From a virus, in IMG/VR virus record IMGVR_UViG_3300032820_000001, positions 1-64,000 of that record: DNA of 64,000 nt; one strand, written 5' to 3'. This document shows, one piece after another, positions 1 through 64,000 of this stretch. The stretch's first letter is position 1, and the number at the start of each line of letters is the position of its first letter. Position numbers and translations under genes: made by a program. The notes under the pieces are model-generated. The model had not been told where the DNA came from, did not search any database, and worked only from the letters and a program-made list of their open reading frames with translations.

Positions 1-1
1 T

Positions 2-868
2 CATCCCCGTCGGTGACGCAATTTCCATTCGCCACGAGTCTTCGTTACCCTCAACCGCCACAGGTAATATATGATTTACGGCAGGAACTTGTATATATTC
101 CAGCAACGAAACTTCCACCTTAAATTCGCCAGCCCCTGGCTCACCAGTAACGGGCTTGAGTCGGGTGGCACCATAAAAAACAACAATGTCAGTTGCGCCG
201 GATGAGAAGTCTGCTACTGTTGCATTTCCTGTCACTCCACGATCAGCTTGATATGTGTGGCTTTCGTTGGTGAGGACGGTGGTGAGTGCAGACCGCCCGG
301 TAGCTCCTTGTTCTATTCTTACAATTGTAATTTGATCATAGAGCTGAGATCCCTCATCATCTATTGTTGCAATGATAGAAAGAAATTTCCTTTCCGAGTT
401 TGCATTAAACTGAGCTGCGGTGATGGTTACTTCGTCCGGGCTTTCTTGGGTGACAGGAACAGTGAAGGTCGCATCTGTCGAACTCCAAACCACTTGTGCC
501 CCTGGAACATTTTGGATGTTGGCTTTAATTGTGACGGTCTGACCACTCGGATCAGACTGCCCGTTTTCTTTATAACTAAAAAAGATCTTATCAGTAGAGA
601 GTGTAAGGAGCTTTGCAGCTTCTATTTCAGCCAGCGCCTCTGCGGATACATTGGTTAGGCCCGAACCGTCCCCTTTAATTTTAGCCGCTTCGATTTCTCC
701 GGTACGTTGGTTGATGGTGGCAACCTTCTTATTTTTGTTATTTCCAATTTTTAATTTATGGTCATCACCATCATCAACTTCAAGAGTATATACCTGGGAT
801 GAGCTGCCACCGCCGTCGATATATATCTTATTAACAACGAGTTCTGGTATCCGTGTCTTTTTTGCCAT
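2..868 (-). CDS. Tail fibre / receptor-binding-like virion protein, N-terminal part (runs off the window)
   Basis: Not in the ORF track (no stop in window). Hand translation from ATG 868 is open to base 2 (289 codons): MAKKTRIPELVVNKIYIDGGG...GATGRSALTTVLTNESHTYQADRG. The LTNESHT motif and Thr/Gly-rich beta pattern are typical of phage tail-fibre proteins. Confidence 0.55.
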   Translation of the reverse strand, partial: MAKKTRIPELVVNKIYIDGGGSSSQVYTLEVDDGDDHKLKIGNNKNKKVATINQRTGEIEAAKIKGDGSGLTNVSAEALAEIEAAKLLTLSTDKIFFSYKENGQSDPSGQTVTIKANIQNVPGAQVVWSSTDATFTVPVTQESPDEVTITAAQFNANSERKFLSIIATIDDEGSQLYDQITIVRIEQGATGRSALTTVLTNESHTYQADRGVTGNATVADFSSGATDIVVFYGATRLKPVTGEPGAGEFKVEVSLLEYIQVPAVNHILPVAVEGNEDSWRMEIASPTGM

Positions 869-883
869 AACTTTAATTAGTTT

Positions 884-1102
884 TTAATTGAAATTGGGAT
901 GCCTTATTTCCCAAGTTCCCATTACTTGTGTCCTTCCGCTAATCCAAACGTCGTTTTGCCAGTGAACAATGACCTCTTCTTTTTCAAGAAGCTCAACAAC
1001 AATTCCAATCCCGGCTTGGATCTCAAAGTCAGGTTGGCCGTTGTCAAGTTCCACCATGTCGCCGATGGAAAATTTTTTATAGTGGTCAACGGTTTGGTGC
1101 AT
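884..1102 (-). CDS. Small GDLV-family (KOW/SH3-like) protein
   Basis: FSIGDMVEL...GIGIVVE...VIVHWQND. Confidence 0.65.
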   Translation of the reverse strand: MHQTVDHYKKFSIGDMVELDNGQPDFEIQAGIGIVVELLEKEEVIVHWQNDVWISGRTQVMGTWEIRHPNFN

Positions 1103-1200
1103 ACATATAATTACAACGCGGGGGCAAGACCGGAATTTTTTTTATCAACGCATCGATGCATTAAGCCATCGATTATTTCTTCGGAATTTTTTTATGCTAT

Positions 1201-1776
1201 TTAAAGACCTAGAACGGTGATTTCCCCAAACACGGGTGTATCATCTTCCAGAACTTTCTTTACTTCAATCATCACAGCGGCATATGGCTGTGCGCCAAAA
1301 GTCTCCGCAGAACGGTAGGCCCACTTGTCTCGGTACTCATCAAGAAAGACGGGCAAGTGATAATCGCACCAGTAGAACATATCCTCTTCATCTTGGAATA
1401 CGCAAATTGCATGGGCGCTTGTATCGCCATTATCTCTTTCCATGGAGTAAAAACAAAACCATGCTCGTTCTGCTAATTTATTTTTTAGCAAAGCAACACA
1501 CCAGTAGATCGCATGATCATCACAATCCCCAAAAGGTGCCCTATCCTCTATATTCTTGGCTAACCTGCTTGGGTGTGCAAGATAGTCTAGCTTGCCATTT
1601 AAGGGGTCTTTCTTATATCGCTTGCCCCAACCCATGTCGTTGGCAATTTCAACAGAATTTCGGTAGTACCTCACGCGCTTAGAAGGGATTTTTGTGAACC
1701 TCATGGTGATTGTATACCACAACACGCTAAGGAAAACAAAGTACCGGCAGTAAAGGCGGGTGAGGCCAAACCTCAT
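1201..1776 (-). CDS. Transglutaminase-like Cys protease-fold protein
   Basis: GDCDDHA...HAICV...WCDY suggests a Cys-His-Asp triad. Start moved to ATG 1776 to avoid overlap with the upstream gene (ORF track 1201..1860). Confidence 0.5.
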   Translation of the reverse strand: MRFGLTRLYCRYFVFLSVLWYTITMRFTKIPSKRVRYYRNSVEIANDMGWGKRYKKDPLNGKLDYLAHPSRLAKNIEDRAPFGDCDDHAIYWCVALLKNKLAERAWFCFYSMERDNGDTSAHAICVFQDEEDMFYWCDYHLPVFLDEYRDKWAYRSAETFGAQPYAAVMIEVKKVLEDDTPVFGEITVLGL

Positions 1777-1780
1777 GAGT

Positions 1781-1987
1781 TTAATTTGTTGGCTTGATAA
1801 CTTCAACTTCATCGCAGATCTTTTCAACAGCATTAACAGAGTTGTTATAAACACTGCCATCGCAATACGTCTTCACCTGCCACTCGTTATGAGAGAAGAA
1901 TGGATCAGATACAACGATGCCGAGCTTCCGGTCATCAGAATATCCGTAGGAGATGATCTCTCCTTTTTGAAATTTAATATTAGACAT
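1781..1987 (-). CDS. Small GDLV-family variant
   Basis: FQKGEIISY...KLGIVVSD...WQVKTYCDG. Confidence 0.55.
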   Translation of the reverse strand: MSNIKFQKGEIISYGYSDDRKLGIVVSDPFFSHNEWQVKTYCDGSVYNNSVNAVEKICDEVEVIKPTN

Positions 1988-1999
1988 GAATTATTCCTT

Positions 2000-2389
2000 T
2001 CATTTTAATTCGATTAATAGAGAAGTTTGAACAACATACTCATATAAAGAAGCCATTTGTAAAAAACTATCCGTTATTTCGCCTTCTAAGTAGCTACGAA
2101 TATGATATTTAGAGGCCAAATAACGGGAATGTTGATTATTAAATTGGATTTTGAAATCAATTTCAGGATCTTTTGATAGAATTAAAGTAAAAAGCACCTC
2201 GTCGCGGGGGTTTCTAGTAAATTCTTTAACGAGATATATATTTTGGAATCGCAAACTGCTGTGCGTTTGCCTTATTTTCCACTCCCCAAACAAATTGCGT
2301 TCGCTTGGCAAGTATCGTTGAACCTTGAGGGCCTGCTCGAACCACTCGTCTTGATATTTAAAAACATTTGAATCCATATAATATATCAT
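2000..2389 (-). CDS. Hypothetical protein
   Basis: 129 aa ORF tiling the minus-strand operon. Confidence 0.6.
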   Translation of the reverse strand: MIYYMDSNVFKYQDEWFEQALKVQRYLPSERNLFGEWKIRQTHSSLRFQNIYLVKEFTRNPRDEVLFTLILSKDPEIDFKIQFNNQHSRYLASKYHIRSYLEGEITDSFLQMASLYEYVVQTSLLIELK

Positions 2390-2405
2390 ACACTAGAACT
2401 TCCGA

Positions 2406-2606
2406 TTATTTAAGTCTCACTAAGTAGTAATACAAAGTATCAAACTCCTGAACGGAGCCATCGGAAGTTAAAACTTTTACAAATATCTCATATGGACAAC
2501 ACCCCATGTATATTCCAGTGGCAACGATGCGCTCCTTATAATGTGCATGCACATTAATCAGATCACCGTAGGCAAAATTTTCTAAGTCTTCGCGCTCATC
2601 ATACAA
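2406..2606 (-). CDS. Small GDLV-family protein
   Basis: AYGDLINV...TGIYMG...VKVLTSDG. Confidence 0.6.
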   Translation of the reverse strand: MYDEREDLENFAYGDLINVHAHYKERIVATGIYMGCCPYEIFVKVLTSDGSVQEFDTLYYYLVRLK

Positions 2607-2633
2607 AACATGGTGTCCCCCTGAGATATATAA

Positions 2634-2909
2634 CTATACCTTTAGCTTCATAACGAACGAGTCGTGGATCAATTTCTTTTCTCCCTCGATATATATCCAG
2701 AAATATGTTTCTTCACTTGCAACACCATCGTAGTCTCTAGTACGCGCAGCGTCTTCTTTATCGAGCTCGCCGCAATATATGCCAATTCTATCGTGAAATT
2801 GAAATTTGGTGACGGGCATCATTGGCATCTTTGTTAGATACTGCATATATGCTTCGTCCCATATGCGAATTAGGTCGCCAATTTCGAATTCGTCATCAAT
2901 CTTCGGCAT
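2634..2909 (-). CDS. Small GDLV-family protein
   Basis: FEIGDLIRI...IGIYCG...WIYIEG. Confidence 0.6.
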   Translation of the reverse strand: MPKIDDEFEIGDLIRIWDEAYMQYLTKMPMMPVTKFQFHDRIGIYCGELDKEDAARTRDYDGVASEETYFWIYIEGEKKLIHDSFVMKLKV

Positions 2910-3045
2910 CTTTCACCTTTTCACGACAAATGTTTTTGCTCTTTTCTTTCTTTTTGTCTTTAAAGGCTTGGTTTTTGTGATCGTTTAGCTTTGGAACCAG
3001 CGGATTCCTTGGCAAGCGGTCTTGTTCTTTCTTTTTCTTAGTCAT
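2896..3045 (-). CDS. 49-aa highly basic peptide (RNPLV...H...KDKKK)
   Basis: Hand translation MTKKKKEQDRLPRNPLVPKLNDHKNQAFKDKKKEKSKNICREKVKDAED*; fills the gap between iscA and the next gene. Confidence 0.55.
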   Translation of the reverse strand: MTKKKKEQDRLPRNPLVPKLNDHKNQAFKDKKKEKSKNICREKVKDAED

Positions 3046-3046
3046 T

Positions 3047-3385
3047 TTAATATCCAAACGAGCTTCCACACCCGCAGTGTCGTTTAGCTGCTGGGTTTAT
3101 AAACTTAAAGCCTGACGACATTAGGTTGCTACCATAATCGAGCGTTGTGCCCTCAAGAACGGTTGCGCTGTGGCCATCGATAACGATTATTAGGCCATCG
3201 ATCTCAACCGCCCAATCTTCGTCATAAGCGTCGGTGTCGAAGTCCAATTTATATTGAAGTCCTGAGCAGCCTCCACCTTGCAATGCTATTCGTAGATAAG
3301 ATTTGTCGTCTTCAATTGCTTCCTTTGCTTTTTCTACAGCAATGTCAGTTATTATTAGTGGAAAGTCTTCTACCGATACATTCAT
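3047..3385 (-). CDS. iscA: Fe-S cluster insertion protein, IscA/ErpA (HesB) family
   Basis: GGGCSGLQY...DGHS...GTTLDY...F.F.NP.AKRHCGCGSSF. Confidence 0.93.
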   Translation of the reverse strand: MNVSVEDFPLIITDIAVEKAKEAIEDDKSYLRIALQGGGCSGLQYKLDFDTDAYDEDWAVEIDGLIIVIDGHSATVLEGTTLDYGSNLMSSGFKFINPAAKRHCGCGSSFGY

Positions 3386-3765
3386 TGGCTCTTTTTGTTC
3401 CTGTAATTTTCAATTGCCTGCTTAATTGCATCTTCGGCCAAGACCGAGCAATGAATTTTAACTGGTGGAAGCGACAATTCTTCTGCCACATCACCGTTTG
3501 AGATTTTTTCTGCTTCTTCTAGGTTCTTTCCCTTCACCCATTCCGTAACCAAGGAGGATGAAGCAATTGCAGAGCCGCAACCAAACGTCTTGAACTTGGC
3601 ATCTTCGATGATGCCATCGTCATTGACCTTAATTTGCAGCTTCATTACGTCACCACACGCCGGTGCGCCAACAAGCGCAGTGCCAACTGATGGATCTTCC
3701 TTATCTAGCGACCCCACGTTCCTTGGATTTTCGAAATGATCGATTACTTTTTTACTATATGCCAT
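3382..3765 (-). CDS. iscU: Fe-S cluster scaffold IscU
   Basis: MAYSKKVIDHFENPRNVG...APACGDVM...FKTFGCGSAIASSS...LPPVKIHCSVLAEDAI. Confidence 0.96.
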   Translation of the reverse strand: MAYSKKVIDHFENPRNVGSLDKEDPSVGTALVGAPACGDVMKLQIKVNDDGIIEDAKFKTFGCGSAIASSSLVTEWVKGKNLEEAEKISNGDVAEELSLPPVKIHCSVLAEDAIKQAIENYRNKKSQ

Positions 3766-3973
3766 TTTCCTTCCCTAATTTCTTTACTTTGTTCTCCCTG
3801 TACCAAAAATTTCCCGGCATGTCGCCTTCCATGGATGGTTTAATCTTATACCAAGTGCTTCCATCGAAACCTTTGGAGTCGTTTAGCTCCAAAACAGTGC
3901 CCTGAAACGCATCTAGTTCCGTGTTGAGGTGAACTTCTACCAAATCGCCAACCAAAATATTTTTATTTGTCAT
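3755..3973 (-). CDS. Small GDLV-family protein
   Basis: ILVGDLVEV...FQGTVLE. Confidence 0.65.
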   Translation of the reverse strand: MTNKNILVGDLVEVHLNTELDAFQGTVLELNDSKGFDGSTWYKIKPSMEGDMPGNFWYRENKVKKLGKENGI

Positions 3974-3976
3974 TTT

Positions 3977-4282
3977 TTATACCTTTTCAAGCTCATCCGC
4001 AAAAAGTTTGAGTGGTGCCTCGCCATTGATTGCCACATAATACAATATGCCGTCGTTTTCTCTACCACTCATCCCTCTTGGATAATTTGTTTCATGCGTT
4101 TTCGTTACAATTCCATGTTGGCCCAAGTGTTTTTCGTCTAAGAACAACGCTCTTTCATTAATTCGCACCAAATCACCAACATTAAATTCCTGTAAATTTT
4201 CCTCGGCGGTTTTTGGAGGGGTTGGCCGTAACCCTATTTTTTTATTTTCACTATTTTCCTGATTCTTCAATTTCATTATCAA
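3977..4282 (-). CDS. Small GDLV-family protein
   Basis: FNVGDLVRIN...HGIVTK...LYYVAING. Confidence 0.65.
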   Translation of the reverse strand: MIMKLKNQENSENKKIGLRPTPPKTAEENLQEFNVGDLVRINERALFLDEKHLGQHGIVTKTHETNYPRGMSGRENDGILYYVAINGEAPLKLFADELEKV

Positions 4283-4499
4283 CCTTTTCCAAACAAAAAT
4301 TCATCATGTTTCTTTTCTTTCCGCTAGAAAGAAGCACCATGCAAGAGGTGCCATAGTCTTCCCTACTAATTACGAGGCCAAGCATGCCTCCATATTCTCT
4401 TTCAAAATCTTTTACTTTAACTAAATCACCTTTTTTTAAAACATAGAATGGCCTTAGCTTATAATCTTCAAGCAGATTTTTTTTCTTGCTCATATTCAA
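4251..4499 (-). CDS. Small GDLV-family protein (start uncertain)
   Basis: LKKGDLVKVK...LGLVIS...MVLLSSG...LEKV. Confidence 0.6.
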   Translation of the reverse strand: MNMSKKKNLLEDYKLRPFYVLKKGDLVKVKDFEREYGGMLGLVISREDYGTSCMVLLSSGKKRNMMNFCLEKVDNEIEESGK

Positions 4500-4644
4500 G
4501 CATCCTTATGTCACCTTCAACGTCCGAGATTTGGTCTTCAAGATCACTTAGGCGCATTGAAAGCCTTCTGTATTCTGCGAGTAGGCCATCACGCCTATCT
4601 TGAAGACCCTTAATTCTTGCCGCGTTTTCTAGTTTCTTGTCCAT
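4468..4644 (-). CDS. 58-aa coiled-coil-like protein
   Basis: Hand translation MDKKLENAARIKGLQDRRDGLLAEYRRLSMRLSDLEDQISDVEGDIRMLEYEQEKKSA*; upstream AAGGAAGG. Confidence 0.55.
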   Translation of the reverse strand: MDKKLENAARIKGLQDRRDGLLAEYRRLSMRLSDLEDQISDVEGDIRMLEYEQEKKSA

Positions 4645-4844
4645 TGCCCTTCCTTTTATCTAAGTAGTACACAAGATCAACACAAAGCTTTACCATATAC
4701 AGAAATCCTACTGATAAGCAAGCCATAAATGCTAAAGTCTCAAATATATTATACATCATTTTTTCATTTCCTTCAAGATCTTTTTAGCTGTTTGCAAAAT
4801 AATTAGAAAGGCTGCAATTGTCACAGCAATAGATCTTAGTATTT

Positions 4845-5015
4845 TCATTTTATTTTCTCAAGCCAATTAAAATATATCCACGGACTAACAATTTTCCACC
4901 TTGCCCAATAGACCTTTGCGCCTTTGGGTTTCTCCTTCATCTTTATCACGATACCTATACCACGTTCTTTGAGGTTTAAGTCCCCATCAAATTTTACCAA
5001 GTCACCTACTTTCAT
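4845..5015 (-). CDS. Small GDLV-family protein (56 aa, not in ORF track)
   Basis: MKVGDLVKFDGDLNLKERGIGIVIKMKEKPKGAKVYWARWKIVSPWIYFNWLEKIK*. Confidence 0.7.
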   Translation of the reverse strand: MKVGDLVKFDGDLNLKERGIGIVIKMKEKPKGAKVYWARWKIVSPWIYFNWLEKIK

Positions 5016-5212
5016 GATACCACCTCAAGCCTTTTCTTTCTGAACGCCACTGTATCACCATCGCTCCACAAAACATGAACGTACCATGATTCTGACAAAG
5101 GTCTATATATTTGCGCCATGCTTTCCCCGGAAGGCACAACTATGCCAACCATCCGACCGCTGCCCTTTGACAGATCGGCTCCTTCAAATTTTACCAAGTC
5201 ACCGATTTCCAT
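5012..5212 (-). CDS. Small GDLV-family protein
   Basis: MEIGDLVKF...VGIVV...VHVLWSDG...LEVVS. Confidence 0.72.
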   Translation of the reverse strand: MEIGDLVKFEGADLSKGSGRMVGIVVPSGESMAQIYRPLSESWYVHVLWSDGDTVAFRKKRLEVVS

Positions 5213-5381
5213 TTACCACCTCAAGTTTGCTTCTCCCACACCAAGTTTTCTCGCCATCGTTCCACAACACAAGAACGGTTCCACACCACCCCTGCTGTAA
5301 GTGAGCTGGGCGCGTTAGCACAATGCCAACCATTTCTATTTCTTGATGCCCTGAGAATTTTACTAAATCACCGTGTTTCAC
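5199..5381 (-). CDS. Small GDLV-family protein
   Basis: MKHGDLVKF...VGIVL...VLVLWNDG...LEVVN. Confidence 0.72.
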   Translation of the reverse strand: MKHGDLVKFSGHQEIEMVGIVLTRPAHLQQGWCGTVLVLWNDGEKTWCGRSKLEVVNGNR

Positions 5382-5571
5382 TCATCACCTTCAAGTCATA
5401 ATCCCATACGTTGCTGCCGACAGTGCCATCTGTCCACCACACCTTGAATACATCGTTGTGCATTGCTCGTGGTTCGTCTACCTTCTCTATAATGATGCCC
5501 ATCATATTATACTTGTTCATGTACTGTGCGCTTTGGCTCAAGCAAACTAAATCACCTTTTTTCATAGTCAC
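5368..5571 (-). CDS. Small GDLV-family protein
   Basis: MKKGDLVCL...MGIII...FKVWWTDG...LKVMS. Confidence 0.72.
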   Translation of the reverse strand: MTMKKGDLVCLSQSAQYMNKYNMMGIIIEKVDEPRAMHNDVFKVWWTDGTVGSNVWDYDLKVMSETR

Positions 5572-5707
5572 ACCAATCTCCTTTAAAGACCCAACGCTTG
5601 TTGCCTGTCCTGCTGCTCACACACAGTGCGTGATGGAAGTAGGTATCGATTACAAGCCACAACGTATTGTCCATTCTTCTTTCAATTAAATCACCGATTT
5701 TCATCAT
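5552..5707 (-). CDS. Small GDLV-family protein (51 aa, not in ORF track)
   Basis: MMKIGDLIERRMDNTLWLVIDTYFHHALCVSSRTGNKRWVFKGDWCDYEKR*. Confidence 0.65.
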   Translation of the reverse strand: MMKIGDLIERRMDNTLWLVIDTYFHHALCVSSRTGNKRWVFKGDWCDYEKR

Positions 5708-5869
5708 CTAATCTTCCTTCGAGATCATCTTTTGAATTTGTTCCACCTGTGTCTTGATTGCCTCAAGGTTGTGGTGGTCTGTTGGTACATCGTCGTACAT
5801 ATGCTCGTCCAAAGACTGCATAATAATTTCTAGGATTTTATTGACGGTTTCTATTTTTTCTTCTTTCAT
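5708..5869 (-). CDS. 53-aa hypothetical protein
   Basis: Hand translation MKEEKIETVNKILEIIMQSLDEHMYDD...ISKED*. Confidence 0.5.
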   Translation of the reverse strand: MKEEKIETVNKILEIIMQSLDEHMYDDVPTDHHNLEAIKTQVEQIQKMISKED

Positions 5870-5896
5870 AATCTAACCTTTTTTTTCTATGGATTT

Positions 5897-6016
5897 TTTT
5901 GGGGGTGTATCGCGTGAATGTACTTAGTTTGAAAACCACCCCCCTAGATAGTACCTACTTTCCGGCCCGGTAGGGGGGAGGGGGGGGTGCCCCCCTGCCT
6001 ACCCCTGGCAAGCCCT
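5897..6016. other. G/C-run non-coding element (G-quadruplex-capable; candidate genome-end/packaging or origin site)
   Basis: GGTAGGGGGGAGGGGGGGGTGCCCCCCTGCCTACCCC at ~5969-6005 plus TTTTTTTGGGGG and CCACCCCCC runs; no ORF. Confidence 0.45.
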
Positions 6017-6295
6017 CTATTGATTAAACGCTCTGTCTAGTATCTGTGCAACGTAGTGGGCTGTATCCTCATCCACGTCGTCATTAAGCATATAGTCTGC
6101 GCTATCAATGACTGCCCTTGGTATGTCTTGGCCAAGGCCATTGTCTAGGCTGGTATGGCTAAGGACTGCACAGGTTCCTGCTACTGAGTAATCACTGGTG
6201 ATGGTTACGGTGTTGTCTAGCTTGTCGTAGTCCATAGTCCACATGATGTTGTTACTGTCTACTACTGTCTTGTTTGTATATCTGATAGTGGTCAT
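6017..6295 (-). CDS. Hypothetical protein
   Basis: 92 aa ORF; candidate promoter TTGCAT-17-TATTCT upstream at ~6345-6373. Confidence 0.6.
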   Translation of the reverse strand: MTTIRYTNKTVVDSNNIMWTMDYDKLDNTVTITSDYSVAGTCAVLSHTSLDNGLGQDIPRAVIDSADYMLNDDVDEDTAHYVAQILDRAFNQ

Positions 6296-6478
6296 TGGTT
6301 TTTACCTTTTTATTTTTATGTTCCCGCGAAATGCGGTGGGGTTAGAATATTGTTGTGACAATTGCAATGCAATCGCTTAACGAATAGCTTGACTCGATGT
6401 AACACTCCAGCATTAGCTCGTGTTTGTATCCGAGTCGTTGGTGGGCAGCCGCGAGGATAATGAAGATGCCCATCAAGA

Positions 6479-6730
6479 TCAATCGACGCATGGCATATCA
6501 AGTCCATGAGGGATGCGAGGGGTTGGCCAAGGTGTGACTTCACAAGTCTCCACGTTGCGGTGCATCTTACCATCCCAACCTCGGATGGTGCAGAGGTAGC
6601 CATCGTTCTCGATGATGATGCCATCAACCTCTACGCGGGCAAAGTCAATGCGACCTTTCTTGTCGCGGAACTTTTCAAGCTGCGTGAACGTGACGCCTTT
6701 ACCTACAATTGATTGAGTGAATTTACGCAT
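6479..6730 (-). CDS. Hypothetical protein
   Basis: 83 aa ORF with AGGAG RBS. Confidence 0.6.
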   Translation of the reverse strand: MRKFTQSIVGKGVTFTQLEKFRDKKGRIDFARVEVDGIIIENDGYLCTIRGWDGKMHRNVETCEVTPWPTPRIPHGLDMPCVD

Positions 6731-6831
6731 GTGTTCTCCTTAAAGAAAGTAGTGGCCAATGACGATGCCGAGAATGAACCAGCATGTTAAGTCTGCGATG
6801 TGTGCGATGACAAGTCTTTTGTTGTATTCCA

Positions 6832-7263
6832 TTATGCTAATCTCCTAACGTATGTCATCACCCAACGTGATGCATAATTATAATAATCTTCTTGGTTAAG
6901 GTCGAGGTCTAGCCTCTCAGATAGCGCAAAGCCGCGCCTCCATGCATCCCACTCTTCGATGATGGTTTCCACCTTAAAGAGATTCCGCCGTTTGTTAATC
7001 TTCGCTTCCTTGAAACGATGCTTGTGGAGGGTAGGGAAATTGTTCTTGTAGCTTTGCTTACTCTGAAAGGCCAGCGCGTGGCCGCACTCGTGGAGTAAGG
7101 AATAAATTTGATGCTTCTTCTGTCTGAGTTTCTTATCATAAACGACGTGCCTTTCATCGTGGTAGTAAGCATCAACACCATAACCTGTGCAGACTTCAAG
7201 GCGTTTCTTAATTGCCCATGCGTCTAGCTTACTGAGATTAATATTAAATTGTTTATCATTCAT
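6832..7263 (-). CDS. HExxH zinc-metalloprotease-like protein (ImmA/IrrE-like)
   Basis: SLLHECGH...IIEEWDAWRRG; start set at ATG 7263. Confidence 0.55.
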   Translation of the reverse strand: MNDKQFNINLSKLDAWAIKKRLEVCTGYGVDAYYHDERHVVYDKKLRQKKHQIYSLLHECGHALAFQSKQSYKNNFPTLHKHRFKEAKINKRRNLFKVETIIEEWDAWRRGFALSERLDLDLNQEDYYNYASRWVMTYVRRLA

Positions 7264-7459
7264 AATTTGATTCCCGCGCCATTGGCAAAAGTGGTTGACC
7301 GGAGTGTGCATCGTAGATCACCATCGTTAACGATTGGGAGCGCATGCGGTAATCTTTCGCATCCAGTGCGCTGTCGAGATCTTCGTATATGCCTACGACG
7401 AATTGCCCATCACTGGTAATACTACGCAATTCATATCTTCCGATAAGTTCTGATTTCAT
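7256..7459 (-). CDS. Hypothetical protein
   Basis: 67 aa ORF overlapping neighbours. Confidence 0.55.
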   Translation of the reverse strand: MKSELIGRYELRSITSDGQFVVGIYEDLDSALDAKDYRMRSQSLTMVIYDAHSGQPLLPMARESNYE

Positions 7460-7710
7460 TATTGAGCCACCTTATCCTGAGCATAGGGTGAATACCATGG
7501 GATCACAGCAAAATACTCAGGGTTCTCTTTGCGGGTGATGGTGTCATAACCCATGTGACGTGCATGCGCCTCGGCATCGCGGGGATGCTTAAAGGCCAAA
7601 GTCTTTGCACCTTCAAACTCACCTTTGAAAGTCATGGTTGCGCTACCGCTTAACTCTACTTCGATGTGAACGATTGGGGTATTTATTTCTTGCGTGTTTT
7701 CTAATGGCAT
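7459..7710 (-). CDS. Hypothetical protein
   Basis: 83 aa ORF with AGGAGG RBS. Confidence 0.6.
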   Translation of the reverse strand: MPLENTQEINTPIVHIEVELSGSATMTFKGEFEGAKTLAFKHPRDAEAHARHMGYDTITRKENPEYFAVIPWYSPYAQDKVAQ

Positions 7711-7722
7711 AATTGCCTCCTT

Positions 7723-8070
7723 TTAGTTAAGTTTATAAACTGCAGAGATTGCGCCGTTAAGCTGTTCTACATAATAATCATCGGGCAGCATGTCAGACAC
7801 TTCAAACCATGCATCGATCAAGGTGCCGTTGTTTGCGCCGGGGATGCCATGCTCATGGTTAATGATGGTTGCCGAAGTTGGCGACCATTCACCTGCATCT
7901 TCTTCTGGAGTGTAAATCGATTCACACAGTATTTGTTCGCCACTGCTACCATAAACATGGTTGCGGCTCGGCTCGTTAAAATCAAGGAAACCCAAAGAGT
8001 CACCAAAGATGCGTTTCACGGCGGCTTGGGTTTGTTCTTTAATTTCTTCGTTAGTATATTGTTTGGTCAT
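7723..8070 (-). CDS. Hypothetical protein
   Basis: 115 aa ORF with GAGG RBS. Confidence 0.6.
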   Translation of the reverse strand: MTKQYTNEEIKEQTQAAVKRIFGDSLGFLDFNEPSRNHVYGSSGEQILCESIYTPEEDAGEWSPTSATIINHEHGIPGANNGTLIDAWFEVSDMLPDDYYVEQLNGAISAVYKLN

Positions 8071-8080
8071 TATCGTACCT

Positions 8081-8416
8081 CTATCTGTATTTGTATGCGG
8101 TTGGCATGGAAAGATTATCGGGGGATGTTAAAATTATTTTTCGATTCCCGCTGCCGTCAATGTCATAAATCACTCGAACGTTTTCAGTTGCAATTTGCAA
8201 ATAACTGGCAACATGCGTAACTTGGCAATAGCCCCGCTTTGCATTGAGTTTAAGCCTCTTTTCATCGCCGGGTGAAAGCTGCAATGGTTTGCGTCCTCTT
8301 GTCTTGGGAGGTGGCTTACCTGCCACTTCATGAACGACTTTTTCAAAATCTTCTTCTGACATTGCGCGGCGGGACAATTTAAGCAATGTGGCCAACCTCT
8401 TCTGTTCTTTGGTCAT
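8081..8416 (-). CDS. Hypothetical basic protein (possible DNA binding)
   Basis: 111 aa; AT-hook-like KTRGRKP segment. Confidence 0.55.
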   Translation of the reverse strand: MTKEQKRLATLLKLSRRAMSEEDFEKVVHEVAGKPPPKTRGRKPLQLSPGDEKRLKLNAKRGYCQVTHVASYLQIATENVRVIYDIDGSGNRKIILTSPDNLSMPTAYKYR

Positions 8417-8754
8417 TATCGCACTTCTTCTTTCACTTCAAGGGTGTTGTATTCATAATCGCCTTCGCGGGTATAAAAATAATAATCACCTTCAACCTTG
8501 CCATGGCAAAGAATGCGGTTGGGCTGTGTTGGTGAGTGTGTATAGGGTTTAGGAATATCGGTTTCTTTAACCATCTTGGCTAGATCACCAATTGAATGCC
8601 CTGCCTCAGTATAAGAGTCTTCGAGGTAGGTCATGGCCAATTCCATAATTTGATCTTTGGTGAGAACTTCTTCAACCATGAATTGAGCTACGGCTTGGCG
8701 CACCTTGTCGTGGTTAATGGAGGTGTTTGGAATGTTTAAATAGGTTGTGGTCAT
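8416..8754 (-). CDS. Hypothetical protein
   Basis: 112 aa; first gene behind the 8809-8836 promoter; AAGGA RBS. Confidence 0.6.
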   Translation of the reverse strand: MTTTYLNIPNTSINHDKVRQAVAQFMVEEVLTKDQIMELAMTYLEDSYTEAGHSIGDLAKMVKETDIPKPYTHSPTQPNRILCHGKVEGDYYFYTREGDYEYNTLEVKEEVR

Positions 8755-8808
8755 GGCGTTCCTTTGAGTTAAAGAGGATTTTTTTCATTCTCCTCACTTT
8801 GCCTTACC

Positions 8809-8836
8809 ACTATACCACACTGGCAGATCATTACAA
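8809..8836 (-). promoter_or_regulatory. Sigma70-type promoter with extended -10
   Basis: Minus strand TTGTAA-16-TATAGT, with TGTGG immediately before -10. Confidence 0.55.
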
Positions 8837-9194
8837 GGGTTTTTATTCCTTTAAAACCGCGCACTTACGCAGAAAGCGACAATTGAATTAATCCGGTGGG
8901 TTGCGTAGGATTGCTGGACTTGCATAGATCCGCTTGGGAAGTGATCCCTATCGGGGTGTCGCGTTTCGGGGGCGAAAAGGGTAACAAAGTCGGGGGGTTA
9001 GCAGGGCGTATCGTAGTGGCGCAGCCTGTAAGGTGGGGTAAATAAAGCGGTTTTTCCTTGACACGTCTACTTAGCTAATGTACTAAGGCCAACCCCATTA
9101 ATGCACCTTTTACCACCTAACACCACTTAGATCCACTCAGCCCCTCACGTTATCCTTTAAATAAATTGCAAATAACCCTAGCCCATTAGCTGCA

Positions 9195-9470
9195 TTAGCT
9201 GATTAGCTCCATATAGTCATGGCTAACCCACTCCAACTTTCTCTTTTCTCCCAATACCATCACATGATAGGGAGCATAATTTACGTCATTCCAGTAGCGT
9301 GTGCCTGAGTCATCATCATAAACAGTATCCGCTAACTCATACGCTTCATGCCATGGTATCGTGCGACCTACTACTATCCCATACTCTTGTGTGTGTGAAT
9401 AATCTTTAGCATACTTGTCCTGAATCCTTACTAAGTCTCCTACCTCATATACTACTCTTTCTTCTTTCAT
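9195..9470 (-). CDS. Small GDLV-family protein
   Basis: YEVGDLVRIQ...YGIVVG...YHVMVLG. Confidence 0.68.
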   Translation of the reverse strand: MKEERVVYEVGDLVRIQDKYAKDYSHTQEYGIVVGRTIPWHEAYELADTVYDDDSGTRYWNDVNYAPYHVMVLGEKRKLEWVSHDYMELIS

Positions 9471-9474
9471 CGTT

Positions 9475-9717
9475 TTAGAATATCTTTTTTATTACCCGCA
9501 AAATCATTCCGCAAAGGCCAGTGGGTTCATCTTTCTCGTAATCCAAGTGGGATAGCAATTGCATATCTTCATCATAAAACTTCATGTAATATTGTCCGAT
9601 TAGTTGTTCGCGGTGATCCATGTATCTCTCATAGGAGATTTCTCCCCTTCTAAACCAGAACTCATAGTATGCAATTTCTGCATTGAGTTCTTCCATCTTA
9701 CTTTTGGTTAGGGGCAT
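9475..9717 (-). CDS. Hypothetical protein
   Basis: 80 aa ORF in tiled operon. Confidence 0.55.
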   Translation of the reverse strand: MPLTKSKMEELNAEIAYYEFWFRRGEISYERYMDHREQLIGQYYMKFYDEDMQLLSHLDYEKDEPTGLCGMILRVIKKIF

Positions 9718-9931
9718 CTTGCTGCTCTAGCAATTCTGCATGGAGTTCGCGGCACTTGTCCTTCCATGCTAACATCTGCACATAGACTTGAACCCACTGC
9801 CTGTTCTCAAAAGCATTGCGGTCACTCCCTGGCTCAAGGCCCATAGCAACTCGCTTCTTTCTGGGCACACCACCGTATCGAGCAAGGTAGTCCTTCTCTA
9901 CTTCATTGGCTATGTCATTCCAAGTCTTCAT
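9698..9931 (-). CDS. Hypothetical protein
   Basis: 77 aa ORF in tiled operon. Confidence 0.55.
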   Translation of the reverse strand: MKTWNDIANEVEKDYLARYGGVPRKKRVAMGLEPGSDRNAFENRQWVQVYVQMLAWKDKCRELHAELLEQQDAPNQK

Positions 9932-9933
9932 TT

Positions 9934-10116
9934 TTATTCCGATGGCCTCTTACCACGTCTGCCTGTAGGTCGTGAAGTATTATCTGGCTCATAAGGCACA
10001 GTCTCATGCACCACATATTTCTCTGGATTCTCTTTGTTGTCTCTTACAAAGTCCTCAATCATTCGTTTCCTGATTTGACTATCGTGCGGGATGTTATCTT
10101 TTTTGGTTGATGACAT
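9934..10116 (-). CDS. Hypothetical protein
   Basis: Start set at MSSTKK (10116), behind GGAG. Confidence 0.5.
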   Translation of the reverse strand: MSSTKKDNIPHDSQIRKRMIEDFVRDNKENPEKYVVHETVPYEPDNTSRPTGRRGKRPSE

Positions 10117-10127
10117 AATTTTCTCCT

Positions 10128-10385
10128 TTAATCTTTCGGTTGTTCTGCTGCGCGGCACATGACAAAATCACTTGCAAGGTATCTCTCCACAAAGCCGCCA
10201 GTTCTTCCATTGCGTGACCACAAGCTCTCTTGCACCACCGCAATTTCATAAAATACAAATTGACCTTCTTGGCCTGTGCCAAGATAGACACCAACAACAG
10301 AAGGGCTATCGATGTGGGCCTCATATAAGCTGTAAAGCTTTACCAAATCACCCTTCTTTATCTCTCGTTCGTTTTCTTCGGTCAC
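10128..10385 (-). CDS. Small GDLV-family protein
   Basis: IKKGDLVKLY...VGVYLG. Confidence 0.65.
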   Translation of the reverse strand: MTEENEREIKKGDLVKLYSLYEAHIDSPSVVGVYLGTGQEGQFVFYEIAVVQESLWSRNGRTGGFVERYLASDFVMCRAAEQPKD

Positions 10386-10388
10386 TCA

Positions 10389-10757
10389 TTAAGTTTCCTT
10401 TTCTTTTTCATCCCTGCATTTACTAACTAGGCGTTCTTGGATCCAAATTACTTTTGTCTTTTCGTTGTTACGCTTAATAAAATGTTTGCGGCCTTGGCCA
10501 TATATCTTTGCTTGGACGTATATTTCCATCTCTATCTCTCCCTCATATTGCTTCTTTAATTCGACCACATCCAAAACGCGGGCCTTAAATCCATCGCCTG
10601 TCCAATGGTGGGCAATATGGTTGGGGGCTTCCTCATCTTCTCGCAACAAGTTATCTATCCCTCCTGACACAAACGTGTAGCAGTAGTGCATGGGCTGCAC
10701 CTTTACAATATCACCTTTCTTTATCTCTGTAAAAGAATTCATAATCCATTCTGTCAT
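10389..10757 (-). CDS. GDLV-family protein (larger variant)
   Basis: IKKGDIVKVQ...KARVLDV...YVQAKI. Confidence 0.55.
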   Translation of the reverse strand: MTEWIMNSFTEIKKGDIVKVQPMHYCYTFVSGGIDNLLREDEEAPNHIAHHWTGDGFKARVLDVVELKKQYEGEIEMEIYVQAKIYGQGRKHFIKRNNEKTKVIWIQERLVSKCRDEKEKET

Positions 10758-10980
10758 GATCGCTAAGGCACTCCATACTGCTTAGTGACCAATCCTTTTC
10801 CTCTGGTACAGCGCATGTTGTGGCCAAGCAATACAAATCTTCATATCCTTTGTCTGCCCCAATTAAAATCCATGTGCAACACACTTGTTCGCCATCAATC
10901 CAACATTCTTGCGGATCTTCTTGCCTCATTGTGGTGAATAAGAGCGACATTAGGTAAACAAATATGAATATAGCCTTCAT
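10711..10980 (-). CDS. Cys-rich exported small protein
   Basis: Hydrophobic N-terminus; CW...VCCTW...C...C...WSL...C; similar pattern to 23613..23873. Confidence 0.55.
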   Translation of the reverse strand: MKAIFIFVYLMSLLFTTMRQEDPQECWIDGEQVCCTWILIGADKGYEDLYCLATTCAVPEEKDWSLSSMECLSDHDRMDYEFFYRDKER

Positions 10981-11012
10981 TGGTAAAAAAAAATTCCGTC
11001 GAAGTCGGGCCT

Positions 11013-11282
11013 CTAAGCCCCTGAATCCTCTATCCTCCCCGCGATGTCGTACTCCATTACCGTGATTCGGCGTTCGCTTACTTGATGGGAAAAGGGGTCG
11101 TACTTGTGGAGTGGTCGCTTCATGGGGTCATAGTGAACACGCACACGATAGCGTGGCACAAAGTGGTCTATCGGCGGAAACACTTCCAATATTGTTCCGT
11201 AAACTCGGTCATCATCGTTTTCGGGTGCGACACCGAAACGGGCCAACTCTACCAGATCGCCCTGCTCATACATCAACTTCAT
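11013..11282 (-). CDS. Small GDLV-family protein
   Basis: YEQGDLVEL...YGTILE...YRVRV. Confidence 0.62.
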   Translation of the reverse strand: MKLMYEQGDLVELARFGVAPENDDDRVYGTILEVFPPIDHFVPRYRVRVHYDPMKRPLHKYDPFSHQVSERRITVMEYDIAGRIEDSGA

Positions 11283-11512
11283 TTAGATTCTTCTTTCTTT
11301 TCTTTTGATGCCCCAAGCAATTTATATTCAATCTTCTTCATGATGCGGCTACACGCATCCATCACACTTTTGGCACTGGACTTTCTCTTATCTTCTTCCG
11401 TCAACTTAACGTAAGTCACCTTCACATCGTGCAGCAATTCATATACTAAGGTCATATCCTCTACCGAGAGCCATAAACTTAAATTGTTGCTTTTATTTTT
11501 CTTGTCTGCCAT
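11279..11512 (-). CDS. Hypothetical protein
   Basis: 77 aa ORF. Confidence 0.55.
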   Translation of the reverse strand: MADKKNKSNNLSLWLSVEDMTLVYELLHDVKVTYVKLTEEDKRKSSAKSVMDACSRIMKKIEYKLLGASKEKKEESK

Positions 11513-11520
11513 GAATTTCC

Positions 11521-11853
11521 CTAGTTAATATAAGTATAGTGTTCTGACATTCTCTTTGCTCTTTCCTCAAATGCAAAGAGAGTAAAATAAGCCATTTCTT
11601 GGTTAGCATCTAACTTGCTTCCCATCATCTCACGGTTGAAAGCATGGGCGGCATTGATATAATCGCCAATTGTAATTGTACTAAAGTCTCTAAAAACGGA
11701 TGCGGTAAGTTTTTCTTCTTGTTCTCTCATCAAGTCTTCCTCTGCTTTCTCTTTGCCTTCTTCGGGGGAGCGAACAGCATACTCTTCGCTCTTTATGTCA
11801 AACATTTCCAGAATATCTGCGATATTCGGTATGGGTTTTTTACTTTTTGTCAT
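11521..11853 (-). CDS. Hypothetical protein
   Basis: 110 aa ORF. Confidence 0.55.
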   Translation of the reverse strand: MTKSKKPIPNIADILEMFDIKSEEYAVRSPEEGKEKAEEDLMREQEEKLTASVFRDFSTITIGDYINAAHAFNREMMGSKLDANQEMAYFTLFAFEERAKRMSEHYTYIN

Positions 11854-11976
11854 CTTCTTTCTCTCCTCTCAGAGTGGAACGTTAGTCAAAATAAATACAA
11901 GGAGCTCAAATCCTGCAATGAGCAGGATAATATACATAAAAACTCCAGCGTAGCCTTCCACATATATAAGTATCTC

Positions 11977-12288
11977 TTAGGATACAATTCGGCACTGATA
12001 TTCTACATACGACTTGCCATACCAGTCAGCCCCCAAGTGAGTGGATAATTTGTAGGGGGTTTTCTTACGCCTGTCGCCCACCTCAAGAACAAGGCCGTAG
12101 CCATCCATCGGCCACTCATGGTCAATCACCAAGTCACCCACTTTGGGGATGGTACGGTGGGATGCAAGCTCGGCCTGCAATTTCTCAAGCTGTTGAAGAT
12201 CACCTGTCGTGACCCCAACGCGGGTGTGAAACTGAGCCATCCTAATCGTGCGCGTCAAGTCATAGTATTCATTGTGCGTCAGTGCCAT
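11977..12288 (-). CDS. Helical N-terminus fused to a GDLV domain
   Basis: Start set at MALTH (12288, GGAG RBS); IPKVGDLVID...YGLVLEV. Confidence 0.6.
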   Translation of the reverse strand: MALTHNEYYDLTRTIRMAQFHTRVGVTTGDLQQLEKLQAELASHRTIPKVGDLVIDHEWPMDGYGLVLEVGDRRKKTPYKLSTHLGADWYGKSYVEYQCRIVS

Positions 12289-12571
12289 TGCGCTCCTCCG
12301 CTTCTGCTTGCATATCTTCGATGGTTCTTCGCAGGGTATCAAGCTCACCTTGGGCGAGTGCGGCATACCTTCGAGCCACCTCATTCGCTGATTCCTTGCC
12401 ATAGTAGTTGCCTACGAATGAGAGTAAGAAAGAAACGTCAACATCATAATCGACAATCTGCTCCATGAATTGGCTGTTCTGGCCGTTAGTAAAACTCTCA
12501 TAAATTGTATCACATCGGGTGTGATGCTTCTGTGCTGCTTCAAGAGGGGTACTCATTTTATTCTTCTCCAT
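12269..12571 (-). CDS. Hypothetical protein
   Basis: 100 aa ORF. Confidence 0.55.
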   Translation of the reverse strand: MEKNKMSTPLEAAQKHHTRCDTIYESFTNGQNSQFMEQIVDYDVDVSFLLSFVGNYYGKESANEVARRYAALAQGELDTLRRTIEDMQAEAEERNGTDAQ

Positions 12572-12767
12572 AGATTTCGTCTTCGGTTTGAAATTCTTTC
12601 ATTTCTACTTCCATGTCTTCCAAAAAAGCGGGTTGGTGTGAGGCAAGTATATGGATGTTCTCTCGCACCTCTGCTTCGGCTTCTTCTTGGCTGTTCGCCC
12701 AGACTTCTTCATAGCTGCTGGTGCGTTCCACCAGTGACCATTCAACTGTGTATTTTCCGTATGTCAT
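12558..12767 (-). CDS. Small acidic hypothetical protein
   Basis: YTVEWS...EEVWANSQEEAEAEV pattern, common in phage early proteins. Confidence 0.55.
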   Translation of the reverse strand: MTYGKYTVEWSLVERTSSYEEVWANSQEEAEAEVRENIHILASHQPAFLEDMEVEMKEFQTEDEIYGEE

Positions 12768-13114
12768 TAGTAAATTTCTCCTTCGTATTCCAAGGTGTCG
12801 CTCAAAGAGTCGGACGCTTCATCGGGCACAAAGATTGTTGTGCGCGTTGTCTCCTTCTCCAAATCGATTGGGGCCACATCACAATCAGAGATGCAATAGC
12901 CAGTAAGGTCAGTCGCCTTATCTATGGCAGCACTAATCAATTCTTCCTGAGTTCCATCATGGAGAACAGGCACCACTAGCTTGCGTGGCAAACTATGGGG
13001 GATATAGCTATATCCATCCGTATCAATATCTACATCCCAAGCGATTGACTTCAATACAATCTCGATCATCTTAGGCTTTGGCATATCATAGGGGTTAATT
13101 TTAGTCACGGTCAT
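12767..13114 (-). CDS. Hypothetical protein
   Basis: Start set at MTVTK; I.WD.D...LP...AID..TD.TGYC pattern. Confidence 0.55.
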   Translation of the reverse strand: MTVTKINPYDMPKPKMIEIVLKSIAWDVDIDTDGYSYIPHSLPRKLVVPVLHDGTQEELISAAIDKATDLTGYCISDCDVAPIDLEKETTRTTIFVPDEASDSLSDTLEYEGEIY

Positions 13115-13194
13115 ACTCCTTGGTCTGGCACAAACAAATATAAAAAATACCAAATAAAACTAATAATTCAAACACTTTTATCTCCTTCAAAATC

Positions 13195-13223
13195 ATTTTA
13201 ACACACATCTTGACTTTTGTCAA
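13195..13223 (-). promoter_or_regulatory. Sigma70-type promoter
   Basis: TTGACA-17-TAAAAT; the -35 lies in a CTTGAC-TTTT-GTCAAG inverted repeat. Confidence 0.65.
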
Positions 13224-13443
13224 GCACTTCTTCTACTTCCCACTCATAGACAACACTAGATTCGTTTAAACTGTTTTGCCACATCACCTCAACGCCCATG
13301 GCACCATCACCATACACACTCACATCTTTCCGCAATACAATACCAATCCAAGTCTCTTCTCCACACTCATAGAAATTTGATCCATTCACCACAGACTCCT
13401 CAAACAATTCGGCCTTAAACCTTACCAAGTCTCCTACTTTCAT
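13198..13443 (-). CDS. Small GDLV-family protein (array 2)
   Basis: MKVGDLVRF...IGIVL...VEVMWQN. Confidence 0.75.
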   Translation of the reverse strand: MKVGDLVRFKAELFEESVVNGSNFYECGEETWIGIVLRKDVSVYGDGAMGVEVMWQNSLNESSVVYEWEVEEVLDKSQDVC

Positions 13444-13676
13444 GACACCACCTGATACTGGTCGTTACTCGGCGCGAGAATATAATGAAGATAGCCTTTT
13501 TTAAGACACCTCGCAACTGCATCAACGCGCTGTCGGTCATCCTTAAAGTTTTGTGGGAATGGAAGGTGATCGTCGGTTGGGTGAACCTGTGTTACAAGGA
13601 ACACTTCTCCAAAGCCCCATTCGCCTAGCTTAGTTCTCTTAACCAAGTCTCCTACTTTAAAATTCATCTTAATCAC
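13440..13676 (-). CDS. Small GDLV-family protein (array 2)
   Basis: FKVGDLVKR...VFLVTQV...YQVVS. Confidence 0.72.
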   Translation of the reverse strand: MIKMNFKVGDLVKRTKLGEWGFGEVFLVTQVHPTDDHLPFPQNFKDDRQRVDAVARCLKKGYLHYILAPSNDQYQVVS

Positions 13677-13866
13677 TTATCCTTTCCAGTGCTGTTCTCG
13701 AATGAAAGGTTTTGCACTGGGGAGGGTTATAGGGGAGCCACACCACCTGAACAAAGGACGCTGCTTCGGGATCGTCGGCCACAACTATACCAATCTCTTC
13801 TCGGTAGTTGGGCAACGGGCTCTCTCGCCAATGGTAATGCTTTACCAGATCTCCGATCTTAACCAT
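13669..13866 (-). CDS. Small GDLV-family protein (array 2)
   Basis: VKIGDLVKH...IGIVV...VQVVW...LERIS. Confidence 0.75.
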   Translation of the reverse strand: MVKIGDLVKHYHWRESPLPNYREEIGIVVADDPEAASFVQVVWLPYNPPQCKTFHSRTALERISD

Positions 13867-14062
13867 TTACTTTCTCCAAGCGGCGCAGTGGATGCCACAG
13901 GGGGGGACTTAATGGCGCATCGCTCCACTTAACACACACCCCCATAACCCCAACTCCATATCCATCTTTGCTTTCTATTATCTTTATCACCACACCCAAC
14001 GCCTGTTCATGAGCGCGAACATAGGTCTGGGTGTCCCTTACTAAGTCTCCAACTTTAATCAT
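13859..14062 (-). CDS. Small GDLV-family protein (array 2)
   Basis: IKVGDLVRD...LGVVI...VCVKWSD...LEKVN. Confidence 0.75.
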   Translation of the reverse strand: MIKVGDLVRDTQTYVRAHEQALGVVIKIIESKDGYGVGVMGVCVKWSDAPLSPPLWHPLRRLEKVNG

Positions 14063-14063
14063 A

Positions 14064-14441
14064 TTATTTCGTCCGAATGGAAGGAAAGCTGTCTAGCAAA
14101 TCGGTTATATCTGGGAGGTTTCCACACTCAAGGGGGCTCCGCTCTTTTTCTATCTCTGAGGTGAGGTGCTTCCGGTGGGAAGCCGCCTTCAAGTCGCTGC
14201 GATAGAAGGAGCCGTAACCTGCATTAAACTTACCATAGTGGTATTGGCCTCTTCGCGCTCTGGGGCCGTGATCATTGATCCACTTAACTCTATAAGTGGG
14301 GCCGAGCCCATAAGGACTGCTCTTGTTAATTTCCATTACAAGTCCAATAATATTTCCCTTGCGCCAATCTTCATAGTAGCGCCAAGCAATTTGAAGGTTG
14401 ACCCCCTTCGCAGATAATGTTACTAAATCTCCAACGTTCAT
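14064..14441 (-). CDS. GDLV-family protein with C-terminal extension (array 2)
   Basis: MNVGDLVTL...IGLVME...YRVKWIND. Confidence 0.72.
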   Translation of the reverse strand: MNVGDLVTLSAKGVNLQIAWRYYEDWRKGNIIGLVMEINKSSPYGLGPTYRVKWINDHGPRARRGQYHYGKFNAGYGSFYRSDLKAASHRKHLTSEIEKERSPLECGNLPDITDLLDSFPSIRTK

Positions 14442-14659
14442 TTTACCACCTCCAGGTGCTTCCACATTGTTTTATCCAAGAGCCGGGGCTCTGAAGATCC
14501 GATGGGGAGTATTTTTAAATTGGTGACGGTATAAGTGTTCATGCCATCGCCTTCATCATCAAATAGGATCTCCTCCTCACCCAAATAAAGTGCTACGGTA
14601 TCATTCAAAGGGTAGCCCCCATAAACATAATCAATCTTCACTAAATCTCCTACTTTCAT
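14438..14659 (-). CDS. Small GDLV-family protein (array 2)
   Basis: MKVGDLVKI...VALYLG...LEVVK. Confidence 0.72.
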   Translation of the reverse strand: MKVGDLVKIDYVYGGYPLNDTVALYLGEEEILFDDEGDGMNTYTVTNLKILPIGSSEPRLLDKTMWKHLEVVK

Positions 14660-14823
14660 GCCACCACCTCGTACCACTTTTGGGCTACTCGTTCTTCAAT
14701 CCACAATCTGTTTCCGGTCGTGCAATTCAAAATAAAAATATCTCCCTCATGAATATCCACTACTAGCCATGGATCGCTCCTTCCTCCAAATACTTTCTGA
14801 ATTACTAAATCGCCCAATTTCAT
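14656..14823 (-). CDS. Small GDLV-family protein (array 2)
   Basis: MKLGDLVIQ...WLVVD...TGNRLW...YEVVA; similar to 5552..5707. Confidence 0.7.
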   Translation of the reverse strand: MKLGDLVIQKVFGGRSDPWLVVDIHEGDIFILNCTTGNRLWIEERVAQKWYEVVA

Positions 14824-15008
14824 GACAATTTCTCCAGGGAAGATCGAGCTAACCGATAAGTGTAGCCTCCCAAGAGGACTACAGGATCTCCAGGGCAAGA
14901 GCGACCACCATGGTCAAAGCGAATGAGCAAACCCACCGTTTCTTTATCCAAAGTGGTGGCACCTTTTGTCACTACTAAATCTCCAATCTTAATCACTTTA
15001 TCTTCCAT
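14820..15008 (-). CDS. Small GDLV-family protein (array 2)
   Basis: IKIGDLVVT...VGLLI...LEKLS. Confidence 0.7.
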   Translation of the reverse strand: MEDKVIKIGDLVVTKGATTLDKETVGLLIRFDHGGRSCPGDPVVLLGGYTYRLARSSLEKLS

Positions 15009-15193
15009 TTGTTCGTCGTTTCATCTAGGGTGCCCCGGTCTGCCACATGCTCTGCAAGGCTCACAATGAGCCTGAGAGCATCCAGCTCCTTCTCTGGTAG
15101 CAGCCCATTAGCGGTGTCTATGAGGCCCTTAGCAGTCTCCACAGCGTCCTCTAACTCCCATTGGGAGTAGATCTCCCACTCCAGAAAGGTCAT
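14993..15193 (-). CDS. Hypothetical protein
   Basis: Start set at MTFLEW. Confidence 0.5.
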   Translation of the reverse strand: MTFLEWEIYSQWELEDAVETAKGLIDTANGLLPEKELDALRLIVSLAEHVADRGTLDETTNKWKIK

Positions 15194-15552
15194 TGTGACC
15201 CCCATCGGTTGACGTCTGTGATGTCCCAATCGGACTTCTTGGTGATGCCTCGAACGTGCTTATTACGCACGAAGAAGCGCCGAGGGATGTTTGGCTTGCC
15301 CTTGGTGGGCACAAAATGGCATGCATTTTGAGGCACAAGTATCACGGTGCCCTTGAGGTAGGCAGCAAAACTGTTGCCGTCCACCACCTCCGCGATGATA
15401 TAGGGATCAATCTCTCTGCCCCCCACCTGCCTCAAAGAATTAACTCCTGGCAGGGTGTGGAGTTTGATACACTCGATAGAATTATTATCGGGTCGCATGT
15501 CTTCCATGATCTCTTCAATCATTTCAGGGCTAATGTAATCTTCTGCTCTCAT
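15190..15552 (-). CDS. Hypothetical protein
   Basis: 120 aa ORF. Confidence 0.6.
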   Translation of the reverse strand: MRAEDYISPEMIEEIMEDMRPDNNSIECIKLHTLPGVNSLRQVGGREIDPYIIAEVVDGNSFAAYLKGTVILVPQNACHFVPTKGKPNIPRRFFVRNKHVRGITKKSDWDITDVNRWGSQ

Positions 15553-15555
15553 ATT

Positions 15556-15699
15556 TTACTCTCTTTCATACCCGTCAAACCAGCCATCACCGGAGGTGCT
15601 AGGATCGTTGCAGTGTGCTTGTGCTTGCTCAAGGGTTAAGCCCCAATTAATAACATGGTTATCACCTTTAAATCTAAATCTAATAATCTTATAAGTCAT
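15556..15699 (-). CDS. Small conserved-looking phage protein (GLTLEQAQAHC.DP.T...WFDGY)
   Basis: Motif recalled from other phage early proteins; start MTYKII. Confidence 0.55.
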   Translation of the reverse strand: MTYKIIRFRFKGDNHVINWGLTLEQAQAHCNDPSTSGDGWFDGYERE

Positions 15700-15922
15700 C
15701 TTCTGGTTCTCCTTCTTCTGTGTCATCCCAATCGGTTGTGTAGATGCGCTCTTCACGCTCATCCTCCAGTTCTTGGATCACATCATTGTTAAAGTATTCT
15801 CTAACCGCTTCATAGACGCCAGTAACGTGCGTAACCAAAAAGTCACTCCCCTCCACATGGCAGATCTCTCGCAATTTGGCATCATACATTTCATCGGTTA
15901 TCCAATCATATTCATGCGTCAT
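15689..15922 (-). CDS. Small acidic hypothetical protein
   Basis: Start set at MTHEY. Confidence 0.55.
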   Translation of the reverse strand: MTHEYDWITDEMYDAKLREICHVEGSDFLVTHVTGVYEAVREYFNNDVIQELEDEREERIYTTDWDDTEEGEPEDDL

Positions 15923-16100
15923 TGGGAACGCTCCTCTCAATATAGCCAGCCTCCAGTAGAGCCTGTGCGTGTCGCTGATACGATCCTTGCAGACTATAGA
16001 TTATGCGGGTGTCTAGGAGGGTTTGAAAGAAGTCTATGACTTCCTCATCATCCATATCCCCTTGCTCGTAGGCCATAATTTGATTTACAACATCTTTCAT
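15912..16100 (-). CDS. Small phage protein (IMAYE.G...FQ.L.DT..YSLQGSY)
   Basis: Motif recalled from phage early proteins. Confidence 0.6.
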   Translation of the reverse strand: MKDVVNQIMAYEQGDMDDEEVIDFFQTLLDTRIIYSLQGSYQRHAQALLEAGYIERSVPNDA

Positions 16101-16441
16101 TATATCACCTCATGCGTGAATGCTTGGTTGGTGGGTTTGATAGGCTGTTGCCCATCTGCGTAGGCCCGAAGGTTAATCTCACTGGTATAAACCACCTCAA
16201 GGCGATCATACTTATCATTACCGATGCGTTCATGCACTAGCCCCTTAAAATAATTGACGTGCTGGGAGGTGGTGTTGCTATACTTCTTATCAGTGATGAT
16301 AAGATGACTGAAAAGATAATCATGCACCATCACTGGAGTATCATACGAAAAGAATATACTAATGGTTTCGTTCTTGTCCTGCGTTCGCTTGGGTTGGTAA
16401 TGTAAGACGGTTTTGTTGTTACCTAAATTTTCTAATCTCAT
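16100..16441 (-). CDS. Phage protein (FSYDTPV...YS.TTS.H.N)
   Basis: Motif recalled from phage early proteins. Confidence 0.6.
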   Translation of the reverse strand: MRLENLGNNKTVLHYQPKRTQDKNETISIFFSYDTPVMVHDYLFSHLIITDKKYSNTTSQHVNYFKGLVHERIGNDKYDRLEVVYTSEINLRAYADGQQPIKPTNQAFTHEVI

Positions 16442-16707
16442 TATTTCTTCTCCTGTGTGTGGGTGTCAATGGGTTGGAGGTTATCAATCAAGGATTCCAA
16501 TCCTTCTGGGGTTTCATCTTCTTCTAACAGATCATCATGCATGCCATGCTCTTGGATTTCTCCTATTAATTCTTCGGTGGTATAAGTTTTGTAGTCCTCC
16601 ATTAAGTAGGTTATGGCTATCTCCACCAGCGTATCCAAATCCATACCATCCACCAATCGCGTGGCGTATTCTTCTGCGCTTTCTTTGAGGCTAAATTTCA
16701 ATTTCAT
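16441..16707 (-). CDS. Acidic hypothetical protein
   Basis: 88 aa; weak similarity in pattern to 8416..8754. Confidence 0.55.
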   Translation of the reverse strand: MKLKFSLKESAEEYATRLVDGMDLDTLVEIAITYLMEDYKTYTTEELIGEIQEHGMHDDLLEEDETPEGLESLIDNLQPIDTHTQEKK

Positions 16708-16718
16708 CTTGTTGCTTC

Positions 16719-16868
16719 CTAACCTAAAATAGTGTCTTGGTATGCTCTTGCTTCTTCAATCGTATCGAAAGTTTCATACACCCCTTTGGGCAAATCTATA
16801 TCCTCATAATGATCTTCATCTTCATCGATCTCTTCAATGTACGTCCATATTTTATAATGTTTTGCCAT
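16719..16868 (-). CDS. 49-aa acidic protein (not in ORF track)
   Basis: MAKHYKIWTYIEEIDEDEDHYEDIDLPKGVYETFDTIEEARAYQDTILG*; AGGAG RBS. Confidence 0.55.
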   Translation of the reverse strand: MAKHYKIWTYIEEIDEDEDHYEDIDLPKGVYETFDTIEEARAYQDTILG

Positions 16869-16879
16869 GGTATCTCCTT

Positions 16880-17107
16880 CTAATCGTTGTAACAGGCTTG
16901 GTCAAAGGGGCCTTGGTAAAGCACCTCAGTGCGCTGTACCACATCATCACGAGCCACCCTAGCAGTCTCTAAGACGCTTTCGCGTTGGGTGTCATCCAAC
17001 TCCCCTAGCTGAGAGAGGAAGGACAGCAGAGCCATGTCTGGGCAGTGTAGGCGGGATGCCATGAGGATTTTGCTAGTGAGTTGAGCGATTGTTTGGTCTT
17101 GGGTCAT
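16880..17107 (-). CDS. Hypothetical protein
   Basis: 75 aa ORF with AGGAG RBS. Confidence 0.55.
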   Translation of the reverse strand: MTQDQTIAQLTSKILMASRLHCPDMALLSFLSQLGELDDTQRESVLETARVARDDVVQRTEVLYQGPFDQACYND

Positions 17108-17115
17108 ATTATCTC

Positions 17116-17319
17116 CTATGATAATTTAGTGAGTGAGTCTGAGAGAAACCATTCATTCATATTAATGGTAGTGCCATTGTTGAGCCAGAACACCTGAACG
17201 TGAGTGTGAGGGCTTTTATTAACAACCTTCTTTACAATCCCTTGAAGAATGGGATACCCAAACACTTCTTGGTTGTGCGAAAGACCGTCGTGCGTAACTA
17301 AATCGCCAATTGCTAACAT
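17116..17319 (-). CDS. Small GDLV-family protein
   Basis: MLAIGDLVTH...QGIVKKV...VQVFWLNNG. Confidence 0.7.
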   Translation of the reverse strand: MLAIGDLVTHDGLSHNQEVFGYPILQGIVKKVVNKSPHTHVQVFWLNNGTTINMNEWFLSDSLTKLS

Positions 17320-17320
17320 G

Positions 17321-17485
17321 CTATTTCTTCTCCTGATCATTTTTAGTTTTAATATATTCAATGGCCTTGACTTCAAGGGCATCAATATCTTCATCTTCAT
17401 CATACATTAAATCAAATGCGCCTATCCAACCTAAATCTTCTGCGAGTTCAAGGATCTCGCCTACTCCCATGTTATCAAAATCCAT
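17321..17485 (-). CDS. Small acidic hypothetical protein
   Basis: Start set at MDFDNM. Confidence 0.5.
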   Translation of the reverse strand: MDFDNMGVGEILELAEDLGWIGAFDLMYDEDEDIDALEVKAIEYIKTKNDQEKK

Positions 17486-17486
17486 T

Positions 17487-17825
17487 TTAAATTCCTTCAA
17501 TGGTAACGTTAATTTCTTTTCTAAATCCCCAAGGGTTGTCCCACCAAGCACCTTCATCACCGCTAGACTCGTCCGATGGGTATTCGGGGCATGCTTCGAT
17601 GACAATATAATCCTCAATATCTTGGGGTGCCAAATCAGAATAGAGTTTGTCTATCTCTTTGTCATAATTCCGATACCACTTAATATCCTCAAAGATAAAT
17701 GCAATCCCTTCTGGTTCTGGTGCTGCCAATCGTGCATCATGCTGCAGAAAGTGGCGGCTTTCATCTGAGAGTTTCTTATAAATTTCACTCTTCATACAAA
17801 CAACAATATCGCTTCGGGTTCCCAT
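17487..17825 (-). CDS. Hypothetical protein
   Basis: Start set at MGTRSD, behind GGAG. Confidence 0.55.
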   Translation of the reverse strand: MGTRSDIVVCMKSEIYKKLSDESRHFLQHDARLAAPEPEGIAFIFEDIKWYRNYDKEIDKLYSDLAPQDIEDYIVIEACPEYPSDESSGDEGAWWDNPWGFRKEINVTIEGI

Positions 17826-17826
17826 A

Positions 17827-18036
17827 TTATTCTTCTCCTTCAAAAACTTCATCTTGACATTCTTTACACAGGCCAGAAATTTCATATTCCTTGGCGTATG
17901 TTTCCGTGGGAAGGTTGGTAACAACCTCTTTACAGGACACGCAAGTTTCATCCAAGATGGATTGCTCACGGTCATAGCCGAACACCTCTGTGAGATGACG
18001 GTTGATGCGGGGGGCTTTAATAGTTGGAATGAGCAT
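17827..18036 (-). CDS. Small Zn-finger-like protein
   Basis: CVSC...EYEISGLCKECQDEVF. Confidence 0.6.
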   Translation of the reverse strand: MLIPTIKAPRINRHLTEVFGYDREQSILDETCVSCKEVVTNLPTETYAKEYEISGLCKECQDEVFEGEE

Positions 18037-18223
18037 TGGGGATTCCTTTCTGGACTTGCTTGAGGGCTTCTTTGGCGGATTTTAAATCGGGGTAATGTTC
18101 TGCTATTCGGCGTTGTAAATCTTCCACCTGAACGTCCTGTGAGGGGTTAGTGGGGCGAGTATAATACCCGCACCCAAATTCATAACGGGCTAAATCTTTA
18201 ATCACTTGATGATACTTTTCCAT
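18017..18223 (-). CDS. Hypothetical protein
   Basis: Start set at MEKYHQ, behind AGGAG. Confidence 0.5.
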   Translation of the reverse strand: MEKYHQVIKDLARYEFGCGYYTRPTNPSQDVQVEDLQRRIAEHYPDLKSAKEALKQVQKGIPNAHSNY

Positions 18224-18224
18224 T

Positions 18225-18470
18225 TTATTCTCCTTTTCCCGCCAAGAAATCACCGTAACGGATATGGCTACGGTGGCGATAATCCATCTTAAAGCCATAG
18301 TCCAATGCTTCGCGTACCGTTCTAAACATTTTCCTCTCAACGGCTCCGGTGGTGCTACGGTACAGCCCAACCTCCTTTACATCACCATCCAAATCAGTGG
18401 TTGTCCACGTTGCGAAGATGCCATTGCCTCCCATGGGGCCTTTCCAGTCGTTTGGGTTCATATTAATCAA
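18225..18470 (-). CDS. Hypothetical protein
   Basis: 81 aa ORF. Confidence 0.5.
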   Translation of the reverse strand: MINMNPNDWKGPMGGNGIFATWTTTDLDGDVKEVGLYRSTTGAVERKMFRTVREALDYGFKMDYRHRSHIRYGDFLAGKGE

Positions 18471-18795
18471 CGTTCCTTTCGGCCTTAACAGCCTCTACAT
18501 GCTTACAGGTTCGACGATAGGCAAAGCCAGTGCATTCGCAATTGGTTTTACCATCAGTCCAGACTTCTACTTTATACTCGTTGCCCTTGGAGCCTTTCAC
18601 GGTTGTCCTATGACATCGATTAATCTCTGGATCAATTAATGCCCCTTCCTTCTTCCAATCATCCACCCAATCAAGGTCGCTCAGTTGGGTGTCAGCGGGT
18701 ACTTCGAGCCACTCGCCTCCCGCGCATGCGTACCATTTATCGCTTACGGGCGATTGAAACACAGTTGGATTCATTGGGCCTGAAATCTTAATCAT
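18463..18795 (-). CDS. SWIM zinc-finger protein
   Basis: V.GSKGNEYKV...CECTGFAYRRTCKH (CxCx7-9CKH). Confidence 0.72.
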   Translation of the reverse strand: MIKISGPMNPTVFQSPVSDKWYACAGGEWLEVPADTQLSDLDWVDDWKKEGALIDPEINRCHRTTVKGSKGNEYKVEVWTDGKTNCECTGFAYRRTCKHVEAVKAERNVD

Positions 18796-19080
18796 TTATT
18801 CTTCCTCTACTTCTTCAATTTCGTTTAGCGGTATCCAGCCCATCCAACGTGGGACGAAACGCCAATTTGGATCATTCTCACCCTCTGGCGTTACAAACTT
18901 GGTATCTTCTTCCAGCGATTGCATGGAAATGCACTCTTTACCTCGCAACTCACCAAACTTAAAAATGGTGGTTACGGGCTCGTTGGTTTCCTCCATTCGG
19001 GCTCCCACTACCAAGGTATGCTCTCGGAAGCGGTTTTTGGTTCGCTTGCTTGCGTTCGCTTTGGCTTTAAACATTAACAA
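18796..19080 (-). CDS. Hypothetical protein
   Basis: 94 aa; SKRTKNRFREH N-terminus. Confidence 0.55.
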   Translation of the reverse strand: MLMFKAKANASKRTKNRFREHTLVVGARMEETNEPVTTIFKFGELRGKECISMQSLEEDTKFVTPEGENDPNWRFVPRWMGWIPLNEIEEVEEE

Positions 19081-19273
19081 TATCCTTTGACTTAAAAAGT
19101 TTTGAGGGACACTCGGACAAATCGAGGGTTTGAATTCTAGGCTTGGTTACACCATGCGCAATCACTAGGTTGTTAGCCACAACAATGGCCTCTTTGCCAG
19201 ATTTCGCCTTAGTGTAAAGGACTTCTTCTTCGGTCTTTCCGGGTGGGATTCCCCAAATTACAAATTCTTTCAT
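19067..19273 (-). CDS. Hypothetical protein
   Basis: 68 aa; EFVIWGIPPG...EEVL. Confidence 0.55.
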   Translation of the reverse strand: MKEFVIWGIPPGKTEEEVLYTKAKSGKEAIVVANNLVIAHGVTKPRIQTLDLSECPSKLFKSKDIVNV

Positions 19274-19647
19274 TATTCACCTGCCTTTTCTTGCTCAACA
19301 GCCATCGCAGCGGCTTGTTTCAGGACACACACAAAACCTGCTTGTGTTGGAAAATCCCCAACCGATTCCCACTCTGCTCTTGTGGGCATGTGATTATTGT
19401 ATGCCAATCTATCCCACTTCTTGAGAGCGATGTGATTGAAGTGCCCGTCATTCCGGGGGCTCATCAGAGCTTCCATGCCAAAATAGCCCTTCACAATTTC
19501 CACGAGCCCTTGCTTTACCAGTTGTCGGTAATACTGCTCATGGGTACAGGCGTTGTTTTGAATGTAGTCTTTGCGGGTGTAGAAAAATGGGGTTGCTGGA
19601 TGCGTCATAATTTTGAGCCTTTCTCGATTTTTAAGATGTCCCATCAT
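19273..19647 (-). CDS. Hypothetical protein (true start probably internal)
   Basis: THEQYYRQLV...HFNHIALKKWD; the ORF-track ATG overlaps the -10 box. Confidence 0.55.
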   Translation of the reverse strand: MMGHLKNRERLKIMTHPATPFFYTRKDYIQNNACTHEQYYRQLVKQGLVEIVKGYFGMEALMSPRNDGHFNHIALKKWDRLAYNNHMPTRAEWESVGDFPTQAGFVCVLKQAAAMAVEQEKAGE

Positions 19648-19670
19648 ACCATACTGGCCAAGAAGATCAA
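19643..19670 (-). promoter_or_regulatory. Sigma70-type promoter heading the early block
   Basis: TTGATC-16-TATGAT with TGG before -10. Confidence 0.45.
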
Positions 19671-19858
19671 GGCTTTTCCACCTTCATTTCTCCTTAAAAG
19701 CCGGGGCTTTAGGGAGAAAACGACATTGCTGGACTTAGGCCCATTGACTGGACTTGGCTCAATTTGCGGGTAGTTGGGGGGATCTCCTAGATCCATCGGC
19801 ATGGCGCACCTCAAAGAAAAAGTGTAGTAAAAACAGTTACTTAGCTAACCCCTTGATT

Positions 19859-20233
19859 TTAAAGGACATTTAGAGATCCTTTTTTCTTCTTAAACTCCCT
19901 GAGTTTGATCGTGTCGCTTTCCTTTGCATGGGGTAGGATGGAGTCAACCATCGGCTCGTAGAGGCTCACCACGATCCCTCGTAGGTGCTGGGGGCTCACA
20001 GGTTCGCTTCTGTAGGTCACAGGAAGAGTCTCTAGTGTCTCCCTTATGTGGCGTGAGATGTTGCGTGTGCGCGTCTTGTGGCGCTTCCTCAGATACACAA
20101 TTTCCTTCCTGAGATGATCGACTATCAGGACAGGGAGTCCAAAAGAAAACAAAATGGCCTTGGATGCTGTACGAATCCCGGCCACATCAAAGACTACAAG
20201 AGTCTTGTTTTTTTCTCGGTTGATAACTCTCAA
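19859..20233 (-). CDS. Basic hypothetical protein
   Basis: Start set at TTG 20233, overlapping the upstream TGA. Confidence 0.45.
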   Translation of the reverse strand: MRVINREKNKTLVVFDVAGIRTASKAILFSFGLPVLIVDHLRKEIVYLRKRHKTRTRNISRHIRETLETLPVTYRSEPVSPQHLRGIVVSLYEPMVDSILPHAKESDTIKLREFKKKKGSLNVL

Positions 20234-20523
20234 AGTTTTTCCTTTTTTGCCCTCTTTCCTACGGGGCAAATTTCGTAGGTGCCACTCCCGAACGCGGTGA
20301 GGACAAATCGAATGCTCTTGACTTTCACCAGCACCTTGCGTTCCCACAAATCCACATCTTCCACCACCGCAATTCGGCAATGGAACGCATGAACAAAGGC
20401 ATCTATCTCTTTCTCTACATCCTTTAAGGTCTTGTGTCCACGCGCTAGGGCTGGAGCAATGAATAGGAGGGATGCACAAATGACACCACAGGCAAAGCTT
20501 TTAATATGGGGAATCATAACCAA
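20230..20523 (-). CDS. Hypothetical protein with signal-peptide-like N-terminus
   Basis: ...FACGVICASLLFIAPALA|RG. Confidence 0.45.
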   Translation of the reverse strand: MVMIPHIKSFACGVICASLLFIAPALARGHKTLKDVEKEIDAFVHAFHCRIAVVEDVDLWERKVLVKVKSIRFVLTAFGSGTYEICPVGKRAKKEKL

Positions 20524-21688
20524 TACCCACCACCCTTTCGTTAGTATCGAAGTAGGGGCTCTTAGCGCAAGAGGGAGTAGTCATCCACATGCGCTGGCAC
20601 TTGCTGGGCTTGGGCTTAGGTGCATACATATCTGTCAACACAATATGACCATCAAACCCCTTGTCATTCACATACGCAGTGGGTGCGTCAAAACAGGTGC
20701 CACCAGTAAGGACTCTCTTATATGTTATCTTTTTCCCCTTTGTCCAGACAAAAACATTTTCCTCACTCACGTCTGTATCAAAGGGGATGACCGTGAAGGA
20801 TGCAATTTCTGCCAGCTTATTCAACTCAGCAAAGAATGCTGCCAGCATGTCATCCCCAACACTCCCACTCTGATCGATGCTAATAGCGATGTGTGCCTGT
20901 CTCCTAGTCTTTCGGCCTGGATGCAGGTAGGGGTATCGGCGGTTGATGCGCTTCACTGTGCTGCTCTTGTTGGCTTTCTGAGAGGTCTTAATAAAATATC
21001 TCAGTAGCTTCTTCCAATCCACCACCGTGTCGACCTTAGCCATGATGTCCTTCTTAATGCTTTCGGGAACGGTGCCCCAGCTTCCAGACGAAGCTGCTTC
21101 TTGGGCTGCTTCCTTGACAATCTTTTTCAATCTCTCCTTGGCAATTTCAGATGCGGCTCCCTGATCCTCGCCCCAGCCTTGGTGATCATCGAATTCTTGA
21201 ATATCACCCAAACTCTTTTGACCGTCCTTACCTTCTTTGCCGCCTTTCTGTTCTTCTTCTTGCCGTTTCTTCAAAGCCTCATGATATTGCTCGGCAGATA
21301 AGCCGGGGGGAAGATCCTCAAAATCACCTTCGCCGGGGATAAGTGCGCCTTCGGGTAAATTCTTGAGGTGGCTATTGATAGCCAGATCGGTGGCAAAGTT
21401 CCATAGCATGGTCACTTCCTTGCCAGGAAGTCTGCCAGTTACATGCTCGAAGATGATATGATAAAACTCATGCTTCAAAACATCTGACATTTCATCATCG
21501 CACAGCTTACCAAAGTAATCAGGATTGTAGAGCAACGTGAAATACCCATCGGGGTCTAAGCGAACGGCTGCAGTCGGCAAAGCCTTGGACTCAACCTTAT
21601 CAATTCGACGGCTCAATGCCGCGAAGAAAGGTTCGCCCATCAAAAGTCGAGCAGTATGTCGATTTAAGTCAAATTTCTTTTTTGACAT
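20501..21688 (-). CDS. vWA-domain protein with N-terminal HExxH metallopeptidase-like domain (DUF2201-like)
   Basis: LKHEFYH...WNFATDLAIN; vWA ISIDQSGS...GGTCF...VLTD. Confidence 0.85.
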   Translation of the reverse strand: MSKKKFDLNRHTARLLMGEPFFAALSRRIDKVESKALPTAAVRLDPDGYFTLLYNPDYFGKLCDDEMSDVLKHEFYHIIFEHVTGRLPGKEVTMLWNFATDLAINSHLKNLPEGALIPGEGDFEDLPPGLSAEQYHEALKKRQEEEQKGGKEGKDGQKSLGDIQEFDDHQGWGEDQGAASEIAKERLKKIVKEAAQEAASSGSWGTVPESIKKDIMAKVDTVVDWKKLLRYFIKTSQKANKSSTVKRINRRYPYLHPGRKTRRQAHIAISIDQSGSVGDDMLAAFFAELNKLAEIASFTVIPFDTDVSEENVFVWTKGKKITYKRVLTGGTCFDAPTAYVNDKGFDGHIVLTDMYAPKPKPSKCQRMWMTTPSCAKSPYFDTNERVVGIGYDSPY

Positions 21689-21697
21689 GATGTGCCC

Positions 21698-22786
21698 CTA
21701 ATCGTTGTCGGTATTTGTGTCGGAATCTTCCACGCTCGTCAGCATACCTACCAAATCCTCTTTAATGAGGGGATGCAGATTGATCGTGTTCTGAATATCT
21801 CCGCCAGATGAAGTCAGGGAGTACCACAGCTTCATGGCTACCTCAGACGGCAGCGTCTTAAAGTAAGCGGCCAAATTCTTCAATTGCTTTTTGGTGAGCT
21901 TCTCTTTAAATGTATCGCTAGCTTCCATCTTCTCCACAAGAGCAGAATGATCGTTGATGCCAAACTTCGCGGTGGCATCAATATCGCCCTTGTCAAGAAT
22001 ATCTTCAACCGTTACAATCTTACGATAATTCTTAATGAAGTCCCCCAAAGAAACGGCAGCTTCAAACCCTACAAAAGCAGCGGTCAAACTAAAAACTGCC
22101 CTAGACTTGGGTTTCTTGAAAAGGTCTGCTTGGGTCATTGTCTGACTTAGACGATCCCATGACCTGCGTGAAGGGTAAATTTTGTTAGGCTCAAAATCAT
22201 CTAGGTGTTCCAGATGGTTGCGATTCTGGTTAATAAAATCCCAGATGAGTTCATCCGTATTATCTTTGGCCCAATCCAGCCAATCCTCAACCGTAGGTTC
22301 TACATCAAAGGTAGCCCAACGATCCAGTTCAGCAGGATCCATTTCACCCACTTGATATTGGGCACCGTGATCCCCACCATTGATAGCCGCGCAGATAACG
22401 GTATCTTCGTGGAGGTGCCAGCCAGCCAGCTTGCGTGAATCGGTGAGTTCAAAGATCCCTTGACGCACTTCGATGGTTGCGCGATCAATTTCGTCAAAGA
22501 AAAGCACAACTGGCTCAGTACATGCTTGCACGAGCCAGTCGAAAGGTCTAAATTTTGAGGCTTGCTCACCGTTAATGTTCATACCATCGGGCGAAGGAAC
22601 ACCCAGCAGATCACCTTCGGTCATCTGTGAGGCTCGGCGCTCTACAACGGGCATTCGCATGGAGCTTGCCACTTGATACACAACTTGGGATTTCCCCACA
22701 CCATGCCTCCCGCGCAACAACACAGGGAATTTAGAATTAAGAATGAGGGGTGCGGTTTTATTAAAGGTCTTGAAATCTACTGCCAT
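21698..22786 (-). CDS. MoxR/dynein-related AAA+ ATPase
   Basis: Walker A GRHGVGKS, Walker B VLFFDEIDRA, AAINGG, MDPAELDRW, PSRRSW. Confidence 0.88.
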   Translation of the reverse strand: MAVDFKTFNKTAPLILNSKFPVLLRGRHGVGKSQVVYQVASSMRMPVVERRASQMTEGDLLGVPSPDGMNINGEQASKFRPFDWLVQACTEPVVLFFDEIDRATIEVRQGIFELTDSRKLAGWHLHEDTVICAAINGGDHGAQYQVGEMDPAELDRWATFDVEPTVEDWLDWAKDNTDELIWDFINQNRNHLEHLDDFEPNKIYPSRRSWDRLSQTMTQADLFKKPKSRAVFSLTAAFVGFEAAVSLGDFIKNYRKIVTVEDILDKGDIDATAKFGINDHSALVEKMEASDTFKEKLTKKQLKNLAAYFKTLPSEVAMKLWYSLTSSGGDIQNTINLHPLIKEDLVGMLTSVEDSDTNTDND

Positions 22787-22833
22787 TTAAGGACTCCCAG
22801 GTGTAAGTGATTGAATTTACTAATGTGATCCCT

Positions 22834-22862
22834 ATTATACCGCATATTTAAAATCCTGTCAA
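22834..22862 (-). promoter_or_regulatory. Perfect-consensus sigma70 promoter for the AAA/vWA operon
   Basis: TTGACA-GGATTTTAAATATGCGG(17)-TATAAT. Confidence 0.85.
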
Positions 22863-23007
22863 GTCCTTTTTAGCGAAAAAAGTTTCTCCTTTCTTTTTAA
22901 GGGCTTGCGCCGTTTCCTCCGTTTTTATCAACATTATCACATAGATAGCAATTGTGGTATCTATTACAGATCTAAATAGTCTCTTTTTGGGTAGTTTGGT
23001 CATATTT

Positions 23008-23229
23008 TCACTTACTTTCTATCAGATTTTCTTCTTTCACATCAAATAAGGTGTGAGTGCCATCACGCCAACGTACCAAATATACGTTATCCGATGCTGG
23101 GGAATCGACGTGGTGGATGATGCTGGCGTACTCTGGTTTCTTTTCGCCAATATCAACCTTAATTGTGGTGCCGACAGATAATTTCTTCATGCTGAATCCT
23201 GGTCGCTTACGCGATCTTCTTTGTCTCAT
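23008..23229 (-). CDS. GDLV-like small protein (variant; start uncertain)
   Basis: LSVGTTIKV...YASII...YLVRWRDG. Confidence 0.55.
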   Translation of the reverse strand: MRQRRSRKRPGFSMKKLSVGTTIKVDIGEKKPEYASIIHHVDSPASDNVYLVRWRDGTHTLFDVKEENLIESK

Positions 23230-23600
23230 CCCAACAACCGTTGTCGTATAGTAGCTAGTTCTGTGGGGGTGAAAGAGCGATTCTTTTTTACGCAGGAAAG
23301 AAATTTCGCTACCTCTAAGAGATCTTCTTCGGAGACTGCAAAATTACCTTCTCGATCCCCCTCCTGCACCACCTTGCACCCCATCGTTGTCAGCTTTCTT
23401 TTGAGGAATGTATATTTTTTTGATGTGTCTCTCGATACAGATACTCCCACGAGCCCGTCACCTAAATCGTAGAGGTGATCATGAGGGTTAACCCTCTTGC
23501 GAGTGGGCGACGTGGGTTCACCAGCCGCGTTTGACTTGTAGCGCAAATTGTATCTCTCGCATATCTCTCTGAATCTTCTTGTTTCTTTGTGTGTGGCCAT
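23226..23600 (-). CDS. Basic hypothetical protein
   Basis: 124 aa; QEGDREG.F. Confidence 0.55.
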   Translation of the reverse strand: MATHKETRRFREICERYNLRYKSNAAGEPTSPTRKRVNPHDHLYDLGDGLVGVSVSRDTSKKYTFLKRKLTTMGCKVVQEGDREGNFAVSEEDLLEVAKFLSCVKKNRSFTPTELATIRQRLLG

Positions 23601-23612
23601 TAGCTTTTCCCT

Positions 23613-23873
23613 TCATGAGCAATTTGTGTATTGAAGTCGCCAATCACATTCGTGGCTTCCGTAGTAAGAACAGTAATCATAACGACAGTCTTCTCCGTCT
23701 TCATCGACTTCCCAAGTGCAGCAGTCACCATAGGAGGTGGACTCGCACAGAGTAGGTTCAGCGGCAATGGGATATTCGTGGGAACAGTGGCGAGGGTCTT
23801 CATCCTCTGCGGGTGAAGGAACTGGTGGCATGCCACAGCCTACCACGAAAAGGAATACCAATAACTTTTTCAT
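23613..23873 (-). CDS. Cys-rich lipoprotein
   Basis: Lipobox MKKLLVFLFVVG|C; C...C...CCTW...C...C...C.W.L...C. Confidence 0.65.
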   Translation of the reverse strand: MKKLLVFLFVVGCGMPPVPSPAEDEDPRHCSHEYPIAAEPTLCESTSYGDCCTWEVDEDGEDCRYDYCSYYGSHECDWRLQYTNCS

Positions 23874-24184
23874 TAGATAACCTCTTCAAGAACCCAGTTG
23901 TCCTCAAAAGCACCACGCTGAACCGCTTTGGCCTCTCGGACAATTTCTAAGTCCTGTCGCGTGAAGCCCATGTTCTCTGCTAATGCGAATACAACTTCCT
24001 GTACGTCAGCTAATTCTTCAATGGAGGGCTCCTTTAAAAACTCATCGGTTTCCTCAACGAGCTTCTTTCTGAGATAGTTTCCCTTTTCAAAGCCAACTCC
24101 CACTTGACGCACAGTATATTTCTTTCCCTTCGCCTCAAGAATGTCAGGGATGCGGTCTCTTACCAGCTTGTTATAAACTGTCAT
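23873..24184 (-). CDS. MazG-like / phosphoribosyl-ATP pyrophosphohydrolase-like nucleotide pyrophosphatase
   Basis: YNKLVRDRIPDI...KKLVEE..EF...EELADVQE...K...RGAF. Confidence 0.8.
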   Translation of the reverse strand: MTVYNKLVRDRIPDILEAKGKKYTVRQVGVGFEKGNYLRKKLVEETDEFLKEPSIEELADVQEVVFALAENMGFTRQDLEIVREAKAVQRGAFEDNWVLEEVI

Positions 24185-24699
24185 TAGTCACCCCAGCGAT
24201 ACATCAAGGCGAAGTTCGGGATGGGTGTGATGCCAAATCCGTCGGTGCCATAACGCGCAGTGAGGGGAAGCTCAAAGCGAACCACCATGTTATCCCAAAA
24301 GAATACTTGGAGGCCAACGCCTGGGCCAGAGGCTAAATTGAAATCATCTTCGACCACCTCGGTGCAATTCTCTCCCTGTGGGTTTTCACTCCAATCACAC
24401 TCCTCGTAAGTATTTTTGGACATCATCCCGGCCAAGCCGAAACTGCCATAGATACCAACGCGACCGTTTTGGTGGAAGGTGTAGCGATAGTTAATACCAC
24501 CAGCAACGAGGCCGCCGTCATCGCTCCAGTAGGGAAGGCCCGTAACTTGAACCCCATGACCATTCTCAAAGTCGAGAGCATACGAAAGGCCGATGCCATA
24601 CGTTGAACCTGCGGCAAAGCCTAGCGAGTTCTTGGTAGCATCTGCCGTCGATGGCAGCATCATAAACGCTGCGAACGTTAATCCTAATAATTTATTCAT
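24184..24699 (-). CDS. Outer-membrane beta-barrel-like protein
   Basis: Signal peptide MNKLLGL...ADA; alternating Gly/aromatic strands (GFAAGSTYGIGLSY, GGINYRY, GPGVGLQVFF, RFELPL, NFALMYRW). Confidence 0.6.
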   Translation of the reverse strand: MNKLLGLTFAAFMMLPSTADATKNSLGFAAGSTYGIGLSYALDFENGHGVQVTGLPYWSDDGGLVAGGINYRYTFHQNGRVGIYGSFGLAGMMSKNTYEECDWSENPQGENCTEVVEDDFNLASGPGVGLQVFFWDNMVVRFELPLTARYGTDGFGITPIPNFALMYRWGD

Positions 24700-24822
24700 T
24701 TGTTTCTCCTTCTTTTCTTGCGCGGATTTTATCTCTAGCAAATAGAACGGTAAATACACCACCGAACACCACCACAAAATTGACGGCAGTTACAACTAAT
24801 AACATTTTTATAAATTCATAAC

Positions 24823-25221
24823 TCATTCTTCCTCTCCTTCTTTCATGTGCTTCTGCATATCCTCGATACACTCGTCACTTAGGGTCAACCACAGCTTCTT
24901 GTAATGGATGATTTCATAACACTCGCTCAAAAGAGCTTGTTTTTCTTTGACAAGATCCTCTTGCCTTTTCAATTGCTCCCGTAAAAGGGAGAGCTGAGTG
25001 AGCAGGCTTTCATATTCTGCTCTGTAAAATGAAGTATTATCTTCCATATTCTCCTCCTTGTCACAACAAAAGTTGCTAATAATCTCAGGATAGCAACTCA
25101 TGCAGCTATTAGGAGCTACTTCCTCTTTGATGGCTGCGATAAATTCCTGTCTGGTCTCGCAGCCATCACAAATCTGATTTATTTGTTTGTCGGTGAGACC
25201 ATTACAAAGACAAACAATCAT
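24823..25221 (-). CDS. BFD-like [2Fe-2S] domain fused to a coiled coil
   Basis: MIVCLCNGLTDKQI...CMSC is the Bfd CxC...CxxC pattern. Confidence 0.7.
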   Translation of the reverse strand: MIVCLCNGLTDKQINQICDGCETRQEFIAAIKEEVAPNSCMSCYPEIISNFCCDKEENMEDNTSFYRAEYESLLTQLSLLREQLKRQEDLVKEKQALLSECYEIIHYKKLWLTLSDECIEDMQKHMKEGEEE

Positions 25222-25235
25222 ACGTTTCGTCCTCT

Positions 25236-25430
25236 CTATTTAATATCAGCGGGGTTGCGCTTTTTGGCCCACTCTTGAGCGTTGGGGCTTAATTCCCAGA
25301 GGGTTTTCTTGGCCACTGTGTACATCTCTCGATGATATAATTTAGAGTCCTCCGATCTGGATGTCTCCAGACTCTTTAGGTGGTGAGCTATCATTTTATT
25401 AAAAAGTTCACATTCTTCTTTGGTGGTCAT
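25236..25430 (-). CDS. Hypothetical protein
   Basis: 64 aa ORF. Confidence 0.5.
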   Translation of the reverse strand: MTTKEECELFNKMIAHHLKSLETSRSEDSKLYHREMYTVAKKTLWELSPNAQEWAKKRNPADIK

Positions 25431-25642
25431 TATGCAATTTTTTCCTTATACCAATAATGATCGAACAACATAGGTGTGCCATTATAGACAACAAGATCCT
25501 GCTTCTCCATGAACGCCTGGGGATTTTCTCTTACTCCCACAAATATCCCATAGCACCAATCGATGCTATCAGGATCGACGGCCCAGGGCTCGTTCATGCC
25601 GCACATGCGAACCAGATCTCCTATTTCCAAAAAACCGTTCAC
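25430..25642 (-). CDS. Small GDLV-family protein
   Basis: LEIGDLVRM...YGIFVG. Confidence 0.65.
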   Translation of the reverse strand: MNGFLEIGDLVRMCGMNEPWAVDPDSIDWCYGIFVGVRENPQAFMEKQDLVVYNGTPMLFDHYWYKEKIA

Positions 25643-25807
25643 TTTTTACATGCCTTACTGCAGGATGCCCATGAAACGAAGCGTCAAGACAACTACAGCT
25701 GTCTTAAAAGCAATATCGGCACCCTTATTCAAGGTAGCCATGCCAGCATCACGAAATGCGGCCATGTTTTCTTTACTTAGAGCTTTCATAATTTTCTCCT
25801 TTGTCCT

Positions 25808-25836
25808 ATAATATCACACATAATTGTGCGTGTCAA
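25808..25836 (-). promoter_or_regulatory. Sigma70-type promoter
   Basis: TTGACA-17-TATTAT; shares GCTTGACACGCA with the 56290-56320 promoter. Confidence 0.7.
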
Positions 25837-26444
25837 GCCTTATTTTTAAAAGCCTTGACGTGTCTCTCTTGGCAATCAACCACTGAGGTTGAGCCAAAAG
25901 GTAACAAGCGGTATACCTTTGCTCCTTGAGCGTGGGTTGCAATGGTGGGAACTTTATTTTCCACCACCACACATAATTTCTTTCGCATGAACGCGAGGTT
26001 ATAGGGAAGGGTTCGGGCATCGCGTACCTGCACAATATCCCCCTTCTGATAGAGGGGTTCCCGATTATATTCTTTCCATACCTTGGTGGTAAATTTGTTC
26101 TCGCACATTGCTCTGAATTGGTTGCGCGTTGGGATATAGTCAGGGAGGGTGAGGATAAGTTGGGCTATGTCACTAAAGTAAGGGGGGTTCGCCAAATAGT
26201 AACGCGCACAGACGAGAGCCCTTTCTTTGTGCAGGCGCGGGTATTCTTCGGCCCACAATGCCACATCTCGTTTGCCCTCTGGAGAATTTAAATACTCTAT
26301 CTTCTCGAACGCCTTGACTTGTTTCTCCGATAGCTTCCCGGTTTTCTCAAACCAACTTTGAAGGGATTTCAAAAAGGGAATATCTTTAGCATCTTCTTGG
26401 TTTTCTTTGGACTCAATGAGTTGGTCTATCCTATTTTTTTCCAT
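25833..26444 (-). CDS. Hypothetical protein with C-terminal GDLV-like domain
   Basis: FLKSL..W....KLSEKQ N-domain; C-terminal YQKGDIVQVR. Confidence 0.6.
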   Translation of the reverse strand: MEKNRIDQLIESKENQEDAKDIPFLKSLQSWFEKTGKLSEKQVKAFEKIEYLNSPEGKRDVALWAEEYPRLHKERALVCARYYLANPPYFSDIAQLILTLPDYIPTRNQFRAMCENKFTTKVWKEYNREPLYQKGDIVQVRDARTLPYNLAFMRKKLCVVVENKVPTIATHAQGAKVYRLLPFGSTSVVDCQERHVKAFKNKA

Positions 26445-26697
26445 TTGAGGTTCTCCTTCTGTTATAGGCTTTAATAAGGGCATCAATTACTTCTAATTCT
26501 GCTTGTTTCATTAACTCATTCATTATCTTTTCTGGCCCGATGTCATATTGGCTTTCAATTTTGGCACTCTCTGAGGCCATAGCGATGTAACTAAAGAGGG
26601 ATTCAAATATGGCACTTTCCAGTATTATCAAGCCGTTACGCGGTGGTGAGAGCCAGTGGCCCGGTTCGTGGGCTATTTTTTCTACATTGATCCTCAT
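26431..26697 (-). CDS. Hypothetical protein
   Basis: Start set at MRINVE. Confidence 0.45.
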   Translation of the reverse strand: MRINVEKIAHEPGHWLSPPRNGLIILESAIFESLFSYIAMASESAKIESQYDIGPEKIMNELMKQAELEVIDALIKAYNRRRTSNGKK

Positions 26698-26724
26698 TAT
26701 ATGATCTTTATTAATTTTTGTCAA
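26696..26724 (-). promoter_or_regulatory. Perfect-consensus sigma70 promoter
   Basis: TTGACA-AAAATTAATAAAGATCA(17)-TATAAT. Confidence 0.75.
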
Positions 26725-26942
26725 GTGTTTTCTTCTCCCGGTAGCTTGACGAGGGAGCCAACCACCTCCCAGGTGATAAACGTGCTTTTTTCGGAGCCGG
26801 GATCTGACACCCAAAAGACCCGATAAGCAGAGCGATCCCTGCTATGGGCTTGAGGGGTGGCTTTTTCAATGATTACTCCCAGTTTTGTGTTCTTATTCCA
26901 GGGTTTACACCCAGCGACAAGTTCGCCCATCTCAAATTGCAT
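26721..26942 (-). CDS. Small GDLV-family protein
   Basis: FEMGELVA...LGVII...YRVFWVSD...LVKL. Confidence 0.65.
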   Translation of the reverse strand: MQFEMGELVAGCKPWNKNTKLGVIIEKATPQAHSRDRSAYRVFWVSDPGSEKSTFITWEVVGSLVKLPGEENT

Positions 26943-26950
26943 GATCTTTC

Positions 26951-27274
26951 CTATTCGCTTACTTCCCAATTTGCCTCGATACCACGAGGAGAAACAATCA
27001 CCAGCACGTCGCCAAGTCTTTCTTTAACTTCGGCGGAAACCTTTAAGATCGTTTGCTGGTTGCGGTTCTTCATATCTAAGAAATATTTAGTTTCCCCCAT
27101 GTCAGCTGCGCCATATACGTTAGCGATAAATTCTTCTACAATAAGATCCCAAGCACCATCGACCTGATCGGTGGCTCCCCTTGCGGCTCTCTGCTTTTCT
27201 TTGGCCACAGATGTTTTCTCATGAAGGTCAGTCTTCGTACTCATTGTCATGGTTCTCCATTCATTTATGTTCAT
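26951..27274 (-). CDS. Hypothetical protein
   Basis: 107 aa ORF. Confidence 0.55.
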   Translation of the reverse strand: MNINEWRTMTMSTKTDLHEKTSVAKEKQRAARGATDQVDGAWDLIVEEFIANVYGAADMGETKYFLDMKNRNQQTILKVSAEVKERLGDVLVIVSPRGIEANWEVSE

Positions 27275-27279
27275 AATCT

Positions 27280-27558
27280 CTAAGCTTTCTTTTTGTTGCT
27301 GCGTTTCTTCTTGGCAGCAGGCTTGGAAGGCTTTGCAGCCAATAGCTGATCAATTTTACTTTTAAGTTCTTCGTTCTCTTTCTTTATTTCTTCCATCACA
27401 TCAGCAAATTTAGAATTCTCATCCTTTAGTTGTGCGATGTCCTCTTCTAGCTTCGCAACGTGTGGCCTAAGCGTGTCACTTGGGGGCCTTTGTTTTTGTT
27501 TTTGAGTGCCTTCTGCGGCCAAGGCAGCGTTTACTCCTGCAACAAGATTTTTCTGCAT
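27280..27558 (-). CDS. Coiled-coil protein with Lys-rich tail
   Basis: Heptad pattern; KPSKPAAKKKRSNKKKA. Confidence 0.55.
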   Translation of the reverse strand: MQKNLVAGVNAALAAEGTQKQKQRPPSDTLRPHVAKLEEDIAQLKDENSKFADVMEEIKKENEELKSKIDQLLAAKPSKPAAKKKRSNKKKA

Positions 27559-27570
27559 TTTCTCATCTCC

Positions 27571-28203
27571 TTATAAGTCCATACTTTCCAGGACTTCGTT
27601 AGTGTCTGTGATGAATTTCGTGTGCATCGTACTCCACCCTTTAAACTTTGGACCCTCGTGATCAGGATCGCCATGCTTACCAAAGTTCGCTGCATAGATG
27701 GCAACATGCACAAGTTCATGGACAAAGGATGTTTTATACAGTCGGGGGTGGGTGCCTTTGCCAATCCAAACAAAAATATATTTCCCGCCATTACCAGTGA
27801 GTCCATTGATCACAGTGGAATTGGGGCGAAACTCGCCGTCAATACTGTATACTCTCGACATCCTCCGCTGCCATGTCCCATATTCAATATGCAAATTGTT
27901 TAGAGCCTGCAGCATTCTTCCGTCGTCATCTCGAAATTTGTTCACCCACTCTACATAAAAAACATGAAGAGCCAGCGAAGTGTGAGAAGGGTAAAAATAG
28001 TCACAATCATCAGTCTCCTGATAGGTAAATTGATATCCCGGAACGCGGGCAAGCTTTTCTGCGGGTACCGACGAGCATGTCTTGTTCGTTATTTGTTTGT
28101 GGAACAGTCCGGCTGGTTCCCAAAGCGAACCTATCTCTGTGCTACTGGCGGGTATGGCCAGCGGGAAACACACAAGAATTAACATCATGCCAAACTTTCT
28201 CAT
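27571..28203 (-). CDS. Exported HExxH zinc-metalloprotease-like protein
   Basis: Signal peptide; SFVHELVH...GDPDH. Confidence 0.6.
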   Translation of the reverse strand: MRKFGMMLILVCFPLAIPASSTEIGSLWEPAGLFHKQITNKTCSSVPAEKLARVPGYQFTYQETDDCDYFYPSHTSLALHVFYVEWVNKFRDDDGRMLQALNNLHIEYGTWQRRMSRVYSIDGEFRPNSTVINGLTGNGGKYIFVWIGKGTHPRLYKTSFVHELVHVAIYAANFGKHGDPDHEGPKFKGWSTMHTKFITDTNEVLESMDL

Positions 28204-28218
28204 AATAGTAATTATGCT

Positions 28219-28455
28219 CTACAAGTCCAAAAAGAACAGAATTGCGAAACCCGCATAGAGAGCTGCGAAAATAGCCTCCTTACTGTCCTCAAACACCACC
28301 ATTGCAATCGTTTTTAATCCACACATGGTGAACATCGCAACAGCAAAGAGGGTTTTATCTCCAGTGAAAAAAGCAAGGAGGATTGCTATAAGCGCCATCA
28401 ACTGAAGGGCATTCATTTGCTTTCTGTCTATACCTAATTTATTTTCTTTTTCCAT
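28219..28455 (-). CDS. Small membrane protein (about 3 TM segments)
   Basis: Three hydrophobic stretches. Confidence 0.6.
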   Translation of the reverse strand: MEKENKLGIDRKQMNALQLMALIAILLAFFTGDKTLFAVAMFTMCGLKTIAMVVFEDSKEAIFAALYAGFAILFFLDL

Positions 28456-28813
28456 TTTTCTTTCCTAACGAAGAGATCACTTTGACCTCGGTGGGATATA
28501 CCCATATAAAAGAATAACTCAATTTATCCATTTTGTAAAGATCAAAGTTCTCGTTTTCTTGTGCAGTTCTTGACCAGAGTACCAAAATCATTGGAGCGTC
28601 CGGTAGTGCGGTGGATATTTTCCAATACTCATCATCATCATAGAAATTTCTAATGGCACTGTCTAAGTCGGCAATATCATCCATGTCGCCCTTTGTGTCC
28701 ATAACGAGGCCAACACCAAGAATGAGGTCGCCTTCGTCGCCATCAAAACACACTAAATCTCCCACCTGAATGTCTTTCCTTTCCATACCAGTAAATAGCT
28801 CAGGGTATTTCAA
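28439..28813 (-). CDS. GDLV-family protein (larger variant)
   Basis: IQVGDLVCF...VGLVMD...ILVLWS...EVKVIS. Confidence 0.65.
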   Translation of the reverse strand: MKYPELFTGMERKDIQVGDLVCFDGDEGDLILGVGLVMDTKGDMDDIADLDSAIRNFYDDDEYWKISTALPDAPMILVLWSRTAQENENFDLYKMDKLSYSFIWVYPTEVKVISSLGKKNGKRK

Positions 28814-28835
28814 AGGTTTAATTTATTTAATGTAG

Positions 28836-30764
28836 CTAGAAACACACATCTTCGAAAATGCCTTGCAAAATTTGAGTGTACCGAGCGCCAGAAGCTGGGT
28901 CGATACTAATAAGTCTGTCGGGATCATTCCCACACGCTGGCCCCCATGAGCTTAGATAATTGGCGGCATCAATAAAAAATATCTCCACTGAATCACCGGG
29001 TTCGCAGCCTGCTATTTGGCAGATGGAGGCTAATGGGGCGATATCAGAAGGTGTGTTGTAATTCCCCCCCATACTTTGAGGGCCTTCATCGCTGATACTA
29101 ATTACATAAGGGAAGGCATCGCTTCTCCAAGGGATGCCGATGGGGTTCACTGGGTCAACCGTCGCCAGAACCACGTCAGTCGTAGGTTCAGCCCCTCCAC
29201 CATTACACTCAAGACCTCCCAAGAGAGCTTGAAAAGATGCGGCATCTATCATCATGGTGGGTGTGAGCAGTTCGGGCATCGCATATTGATGTCGCATGGG
29301 ATGAACCACCAATCCAAAGCGATGCTCCGAATCTTGGAAGTCAGCTACATAAGCAGTGATACCCTCGTAGAGTGCTTGGATGTATGGGCACATCGAACCT
29401 GAGATGTCTATAATAAATAACATATCAACCTTGTCGTGAGCGTTTAGGTCTTCGTCTATTTCTCCGTCACAATCGTTGTCGAGCATATCACAAATTTCTT
29501 CGGTCGGCTCTATCTCACCTACACACTCGCCCCACTCGCCAACTTCACAAGTGGTGGTGCCAAGCATACATTCGCCTACCCCATGAAGGCTGGGGTTGTT
29601 GCCGCACATGGCCACAATCATATCGATGGTTCCGTCGCAATCGTTATCCCAGTTGTCACAGATCTCTGGCTCAATACCTTGGTAGATGCATGGCCCCCAG
29701 ACTCCGAACATATCGCAAACCTGAATGCCGTAGCCACAGTTCAGGAGGTTGCCGTCCGAATCGTAGATGTTCTCGCGGCAGACTTGAGTGTCGTCCATCA
29801 CGCATAAACATCCCTCATCGACGACGCCATCGCAATCATTATCGATGTAATCACATAGTTCAACTTGCGGCTCAGGGGCGTTGCAATTAACCCAGCTGCC
29901 ACCTTGACACATTTCTACACCAACGCCACAGATTGTCTCACATGGCTGGTAAATATTCTCATCGACGATACCATTACAATTGTCATCGAGGTCATTGCAG
30001 ACTTCATTCTCAGGCATCACCGCGTCAAAACATTTGATGTCCCCTCCCACACAGTAGTTCATTCCATAGGAGCAGAGGCCGCGATCATTATAGCCGCACA
30101 CTCTTTGGTGGAGGGTTTGCAGCTCCACTGGATCTTCGTCGATAAGGCCATCACAATCATTATCATAACCATCGCAGGACTCTGGCTCGTCGAGGATTTG
30201 ACCTTGGCAATTTGTCATGGCTCCATGGATGCACTCCATAATTCCCATCTTACATTGGGTGGTGGCAGAAAAAATGACATCATCCGAGCCCGTCCAACAA
30301 TCCACAGCATCTATATCATCTATCTTGCCGTCACAATTGTTATCAATGCCATCGCAAATTTCGGTATGGTCAGGATATATTTCTGGATTGGTGTCGTCAC
30401 AGTCACCAGGATTGAGGCACGAACTAAGGGAGTTCACACCATCTTCATCGGCATCCCAAGACAGGTCATTATCAATAAGACCGTCGCAATCGTCGTCCTT
30501 GTCATTACACTCTTCGAGGATTGGTTGTGTATATCCCTCGCAGATTATATTTAAGTCTTCGTCGCAAGTGGTGCGACCAAGCGAACACTCCCCCATCACA
30601 GGGTAAAATTTAAGCTCACTCTTTCCCACTCGCACAAAGCCATCACTGTCAACGGCGCAGTCTTGCGGCGGCGGGCATACTTTACTTAATTTTTCTTCGC
30701 AGCTCTCACACCCGGCGAAGGGTAAAATAACGAGTAAGAGCCCTATAAAAGCTTTTCTAGTCAT
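28836..30764 (-). CDS. Lipoprotein with 7 MopE-related Cys/Asp metal-binding repeats and C-terminal vWA domain
   Basis: Lipobox FAG|C; seven E.C(D/N)..D(N/D)(D/N)C(D/N)G.(I/V)D repeats; vWA DMLFIIDISGSM...GG.EP...ISISDE; start set at MTRKAF. Confidence 0.85.
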   Translation of the reverse strand: MTRKAFIGLLLVILPFAGCESCEEKLSKVCPPPQDCAVDSDGFVRVGKSELKFYPVMGECSLGRTTCDEDLNIICEGYTQPILEECNDKDDDCDGLIDNDLSWDADEDGVNSLSSCLNPGDCDDTNPEIYPDHTEICDGIDNNCDGKIDDIDAVDCWTGSDDVIFSATTQCKMGIMECIHGAMTNCQGQILDEPESCDGYDNDCDGLIDEDPVELQTLHQRVCGYNDRGLCSYGMNYCVGGDIKCFDAVMPENEVCNDLDDNCNGIVDENIYQPCETICGVGVEMCQGGSWVNCNAPEPQVELCDYIDNDCDGVVDEGCLCVMDDTQVCRENIYDSDGNLLNCGYGIQVCDMFGVWGPCIYQGIEPEICDNWDNDCDGTIDMIVAMCGNNPSLHGVGECMLGTTTCEVGEWGECVGEIEPTEEICDMLDNDCDGEIDEDLNAHDKVDMLFIIDISGSMCPYIQALYEGITAYVADFQDSEHRFGLVVHPMRHQYAMPELLTPTMMIDAASFQALLGGLECNGGGAEPTTDVVLATVDPVNPIGIPWRSDAFPYVISISDEGPQSMGGNYNTPSDIAPLASICQIAGCEPGDSVEIFFIDAANYLSSWGPACGNDPDRLISIDPASGARYTQILQGIFEDVCF

Positions 30765-30808
30765 ATATGTAATTATATCATAATCTGAAAGATCTTGCAA
30801 CCATTTTA

Positions 30809-31120
30809 TTAAATTTTCTCGTCGGTGCCGGGGGAGACCATCTTCCCCTTAACTGCGGCAATAATATCGCGGGACATCCCTTCAATTTTATGCTTGGATT
30901 TCTCAATACTTTCAATGGTACATCCAGTATCGACGAGCTTCTGATACATTATATTTTCCGCTAGGTTAAGGCCGAGGAAGAAGGCAACCATGCGGAACGG
31001 ATCATCAATCCTGCCAGACTTTATGGCGTTTTCGAGGATGTCCGAATATGCTTTGTATGCCTCCTCCAGCAACGCATCTTTCTCAAACTTTTTTTCAAAC
31101 ATCTTCTTCTCCGCGTCCAA
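30809..31120 (-). CDS. Hypothetical protein
   Basis: 103 aa ORF. Confidence 0.55.
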   Translation of the reverse strand: MDAEKKMFEKKFEKDALLEEAYKAYSDILENAIKSGRIDDPFRMVAFFLGLNLAENIMYQKLVDTGCTIESIEKSKHKIEGMSRDIIAAVKGKMVSPGTDEKI

Positions 31121-31286
31121 AAGTTGCTAAAACATCTGGCGGTAGGATGGCCTCGGCAATTCGGCAAATGGTTTTATGAGAAGCCTCAATGAAGGATTCT
31201 CCCAACGAATCGCAATAGTGGCACGAAAAGGGTTTATCACCTCGACAAATTGAACACTTGACTTTAATATACAGTTTGTTTTCCAT
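31095..31286 (-). CDS. Small Zn-finger protein
   Basis: CSIC...CHYC..G. Confidence 0.55.
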   Translation of the reverse strand: MENKLYIKVKCSICRGDKPFSCHYCDSLGESFIEASHKTICRIAEAILPPDVLATFGRGEEDV

Positions 31287-31328
31287 ACCTTATAGGTAAT
31301 TAGAAATGAAAGTGACGTAAGGAAAAAA

Positions 31329-31685
31329 TCATTTTTCAATGTACTTCTGAATACTGGATACCATCAGACTTTTCCACACCGCTTCGTCGATGTCGATATG
31401 AAGGGCGTGAGCTACGTCCCGGCCAACATCCCAGGCCAAGACCTCTTCGATCACGCGGGTGGTGTGAGTCTCCTCATCAACGAAAAAGTCGCAAAAGTAA
31501 TGACCTATCTCATGAAGAATTGTATAAACGATCTCTTTCTTGGGCTGTTGACGCGAAACGATAATACGGTCGTCGATGAAGTCAATATAATTCTCATCGG
31601 CATCGGTGTACACCAGACTAATGTTGTTTTCTTCTAAAAACTTTCTTATTTTCTGAATGTCGTCGTCTTTTTCTTCCGTGGTCAA
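31329..31685 (-). CDS. HExxH zinc-metalloprotease-like protein (ImmA/IrrE-like)
   Basis: TILHEIGH...VIEEVLAW..G; same pattern as 6832..7263. Confidence 0.6.
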   Translation of the reverse strand: MTTEEKDDDIQKIRKFLEENNISLVYTDADENYIDFIDDRIIVSRQQPKKEIVYTILHEIGHYFCDFFVDEETHTTRVIEEVLAWDVGRDVAHALHIDIDEAVWKSLMVSSIQKYIEK

Positions 31686-32082
31686 AGTTAATTCCCTCTC
31701 CCCAGAAGTTCTCGTTCTTCTGCTCGTCGGTAACTAGCAAGAGTTCCATAAAAGGATTTCCGTTTCCTGGACTTTCTTTGAGTTTATAATCATAAAGTTC
31801 CAGATTACCATAGAGGGGTTGAGTAAGTTTTCTCTCAAATTTTTTACGAGGTGGTGGCGTATTAAGATAATTGATGCAAGCCTGCACAAACTCTTGCTCG
31901 CCCAGCTGTTGTGCATGAATTCTGTGATCTATATCAATATAGCACCCCACAAGCCATCGAGTTGTGCCAAACCCCTCCACACTAAACACTGAGTGTAGGT
32001 ATCTTCCAAGTTTTTTGTCTGGGGAGCTGGACAAGTTAAAAGAATTCTTTGGAATTTCCCTTAATTTGCATTGGAGAATCAT
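31618..32082 (-). CDS. Hypothetical protein
   Basis: Start set at MILQCK to avoid overlap. Confidence 0.55.
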   Translation of the reverse strand: MILQCKLREIPKNSFNLSSSPDKKLGRYLHSVFSVEGFGTTRWLVGCYIDIDHRIHAQQLGEQEFVQACINYLNTPPPRKKFERKLTQPLYGNLELYDYKLKESPGNGNPFMELLLVTDEQKNENFWGEGINFDHGRKRRRHSENKKVFRRKQH

Positions 32083-32083
32083 T

Positions 32084-32464
32084 TCAATCCTCTTCTTTCT
32101 TCTTGTTGGTGGTTTTCTTTTTGGTGGTCTTCTTCTTTTTCTTCTTCGGTGTTTCCTCCGGTGCCGGAGCTTCTTGAGGAGGGGTATGCTCTTGAAGAAT
32201 TTTAATGTATCCAATCATAATTTCAATACAATCCTCCACACGGAGGGCTGTTTTACTTATGAGGGTCTTAAGTTCCACGAGAGATTTTGTTCCCTCCACG
32301 GGTTTATCAATAACCTCATTTCCGGCATCGCGGGACAACTTTGCGATGCCCCCGAATGAATTAGCAAGCTCATTTAATAAAATTTTAACTCGGTCAGGCA
32401 CCTCTACCAAATCTACGCTATAAGTAATAGAAACGCGGCTGGGAATTTCATTTTCGTCGCTCAT
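32084..32464 (-). CDS. Hypothetical protein with Lys-rich tail
   Basis: RVSITYSVDL.EVP. Confidence 0.6.
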   Translation of the reverse strand: MSDENEIPSRVSITYSVDLVEVPDRVKILLNELANSFGGIAKLSRDAGNEVIDKPVEGTKSLVELKTLISKTALRVEDCIEIMIGYIKILQEHTPPQEAPAPEETPKKKKKKTTKKKTTNKKKEED

Positions 32465-32472
32465 AAATACTC

Positions 32473-32757
32473 CTATTGCAATAAACTCTCGACGCCCGAC
32501 TTAATAAAGGAAGCTAACATCCCAACTGTGACTGTCATCAACATCCACATCATTCGAGAGGCACTTTTCTTCCACTGTTCCAAGTCGCGGATACGAGCAT
32601 AAATTCCCTCATCGGGTGCGTAGAGAGATTTCTCTACCTTGTTGATAATGTTAGCAACTTCCTCTTGCTTCTCCTTTAAATCATCCATCTTTACAGATAG
32701 AATGTCAAGGGATGCTTTAACTTCAGTAGCTAACAATTGATATTGATTGTCGTCCAT
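32473..32757 (-). CDS. Coiled coil + C-terminal TM protein (XhlA/holin-like architecture)
   Basis: GIYARIRDLEQW followed by a hydrophobic helix. Confidence 0.5.
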   Translation of the reverse strand: MDDNQYQLLATEVKASLDILSVKMDDLKEKQEEVANIINKVEKSLYAPDEGIYARIRDLEQWKKSASRMMWMLMTVTVGMLASFIKSGVESLLQ

Positions 32758-32798
32758 AAAATTTCACTCCTTATTCACAAGAATAAGTAGTCTCTTTG

Positions 32799-34382
32799 TT
32801 AAGCTTCGCTCTCAACAATTGCAAAGTCGGCAGTTAATAAAACAGAAGATGCGGATGCTGCGTTTCGCAGGGCACTCTTTGTTACCTTGGCTGGATCTAG
32901 CACACCAGCTTTAATCAAGTCTTCAAACTTGCCAGTGGCCACGTTGTATCCACGAGTATCTGAGGAGAATGATTGTACTTTGGCCAGCACCACATCTGGA
33001 GATTGGCCTGCGTTTCTTACCATCGTCTTCAGTGGTTCTTCAATTGCTTTCTTTACAATCTCTGCACCAAGACGCTGATCTTCGTTCAGCAATTTCCCCT
33101 TGAGGTTCTTCAGGACTTCAGTAGAGTTGACGAGGGCGGTGCCCCCACCTGGGACTATCCCTTCCATTTGGGCGGAGTCTACAGCCGATAAAGCATCTTC
33201 TATGCGGTGTTTTTTCTCAATCATTTCGACTTCTGTGGCACCACCGACATTAATAATGGCAATACCGCTGGATAGTCTTGTAATTCTTTCTTGTATTTTT
33301 TCACACTCCCGCAAATCTTCAGCAGAAGCTAGCTCCGCCTTCAAGAGCTCAATGCGTTTATCAATTTCTGCTTGATCTCCCAAGCCGCCGACAATTGTGG
33401 TGTTATACTTGGTGGCCTCGATGGTCTTGGCTCGGCCCAAGTGTTCCAGCTTGGCTTCTTGTAGGCGCATGCCGCTTTCGCGGGAGATGTATGTGGCTCC
33501 AACGGAGATGGCCAAGTCCTTCAGGATGTTGCGGCGTTCTTCTCCGTAGCGAGGAGCTTTGATTGCCGCCACCTTCATTGTTCCACGAACTGCGTTCATA
33601 ATGAGTGCGGCCAAAGCTTGGCCCTCAATATTCTCTGCAACAATTGTTAGAGGTCGGGTCTCCCTTGCGGCGACCTCAAGGATAGGAAAAATTTCCTCGA
33701 CGGTTTCAATTGTGGAGTCCGTCACCAGAATAAAAGCATCCTCTTGGTTAGACAAGCCTCGTCGCTCGTCGTTAACAAAAGCCGATGCACAAATGCCGCT
33801 GTCGAACCTGAACCCCTCCACTACGTCAAGGGTTGTCTCATGAGAGCGAGCCTCTTGGATGGTGATGGCTCCGTCTTTGCCCACCAAGTCTACAGCCTTC
33901 GCAACCAAAGCGCCGATGGTGGTATCACCATTAGCTGAGATGGTTGCAATGTTTTTGATGTCATCTTCGCTGGCAATTGGCTTGGCCATGTCGCTGACCG
34001 CTTCGACCACCTTGTCCACAGCCACATCGATACCGCGCTTGAGCTCGACAGGGTTTGACCCTGCTTTCAAATACTTCTGAGCATTTGTGAGGATGGCTCT
34101 CGCCAAGACAGTAGCGGTGGTTGTACCATCGCCAGCAATTGAATTCGTTTTCTCCGCCGACTGTTTAATAATCTGAGCAGCCGCGTTCTCGAAGGGATCA
34201 TCGAAGTGAACGAACTTGGCAACAGTGACCCCATCTTTTGTGATGATTGGATTGGCACCCTTCTGATGGAGGATTACATTTCTGCCTCCCGGCCCCAACG
34301 TAGATGCTACATTATCGGCAAGCTTATTGACGCCAGACAAGATCTTCTCGGCCAGCTCATTGCCGTTGTTATATTTTTTCAT
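32799..34382 (-). CDS. groEL: Chaperonin GroEL
   Basis: TLGPGGRNV, ITKDGVTVA, GDGTTTATVLA, KAPRYGE.R, GIVPGGG, GVLDPAKVT. Confidence 0.97.
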   Translation of the reverse strand: MKKYNNGNELAEKILSGVNKLADNVASTLGPGGRNVILHQKGANPIITKDGVTVAKFVHFDDPFENAAAQIIKQSAEKTNSIAGDGTTTATVLARAILTNAQKYLKAGSNPVELKRGIDVAVDKVVEAVSDMAKPIASEDDIKNIATISANGDTTIGALVAKAVDLVGKDGAITIQEARSHETTLDVVEGFRFDSGICASAFVNDERRGLSNQEDAFILVTDSTIETVEEIFPILEVAARETRPLTIVAENIEGQALAALIMNAVRGTMKVAAIKAPRYGEERRNILKDLAISVGATYISRESGMRLQEAKLEHLGRAKTIEATKYNTTIVGGLGDQAEIDKRIELLKAELASAEDLRECEKIQERITRLSSGIAIINVGGATEVEMIEKKHRIEDALSAVDSAQMEGIVPGGGTALVNSTEVLKNLKGKLLNEDQRLGAEIVKKAIEEPLKTMVRNAGQSPDVVLAKVQSFSSDTRGYNVATGKFEDLIKAGVLDPAKVTKSALRNAASASSVLLTADFAIVESEA

Positions 34383-34414
34383 TAAAACTCCCGCTAAAGT
34401 TAATACCTATATAT

Positions 34415-34442
34415 ATTATAACCACTTTATGAAATTTGTAAA
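34415..34442 (-). promoter_or_regulatory. Sigma70-type promoter upstream of groEL
   Basis: TTTACA-16-TATAAT; 13 bp (AACACTTTACAAA) identical to the 37310-37322 promoter. Confidence 0.6.
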
Positions 34443-34448
34443 GTGTTT

Positions 34449-35990
34449 TTATTGAGCATCGTCATCAACTAAAGCTTGGGTGGCAAGCTCATCGGCGTGA
34501 CCTTTGGTTTCCTTGGCGGATTCCACCGCTGCATCGGCGAACTTGGTGCGACGTGCTGCTGCGGTAGATAAAAAATATTCATTAACATTATCTGTGAGTG
34601 TTTTGAGGTTATCATACACCCCTTTGAGCTGCGTTTCAATCTTAACGGCGTAATTTTCCACAATCTGCTTGATAAATTCGGGACTTACATCGAGAACACC
34701 CGTGGCTTCATAATTTCCTTCCAAGCCTTTCATTTTAGATTGAGTGATGTGGAATTGAGTTCCCTCCTCTCCCTCCATGAGAACCCCCAATGGGCCTCTG
34801 GCTATGCGCTCCGTCAAGAAACACCTTTCTCTGGGCTCGCGGCTCTCCTGTACCAGTTCATCTTCAGGCTCCTCGGTGGGGAGTTCTGGCGCCTTGCCGC
34901 GTAAACCTGCGCCATGCTTCTTATAATACCCAATAGTATATCTTATAAGGCTGAAATAGTCTTGCGTATTATAGTTGGCTCTTTCAATTACGTCACGCAA
35001 CACTCCAATCGATTGGGGGACATCGAGATAAGTCTCTTTATCCCGCCAGTAGGCTGCGGCCTCTTTGCGCTTTATCCCCGCTTCCTTTAGCGCACTGATA
35101 AACAATTCGTCATTTAGAATTTCTTTATTAAGTCGCAACAATGCTTTGTTGTCTTTGTTTGTTTCCATGATGTTCATGAAGCTCGTGGAATCAATGGTAA
35201 ATTCATGAAACTCCAAAATGTCAGCCTTTTCAGACTTATCCTTAGCCACCACGACATATAATAAACTCTGGTCATCGCCTTCGGCCAACGTTCCCACAAG
35301 GTTGGCATAACTTCCCTTAATCTGGGTGCCGCCCTTGGTCAACAATTTTAAACTAATGGGATATCCTCCCACCATTTTACCCGTTTCCGGTTCCCTGGTT
35401 TGGATGGCCCGAAGATCGGTAATGTCGAGAGTTCCGCCTGCGCTTCGTTCCACTTCCTGACTTCCGTTAAGGAGTGCTGCCAAGAATCCTTCAAACACAA
35501 AGCCTGCGCTGGAAGCTGTGAAGTCTTTCACAACTGAAGATAAGGAGTCGAAGAATACGAGCGTTGATAGAATCTTTGCGGTTGATCGAACTTCTCGTCG
35601 ATTATAAGCAATGTTATTAATGTGATTGATCTTTCCCTTGAGGGTCTTACCGGGGAACTTAGAAAAGAATTTATAGACTTCACCGCGTGATGTGGAAGAG
35701 GGATCTCCCCATGCTTCGGTGGGAACAAGTTTGGGGATTGAAAAAGGAATTGCCTTCTCCTCCCCCTTCTTGGCCTTTACCATAGGTTTTTCTTTCTTGG
35801 CCTCCGCATGAATGCTTGGATTTTTGTCGGGGTCTTTTCCTTTAAAGCTGAGTTCATCGGTGTCATCACCATAAATTGAGACTCCCGATGTTTCGGCGCC
35901 GCCTCTGGTATAGGCTATTTGGCCCATTTTGGAGCCCATCTCCTGCAGGGCTTTCATTACTTCTTCTGCTAACCAGTCATTATATTTCAT
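34449..35990 (-). CDS. Large hypothetical protein, possible PD-(D/E)XK-like fold
   Basis: AGFVFEGFLAAL...DITD...ISLKLL. Confidence 0.5.
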   Translation of the reverse strand: MKYNDWLAEEVMKALQEMGSKMGQIAYTRGGAETSGVSIYGDDTDELSFKGKDPDKNPSIHAEAKKEKPMVKAKKGEEKAIPFSIPKLVPTEAWGDPSSTSRGEVYKFFSKFPGKTLKGKINHINNIAYNRREVRSTAKILSTLVFFDSLSSVVKDFTASSAGFVFEGFLAALLNGSQEVERSAGGTLDITDLRAIQTREPETGKMVGGYPISLKLLTKGGTQIKGSYANLVGTLAEGDDQSLLYVVVAKDKSEKADILEFHEFTIDSTSFMNIMETNKDNKALLRLNKEILNDELFISALKEAGIKRKEAAAYWRDKETYLDVPQSIGVLRDVIERANYNTQDYFSLIRYTIGYYKKHGAGLRGKAPELPTEEPEDELVQESREPRERCFLTERIARGPLGVLMEGEEGTQFHITQSKMKGLEGNYEATGVLDVSPEFIKQIVENYAVKIETQLKGVYDNLKTLTDNVNEYFLSTAAARRTKFADAAVESAKETKGHADELATQALVDDDAQ

Positions 35991-36861
35991 CTTTGATCTC
36001 CTTGATAACTTTTGCTAAATCCAGACACGCAGGATCAACTTTATTCTCCGTTACATGGTAGTGACATATCACCCCCTTAAACGCAGACGACTTAATTACG
36101 TTCTTAATTAGTTCGCCATTTTGGTTTGGGTATTCTAAAGGTACATTATAGAACTTGCACAGCGATTTTAATAGCTCTTTAAGGGCCTCGACCTGAACCT
36201 CGTAGAAATCCATGTGGGTCGGGAAAGGTTTTCCGTGTAGTGTGCTCTTGGGGAACATTGGTCGGGGCGGATCATATCTATCAATGTATTCTTTATAAAC
36301 AGCGTTGCTGATCTCAATGCCAATACTCTTAGAGTTGACGCCTCGTGCATGCCATGCAACATGGTTGGTGTCCATGAGCTGGTGGATGGTGCCGTCATTG
36401 TCGATGCAGAAGTGGGCAGAGAGCCCTCGTTGTCCCAAGATTTTTGCACACTGAGTTGAGCTTAAGCACCCATCCCAATGAACCACAATTTTGTCAATCG
36501 ATGACATGCGGTTGCCGCTGACAGACTTATATTGATTTGACTTGCACATCAGGGCTCCTGGGGATGTCCATAAAATGGTGTCTTCCCAATCAATTGTCAC
36601 CTCTACGTCATTACAAATTATCTTCTTGTCAATGTTGTCAATTTCAAATTGCTCTCTGGCGAGTTCCAACTCATCATCTGGCAGATCTGCAGTGGTGAAT
36701 ATCTCATTCCCATCCCGATCCACTCCAAGCCTTTGTTGGTTGAGTTTCTCCAGCTCCTCGTAGAATGGAGCAGAGGGAGTCATAATTTTTTCTCTTCTTC
36801 TCGTTTTTCTCCCGAAAATTAATCCCAGGATAGCTTCAAGGATTGTCATCAACAGCTTCAT
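35980..36861 (-). CDS. N-acetylmuramoyl-L-alanine amidase (Amidase_2; endolysin)
   Basis: IVVHWD...SAHFCIDNDGTIHQL...AWHA...SIGIE...HYHV...K.DP. Confidence 0.9.
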   Translation of the reverse strand: MKLLMTILEAILGLIFGRKTRRREKIMTPSAPFYEELEKLNQQRLGVDRDGNEIFTTADLPDDELELAREQFEIDNIDKKIICNDVEVTIDWEDTILWTSPGALMCKSNQYKSVSGNRMSSIDKIVVHWDGCLSSTQCAKILGQRGLSAHFCIDNDGTIHQLMDTNHVAWHARGVNSKSIGIEISNAVYKEYIDRYDPPRPMFPKSTLHGKPFPTHMDFYEVQVEALKELLKSLCKFYNVPLEYPNQNGELIKNVIKSSAFKGVICHYHVTENKVDPACLDLAKVIKEIKDEI

Positions 36862-37255
36862 GTTGTGTCTCCTCTGTTGACAAATTGTTGTATGCCGCGA
36901 GTTGGGCCATTGCGTCGTCCCAGTTTTCGATATTTAGGTAGGGTTTGTACACTTCGGGATAGGATTCAATAAATGTTTGAATGATTTGTTTTCTCCATTC
37001 CCGCAAGTCATGTTCATCCTCGTTGCGGAGAACTTTGATCTTCTGCTCATCTATCCCGGTAATCTCCATGGCCATGTAGCCAGCTTCCAAGCTCATGATC
37101 ATGCGTGTGTACATCTTCACCGTGAAGGTGAGGATCTCGTTCTCTACCACCTGTAAGAGATGGCTCTTCAATCCAAAGATAATTGCCAAGGCGCTATACA
37201 CCTTATGAAAAAAGATCCCTGCCAAAAACGCTATAACTATATATACCAATGTCAT
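36836..37255 (-). CDS. Membrane-anchored hypothetical protein
   Basis: N-terminal TM segments; next to the amidase. Confidence 0.55.
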   Translation of the reverse strand: MTLVYIVIAFLAGIFFHKVYSALAIIFGLKSHLLQVVENEILTFTVKMYTRMIMSLEAGYMAMEITGIDEQKIKVLRNEDEHDLREWRKQIIQTFIESYPEVYKPYLNIENWDDAMAQLAAYNNLSTEETQHEAVDDNP

Positions 37256-37266
37256 ATTTCACTCCA

Positions 37267-37322
37267 TACAAAAAAACACTGCTCTGTCATTATACAACAT
37301 AGCAGTGTTTTTGTAAAGTGTT
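37267..37322 (-). promoter_or_regulatory. Promoter embedded in a terminator-like inverted repeat
   Basis: TTTACA-17-TATAAT (37289-37317); arms 37267-37283 and 37301-37315 (AAAACACTGCT/AGCAGTGTTTT) followed by a T tract on the minus strand. Confidence 0.6.
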
Positions 37323-37334
37323 TTCGAACAAGTA

Positions 37335-38162
37335 TTACTTATTCAAGCGGCTGATTACTTTAGAAGTAATTTCAGCAACTAAAGCGTCGACTGAGCTTTT
37401 CTTTTTCTTGGACTCATTCGTCCCCTCATAGTCTTCGCGGCTCTTGGACTGGTCGCCTTTTTTGGCTCCGCCTTCGGCAACCTTAGCTTCGGCCATTTCG
37501 ACTTCTTCTTCGTCGTCAATCATGACTTCTTCTTCGCCGCCGGCCATGGGCTCAGGTAAAGGCTCTTCCATTCCCGCTTCTTCTTCAGTGTCGCTCACCG
37601 TCACCATTTCGGTTCCAGTAGCTTGATTCAGAAGAGCTGCGAGGTCGTCAAGAATTGCTTTGGCGCGTGTGGCCAAGTCACCTTCGTCGGCGCCAGCTTC
37701 AGCGTCAGCAGCCATGTCTTCAATGTCGGCATCCATGGCAACTTCTTCGTCACCGCCTTCATAGTCGAGATGGCCAGGATCGGTTTCGGACTCATCGCCC
37801 TTGTTTCCGCCCCATTCTTCATCTTCTTCGTCATCTTCAGCGATGCGAAGGTTTTCATTTTTGGCGTCGGCTTCTTCAACCGCATCTTCGCCTTCATGAA
37901 CGCGATCAGTGAGGTTCATACCTCGTTCGGGGCCTTTTGCTGCGTTTTCAGTACGCTTGGCAGTACCACCTTCTTCAACGGTCTCTGCTTCTTCAACAGA
38001 GTCTGCTTCTTTAACAACCTCATCGCCTTCTTTCACTTCCTCTTCATTAACTTCTTCTTCGCTCACTTGTGATTCCAAGAAGGATTCTGAAAGTGGAGCG
38101 AGGTTAGCTAATCCCATGAAACGACGAACAGTTGATTCGTTTAAAAGTTTCTTGTTACTCAT
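37335..38162 (-). CDS. Highly acidic protein (scaffold/head-internal-like)
   Basis: Very Glu/Asp-rich; N-terminal KKLLNESTVRRFM; two GG.KGD.S...DYEG motifs. Confidence 0.5.
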   Translation of the reverse strand: MSNKKLLNESTVRRFMGLANLAPLSESFLESQVSEEEVNEEEVKEGDEVVKEADSVEEAETVEEGGTAKRTENAAKGPERGMNLTDRVHEGEDAVEEADAKNENLRIAEDDEEDEEWGGNKGDESETDPGHLDYEGGDEEVAMDADIEDMAADAEAGADEGDLATRAKAILDDLAALLNQATGTEMVTVSDTEEEAGMEEPLPEPMAGGEEEVMIDDEEEVEMAEAKVAEGGAKKGDQSKSREDYEGTNESKKKKSSVDALVAEITSKVISRLNK

Positions 38163-38266
38163 AGTATACTATCTCCTCTTGATGTTTAAATCGATTTTTT
38201 CAAGATTTACTCTGCAAACTGCAGAATAACTATTATAAATAGTGTGGGTCTTTGCAAAAACCCCTT

Positions 38267-38575
38267 TTATTTAGCCGAAAGCGGTTTTTCAATACGTTTC
38301 TTTAATTTTTGAACAGCGGCCTTTTCAATTTGACACACCCGAACAAAACTTATGCGAAGTCTTTCGCCAATTTCTCTGAGGGTGAGCCCTCCTTCGTGTT
38401 TATCCACAGCCACCAAAGTGCAATTAAGATCCTCTTCATAATCAATCCAGTGTTTACACTCCGAGTTAGGGCAAGAAACTTTGCTCCTTTTACACGCTGT
38501 CATACATCTTGGCTCAACGGTAGGGGCATCCAGAAACACATTAAGCAAATCAGACATCGTATTCCTCCAACTCAA
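38267..38575 (-). CDS. Stand-alone sigma70 region-4 HTH protein with N-terminal Cys cluster
   Basis: LTLREIGERLRISFVRVCQIEKAAVQKL is the sigma 4.2 motif; five N-terminal Cys. Confidence 0.8.
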   Translation of the reverse strand: MSWRNTMSDLLNVFLDAPTVEPRCMTACKRSKVSCPNSECKHWIDYEEDLNCTLVAVDKHEGGLTLREIGERLRISFVRVCQIEKAAVQKLKKRIEKPLSAK

Positions 38576-38915
38576 TCAAGTCGAAGATGTTCTCGATATC
38601 TTCTGGGGATAATGCAAACCGACGGTCTACATCGTCTGCCTCTTCTCGTTCTTTCCTTATCATTTTTCTATTCCTTTTATTATCAATTTGTTTAGTCTCT
38701 TTATATTCCTCGAAGAAAGCAGTGAGGTGCTTGTTGTCTCCGATGAAGCCGCCAACCAAGGCCCGAAAAAATTCTGTCTTGGTTAGTTTTTCATACTCCA
38801 GCTTCATGATGAGATTCACATACACGGTATCGGTGCTATCATAATAAAGTGTTGGGTACACCCGACGATTAAGTTGGCCATACTCTTCAATTTTTTCTCC
38901 CGGAATTTTAGACAT
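38550..38915 (-). CDS. Hypothetical protein
   Basis: 121 aa ORF. Confidence 0.6.
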   Translation of the reverse strand: MSKIPGEKIEEYGQLNRRVYPTLYYDSTDTVYVNLIMKLEYEKLTKTEFFRALVGGFIGDNKHLTAFFEEYKETKQIDNKRNRKMIRKEREEADDVDRRFALSPEDIENIFDLIELEEYDV

Positions 38916-39189
38916 TCGGTGTTGCCCGATCCCGAAGGCGCTGGTCGAAATCCTTCACCAATTCCTGGGCCTTTGACCAGCAGTCGGGACAGTACAAACG
39001 AACTGTTTCGGGGTCATGGCGCACGACCACGCTCCAGCTCATCACCTGTTCTCTATTCTGGCGGTCGAACGGCTCCTCGCATGCAAGGCACTCTTCAGGC
39101 AATTGATCGAAGAGACCCATTTTCTCCTCCACATCCTTTTGGATTTGCTTATGTTTCTTCTTGTTCTTTAATTTCCTAACCATACTCAC
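38908..39189 (-). CDS. Zn-ribbon protein
   Basis: CLAC...LYCPDC. Confidence 0.6.
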   Translation of the reverse strand: MSMVRKLKNKKKHKQIQKDVEEKMGLFDQLPEECLACEEPFDRQNREQVMSWSVVVRHDPETVRLYCPDCWSKAQELVKDFDQRLRDRATPNV

Positions 39190-39191
39190 TC

Positions 39192-39668
39192 CTACATCGC
39201 CGTCAATAACGGTACGCCTGGGGCACCTGACTCTGAGGTTCCAAAAATAACAACAGCCGATGGGAAGGGAGCAGAATTTCTTCCGCCGCCGAACTTCAGG
39301 CGCCCTTTGATGAGCCTAATCTCATCGGCCTTCATCACATAGTCGTGCCAATAGCGCGTATCCGTTCGAGCCGGGATGAGCATCACAACGGTGGTGCCTT
39401 TGGCCTGGGCCGATTGGTATGCCTTCTTAACCCACAGGCCGATGGCTCGGCCATAAGGGGGGTTAACGAATGCGGTATGGCCTGACCAATCTTGGATGAG
39501 GCCATCATCTTCGGGGGTGAAATATTTTGAGCACACCGCGTTGTGGCTCTGGGCGCAGGGATCAAGATCAAAAGAAAATTCTTTGTCTAGCTCCTGAAAG
39601 AAACTGTGTGGTGTGGACCACTCCAAACTCTTGCTGCTAAACAGCGTTTCCATATCATGCTTTCTCAT
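39192..39668 (-). CDS. Phage DNA N6-adenine methyltransferase (phage Dam family)
   Basis: EWSTP...FDLDPCA...AFVNPPYGR...MLIPARTDT.YWH...GRLKF...APFPS. Confidence 0.92.
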   Translation of the reverse strand: MRKHDMETLFSSKSLEWSTPHSFFQELDKEFSFDLDPCAQSHNAVCSKYFTPEDDGLIQDWSGHTAFVNPPYGRAIGLWVKKAYQSAQAKGTTVVMLIPARTDTRYWHDYVMKADEIRLIKGRLKFGGGRNSAPFPSAVVIFGTSESGAPGVPLLTAM

Positions 39669-40215
39669 TTCGAGCCTCCTTGAGTTCATTATACTTCTTC
39701 TGCAGCAAATCCTTTTGCTCCTTCGCCGAGGTAGGCGTGTCTGTAGAGCCTAAAGATCCCGCGCCTCGGTCGCTAATTGTGATGGGATACCAATTATAAA
39801 GGTTGCCTGTATTAGTCTCCAACGCTCGAAAGTGAACCACTGGAACCATGACTGCTTGGGCAATCTTATCCTTTGGGATAATTGTCTGGGGCTTCTTGCC
39901 AATGTTGTGAAGGTTGACAAACACCTCTCCGTCGTACCCGCTGTCCACCACGCAAGCACCAACAATGAGGCTGCGCTTGGCTGCAATACTGGATCTGTTC
40001 TTGATCTCAATCATATATCCATGAGGTACACCAAACCGATAGCCTGTGGCCAGTAGCTTGCTCTCTCCTGGCTCAATGACAATCGAATCATTATCGGGGT
40101 GAGGAAGGAAGCCTTCCGGCTCTGGGTTGAAGTACAGGTCTAGTCCTGCGTCTGATGGGTTGGCCCTCTCTGGAGGGAAGGCACTCTCTCTAACTCTGCA
40201 AAATTCTAAAATCAT
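39655..40215 (-). CDS. dut: dUTPase (trimeric)
   Basis: AGLDL, RSSIA, VVDSGYDGE, RIAQ-like KIAQAV, RGAGSLGSTD. Confidence 0.93.
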   Translation of the reverse strand: MILEFCRVRESAFPPERANPSDAGLDLYFNPEPEGFLPHPDNDSIVIEPGESKLLATGYRFGVPHGYMIEIKNRSSIAAKRSLIVGACVVDSGYDGEVFVNLHNIGKKPQTIIPKDKIAQAVMVPVVHFRALETNTGNLYNWYPITISDRGAGSLGSTDTPTSAKEQKDLLQKKYNELKEARNEKA

Positions 40216-40224
40216 AATTTCTCC

Positions 40225-40461
40225 TTAGTTGATTTCTGTCTTCTCTAATTCCCGCAGCATCATCCAATTCAAAACATCGAATGGACCGCCGTAGGTAACG
40301 ATAACTTCATACTCGCTATCTTTATATTTCTCGTTCAATTCCTCACAGGCAGCATCGGTTTCTTCGGCTCCCCGAAGGGTACGGCGCTCCTCGATCTTGA
40401 GCTTCGTGTTGTGTATCACCACAACTGAATTAAATTTTCTTTTCTTTTTCTCTCCCGTCAT
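40225..40461 (-). CDS. Hypothetical protein
   Basis: 78 aa ORF. Confidence 0.5.
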   Translation of the reverse strand: MTGEKKKRKFNSVVVIHNTKLKIEERRTLRGAEETDAACEELNEKYKDSEYEVIVTYGGPFDVLNWMMLRELEKTEIN

Positions 40462-43400
40462 CCTAAAACCCTGAAGTTATGATATATGCTGCGTGTGGAG
40501 AATCCCCACTGCTCGCTGAAATCTAACTTCGCCATGTAAGGCCGGTTGATTTGAATTCTATCTCTATGCTCTTTAACTCCCCAGCACTTAATGTGTGTGA
40601 GGACACTGTTTTCATCCACCACCTCGATAACCCAATAGGTCTTGTCGTTCTTGGTCTTTCGTGCCGTCACTTTTCGTGGGACAAACCACACCAAGTTCAA
40701 GTCGGGGTCGTAGTCTGAAATTGCTGGTACGCAGTATTCCTTTAGCCTTTGTTGGATGGGCTCATCAACGACAAGATGAATTGGGAACACCCCAGTTAGG
40801 CTGGCCAGATATTCAATCTTCTCCTCGATGGCGAAGTCTCCCTCCGGTGCGTACATCTCAATATTATCCTCTAAGTCTTTCTCTTTCCGGGGGCGTTCGA
40901 CTGCCACCGCTGACCAGTAATGTTTGAGGCCAGTGAATCGATCATCCATCAGGCAATTCAATGCTTGGCTTCTCACCAAAACATCAAGAGCTTTCTTGTT
41001 GAGTTTGCTGTACACCATGTCCTCGTTGAAGAGAAAGTCCTCAATTTTGTGGAAGGGGCGGCCATTGAAGATTTGCTCAATTGCCGACTCACCAAGTCCC
41101 TTGATGGAGGTGAGGGGTTGAATGAGCGCGTGGCCATCATCCGATATTTCCCATACCCTTCCAGATGTGTTGACGTTTAACTTCTCAATGCCAAAGCCCA
41201 AACTCTTTGCGACATTGATTGCCGCCTCTTTTCGTCCTTCGGGCTCTTTGTCGAGAAATGCTGCCATCCATTCAACTGGATAATAGTTGAGCAGATGAGC
41301 ACACTGATAAGATAGCGTAGCATAAGAAACCGCATGTGATGCGTTGAAGCCATAGCCTGAGAAGAATTCCATCTTCTCCCACAATTCCATTGCTTGTTGC
41401 TCAGTAATTCCCTTGTCGACACATCCGTCGACAAACTTAAGTCGGATCTTTTCTAATTCTTTTGCGCCCTTGCCTGTTCCTTTTTTGGTTAAGAGCTTGC
41501 GAAGGGCATTCCCCTCGTCCAAAGATATATCACGACCAAGTTTGTGCGCCAACAAAGCCAGCTGCTCTTGGAAAATAATGAAGCCATAAGTTTCTTCAAG
41601 GCACTCTTTGATAACCGGATGGCCATATTCAATTTCTTCTGGATTCTTTATTGCCTTCGCATAACGTTTGGCAACACCTGCAGACAGAGGGCCCGGTCGA
41701 TAGATCGCAGTGATGGCTGACAGATCTGCAAGACTTGTGGGCTTCGTATCTTTGCAGAATTTTTGTGCCCCATCTTGAGTGAATTGAAAAACGCCAGCCC
41801 ACTTTCCTTTCTGGAATATGTTCTTCCATACTTTCTGATCATCAAAGTCAATTGTATCTGGGTGAAGGTGTTTCTCGTAATACGCTTTTACCTGCGCGAA
41901 AGTGGGTTCCGGTATATCATGCTTCCTTATTAGGATGTGACGTATCGCTCCCTCAATCATGCGAAGTGAAGCGAGTCCCAAGATATCAAACTTAATAAAA
42001 CCCATGGGCTCCAAGTGACGCACGTTCTGTCCCTCACTCCACGGTGTCTGCCGGACACCACCGGATGAGATGAGGGGCATGTGATGGTCGAGGTTCTCGC
42101 CCACCAAAATTCCACCAGCGTGGCGTGAACAGCTTCGCGTACTCCCAAAGATTCTCAACACATGCGTCTTTACTTGAGGGTATTTGTTCAAGAAAGCCTT
42201 GAGACTATCTGAATATTCTAATACCTCTTCAAAGGTTGGGGCGTATACACCTGCAGCAATTCCATTAGCTTCCTTCGCTCTGGGTGTTGCCTCGTGGATC
42301 ATTTTACTTGTAACCCCATTGGCCTCAGCGAAGTCGATGTTGTAAAATTTGGAGATGTCTTTGATGAGTGATCTCAATTGGAGAGTGTTCCAGTTAGAGA
42401 TGGGAACCACAACGTTGTCTCCCCACTCCTTAATGAACATATCTTTTAGTTCCATTGGATCGGCCACATCATAATCAATATCAGGGTAGTCTACTGTATC
42501 CTTCCGTAAGAATCTCTCGAACTGGAGGTTGTATTTGATGGGATCAATTTGCGTGATGTTAAGACAATAAGCAATGAGTGAGCCTGCGGCTGACCCTCGT
42601 CCTGCACCCACAAGCTGCGCCTCTTGTGCCTTGTCTGAAATAGCTCTCATAGTCAAAAAGTATTTACTAAAACCTCTGGAGCTGATAACATCAAACTCTT
42701 GTTCAATTCTCTCCTCGTAATTTTTCTTTCCGGTGAGGCCACGCTTTGCAAGACCATCGCGGGTGAAGCCCATCAAAGCGTCGTCTGCAGTCATACCTTC
42801 TGGTACAACGAAATCAGGAAGTCGCACCGTGTTGTCGGGAAAGAAAGACTCAATCTTTTCGTGGGCAATTTCATACGTGCGCTCGATGCTGTCCAAGATT
42901 AATTTCTCATCATACTCCACGCCTTTAGGAAATAGCGGTGTGTCTTTCTCTCGGTAAGACCAGTTGTCTGGCTGAGAGTATTTGCGATATGCTTCGAGCA
43001 TCTCGTCACCGTTCTTGGGGTAGAGTTCACACCGAGTCTCATCGATGGTGTCGGGCAACGTCGCTTCGGCGAGGCCCTTACGCAACCATCCCAGCTTTCG
43101 ATAGAGTTCCCGGTCTTTCCACGATTTCTTATCTGGGTAGTGACTATCTGAAGTCGAGACAAGTTGAATATCAAACTCGGCGCATACCTTAATAACAAAT
43201 TTATTAATAGCATGTTGATCGGGGATAGCGTTCCATTGTACTTCTCCGTAAAAATTATCTCCGAAGATTTCTTTGAAGCGGCTGGCGGTCTTACGCATAG
43301 CGGCGAAAACTGCATCTTCGCCCTCTCCTCGGTTGGCCCAATAATCACCGGCAAATACACCACCCATGCAGGCGCTTGCTACAATAATCCCTTCGCCATA

Positions 43401-43922
43401 TTTCTCCAACATTTCGAAGTCGATGCGAGGATAGCGATAGAAGTTTTTGGGAGTGTAAGATTCCGAAACCATCTTGAAAAGATTGTTCAGCCCCTTCTGA
43501 TTACGAACCAGCAGAATAAGATGACTACGCCGAGACAGAATATCTTTAACAGCACTTTTGCTTGCTGCTTCATCTTCGACTGTCGTTCCGGTAGCCTCTC
43601 CATCACTCTTGGCCCTCTTCTTATCTAGTTCGGCCAATTGCTTTTCTTCGCGCCACTCTGGTAAAGAGGGTACAAAATATGCTTCACACCCATAGATCGG
43701 CTTAAAATCCTTACCACTCGCCTGCATTTCCTTCGCGTGGAGTACCTGATACGCGAGGCCATTCATGTTCCCATGATCGGTGAGCGCCAATGCATCCATA
43801 CCATTTTGATAGGCTGAGTCCATGTGTTCTTGTGGATAACCAAGTGCATCGAATGGCGAACCTGCCACACTGTGGGCATGCAGCCCGACGTACTTTACTT
43901 TTGAATTTTCTCGTTCGGTCAT
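40458..43922 (-). CDS. dnaE: DNA polymerase III alpha subunit (family C)
   Basis: PHP domain (HAHS, TDHG, GCE, SDSHY); GRGSAAGSL; PDIDYD; SRHAGG; KFDILGL; YRPGP; FSGYGFNASHA; no intein seen. Confidence 0.97.
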   Translation of the reverse strand: MTERENSKVKYVGLHAHSVAGSPFDALGYPQEHMDSAYQNGMDALALTDHGNMNGLAYQVLHAKEMQASGKDFKPIYGCEAYFVPSLPEWREEKQLAELDKKRAKSDGEATGTTVEDEAASKSAVKDILSRRSHLILLVRNQKGLNNLFKMVSESYTPKNFYRYPRIDFEMLEKYGEGIIVASACMGGVFAGDYWANRGEGEDAVFAAMRKTASRFKEIFGDNFYGEVQWNAIPDQHAINKFVIKVCAEFDIQLVSTSDSHYPDKKSWKDRELYRKLGWLRKGLAEATLPDTIDETRCELYPKNGDEMLEAYRKYSQPDNWSYREKDTPLFPKGVEYDEKLILDSIERTYEIAHEKIESFFPDNTVRLPDFVVPEGMTADDALMGFTRDGLAKRGLTGKKNYEERIEQEFDVISSRGFSKYFLTMRAISDKAQEAQLVGAGRGSAAGSLIAYCLNITQIDPIKYNLQFERFLRKDTVDYPDIDYDVADPMELKDMFIKEWGDNVVVPISNWNTLQLRSLIKDISKFYNIDFAEANGVTSKMIHEATPRAKEANGIAAGVYAPTFEEVLEYSDSLKAFLNKYPQVKTHVLRIFGSTRSCSRHAGGILVGENLDHHMPLISSGGVRQTPWSEGQNVRHLEPMGFIKFDILGLASLRMIEGAIRHILIRKHDIPEPTFAQVKAYYEKHLHPDTIDFDDQKVWKNIFQKGKWAGVFQFTQDGAQKFCKDTKPTSLADLSAITAIYRPGPLSAGVAKRYAKAIKNPEEIEYGHPVIKECLEETYGFIIFQEQLALLAHKLGRDISLDEGNALRKLLTKKGTGKGAKELEKIRLKFVDGCVDKGITEQQAMELWEKMEFFSGYGFNASHAVSYATLSYQCAHLLNYYPVEWMAAFLDKEPEGRKEAAINVAKSLGFGIEKLNVNTSGRVWEISDDGHALIQPLTSIKGLGESAIEQIFNGRPFHKIEDFLFNEDMVYSKLNKKALDVLVRSQALNCLMDDRFTGLKHYWSAVAVERPRKEKDLEDNIEMYAPEGDFAIEEKIEYLASLTGVFPIHLVVDEPIQQRLKEYCVPAISDYDPDLNLVWFVPRKVTARKTKNDKTYWVIEVVDENSVLTHIKCWGVKEHRDRIQINRPYMAKLDFSEQWGFSTRSIYHNFRVLG

Positions 43923-43925
43923 AAT

Positions 43926-44159
43926 CTATCCTAGCTTCCTTAAGTGATAGTGTGCAATACTGAGGCGTTGGCCGCCTACATAAATCATAGCGGAATCCCA
44001 CAACTTATCAGCGCCTAATACAATTCCGATTTCTCGATCTGGTTGGCGTGAGTAATCCAGAGGAGTAACTATCTCCACTAAATCTCCACGCTCAAGTGTC
44101 AGCCCCGACCAGTCGGTAAGATCTTTGAGCCATTCGCTTTTGAAATGTGACAACTCCAT
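43926..44159 (-). CDS. Small GDLV-family protein
   Basis: LERGDLVEI...IGIVLG. Confidence 0.6.
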   Translation of the reverse strand: MELSHFKSEWLKDLTDWSGLTLERGDLVEIVTPLDYSRQPDREIGIVLGADKLWDSAMIYVGGQRLSIAHYHLRKLG

Positions 44160-44988
44160 TCGCTGCTTCCTTGTGTTTCTCTACTTGGTCTTCTGAGCCA
44201 AGGTAGTTCTTATAATTTTCCCAAGTGTCAATCTGGTGATACCAAGGGACTGAAATTTGTTTCGGCTCATCCATTATAACAGATTTAAAAATCTCGTCAA
44301 GTCCTGTTTTGTATTTTCTTACTTCCCGCCGGGCATAGACAAACACATCGCGGTCGAAAGTGAAGGCGGTGTGCAACCCATCGGCCACTGACTTGTCGTC
44401 GTGGGTAATTATATAAGAGCTATCGGAGCGCAGCATGTGGCGCTTCGTTCGTAGAACATCCGCATCATAAATTCCGTAGGGGAAAGAAACAAAGTATTTA
44501 TCAGGGATCACCCACTTGGATACTCGGAAGGACATCCGAAAGGAGGTGATGGCTCCGACCAGTGCGCTCCAGCCCAAACTCTCTCTGCGCTCAAAGTCAA
44601 TTGGTTTGAGCTTCACATAGTAGATGGGGATGCGCCTAATGTGATCCTTCATCTTTGAGCGGGGGTTGCCAGCTATCCTGTCAATCTCAACGGGATCGAA
44701 GATCCAATCCCCCAAGCGATGGCGGATGAGCGGGGTGGTGCCTTCTTTGCATACAATCCAAATGGTGGAGACGCCAGCACAGGCACACTCGTACACCGCA
44801 TGCTCAACTGCTAGATAGTCCTGGCCGACAGGCATCAATGAATCGTGCCATGGCATGTTGAAGTCTAGCTTCGCGCCAGTGACAGGAACGACACCAGCAA
44901 GGTGAAAGTCGCCAACTGCATACTTTCCCTTCTTAGACTTCCGCTTGTCGCGAAGGATTCTGACTCCCTCTAATTTTTCCTCTTCCAT
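44092..44988 (-). CDS. Divergent sugar-phosphate nucleotidyltransferase-like (GT-A fold) protein
   Basis: HLAGVVPV...LMPVG...EHAVYEC..AG.STIWIV...FPYG; lacks the canonical GxGxR loop. Confidence 0.55.
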   Translation of the reverse strand: MEEEKLEGVRILRDKRKSKKGKYAVGDFHLAGVVPVTGAKLDFNMPWHDSLMPVGQDYLAVEHAVYECACAGVSTIWIVCKEGTTPLIRHRLGDWIFDPVEIDRIAGNPRSKMKDHIRRIPIYYVKLKPIDFERRESLGWSALVGAITSFRMSFRVSKWVIPDKYFVSFPYGIYDADVLRTKRHMLRSDSSYIITHDDKSVADGLHTAFTFDRDVFVYARREVRKYKTGLDEIFKSVIMDEPKQISVPWYHQIDTWENYKNYLGSEDQVEKHKEAANGVVTFQKRMAQRSYRLVGADT

Positions 44989-45785
44989 TTGGACTTCCTA
45001 AAAAATTGTTCTAGATATTTAGTATAACGCAATGGGTCATCATTGTCAAGATCATTTATGAATTTAATTGTATCTGTATCGTCATATTTGTTCTTGTGAA
45101 GAATGTGGGTTTCCCTGAGAATTGTTTCTATCTTCAGGGAAAGGTATGCTGGTTTGCCAGTGGTGGCTTGTGTACCATTCTTCGACCCTTTCATTCCTGC
45201 GTTCTTCATCATCTCCCTCGACTTCAGCAGAACATATGATTCCGAGTAATTGATATTTTTTAATTGGGGCGCCGTCATAATTGAGAGGGCACACGCATCT
45301 TTGCGAGTGTTCCGCTGGCCGGTGATGCGGAGGTTGGGGTAGAATAAAATCTTTTTCACGAAGTCGCTGTCCTCATCTTCAATGTAATCATACGGATGAT
45401 TCCCTCCACGATATACATTGATCCAATCCAACACCAAATATTCTTTCTTGGCCTCGTGGATCGGCGCGGGTAATCCCTCAACGCCCAGATCGTCGATGAG
45501 GTGCAGAGTATCATAAGAGAACGTCACCATCCTAGAATTTTTTGTGAAACACTTTATCTCTTGCGCCTCTTGGTCGACACGCATGGAGACAATTTTATCG
45601 GACATTGGGAGCTGGCCAGCGAGTGACAAGACAAACGACAAATGTTCCCACTTAGCGACGCAGTTAGAGCGAAAGAAGTGGGGTTGTTGGGGGATACATA
45701 GAACGGGATGCCCCGTAGCATACGCAAAAGAAAGGGCCTCTAACGAGCCCCCTACCACTATGTTTTTATATGTGAGGTTTTTCAA
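44970..45785 (-). CDS. Hypothetical protein with N-terminal Rossmann-like dinucleotide-binding motif
   Basis: IVVGGSLEALSFA. Confidence 0.5.
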   Translation of the reverse strand: MKNLTYKNIVVGGSLEALSFAYATGHPVLCIPQQPHFFRSNCVAKWEHLSFVLSLAGQLPMSDKIVSMRVDQEAQEIKCFTKNSRMVTFSYDTLHLIDDLGVEGLPAPIHEAKKEYLVLDWINVYRGGNHPYDYIEDEDSDFVKKILFYPNLRITGQRNTRKDACALSIMTAPQLKNINYSESYVLLKSREMMKNAGMKGSKNGTQATTGKPAYLSLKIETILRETHILHKNKYDDTDTIKFINDLDNDDPLRYTKYLEQFFRKSKWKRKN

Positions 45786-46078
45786 AACAAACTCATCTTT
45801 CTGAGGAGTGGATCGATTAGCTCAAACAAAATTCTCCAGAACCCAACAAAGAAATTTATGCCCACATCAATTAAAGACCCGAAGGAATCTATCACTCCGG
45901 TGAGTGCGTTATAAATTAGATCAGTGGTGTTGGGGTTGAACCCGATCATGCAGAGAAGTACAGCTGGAAAACATATGGTTGCCAGGAATAGAAAGACCCT
46001 CCAAAGGCGAAAGGCCAGTGAGGAAATATTTCTCGATGTTGAACCCATAGTCGGTCTAGCAAATCTCGCAAAACCCAA
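45782..46078 (-). CDS. Membrane protein (start uncertain)
   Basis: Two hydrophobic segments. Confidence 0.4.
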   Translation of the reverse strand: MGFARFARPTMGSTSRNISSLAFRLWRVFLFLATICFPAVLLCMIGFNPNTTDLIYNALTGVIDSFGSLIDVGINFFVGFWRILFELIDPLLRKMSLF

Positions 46079-46106
46079 TTCGTTTAGAACGAATTCTCCT
46101 ACGCTA

Positions 46107-46385
46107 TTAGAGTTTTACTTCACACAACACATAATTTGCTTGAAGTAAATAGTGAGTAACTCCGTCAAGAGAAACTTCCCTCACCATATTCGGCTCTGCA
46201 ATCACCAGGGAGCCTTCGGAGATCTCGCTTTTAACGGACTCATGAACACTCAAGACCCTGGCAATTACATAATCTTTCTTCTTCTGGTAGTCGATTGGCA
46301 GGAGAACGTGGGGCCTCGATTCGGGCTCCTCATTCTCCTCCACCAACTCTACCAGAAGATGTTTGTTCTTGGGGAAAATTTTCAT
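46107..46385 (-). CDS. groES: Co-chaperonin GroES-like protein
   Basis: MKIFPKNKHLLVE...VLLP...ARVLSV...V..G..V...V.LDG..HYLL...VL. Confidence 0.72.
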   Translation of the reverse strand: MKIFPKNKHLLVELVEENEEPESRPHVLLPIDYQKKKDYVIARVLSVHESVKSEISEGSLVIAEPNMVREVSLDGVTHYLLQANYVLCEVKL

Positions 46386-46675
46386 TAAACGCCCCGACCA
46401 ACAGTCTCGTAGAAGTCCATCAACTGATCTAAGTCCACATCGTCCTTGATCATCTTATAGGCTTTCATGGCCATCTTCACTTCTTCTTTACTGAGCCATC
46501 CGTTCTCAACGTAATTTTGCTTGAGAGCTTTCTTCTGCTCCTTGAAGGGCTCGATAGCTTCCTCGATGGTGGCCACCGACTTAATATAATCGACGATGCG
46601 ATCTTCCTTTTTAACTTCTGCTTCTTGGTTTGTATTATCAATAGCTAATTTCATTTCTTTCTCCTTTAGCCGCAC
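46385..46675 (-). CDS. Hypothetical protein
   Basis: 96 aa helical ORF. Confidence 0.6.
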   Translation of the reverse strand: MRLKEKEMKLAIDNTNQEAEVKKEDRIVDYIKSVATIEEAIEPFKEQKKALKQNYVENGWLSKEEVKMAMKAYKMIKDDVDLDQLMDFYETVGRGV

Positions 46676-49107
46676 TTAGCGAACCCACAATGGGTACAAG
46701 TGACACACCCGTCCTGATAGACCAGACCATCTGATCCGCAGCTTGGGCACATTTTATCTGTGGCTTTTTCGCCATCAGCAATGCATTTTTTCAACACCCT
46801 TGACACTACCTTGTTGAAGGATGTGAAGTCGGTATCTTGATCTTTCTGCATCTGCTCCACAACAAACTTCACGCTTGCACCGTGGCGCAGAGAGAGTGAG
46901 ATCATACGAGTCATAATCGCATTATTAGGATTATCAAACATACTCACGATATCGTTCACAACCATCTCGTCTTCCTCTGTTTCTCCCAAGACCAAATCAT
47001 AAATTGATCTGGTTGTCTTGCGAGGGTGTTTGGTTATTGTACCATAGTTATATTTTTTTGGCAAGGTAATTTTTGAGGAAAGACCTGCAAACAACTCATA
47101 AGGTTTTCCATCCAAAAGCCCCAAAAGAACAACCCAGCCCTCTCCCTGAATTGTGGGGCGGTGGATTTCACACTTCATAACTTCTGGTCGGCATGCGGCG
47201 TCTCTCTGCGGGAAGGAAGTATCCTCCTCTGATGCTGAGACCAGTACGCCAGTTCGTGAGCCATCAACGTAGACTGTAATTCCTTTGAGGCCGCGCTTCC
47301 AGCCCTCCTTGTATAGTTCACCCACCACTTTGGGCGGTGTTCCTTTTGGGAGGTTGATGGTTGAAGAGATGGCGTGGTCAATGTGCTTCTGGATGGTCTC
47401 TTGAATCTTAACTCGTCTCATCCAATCAATTTGATCTGACTCCACGAAGAAGGCTGGGAGCTTGCTGCCTCTCCCCTTACCGACAATACTCAAGTAGTCT
47501 TGAATGTTTTTATGAAACACCTTATATTCCTGCCATTTATCTCCCACATCGTCAACGAAATCTACTTTAGTTTTGGTGTCGTTGTGGCTAATCTTGCGGC
47601 GGCGTATATAAAAATTACGGAACACGGGCTCTAACCCAGAACTGGTCTGGCTCATAATGGAGACTGAGCCTGTGGGTGCATTCGTAAGGATGGAGATATT
47701 TCTCCTGCCATATTTTTTTATAAGCCTTCGAATGTTTTGGGGTAGCGATTTGATAAAGGCGTTGTTCTTCTCAGTTTCCCAATTAAAGTCAGGGAATGCG
47801 CCGCGCTCTTTTGCCAAGTTGCATGACTCGCGGTAAGCCTCAACCTTCAAAGTCTCATATATCTTGTCGATGATCTCAATGGCCTTGTCGCTATCATAAC
47901 GCAAGCGGAGGGAGGCAAGGGCATCTGCTAGGCCATGGGTTCCTAGTCCAGTTCGTCGCCCCCCTTCGGCTGCCTTACGGAGCTTCATCCACAATACCTG
48001 CTCATCGGAAGTATCGCACGACTCCATAATTGCCATAATCTTTTCTATCTCCAACTCCACCAGATCATCGGAGAGCCGCATGGCAGTCCGTACCGTGTTC
48101 CCAAAGTCATCGAAGTCAAAAGATGCTTGTTTCGTGAAGGGGTCACTCACAAAGTTTTTAAGGTTCACTGAAATCAGACGGCAGCTATCATAAGCGGAGA
48201 GGGGAATCTCAGCGCAAGGGTTGGTGCAGATGGTTTTGTAGGCATCATATTCGTGAGCTGGTAGGTTCTTCGTGATGTTATCCCACATCAAGATGCCGGG
48301 TTCTGCGGTAGCGGTGGCCGACTCTACAATTTTATCCCACAACTCTTTCGCCTTAATCTCTTTTGTTATTTTGGGAGCAAGAGAGCCCACAGGAAATTGT
48401 AACATAAAGGTCTCATCGTTTTCGACGGCCTCCATAAAGCTATCGCTTATCTTGACCGATACATTTGCGCCCGTTACCTTGGTTAAGTCGCGCTTCATTG
48501 TAACAAAGCTTTCGATGTCAGGGTGGCGAATGTCCATCGTGATCATCAACGCGCCACGTCTACCGTTCTGGCCGACCATACGGCACACATAAGAATAGAA
48601 GTCAGCAAAAGACCAAGCACCTGTGGTGGTTCCTGCACTGTTGCTAACAGGGGCGCCTTCGGGTCGGAGTTCTGATATGTCTAGGCCGACGCCACAACGA
48701 CGCTTAAAGAGGTTGGCAAGATCTTTGCCTGAGTCAATGATGGATGAGATGTTATCTAATGGCGAGTCCACCACCACGCAATTTGAAAGGGAGGCATTTA
48801 CAAAATTGTTGCCGATTCCGTACATGGGTGATCCCTGGGGGACGATCTTCTTGAAACCCTTGAGGTGATCGAAGATTTGTTTCTCTGAGAGTTTCTTCTT
48901 TCCGAACTTTTCTTCTATCCGAGCGAACTCTTTGGTGAGCCTAAGATGCATATCATTCGGATTCTTCTCATGAAATTCGCCCTCCTTGTCTCGAAGAGCG
49001 TACTTTGTAATAAATACATTGGTCGCTAGATCATCACCTTCAAAATATTCTTTTGTCTCTCTCGTCACGGTATCAACTTTTGGCATATCGGTTCCTCCCT
49101 TTCCCAT
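46666..49107 (-). CDS. nrdJ: Ribonucleotide reductase, class II (B12-dependent)
   Basis: PQGSP, SNCVV, RRGALM, TNPCAEI, RRTGLG, APTGS, GLKGITVY.DGSR, C-terminal CxxC/CxxC; no R2 gene adjacent. Confidence 0.9.
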   Translation of the reverse strand: MGKGGTDMPKVDTVTRETKEYFEGDDLATNVFITKYALRDKEGEFHEKNPNDMHLRLTKEFARIEEKFGKKKLSEKQIFDHLKGFKKIVPQGSPMYGIGNNFVNASLSNCVVVDSPLDNISSIIDSGKDLANLFKRRCGVGLDISELRPEGAPVSNSAGTTTGAWSFADFYSYVCRMVGQNGRRGALMITMDIRHPDIESFVTMKRDLTKVTGANVSVKISDSFMEAVENDETFMLQFPVGSLAPKITKEIKAKELWDKIVESATATAEPGILMWDNITKNLPAHEYDAYKTICTNPCAEIPLSAYDSCRLISVNLKNFVSDPFTKQASFDFDDFGNTVRTAMRLSDDLVELEIEKIMAIMESCDTSDEQVLWMKLRKAAEGGRRTGLGTHGLADALASLRLRYDSDKAIEIIDKIYETLKVEAYRESCNLAKERGAFPDFNWETEKNNAFIKSLPQNIRRLIKKYGRRNISILTNAPTGSVSIMSQTSSGLEPVFRNFYIRRRKISHNDTKTKVDFVDDVGDKWQEYKVFHKNIQDYLSIVGKGRGSKLPAFFVESDQIDWMRRVKIQETIQKHIDHAISSTINLPKGTPPKVVGELYKEGWKRGLKGITVYVDGSRTGVLVSASEEDTSFPQRDAACRPEVMKCEIHRPTIQGEGWVVLLGLLDGKPYELFAGLSSKITLPKKYNYGTITKHPRKTTRSIYDLVLGETEEDEMVVNDIVSMFDNPNNAIMTRMISLSLRHGASVKFVVEQMQKDQDTDFTSFNKVVSRVLKKCIADGEKATDKMCPSCGSDGLVYQDGCVTCTHCGFAKCG

Positions 49108-49108
49108 C

Positions 49109-50485
49109 TTACACCCGTTTTTTGTCTTCTTTAAATTCTTTATACTTTTCTTGCAGTTTTTCTTTTTGTTCCTTCGCCGTCACCAGTGCAATGGACGACG
49201 GTGTGTCGCCCTGATATGGCAGAACCTTCAAGTCTATATTCTTTGTATTCATGTGCATCGGGTAAACCAGTCCGTCTGGGCCGTTGCGGTTCTTGGCCAC
49301 GAACATGCGAGCTGTGTTCGACACCTTGTCATCGATGGTTCGAGAGATGGAGCAGATAAAATCTGCAACGAAACATTTATTGAAAGCTTCGCTGATCGAC
49401 TCCATGGTAATCACTTCGGCGTTGAGGCCCGAACGGTTGGTTTGGGAGGCTGTCCACAAGGGGCATTCATACTCCTGGGCAATTCCTCTCAGTTCCTCGT
49501 AGATCGATTCCAACTCATTTCTCTTTTCTTTCTGGGCAGCTACAGGTCTGAGGAGGTCTCCATAGTCCATGATGATCATATCAATTGGAACCTCCCGCTT
49601 TCGCAATTTTTCGAGATGGGCTCTCAAGGTCTGTGTCGATGCCGACTTTGTTGGGTACTCTTTAATTATAAGTCCGCCGGACATATCTTTAATCTTTTCG
49701 TAAATTTCGTCTTTGAGACCATGCAGTGCGTTAAGGCCGAAGCCTGTGATACACGCATCATATCGATTGCCGATGACCGTATCCTGCAGTTCTAGCGTGT
49801 AGTGGATGACGTTGCGGCCCTGTTTGATGGCTTGCGCTCCGAGGTGAACGAGGGCCATGGATTTCCCGGCGCCTGTCGGTGCTACAACAACGCCAAGTTC
49901 GCCCTTCCCCAAGCCGCCATGGATGATGTTATCAATTTCCTTCCACCCAGTGGTAACGGGGTTCCGAGCTTTTAATTCAAAACGCTTCTCGAAATCTAAA
50001 ATGTAATCGTAACCAAAGTCAGTGTCGGTTCCAAGCTTCAAGGCGTCGTCAAGGGTGCTTTTGATCTTCTCAAAAGAATTATCTTTCAGTAACTCAACAC
50101 TCTTAAGCATCGCCTCTTTCAGCTTTTGCTTCTTGCAGAACTCCAGAGCATGTTCTTTGACATATGCTGCATCCTTCACATCCTCTTCGTTGGTTCGAAC
50201 TCTGGCGAAGAAATCTCTGACTTGTTTCTTTACAAGTTCGTTCTCATCTTCCAGTTCAGTTCGGAGGATGGTCTCTACAATAGATTTGGTTGGGTGCGTT
50301 CCGTACTTGGTTTTGTAGGTAAAAATTTTCTCATTAAAAATTTGGAGGTACTTGGTTTCAAAAAACCCTATATCCATCACTTCGCTGATCTGATCAGAAA
50401 ACTGGCGGTCTTCCAAAACAAGCCTTGTAAGCTTTTCCTGAAAGGACTTGCCATAGTGGGCAAAACTTGCTACTTCCTTTTGCAT
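49109..50485 (-). CDS. dnaB: Replicative DNA helicase (DnaB/T4 gp41-like)
   Basis: VVAPTGAGKS, TLEL, IMDYGDLL, WTASQTNR, VAKNRNGPDG. Confidence 0.92.
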   Translation of the reverse strand: MQKEVASFAHYGKSFQEKLTRLVLEDRQFSDQISEVMDIGFFETKYLQIFNEKIFTYKTKYGTHPTKSIVETILRTELEDENELVKKQVRDFFARVRTNEEDVKDAAYVKEHALEFCKKQKLKEAMLKSVELLKDNSFEKIKSTLDDALKLGTDTDFGYDYILDFEKRFELKARNPVTTGWKEIDNIIHGGLGKGELGVVVAPTGAGKSMALVHLGAQAIKQGRNVIHYTLELQDTVIGNRYDACITGFGLNALHGLKDEIYEKIKDMSGGLIIKEYPTKSASTQTLRAHLEKLRKREVPIDMIIMDYGDLLRPVAAQKEKRNELESIYEELRGIAQEYECPLWTASQTNRSGLNAEVITMESISEAFNKCFVADFICSISRTIDDKVSNTARMFVAKNRNGPDGLVYPMHMNTKNIDLKVLPYQGDTPSSIALVTAKEQKEKLQEKYKEFKEDKKRV

Positions 50486-51469
50486 TTAACCCTCTACTGA
50501 GTATCGTTTCATGAGTGAATAAAGTGTATCCCAATTACCTGCGCCGAAGCCGTCCTTGATCATCATCGTCACAACCTCAGTCTTATTAAAAGACATATCC
50601 ATCTCCTCAATGGCGCTGCGGATATACGCAAGGCTCTGGAAGGGGATGTTGGGTGAAGATAATTGCATCATATTATAATTCGTCAGGACTAGATCTTTGC
50701 TCTCTAATATCTTATCATATATTTTTGGCTTGCCAAGGTTTTTCTCACATTCCTCGAAAACATCTTGGAGCATGTACTCTTTGTTCTCCTTCAGGAAAGG
50801 GAACCGCTTGGCCACAGTCTTGAGGCCGACGCCTTCCACCCCTTTCAGGTTGTCGGACTTATCTCCCTCAAGAGCACGAGCAATGACGAAATTTATTGGG
50901 TGAATATTGTAGGTCTCAAGGAGATCTTTTTCTCGAACGACCTCTTTCTTTCCTTTTTCCCTCGGACGCCAGATGACAGTCTTATTGGTATCGCCATCGG
51001 CACCAACGCATTGGTAAAAATCTTTGTCGCTAGAAAGGATGATCTTCAGCCAATCATCAAAGTTCCCCATCTGATTTACATAGGAGATGATGTCGTCTGC
51101 CTCACACCCATCAACTCGGATCTGATGGATAGGCATTGAATTTATATAGTCGATGGTTCGTTCATATTGCCAAGAACGGTTCGCCATCTCTTGTTCTTCG
51201 GTGAGAAGATCGCGGACCATTCGATTAAGCCGCACTGGTTTGCGGCCTGCTTTATACTCTTTGACAATTTTTCTTTTGCGGATGCTGCCACCTTCGCCAT
51301 CCCAGATAACAACAATCTTGTCGGGCTTGACTTCCCTCGCAACTTTCTGTAAAGACGCTAGGAAACCTTTGCAGCCACCAATGGGATCACCGTTGGTGGA
51401 GATGCTAGGGTTAGCATTATAATTCCTCATGTAGATGTTTAAACCATCTACAATCAATAATCTTTTCAT
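50486..51469 (-). CDS. 5'-3' exonuclease / flap endonuclease (Pol I N-terminal, T4 RNase H-like)
   Basis: LIVDGLN, WDG, YKAGR, EADDII, SSDKDFYQ, GDKSDNLKGVEGVG.KT. Confidence 0.92.
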   Translation of the reverse strand: MKRLLIVDGLNIYMRNYNANPSISTNGDPIGGCKGFLASLQKVAREVKPDKIVVIWDGEGGSIRKRKIVKEYKAGRKPVRLNRMVRDLLTEEQEMANRSWQYERTIDYINSMPIHQIRVDGCEADDIISYVNQMGNFDDWLKIILSSDKDFYQCVGADGDTNKTVIWRPREKGKKEVVREKDLLETYNIHPINFVIARALEGDKSDNLKGVEGVGLKTVAKRFPFLKENKEYMLQDVFEECEKNLGKPKIYDKILESKDLVLTNYNMMQLSSPNIPFQSLAYIRSAIEEMDMSFNKTEVVTMMIKDGFGAGNWDTLYSLMKRYSVEG

Positions 51470-51480
51470 GTGGACCTCCT

Positions 51481-52617
51481 CTACTGTGCTTCGTCAGCAT
51501 CGAGGTCATAAAAATCAGAGGCAGTCCCGTCGCGGTTGGCGAACTTCAAGACAACTTCTTTTTCGAAGATGTCCATAGCGGTGGCGCGGAAGGTCTCATC
51601 CTGCATTTTATCGAGCCACATCTTTGACTGAAACTTTTCTTCTTTGCCATCTGAGTGGACAAGAGTGTACCACGCACCTGCGTTCTTAACTCGATCCGAT
51701 CCTTTGATGGCCTCGAAAATTCCTTCGTCATTCTGAATTCTTACTTCGTCTCCCCACAAAATCTTGAAGAAGCACTCACGGCCGTCAGAGCCAAAGCGAG
51801 ACTTTTTAATCTTTGCCTTTACTTCGGAGCCGATGCGAAAGCCATTCTCATCTAGAATATAAGATGCCTTGGACTTGCGGCCTGTGAGGTAGATACGCAG
51901 GGATGCTGCGTATTGCATGCTCTTTCCTCCGGGGGTGACAAACGGATCAATCATCGCTGAGACATGATCTCCGGGGCGGGGGATGTTTGTTTTTAATTGG
52001 TTCAACACCAGGAAGGTGCTGTTGGTCTCATTCAATGGGATGGTAAGCTTCTGCATCGCTTTGGAGAGGATACGAGCTTTAAGTGCCATTGTCTCTTGCG
52101 GATTGAACGTGCCTGAATTATCAGATTCCGTCGGCGTGTTTGCAAGACTATCCCATATAAATAAGACGTTTTCGTTTCCTTCGGTGAGGACTGTCTCGAT
52201 GGTCTCAAGCATGTTCTCGACGGAAGTAGGCGTAACTCTTAGGAAATTCTCTTCATCTACTCCCGCTTTTCTTAGGAACTCAAAGTCCATGGCAGCTTCC
52301 GAATCGAAGTAGATAACGCTGATTCCTTTAGTTGTGGCGTTGGCTGCAACCTGTGCAGCCATGTAAGACTTGCCGGATGCTTCAAGCCCAGCAATTTCTG
52401 TAATTCTGCCAACGGGAATGCCAGCCACTTTGCCTCGGCAAATGATGCCGTCCAGCCATGTGCAGCCCGTTGGGATCCAATCTGACACTTCGGAAGGGTT
52501 GGTGTCCGTCATCGTGTGGGCAACAGTCATACCCATCCTCTTGTTAAGAACCGTTGCGATTCCTTTGACGCCAAGTTTCCCCGGCTTTGATTTGATGTGT
52601 TTTAAATTTGTTGCCAC
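51481..52617 (-). CDS. recA: RecA/UvsX recombinase
   Basis: GRITEIAGLEASGKS, FDSE, WDSLA, LNQL, TPGGKSMQYAAS, IKKSRF, AGAWY. Confidence 0.93.
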   Translation of the reverse strand: MATNLKHIKSKPGKLGVKGIATVLNKRMGMTVAHTMTDTNPSEVSDWIPTGCTWLDGIICRGKVAGIPVGRITEIAGLEASGKSYMAAQVAANATTKGISVIYFDSEAAMDFEFLRKAGVDEENFLRVTPTSVENMLETIETVLTEGNENVLFIWDSLANTPTESDNSGTFNPQETMALKARILSKAMQKLTIPLNETNSTFLVLNQLKTNIPRPGDHVSAMIDPFVTPGGKSMQYAASLRIYLTGRKSKASYILDENGFRIGSEVKAKIKKSRFGSDGRECFFKILWGDEVRIQNDEGIFEAIKGSDRVKNAGAWYTLVHSDGKEEKFQSKMWLDKMQDETFRATAMDIFEKEVVLKFANRDGTASDFYDLDADEAQ

Positions 52618-52640
52618 TGATTTACCTCATGTTTGAAAGA

Positions 52641-52716
<76 letters not shown>

Positions 52717-52803
52717 AAAAAAGGTGGGCAGTTCCCTTTGCCGACTTGCTGCCCGTCAAGTGCGTGAGGAATATGTACACGCGCCCGGTTGAGGCAAAGG
52801 GAA
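52717..52803 (-). ncRNA. Candidate structured RNA (3-way junction + pseudoknot, or terminator/antiterminator)
   Basis: Four perfect helices: 52732-42/52793-803 (11 bp), 52762-66/52778-82, 52744-48/52757-61, and loop 52749-54 with flank 52726-31; T6 tract follows on the minus strand. Confidence 0.55.
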
Positions 52804-52811
52804 GAAATTAA

Positions 52812-53591
52812 TTAAGCATTCAATAAGTCATTAAATGACTTGTCAACACTTGACGCATTATCCTTCGAAGTATACTTCGCGGTTTCAGAAGAGTCTCCTT
52901 CCGCCGTTTCATCGGAGGTGAGATACTCATCCAAGAACCCCTGAACATCAGACGTACTCTTCTTCTCGAAAAGAGAATCGATATCTGGAATGCTGTCCAA
53001 GATTTCCTTGCAAGCTTCGGGTGTTGCTTCGACGCAAACCGTAGAGGTAGAGCGTTTTGGCGTCAACTTCGTCTGCGGGAATGATTGACCTGCGGCCTTA
53101 CCGTAGTGAAGGTCAAGGTCAGTTCCTGCTTCGATGTCAGTGATGTCGCCATACTCAGGGTTCAACACAAGGTTAAGCAAGGTTTCATAAGCCATCTTGC
53201 CATAGCCCCAAATTTTCACACCCAAGTTTTCTTCGCCACGAACCAATACGGGTGAGAAGAATCGCTGCCGAGCGGTAAGCTCTTTGGCCATCTTCACACT
53301 GTCGTCATCGCCTTCTTTATAAAGCTTTCGGGCGAAGTCACAAACTGGGCACTCATCGCCAAAGTTTTTCTTTGGACACAAGAAGCCAGAATTGCTGCCG
53401 ACATTGTAGTGGAAATGGTAATCCTTAAAGGGATCGCCGTCTTTGGTTGTTATAATGCGAATCGTTTGGTTCCCATCCGAAGGTCGCCAGAAGGCACTAG
53501 ACCCATTGCTTCCCTTGGATTGAAGTTTGGTCAAACGGTCTCGCATTTTGCTCATATCAATTGTCATATTTTTTTCTCCTGTTAAAGTCAC
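52812..53591 (-). CDS. Single-stranded DNA-binding protein (T4 gp32-like)
   Basis: FWRP..G...IRI, HFHY, LCP, CPVC, L...YGDITD...G.D, acidic C-terminus ending FNDLLNA. Confidence 0.8.
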   Translation of the reverse strand: MTLTGEKNMTIDMSKMRDRLTKLQSKGSNGSSAFWRPSDGNQTIRIITTKDGDPFKDYHFHYNVGSNSGFLCPKKNFGDECPVCDFARKLYKEGDDDSVKMAKELTARQRFFSPVLVRGEENLGVKIWGYGKMAYETLLNLVLNPEYGDITDIEAGTDLDLHYGKAAGQSFPQTKLTPKRSTSTVCVEATPEACKEILDSIPDIDSLFEKKSTSDVQGFLDEYLTSDETAEGDSSETAKYTSKDNASSVDKSFNDLLNA

Positions 53592-53625
53592 TAGGGCAAA
53601 TCTCCCCTAAGTGCTGGTTTTTATT

Positions 53626-53654
53626 ATTATACCACAGATCATCTGTGCTGTCAA
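53626..53654 (-). promoter_or_regulatory. Perfect-consensus sigma70 promoter for ssb with palindromic spacer
   Basis: TTGACA-GCACAGATGATCTGTGG(17)-TATAAT; spacer contains CACAGAT-N-ATCTGTG. Confidence 0.85.
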
Positions 53655-53659
53655 GCACT

Positions 53660-54496
53660 TTAATCTCGCTTTTGTATCATCACTGAAGATTGTACACAAA
53701 AGACGTGTGGCTCCTCGTATGTGGTGGCGTACACCCTATATGAAGTTCGTTGTTCTCCCTCTCGGTGGGAGTCTATTTTCTCTTTCAGTTGTGAAAGTAA
53801 TTTATTATCATTCCTCAATTCATTCTCATTGATCCCGCAATAATACATACGCTCTCGAATATTATCTAAATCAAAAAAGTTCTTTTCATCTTTAGTATCT
53901 AAGGATACCATGCTGATGGTGGCGATTCGCGAGTAGTGAATTCCTTCAGAGTCCACGCTGAGAACAGGTTGCGAATGTTCGAAGTAATTTATGAGGTTTA
54001 GTGGGGAAACGATGTGCTGGTGAAAATTATCTTCGTAGCCAATGATCGGAACATCCCCCATCGCGGCCTGAATGTTTTCGGCACTAAAAAGCATAAGCTG
54101 GTGGATCACTCCAGACCGAGCATACTCCTGCAGAACATTGAAGACTAAATTCTCCTGAAGTTTTGATACTTCATTGAGAGAGGTTAGATCTGGCTGGATG
54201 TATACCACCGTACAGGCCCAAGGTCTTGTCTGTTCCAAAATCCTAAGAGTTGTCGCAGAAATAAGTTCTCCTCCGTTAACAAGAAAGATGCTCCTTCCCT
54301 TCAATTCCTTAAAAAAGTATTTCATGGAAGGGCAATTCTTCTCGTATTTTTCGGGGTGATCTTCTTTTTTGATCCCGCGAGTTCTCTTGGATTTTTCCAA
54401 ACCAACATTGATTTTGTAGACATCATAATTGTCGTGCTTGGCAAACTCATCTGCCAAGCGGCAACCCATGTCGCCTAGTCCAATAATGTTAATCAT
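53660..54496 (-). CDS. Divergent tubulin/FtsZ-like (PhuZ-type) protein
   Basis: IIGLGDMGCRLA (T1 loop), KINV, degenerate T4 loop NGGELISAT, YIQP, N...LQE. Confidence 0.7.
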   Translation of the reverse strand: MINIIGLGDMGCRLADEFAKHDNYDVYKINVGLEKSKRTRGIKKEDHPEKYEKNCPSMKYFFKELKGRSIFLVNGGELISATTLRILEQTRPWACTVVYIQPDLTSLNEVSKLQENLVFNVLQEYARSGVIHQLMLFSAENIQAAMGDVPIIGYEDNFHQHIVSPLNLINYFEHSQPVLSVDSEGIHYSRIATISMVSLDTKDEKNFFDLDNIRERMYYCGINENELRNDNKLLSQLKEKIDSHREGEQRTSYRVYATTYEEPHVFCVQSSVMIQKRD

Positions 54497-54528
54497 GTGA
54501 TCTCCTTGGGTATAAGGTGCCCCTGCAC

Positions 54529-56217
54529 CTACATAACCTTCCGGGCAGCCACGGCCAAGTTTCTGGCATATCTCTGCTTTGCCTTTTTGAAGGCTCTTCG
54601 AAGATCATCATCGTGAGACATTTCCAGTTCCGTGAGAGCCAGTGCTGCCATGGTGATATGCACCGCTGACTTGACATCCTTCGAGGCTGTTTTGCTAAAA
54701 ATCGTCTGTGAGATAAAATCATTCTCTGAGTTATAAGTTATTTCAATGCGATCCGGTGCTTCGGCCGGGGTGTTTAGCTTAAAAATCAAATCGTCTGGAT
54801 CGGACTCGAACTCAAAAGATTTTGTCGCAATTGTCCACTCATAACCATAATCCGCACAAGACTTCGGCTTTCGGGGGGTCTTATCCTTTCCTCGGCCCTG
54901 TGGAGCAGGTCGTGTAGTCCTTCCACTTTCATCTATTTTCTTGCGCGTTTGAGGATCCAATGCAAATCTTTCGGAATTTTCAGACAATTTCGTATCAAGC
55001 TCCCTAATAAGATCAGCCTCTCGTTCGGCAGCTCTGATTCGGGCTCTCTTTCGAACGTGAGCCAATGGCAGCTTGCACAGATCCTTCAGGGCGCGAACAA
55101 GGGACTGGTCCATCTCTGGTCGAGCCTTTTGCACGTTGTAACTTACGAGGCTTGTTTTGTTGGGGATTAACAAGTCCACATAAAAGCCCGTAAAAACATC
55201 ATTTTTTCCCCACACTCCAAAAGTTTGGGGATCGTACATATTCATCAACCTGCGGTTTTTAAAAAGTCTAACCCCTTGGCCGCGTGTCTTTTGACCACCG
55301 GTTTTGCCACGGCCCGGTGGGCTGAAATAAGTGACCTTTACTCTAACTTGTTCCTCTCCCACCTTCAAAGTAATAAATTCGCCCTTTTTCCAAGTAGTTT
55401 CCTCATATCCTTCCGAAGCAGGGTTAAGATCCTGTAAAGTGACTGGTCTTACTTCTCTTGAGAAAGGTTCATTCTTCCCGTTATAATTTACAGTAAAAGT
55501 AAGATCGCCATGGCTGGCTGGCGTGGAGATCATCTTGGAAAAAATAGTACCCAATGGCGCAAAAAGTGATGTGGCCCAACTTTTGGCGTTACAAGACTTC
55601 TTAACTTTAGATAAATTTGAAATAGAGATGATGGTGCCTGTAAAAGTATCGACATTTCCGCCAGAAATACCGCCAAGAGCAACTATAATTTCCTCGGATA
55701 ATTGATTTGCTACTTCTGAATATTCGTTAGGCGGGGTTGCCCAAAATGCCAAGTCGTTGGCTTCGCGAAGTAGATCGCACGAAATATGACCAAGGACATA
55801 GCGGCCCTTTTGGGCACTCAAAACTGTCAAAGAATCTCCCAAACTGAGGGATGCGGCTTTCATGCCAAGTCCAAATTCTCCAAGAGCCTTTTCATTTCCA
55901 AAGTCCCTCTCTCGCTCTGTGCCGAGGCGCATTGCTTCGCAGAGTTCGCCCGAAGTCATCCCTGATCCGTTGTCTGCAATGGTGATAGTGGCGTCCTTGA
56001 GATACTTAGAGCCGTCTTGGGGGTGGATAGCAACCTCAATTACGGAAGCTCCTGCTTCGATTGCATTATCGCATATATCTGCAGTTGCCTCTTCGGGCTT
56101 GTATCCGATAGAAGCAATCGCAGTTTGGAGCGTGATTGGGTTATAAGCCTCTCTGCCGCTATATATTACAGCGTTGTTTGGCTTGTTTGATTTATTTGTA
56201 GGGGGTGTGTGTTGCAT
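54529..56217 (-). CDS. MORC-type GHKL ATPase (HATPase_c_3 + S5-like domain)
   Basis: ADICDNAIEA (N box), IADNGSGM (G1), GEFGLGMKAAS (G2), GTII (G3), GVRLFKNRRL. Confidence 0.85.
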   Translation of the reverse strand: MQHTPPTNKSNKPNNAVIYSGREAYNPITLQTAIASIGYKPEEATADICDNAIEAGASVIEVAIHPQDGSKYLKDATITIADNGSGMTSGELCEAMRLGTERERDFGNEKALGEFGLGMKAASLSLGDSLTVLSAQKGRYVLGHISCDLLREANDLAFWATPPNEYSEVANQLSEEIIVALGGISGGNVDTFTGTIISISNLSKVKKSCNAKSWATSLFAPLGTIFSKMISTPASHGDLTFTVNYNGKNEPFSREVRPVTLQDLNPASEGYEETTWKKGEFITLKVGEEQVRVKVTYFSPPGRGKTGGQKTRGQGVRLFKNRRLMNMYDPQTFGVWGKNDVFTGFYVDLLIPNKTSLVSYNVQKARPEMDQSLVRALKDLCKLPLAHVRKRARIRAAEREADLIRELDTKLSENSERFALDPQTRKKIDESGRTTRPAPQGRGKDKTPRKPKSCADYGYEWTIATKSFEFESDPDDLIFKLNTPAEAPDRIEITYNSENDFISQTIFSKTASKDVKSAVHITMAALALTELEMSHDDDLRRAFKKAKQRYARNLAVAARKVM

Positions 56218-56289
56218 GATTTTCTACCTTCCTGTTCGCAGTGTGATGAATTTCACAATGCAGTGGTTATAATCAACTCAACTTGTATT

Positions 56290-56318
56290 ATTATACCACG
56301 GATCACTTTGCGTGTCAA
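56290..56318 (-). promoter_or_regulatory. Perfect-consensus sigma70 promoter for the MORC gene
   Basis: TTGACA-CGCAAAGTGATCCGTGG(17)-TATAAT. Confidence 0.85.
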
Positions 56319-57523
56319 GCTTTTATTCTCTGCAGATCTCCAAAATTTTTCCCAACCGACAAGGAGGCCATAAATTTCCCCATCTTCGTATTGGAAAAAA
56401 TCTCCAAAATCTCTTTGATTTCATACCTTTCCTCGTCCAGCAAATCAATCACCACCGAATCGTGGAGACAAAATTTAATGAAACTTTTTTTATCTTTCAG
56501 TAGATCTCTTAGCGCCAGCATACGATCAAATACGAGATCAGCTGTTGTACTCTGAACCAGATAATTGAGTGCATGGTGATCGTCGGCCTCAAGTTTTCGG
56601 CCAAATGGTGTAGTCACGATCCCAGCTTTGGGATCATAAAACTTACTTAGAACCTTTTCTTTTTCGTACAGCCGCGAAAGTTCTTCGCCAATATCGGATG
56701 TCTTCGATCCATACAGCCACGATATTACGGACTTTTTCGCTTCTTCTCTTGATGTATTTAGAACGTCCGAGTTCCATTTGTGAATATCCTCTTCTGGTTG
56801 TTCCTTTCCTGCGAGGGCAAGAAGGGTGCGAAGTTCTGCAGCGTTATAATCCAATTCCACAATCCAGTCATTCGTTGGTTGTACTATGCAACGAAAATCC
56901 TTATCCAAATTAAGTATGGGGAAGGATCCCTTTTTCACCGAAAGTCTGCCTGTCTTTGTTTTGAAGGCATCATAAGATACAAAGTCTGCCTTGCGTCCTT
57001 GGTTTAGATCCCGAACAAAGTCCCTCGCTCTTTTGTTGTGAATTTTTCGTTGTAAGGGGGAGACATTGAGCTCTATTTTCTTGTCTTCTATCTCCAGCAG
57101 CATCTCGCTTAGGCTTCGCATGAAGTCATAATTTTGGGGTTTTTCTTGGGTGCTAAAAACATGTTTTATTATTTCTGTTTTGAGGTCACAATACCTCAAT
57201 AGATATTGTCTGGGGATCAAATCAAAGATGCAATTATCGAAGAGGTTTACTTTGGCCTCTTTGAATGAATTGCGATAAGCTTCCATTCTTTTCATTATTG
57301 CCGCCCACTCTTCCTTAATATGCGGGGGACACATCTCAGTGAGGTTCTTTCCTCCCGCATAAAAATATGCGAACTCTGCATCGGTGGCATCGATTGAGTG
57401 CAGCGATGGCGTTGGACGCCAAGTGTGGGTGAGGTCGCCTGGAATATTATCGAAGTGTAATTCGCCATCGCAGAACACACCAACGCACTCCTTCTTATCG
57501 TCAAGAGTGGCAAAATATGTCAT
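56315..57523 (-). CDS. polA: Family A DNA polymerase catalytic domain (short; no exonuclease domains)
   Basis: TKTGRLS, motif A LDYNAAELR, motif B REEAK..ISWLYG, NYLVQSTTAD, motif C LHDSVV. Confidence 0.82.
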   Translation of the reverse strand: MTYFATLDDKKECVGVFCDGELHFDNIPGDLTHTWRPTPSLHSIDATDAEFAYFYAGGKNLTEMCPPHIKEEWAAIMKRMEAYRNSFKEAKVNLFDNCIFDLIPRQYLLRYCDLKTEIIKHVFSTQEKPQNYDFMRSLSEMLLEIEDKKIELNVSPLQRKIHNKRARDFVRDLNQGRKADFVSYDAFKTKTGRLSVKKGSFPILNLDKDFRCIVQPTNDWIVELDYNAAELRTLLALAGKEQPEEDIHKWNSDVLNTSREEAKKSVISWLYGSKTSDIGEELSRLYEKEKVLSKFYDPKAGIVTTPFGRKLEADDHHALNYLVQSTTADLVFDRMLALRDLLKDKKSFIKFCLHDSVVIDLLDEERYEIKEILEIFSNTKMGKFMASLSVGKNFGDLQRIKA

Positions 57524-57535
57524 AAGTCCTCTTTT

Positions 57536-58735
57536 TTAAAAGCGAAAACGGGGGGATCTCTTGTTGGTGGAAACCGTTAAGGGATCAAACTTACTATTAA
57601 TATAACCTAATGCGCTCTCAATGTCAAGGTATTTGTTGAGGGAAATTGATTCTTTTACAATATCGTCAAATTGTTCCTGCGAGATTGCGGAGTTTATTTC
57701 CACTCCCTTGATGAAAGCATAAATGCGGAGCCACGTCGGGTACCCCATCATCGAAATCATTTCATCCAGGCTGTCAAAGTGGTTGGGATTGTAAACTTCG
57801 CGGGGCTTGAGGGAATAGGAGGTTTTGCCATTCGAGTGGCAGATGGTGGCAGTTGTGCTGCCCGGTGGGAAAATTTCATAATAAAGCATATTAATCATTT
57901 TCACAATTTCATAGAACTCTGCTTGCAGGGGGTTGAAATATAATTTGTTAAACATATCCTGAGAATTTAGGTATCCTCTCTTCTGCATATATTCTTTTGT
58001 TGCCTCCGAAGAAAGGTTGACCACAAATCGCCATGGCGCGTGGCGATCCAAAATGAATCCGTGGTTCTGGGCCAGTTGAAAGAAGTGGGAAAAGTTGGGG
58101 TCTTCAAAATATTGAGAGCAGCTAATATAATCATCTCCGTATTGTTCATTGTTGATATCGAATGCGAGACCAGTGGCGAAGATATCATTGTGGCTGGACA
58201 AAGTATATCTTCCGAATGTGAGTGGAAAGGTTGGATTAAGTTCTGTAGCAAATTCCAGGAAAACTAAGAGAAAGTCTCGAAAGCTTTTAATCTTATTAAA
58301 GCTTTGCGGAGAGTCTACTTTTCTCTCTTTAAATTTCTTTTTAACCTTGGCAAGATATGCAATGTATTCGCTCTTCCAAGTTGTGTCAGATCGCGATGTG
58401 AGGCCAAGGCCAGCGAAGGGGCCAGAAGAGCGCATGGCTCGGCTTTCAACTCGCTTAAGCAGTGCAGCTGAGAAATCTTCTAGGGCGTCTGCGACGAAAT
58501 CGAAAGTGTTGACCGTTCCTTGGAATGGCGTCATGAGGGACAGGTGTGGTACCGCAATTTTAAGATCCAAGTTCACCTTCCCATATAGAGTCTTCTTGCG
58601 AAGATCTATTAAAGACAGGTTAGGGTTATCATCTACGACGCCAGTTGCATATTTTTCATAGTGTTTCCTCTGAACATATGTATACTTAGCATTAAGTTGA
58701 TTGTTTCCTTTTGGTTTAATTTGGGGCATCATCAC
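57536..58735 (-). CDS. Hypothetical protein
   Basis: 399 aa ORF; GFILDRHAPWRFVVNL. Confidence 0.65.
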   Translation of the reverse strand: MMMPQIKPKGNNQLNAKYTYVQRKHYEKYATGVVDDNPNLSLIDLRKKTLYGKVNLDLKIAVPHLSLMTPFQGTVNTFDFVADALEDFSAALLKRVESRAMRSSGPFAGLGLTSRSDTTWKSEYIAYLAKVKKKFKERKVDSPQSFNKIKSFRDFLLVFLEFATELNPTFPLTFGRYTLSSHNDIFATGLAFDINNEQYGDDYISCSQYFEDPNFSHFFQLAQNHGFILDRHAPWRFVVNLSSEATKEYMQKRGYLNSQDMFNKLYFNPLQAEFYEIVKMINMLYYEIFPPGSTTATICHSNGKTSYSLKPREVYNPNHFDSLDEMISMMGYPTWLRIYAFIKGVEINSAISQEQFDDIVKESISLNKYLDIESALGYINSKFDPLTVSTNKRSPRFRF

Positions 58736-61700
58736 ACCTCAACTCTCCCGAATGTTTAAATGTACAATCAAGAGTTGTAGTCCATGAACCGTTTTCTACG
58801 CGGTTGGTGATATTAACTATAGTAAAATATCCAGGCAATCCCAGCTTAAGCAAATTTGCATGGGTGCCGTGGGATGTTGGTTTGATATATACTTCCTGTG
58901 TGGCGCAAAAGAATGGAGTTCCATATAAAGTTACAGTAGCATTGTAAATCCTTGGGATGGCCTTGGGGCCAGTCTTTATATCGAGCATTGCCTGCATCGT
59001 GTTGTAGGTTTCAAACTCGCTCCAAGTGACAGCATTCATCTTTATGTCCTTTACCACGCCTGCATCTTGGCCAGAGTGGAGATGATATATACCATCCCTG
59101 ACATCGCGGCGGTAATCTCTCGTGTTGTTGCCATAATAGCGGTTAATATTTGTTTCCTGTGCAAAAATAAACAGGTAGTCTTTCTGCGGTGCTGTATTAC
59201 TCTCTCGGTGATCTTCATTTTGAGTGAGGGGGAGGGACGCCTTTGTTGAAGACGCCTGTGGGTTTGCTAAATCCTCCACATATAACAATTCGCCACGTTT
59301 GCGTTTCGTGACGGGGCCATTCTCTTCAACGAAGCCAAACGCATCTGGCTTGGCAGCGTCTTCAGAAACATGAGCTGAATAAGCGGTGGTTATAATATTT
59401 TTGCGTTGGGCTGGTAACATCAAGTCTGGGCTTTGTTCCTCTAGGGCAGAGACAATAAGACTATTGATACTCTCAGAAATAAATCTTTTAAGGGGGTAGG
59501 TGAAGAGGCTTTTGTTGACCACCTTCTCACTCCACCAACGCTGAAATAGTCTAAATGAAATTGGGATGTCGGCAATGTTCACAACATGGCGGGTCAGCAA
59601 GTCGTTGCTGCAGGGCTCTTTCTCCTGAGTATACGCCTCTGTTTGGGTCGCGGGGTCGGCAACTGGTCCAGATAATTCAGTGGTAACGCTTGCTTCCTCA
59701 AATTTCGGCTTGGGGTCATAATATTTGATTTCAACGCCAGCTGCAAGTTCTTCCTCTTCGGTCTCAGGTAAGGGTTCTTCTGGGAGAAGGGCTGGCATAC
59801 CCTCAAGGCCCTCGGATTTCCAGTATTCTTTTTCTTCCTCGGATAATTCTGCTGTCGGCTTCTTTTCATTTTTGGTGTCGGCAACAACAAGGGCCTCACT
59901 TTCTGGATCTTTGCTTTTGCTCTTAGTTCCTTTATATTCGTGACACTCGGAAGCTGTGTTATATCTGTCCCTTAGAATAACCTGTCCAGTTCCCTCGTCA
60001 ACCCCCACGGTGGATTGGGGATTCTCATTAGGAGAAACGCCTCGGATGATTGTCATCGGACCCAAGACAGTTCTTAATTCAAGAGAGCTATCGTTATTAT
60101 CTGAAGTGAATTGCTCGTCAAGAACTACCTCTAGGAGATCCCCGTAAAAAAAATAAGGTATCTTGTATCCCTCTTTGCTAAAAAATGGACAACAATAATC
60201 AGCTGAACCGAAGGTTTTTTGGAAATCTATGTGTTGGGCTCCGCGAGTTACATCGCAAGGATTAACTTGTACCGCCTTAATACGGTTTTCTGTGATGAGT
60301 TTGTCAACCACCGTGGCGTAGAGGGCCTTCTTCTGTAATTTCGCGGTCATATATTTTTCAAACTCTTGTGCTGTCAGATCTGGCTTGGCTCTTGCGCTCA
60401 GATCTCGAATTCTTTTTGTAAGTGTGGGGAGGTCTTCACTCTCCAACCTCTCAGTATCAATCTCTCCCGGTTCGATTGTTTTATTGGCGTACTGTTGTGC
60501 TCTAGCTACTCTGGTTACGAGATCTTTATATGTTACGATATCAGCGGCGCGTTGGACCAAAAGCTGTTGGCGCTCTGCCATCATTTCTTTGGTAAGTTTG
60601 TCTGCCAAAATATTGGCTCGGCGCGGGTCGTTGGTGGTGGCATCAACTGAACTTTGGAAATCTAAGTCCACAAAAAGGCTCCCATCATCGTTTAGAGAGA
60701 TGGTGTGCAGGCTCGTCATCATCTTTAATTTAACTTTTAACTTTTCTACTCGGTCGGCCAGTTCCGAATGATCTCGCCAGATATCGCTTTTTCTATCAAT
60801 CGCGTATTCGACAACTACTTGGTTCTCAAGGTTGTGAGGTGAAAAAATTACGTTGCCGGCTGTTGCTTGCGACTTTATCTCCTCCGATGCTTCTCTGGGC
60901 CAGAAAATATCAGAGAAACTATAGGTGTGTCCAGCATCGTTAGTTCTCTCTTTCAAAAGCTCATCCACACTCTGGGCCCTTATTCTCATTTTGGTGCGAA
61001 CGTATCTCTTAGCCTCCTCCACGTTCAGGTTGCCTGAGATAACCCAATCAAAACTCATGAGGCCGACGCCCGTACTTGTCCCAAGGTTCGTTCCAGAAGT
61101 AAGGCCAGCTTCATCGGGGAATTGCTCAAATTCATATTCCGCCATTACAGTTTCTTTCTTTCCATCGCGGCCTTTTCTGTCGACAGGCTTGTACACTCTC
61201 ACTCTTGGGATCATTGCCGATAAATGAATTGGCTTTAAGTCCTCAAAGATATAAGACATGTCACTTCGTGAAGTAATTAAGTTTCCAAGATCTCGCATGT
61301 GCGCTCCATCTTTAAGATCCAAAGTGGCAAAGCGCCTGTACAGGTCGGAGCCTCTCTCTTTGCGCTCATCTTTGCCGTGTTGCATCACGTCAACTAGGTG
61401 CCATAAAAGAATCCCTTGCTCACTTAGAGTTCGTTGATTTTCGATGGAGTCATTCTGGGCCCTCACTCTGGCTTCTTGGGCCTCGGCGGATTGGGATTTG
61501 TCAGCGTCGTAACCCTCGTCGCTCTTACGCTTCCTTTCCGGGTCGATATAGTAGTCAAAGTAGAAGGCTCGTAAAAACTTTTGATCAGATTCGTTCTGAA
61601 CTCCTGTTGAATCCTCCACAGGGGTGGTATCTGAGGATATGAGATTTCCGGCGGAATTGGTAGCTACATTTTCTTGGACACTCTGGCCCGTCGTTTTATC

Positions 61701-62417
61701 TTCGAGATATTGAGTCTTATTCGCAGACTTTGCTAAGATTTCGGAAATTTTGTCAGCCACTACTTCGACGGGATCGGGATATTCCAGGGCGGAGGAGAAC
61801 ATTTGAGAATCTTTGGTTCGGTTAAAAGAGGAAATTTTAAAAAGAATATCCCAAGGGCGATTGGTGTTAGATATATAGTCCAGCTGTGGATCGGTAAACC
61901 TACTACCCCCAATAACCTCGTAGAAACCAGCGGGCCAGCGATTGTTGCCCTTCGATATGTTGCCCTCTTGGCCGGGGGGATTTTCATCTACAAGCTCTTC
62001 ACCCAGATAATAAAGGCGGATAGTGAAATAATCTTCGCCACGGCCACCTGACTTCGTAAAAGTAAAGGGAACTCGATAGCCAAAATCGAATTCGTGGCCC
62101 CCTGAAGTTATTCCTGGGCCCAAGAAGCCTCTATCGTTAAAGTCCGAGGGGAAGGGCCGTGGCCACGAAAGAGTCTCACCGGGCTGACGCCTGTTTGTTG
62201 GTGCAAAGTCATCCCAGAGGGGTCTGTCCACGCCAGGGAAAAGGTCTCGATTGGGGTACATTTTCGTTTTGTCCCAAAAAGCTTTTGCTGCGATTAGAAA
62301 TAGTGCTTGATTTGTATTGATCGCTGTGTTGCGCAACACATTTTTGCCATCATCCGCCAGCTTTCCTTTGAAAAGATTCTGTCGTAATTCTTTTTTAAGT
62401 TCGGGAGAGTAAGTCAT
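58716..62417 (-). CDS. Large baseplate hub-like tail protein
   Basis: C-terminal YNATVTLYGTPFF...LGLPGYFTIVNIT...WTTTLDC resembles gp27-type hubs; follows LysM/X and tube-initiator genes. Confidence 0.55.
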   Translation of the reverse strand: MTYSPELKKELRQNLFKGKLADDGKNVLRNTAINTNQALFLIAAKAFWDKTKMYPNRDLFPGVDRPLWDDFAPTNRRQPGETLSWPRPFPSDFNDRGFLGPGITSGGHEFDFGYRVPFTFTKSGGRGEDYFTIRLYYLGEELVDENPPGQEGNISKGNNRWPAGFYEVIGGSRFTDPQLDYISNTNRPWDILFKISSFNRTKDSQMFSSALEYPDPVEVVADKISEILAKSANKTQYLEDKTTGQSVQENVATNSAGNLISSDTTPVEDSTGVQNESDQKFLRAFYFDYYIDPERKRKSDEGYDADKSQSAEAQEARVRAQNDSIENQRTLSEQGILLWHLVDVMQHGKDERKERGSDLYRRFATLDLKDGAHMRDLGNLITSRSDMSYIFEDLKPIHLSAMIPRVRVYKPVDRKGRDGKKETVMAEYEFEQFPDEAGLTSGTNLGTSTGVGLMSFDWVISGNLNVEEAKRYVRTKMRIRAQSVDELLKERTNDAGHTYSFSDIFWPREASEEIKSQATAGNVIFSPHNLENQVVVEYAIDRKSDIWRDHSELADRVEKLKVKLKMMTSLHTISLNDDGSLFVDLDFQSSVDATTNDPRRANILADKLTKEMMAERQQLLVQRAADIVTYKDLVTRVARAQQYANKTIEPGEIDTERLESEDLPTLTKRIRDLSARAKPDLTAQEFEKYMTAKLQKKALYATVVDKLITENRIKAVQVNPCDVTRGAQHIDFQKTFGSADYCCPFFSKEGYKIPYFFYGDLLEVVLDEQFTSDNNDSSLELRTVLGPMTIIRGVSPNENPQSTVGVDEGTGQVILRDRYNTASECHEYKGTKSKSKDPESEALVVADTKNEKKPTAELSEEEKEYWKSEGLEGMPALLPEEPLPETEEEELAAGVEIKYYDPKPKFEEASVTTELSGPVADPATQTEAYTQEKEPCSNDLLTRHVVNIADIPISFRLFQRWWSEKVVNKSLFTYPLKRFISESINSLIVSALEEQSPDLMLPAQRKNIITTAYSAHVSEDAAKPDAFGFVEENGPVTKRKRGELLYVEDLANPQASSTKASLPLTQNEDHRESNTAPQKDYLFIFAQETNINRYYGNNTRDYRRDVRDGIYHLHSGQDAGVVKDIKMNAVTWSEFETYNTMQAMLDIKTGPKAIPRIYNATVTLYGTPFFCATQEVYIKPTSHGTHANLLKLGLPGYFTIVNITNRVENGSWTTTLDCTFKHSGELRCDDAPN

Positions 62418-62427
62418 ATCTGTCTCC

Positions 62428-62769
62428 CTACATCCTTAACAGGCCATAGACCTTATCCAGTGGCTTGGGAATATAAAGGGCGTCTCCAACGGAAATGTGA
62501 CCTTCGGTGGGCTTGCCGTTATACCATGCAATGATCCACCACAACTCTGGTTTTCCGTAGTGTTCATCGGCCAATTTGTAGAGTCTGTCACCAGTTCCCC
62601 AAATGTGCATGATGTTGTTGAACGTTCCTACCTCTTCGATATCTGGTTGTCTTTTCCTGTTTGTTTTATACTGAATTAAACCCTGCGTAACACCGCGAGC
62701 TTTGCGGAGCTTGCGATATAACATTGAGTTATTAAATTTTGTTTGTGATGATTTATATCTGCCTGACAT
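62428..62769 (-). CDS. LysM / tail protein X-like baseplate protein
   Basis: HIWGTGDRLYKLADEHYGKPELWWIIAWYN...GDALYIP. Confidence 0.8.
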   Translation of the reverse strand: MSGRYKSSQTKFNNSMLYRKLRKARGVTQGLIQYKTNRKRQPDIEEVGTFNNIMHIWGTGDRLYKLADEHYGKPELWWIIAWYNGKPTEGHISVGDALYIPKPLDKVYGLLRM

Positions 62770-63540
62770 CTATCGTCCTCCCTTCTTTTTTGGCTCGTCT
62801 GCGTTTCTGGGAAAGGATGGGCCTATGTCTTCGTTGCCGGCGTTGGTGAGGAACTTTCCTCTTTGGCCATCGCTCCAACCCAATGGGTGATCGTGAGCTA
62901 CATAAAATCCAAAAGCCAATTTAATGGTTTGGGGATATAAAATTCCTGGTGCTGGGTCAAAGAACCCCTGTTCAATGTCCGGGGAATATGTGAGACCGTC
63001 GATGGTTCCGATAAGGCCAGAAGCAATTCCGGAGCCTTGGGCATTATAGCGCGCACTCTGTATAAGGTTGCCAAATTTTAACCTGAAGAGTGGGGCACCC
63101 ATGATGGTTGATGCGTTGTTTTGTGTGGTGAGGCTCTTTTGGGTTGTGACATTTTTTTGGGCGGATTCTTGTTGCTTACCACCGGGGGCTGCAGGGATGG
63201 TTGAGGGCGTTTGATCATAAGATGGGTAAAGCATAGAAAGAAGCGTCGAGCAGTTCTTCAGATTGTGGTGAGCTTCTTCGATGCCGTCAGCGACGACATC
63301 CCAGCCCAACGATATAATTCGTTGAGTGCCCCTGAAACTTCTAATTGGATCCATTCGCCCGAAAGTTCTCTCGGTGTTCCACTCGGAGGAAAACTGATCT
63401 TCAAACTGAGTTATGAACGCTTTAAATTGTACTTCGGCTCCGGAGGGGATGTGTTGGATGTGAATATAATATTGACCATGATTGAAGATGGCCTTTTCTG
63501 TATCGTTTCCCACTTTTAAGATTGGTTTTTTGTCGGCCAT
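62770..63540 (-). CDS. Baseplate tail-tube initiator (T4 gp48/gp54-like)
   Basis: FKAFITQFED.FSSEWN....GRMDPIRSFRGTQR.ISLGW...PLFRLKFGN...PQTIKL. Confidence 0.7.
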   Translation of the reverse strand: MADKKPILKVGNDTEKAIFNHGQYYIHIQHIPSGAEVQFKAFITQFEDQFSSEWNTERTFGRMDPIRSFRGTQRIISLGWDVVADGIEEAHHNLKNCSTLLSMLYPSYDQTPSTIPAAPGGKQQESAQKNVTTQKSLTTQNNASTIMGAPLFRLKFGNLIQSARYNAQGSGIASGLIGTIDGLTYSPDIEQGFFDPAPGILYPQTIKLAFGFYVAHDHPLGWSDGQRGKFLTNAGNEDIGPSFPRNADEPKKKGGR

Positions 63541-63565
63541 TTTAAATTATTAACTCCTTTGTTGT

Positions 63566-64000
63566 TTAGTATGGTGAAAGTGAATCTTGAAGAATTGATA
63601 TCGGAGCTGGATTGCTTTGCGATGCAAATCCTTTTTTGTTAACTTCTGCTAAGTTGTTAACGGCTTGGGCAATTTGCATTCCATTCTCGGCTGTAATCTT
63701 GGCCAAAACTTGAGTGTCGCCATCCAAGTTGGTGCCGGTCATCTTATCAAGGTATGCCCCAAGCTTACCCATGTAGGCACCACCGTAAGCGGCGCCGGCT
63801 ACAGCGCCCGCAGGGGCAAGTACTGGGGCGGCGGCCATGGTGAGGCCGCCCGCAGCAAATCCTGCAGCGCCTCCGCCGATGCTGCCGATTGATTGAAGAG
63901 TCGCCTCCCACTTTCCAATCTTCCCCGTCACTAACTGTAGGCCACTTGCAGCAACAGTCACAGCGGCACCCACTGCTGGTAGGCGTTTAAGTGCCGCCAA
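63566..64000 (-). CDS. C-terminus of a probable tape-measure protein (partial)
   Basis: Ala/Gly-rich amphipathic repeats; lies directly upstream of the tube-initiator gene. Confidence 0.55.
   Translation of the reverse strand: MAALKRLPAVGAAVTVAASGLQLVTGKIGKWEATLQSIGSIGGGAAGFAAGGLTMAAAPVLAPAGAVAGAAYGGAYMGKLGAYLDKMTGTNLDGDTQVLAKITAENGMQIAQAVNNLAEVNKKGFASQSNPAPISILQDSLSPY

What the first reader, a model, noticed from the sequence alone, without database searches (positions are those of the whole stretch)
884..44159. Expansion of ~30 small GDLV (KOW/SH3-like) paralogues: candidate undescribed effector system
Seen: about 30 genes of 50-125 aa share the pattern (K/E/hydrophobic)-(V/I/K)-G-D-L-V-x...G-I-V-[LIV]...often V-x-W-x-D-G...L-E-x-V, with highly variable inter-strand loops. 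Low coordinates: 884, 1781, 2406, 2634, 3755, 3977, 4251, 4845, 5012, 5199, 5368, 5552, 9195, 10128, 10389, 11013, 11977, 13198, 13440, 13669, 13859, 14064, 14438, 14656, 14820, 17116, 23008, 25430, 26721, 28439, 43926, plus a C-terminal domain in 25833. Known: the GDxV first strand is the KOW signature of NusG/L24-type SH3-like barrels, and Tudor/Sm/Hfq-like barrels bind RNA or proteins. Inference: one scaffold with diversified loops could be a phage binder library, for example anti-defence inhibitors, decoys for host SH3/KOW partners, or transcription/translation modulators. I know of no described function for such a family.
Basis: partly seen in the sequence, partly recalled or inferred. 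Interest (0 to 1): 0.8.

Follow-up and report, generated by a model that had tools for sequence, protein, structure and literature searches.

The report
Phage repertoire of tiny SH3-like proteins
An uncultured 191-kb marine phage spends about 5% of its genome on some 34 old, very different genes for one tiny barrel-shaped protein; most copies are inherited like ordinary genes, those in two tight clusters are gained and lost whole at the short joint between neighbouring genes, and what the proteins bind is unknown.

Summary
Observation confirmed. The window is part of a circular 191-kb phage genome. All 32 listed genes exist, plus two outside the window. 31 of 34 are found again by a profile built without them, and two very different members fold as five-stranded SH3/KOW/Tudor-like barrels (pLDDT 88-90). 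No Pfam, PHROG, NCBIfam or PADLOC family matches, and the KOW glycine loop is absent. The expansion is clade-wide: 24-42 copies in six other near-complete genomes.

The 'diversifying binder library' reading is only partly supported. Paralogues are old (21% identity) and under purifying selection; loop and strand dN/dS are about equal (0.23 vs 0.19). 17 of 19 scattered copies keep syntenic orthologues in a relative, against 4 of 13 in two tandem arrays. In those arrays the last strand's codons form the next gene's Shine-Dalgarno site, and close relatives differ by whole genes with breakpoints inside that joint; alleles also swap loop segments.

Most likely these are distinct protein-binding host-takeover modules (host possibly Myxococcota); no target is shown. 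This scan found the same family in other phage genomes before. I found no paper describing it.

The parts
4845..5707 (-). Array A: five coupled family genes (5552, 5368, 5199, 5012, 4845); content and order vary between close relatives
13198..15008 (-). Array B: eight coupled family genes (14820, 14656, 14438, 14064, 13859, 13669, 13440, 13198)
4994..5029 (-). Joint 5012/4845: last-strand codons = Shine-Dalgarno, ATGA stop/start overlap, first-strand codons; 30/32 identical to joint 13440/13198
5185..5225 (-). Joint 5199/5012; shares a 12-mer with the 5012/4845 joint, where relative L221 switches register and lacks gene 5012
13417..13453 (-). Joint 13440/13198
14420..14456 (-). Joint 14438/14064
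14634..14670 (-). Joint 14656/14438; right-hand breakpoint of the 14656 indel versus L221; 35/37 identical to a joint in distant phage G024
14802..14838 (-). Joint 14820/14656; left-hand breakpoint (21-nt overlap 14804-14824) of the 14656 indel versus L221
884..1102 (-). Family gene, conserved syntenic orthologue (51-68% in relatives)
1781..1987 (-). Family gene, conserved orthologue
2406..2606 (-). Weak family member; its orthologues in relatives score as members
2634..2909 (-). Family gene, no orthologue found in G006, G003 or L221
3755..4499 (-). Three adjacent family genes (4251, 3977, 3755), kept in order in every relative that covers them
9195..9470 (-). Family gene; orthologue in G006, G003, L233, absent from L221
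10128..11282 (-). Family genes 11013, 10389, 10128, conserved orthologues
11977..12288 (-). Family domain with a short N-terminal extension
17116..17319 (-). Family gene; 79% identical orthologue in G002
23008..23229 (-). Divergent member (no GDLV, keeps the third-strand Trp); conserved orthologue upstream of the MoxR-vWA pair
25430..25642 (-). Family gene, conserved orthologue
25833..26444 (-). Helical N-terminal domain fused to a C-terminal SH3-like barrel; orthologues in 6 of 8 relatives compared
26721..26969 (-). Family gene, conserved orthologue
28439..28813 (-). Family gene with a long acidic loop, conserved orthologue (64-72%)
43926..44159 (-). Family gene directly upstream of DnaE, also in relatives
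5870..6000 (-). Conserved G/C-run non-coding element immediately upstream of array A (context; role unknown)

Best explanation
This is an old, lineage-wide expansion of a stand-alone SH3-like small beta-barrel in a clade of about 190-kb marine tailed phages. Shown: common fold, real genes under purifying selection, and two tiers. The scattered copies are inherited as distinct orthologues. The two arrays turn over by whole-gene gain, loss, duplication and reordering. In the arrays the codons of the last beta-strand double as the Shine-Dalgarno site of the next gene, and the stop overlaps its start. So each joint is a roughly 35-nt near-repeat, and a crossover inside it adds or removes a complete, translatable gene. 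Homologous exchange between diverged alleles also swaps loop segments. Inferred, not shown: each paralogue is a single-domain binder whose own conserved loops recognise a different host (or phage) protein during takeover. It would act by adaptor, blocking or mimicry, as other SH3-like barrels do (Mfd/CarD RID, HspQ, CarS, Nip), and the arrays are the mobile part of that repertoire.
For: Family and fold: leave-one-out profile. AF2 of 13859 has pLDDT 90 and five strands, with VIA Z 8.6, rmsd 1.4 A over 56 residues to Spt5 KOW6-7. The 25833 C-domain gives Z 8.4 to the same chain.

Clade-wide: 13 of 14 near-complete records matched. There are 24-42 copies per relative at a decoy-set threshold, and 843 distinct ORFs across fetched loci, median 68 aa, only 3 over 150 aa.

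Age and selection: median paralogue identity 21%, maximum 43%. Pooled dN/dS 0.12-0.33 versus close relatives. Each orthologue group keeps its own motif.

Two tiers: 17/19 versus 4/13 retained in G006, Fisher p=0.0016.

Joint: 88 of 217 family genes directly follow another family gene and share a GGAGGTGA consensus before the start. The terminal Glu uses GAG in 48/56 versus 41% background, p=5e-12. Breakpoints for genes 14656 and 5012 versus L221 fall inside joints. L229 has a tandem duplicate of 5368 (69% nt) and a reordered array; L213, L237 and L238 carry extra members. Mosaic alleles of 13859, 13669 and 5368.

Protein rather than nucleic-acid partners: charges run from -11 to +8 and are mostly acidic; a conserved aromatic sits in strand 3 (W 67%) and strand 4.
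Against: No target, expression or phenotype was measured. A shared small barrel carries no function: Z 7-8.6 is shared by KOW, Tudor, chromo, PsaE and R67 folds alike. Only two clean breakpoints were mapped, both in one relative, and their direction (loss or gain) is unknown. The third indel (extra gene after 14064 in L221) has no canonical joint at its left end. Joint similarity could come from shared protein and Shine-Dalgarno constraints alone and need not have been selected for shuffling. Other small genes of the region are also gained and lost.
Confidence: 0.55

Rival explanations
1. Actively diversifying anti-defence or decoy library: loops are under arms-race selection against host immune proteins.
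For: Array content turns over fast. The second loop is the most diverged region between close orthologues (66% identity) and loop segments are swapped between alleles. Nip, a proven counter-defence protein, is predicted to hold two SH3-like domains (PMC11984713).
Against: Loop dN/dS is 0.23 against 0.19 for strands, and synonymous change rises together with non-synonymous change in that loop, which points to recombination and not positive selection. Family genes diverge no faster than other small genes (median 51% vs 56% identity to G006). Most copies are fixed orthologues. No PADLOC match.
Confidence: 0.2
2. KOW/NusG- or MotB-like regulators that bind RNA, DNA, RNA polymerase or the ribosome to redirect host gene expression.
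For: Top fold matches include Spt5/NusG KOW, Mfd/CarD RID and ribosomal proteins. The profile weakly hits uL24c, eL21 and NusG (E 0.02-0.3). The phage has sigma-70-type promoters, consistent with use of host RNA polymerase. T4 MotB has a predicted KOW domain (PMC7827196).
Against: No member has the KOW glycine-loop pattern or a PF00467 hit. Only 3 of 34 are strongly basic. Thirty or more fixed paralogues are more than one machine needs. This may hold for a few members (4845, 14064, 25833).
Confidence: 0.13
3. Largely neutral or selfish accumulation: the self-coupling joint lets a small, easily folded gene multiply, and most copies do little.
For: The joint does permit tandem duplication and loss. 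Array genes are dispensable in close relatives.
Against: Purifying selection on array genes too (for example 13440 dN 0 at dS 0.18; 5368 dN 0.03 at dS 0.22). No recent near-identical paralogues in any genome (maximum 50%). No pseudogene seen among the window's copies. Orthologues persist past synonymous saturation.
Confidence: 0.07
4. Subunits of Sm/Hfq-like or R67-like homo- or hetero-oligomers, with translational coupling setting the stoichiometry.
For: Tight coupling. R67 DHFR is among the fold and feature matches (Z 8.0).
Against: Neighbours are lost and reordered freely. No Sm/Hfq entry among the top 50 fold matches. Most copies are not in arrays.
Confidence: 0.05

Closest known systems
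KOW domains of NusG/Spt5 and uL24 (Pfam PF00467), and T4 MotB N-terminal KOW (PMC7827196)
   Same: Five-stranded SH3-like barrel, GDxV first strand, Z 8.4-8.6 to Spt5 KOW6-7 and archaeal Spt5
   Different: No KOW glycine loop, no Pfam hit, stand-alone 50-125 aa genes in dozens of copies, mostly acidic
Tudor/chromo-barrel/PWWP, Mind bomb SH3 repeat and UBE2O SH3-like domains
   Same: Same fold (Z 7-8.4). Conserved aromatic in strand 3 and often strand 4. Profile hits tandem-repeat proteins with sub-threshold SH3_15/Tudor matches; Atlas nearest named cluster is SH3-C_UBE2O on 52% of members, score 0.89-0.90
   Different: No full aromatic cage shown; no sequence-level membership; phage-encoded and stand-alone
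Small stand-alone bacterial/phage SH3-like proteins (SPbeta YorP, PetP/DUF3104, NdhS, HspQ, CarS) and SH3-like domains of Nip (PMC11984713)
   Same: Single-domain barrels that act by binding a partner (from established knowledge); Z 6.7-8.2
   Different: Those are single-copy, with no significant sequence match (best DUF3104 E 0.03)
PeSL cassette shuffling in T4-type hyperplastic regions (PMC2839356)
   Same: Whole non-essential small genes gained and lost by recombination between short repeats
   Different: PeSLs are roughly 100-bp non-coding promoter plus terminator elements between unrelated genes. Here the repeat is about 35 nt, lies inside coding sequence, and joins paralogues of one family
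Bacillus phage G expansion of about 35 zinc-ribbon genes (PMC7824862)
   Same: A large phage with about 35 copies of one small domain
   Different: Different fold, reported for one phage; here the expansion marks a whole clade

Membership tests
SH3-like small beta-barrel fold | Five antiparallel strands with a short 3-10 turn before the last strand | tested here: met
   AF2 models of 13859 and the 25833 C-domain; Z 8.4-8.6, rmsd 1.4-1.8 A. Only 2 of 34 were folded.
KOW motif (PF00467) | GDxV first strand | tested here: met
   G 100% (used as the anchor), D 90%, L 88%, V/I 97% in 217 domains
KOW motif (PF00467) | Short glycine loop after strand 1 (invariant Gly 11, then two further Gly) | tested here: not met
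   0 of 34 match the pattern; the loop is variable in length and sequence
KOW motif (PF00467) | Score against the Pfam KOW models | tested here: not met
   No member hits at E <= 0.1
KOW motif (PF00467) | Binds RNA, RNA polymerase or ribosome | not testable with these tools
   Charge argues against general nucleic-acid binding for most members
Tudor/chromo/PWWP (Royal family) | Barrel fold | tested here: met
   Z 8.2 to 6if4 Tudor, 7.8 to the MRG15 chromo domain
Tudor/chromo/PWWP (Royal family) | Aromatic cage for methylated Lys/Arg | tested here: inconclusive
   Only one strongly conserved aromatic (strand 3) and one partly conserved (strand 4); model coordinates could not be inspected
Bacterial SH3b cell-wall-binding domains | Pfam SH3b-type hit, or fusion to lysins/secreted proteins | tested here: not met
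   No hit; 840 of 843 ORFs are 150 aa or shorter, so not lysin fusions
Sm/Hfq | Sm fold and ring assembly | tested here: inconclusive
PeSL cassettes | Whole-gene indels with ends inside a repeated element | tested here: met
   Two breakpoints inside joints
PeSL cassettes | Repeat is a non-coding sigma-70 promoter plus terminator stem-loop | tested here: not met
   Joints are coding overlaps; promoter and terminator counts are at shuffle level
PeSL cassettes | Excised mini-circles | not testable with these tools
Known anti-defence proteins | Inhibits a defence system in vivo | not testable with these tools
   No library match

The most novel reading that the evidence does not exclude
The arrays are a self-assembling cassette system for single-domain binders. 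The scaffold's own first and last strands encode the recombination and translation joint, so binders for host proteins, including immune proteins, are plugged in and out and their loops are exchanged between alleles without any dedicated recombinase or promoter. That would make it a natural small-binder repertoire tuned to the host population.
Probability: 0.25. Interest if true: 0.85.

Novelty: new variant of a known kind. Interest (0 to 1): 0.55.

Why it matters
Dozens of copies of one unannotated domain is rare in phages, whose genomes usually lack large paralogue families. A profile of the family annotates about 5% of each such genome at once. It also gives a defined panel for finding new host-takeover or counter-defence targets, probably in poorly studied marine Myxococcota-like hosts. 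The dual-coding joint is a simple, testable route to gene-level modularity. The score is held down because the fold is common, no target is known and no diversifying selection was found.

Tried and rejected
Pfam, PHROGs, NCBIfam and PADLOC gave no significant family. PDB sequences gave only E >= 0.01, and cultured phages gave no tblastn match for 5368.

My first leave-one-out run overwrote its database and is void; it was redone.

An apparent 74% match of 14438 in distant phage G013 was a short N-terminal stretch, not horizontal transfer. Positive selection on loops was not found. Relatives in cellular MAGs (WOR-3, Methanosarcinales, Deltaproteobacteria SP124, Flavobacteriales) look like binned or mis-assembled phage pieces and were not taken as host proof.

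A gene 'missing' from gene calls between 5368 and 5012 is only uncalled: the spacing is identical. The N-terminus of 181219 looks similar by eye but failed profile comparison and is not counted. The G/C element folds no better than shuffles (z -0.6). Searches of IMG/VR with 5368 and 14438 found nothing.

Six paper searches found no description of the family.

Full report
Context. The window is the first 64 kb of a 191,133-bp virus record whose ends overlap by 53 nt, so it is circular as assembled. All long genes are on the minus strand. They include DnaE, RecA, GroEL, a MoxR/vWA-peptidase pair, IscU and IscA. The nearest cultured phages share only about 30% DnaE identity. Relatives come from IMG/VR, JGI, ENA and Tara assemblies; the Tara names and my reading of the others suggest a marine habitat. 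The host is unknown. A MopE-repeat lipoprotein, IscU homologues labelled Myxococcota at 82-84% and two related contigs in a Deltaproteobacteria MAG hint at Myxococcota; this is inference only.

Observation. All listed genes exist. In the first 32 kb the motif occurs in 28 minus-strand ORFs and no plus-strand ORF. Leave-one-out profiles recover 31 of 34 members above all 1266 other ORFs, and 15 still rank first without the GDLV strand. The family takes about 8.9 kb, or 4.6% of the genome (longest-ORF lengths). No library names it.

Fold. The model of 13859 has pLDDT 90 and five strands. It matches Spt5 KOW6-7 (Z 8.6, rmsd 1.4 A, 56 residues), archaeal Spt5, a Tudor domain, R67 DHFR, PsaE and chromo barrels almost equally well. 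The sequence-weak C-domain of 25833 gives the same list. The nearest predicted structures are unnamed viral proteins, many with neighbouring accessions, which suggests similar expansions in other genomes. Conserved columns are the strand cores, a Gly in strand 2, a Trp in strand 3 and the terminal L-E-x-V. The KOW glycine loop is absent. So these are SH3-like barrels that resemble KOW domains but are not members of the KOW motif family.

Range. 22 of 25 records, and 13 of 14 near-complete ones, carry matches; the three without are a distant phage (25% DnaE identity) and two records reached through IscU only. With an iterated profile thresholded on opposite-strand decoys, six near-complete relatives hold 24-42 copies in the regions fetched. 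Across all fetched loci there are 843 distinct ORFs, median 68 aa, nearly all stand-alone. A search of 1.8 billion representatives gave 263 hits, mostly 55-90-aa proteins plus some tandem-barrel proteins.

Evolution. Paralogues are old: median identity 21% in this genome and at most 50% in any genome. Against the complete relative G006 (82% DnaE identity), 17 of 19 scattered copies have orthologues in the same gene order, but only 4 of 13 array copies do (p=0.0016). The G006 best hit to 5199 is a different paralogue and was not counted. Orthologues diverge like other small genes: synonymous sites are saturated and pN is 0.31 versus 0.29. Against close relatives dN/dS is 0.12-0.33, with loops at 0.23 and strands at 0.19. 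The genes are therefore functional and individually constrained, with no sign of diversifying selection. Within one orthologue group the later strands and adjoining loop residues are invariant while the first loop comes in block-like alternatives. Alleles of 13859, 13669 and 5368 are mosaics of near-identical and diverged segments, consistent with recombination between diverged alleles.

The joint. I tested this after earlier scan notes suggested it. In both arrays the last codons of one gene carry the Shine-Dalgarno sequence of the next and the stop overlaps the start. In nine genomes 88 of 217 family genes directly follow another family gene, and these share a GGAGGTGA consensus that singletons lack. 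The Glu of the terminal motif is GAG in 48 of 56 cases against 41% background. Joints 8.4 kb apart are 30/32 identical, and one is 35/37 identical to a joint in a phage with 56% DnaE identity. Close relative L221 lacks gene 14656, with the register switching inside a 21-nt overlap at the joints, and lacks gene 5012, with the switch in a shared 12-mer. L229 has nine genes in array A, including a tandem duplicate of 5368 and a moved 5199-like gene; L213, L237 and L238 carry further members absent here; G006 and G003 have one gene each at this site. This works like PeSL shuffling (PMC2839356) but uses a coding joint and no promoter-terminator. Whether the joint was selected for shuffling or is a by-product of coupling cannot be told.

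Mechanism. Shown: fold, expansion, selection, two tiers, dual coding, and whole-gene turnover with two mapped breakpoints. Inferred: protein binding with paralogue-specific partners, from the single-domain architecture, orthologue-specific surface conservation, charges from -11 to +8 with 22 of 34 acidic, and the known behaviour of SH3-like barrels. Location among small accessory genes behind strong sigma-70-type promoters such as those at 22862 and 26724 suggests early action, but timing was not measured. Anti-defence is plausible by analogy with Nip (PMC11984713) but untested.

Novelty. Six paper searches found no account of this family. The nearest published analogue of the expansion is the roughly 35 zinc ribbons of Bacillus phage G (PMC7824862). 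The scan's own notes report the same family in several other phages; these are not independent evidence, but they show this genome is one instance of a recurring feature. Verdict: a real, unpublished phage protein family of a known fold, with a coding-joint variant of cassette shuffling; function unproven. Interest 0.55.

Noticed in passing
window 5870-6000 (minus strand): Non-coding G-run/C-run element followed by a conserved tract, present at the same place in 7 relatives; similar runs occur once in distant G013 and G020. No excess RNA folding. Candidate genome terminus, packaging site or origin.
   Followed up: partly
window 3047-3765: IscA and IscU genes. IscU is present here and in L229 but absent from G006, L221 and L233, where IscA remains in place. 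A weak Bfd-like gene lies at 24823.
   Followed up: partly
window 28836-30800: Lipoprotein-like gene with five MopE-type metal-binding repeats, conserved in distant relatives; a hint of a Myxococcota-like host.
   Followed up: partly
window 20501-22786: MoxR AAA+ plus metallopeptidase-vWA pair, the best conserved marker of this clade's accessory region; such a pair is described for jumbo phages in PMC7824862.
   Followed up: partly
window 13195-13223: Strong extended sigma-70-like promoter (11/12) overlapping the 3' end of gene 13198; similar promoters overlap the stops of 26721 and 25833.
   Followed up: no
window 15600-19900 versus G002: Patches of 88-96% nucleotide identity inside a genome otherwise 70-80% identical, indicating recent recombination in the early region.
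   Followed up: no
L221:14070-20213, L233:12310-16177, L229:7954-11603: Directly downstream of the 884 orthologue, relatives carry a 1900-2200-aa protein, or a 506-aa and an HNH gene; L229 also has a tubulin-like gene just upstream of it. This is a variable insertion site at the window's left edge.
   Followed up: no
L240 (CP070664.1:585894-606886): About 10 kb of genes of this phage clade (MoxR 67%) sit inside a WOR-3 MAG chromosome next to an N gap, among unrelated bacterial genes; probably a mis-join.
   Followed up: partly
genome 181219-181980 (L246:720-1481, minus): 253-aa protein whose N-terminus looks like a family barrel by eye but fails profile comparison; lies next to member 180996.
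   Followed up: partly
window 52641-52716: The only tRNA gene in the genome, tRNA-Gly(TCC).
   Followed up: no
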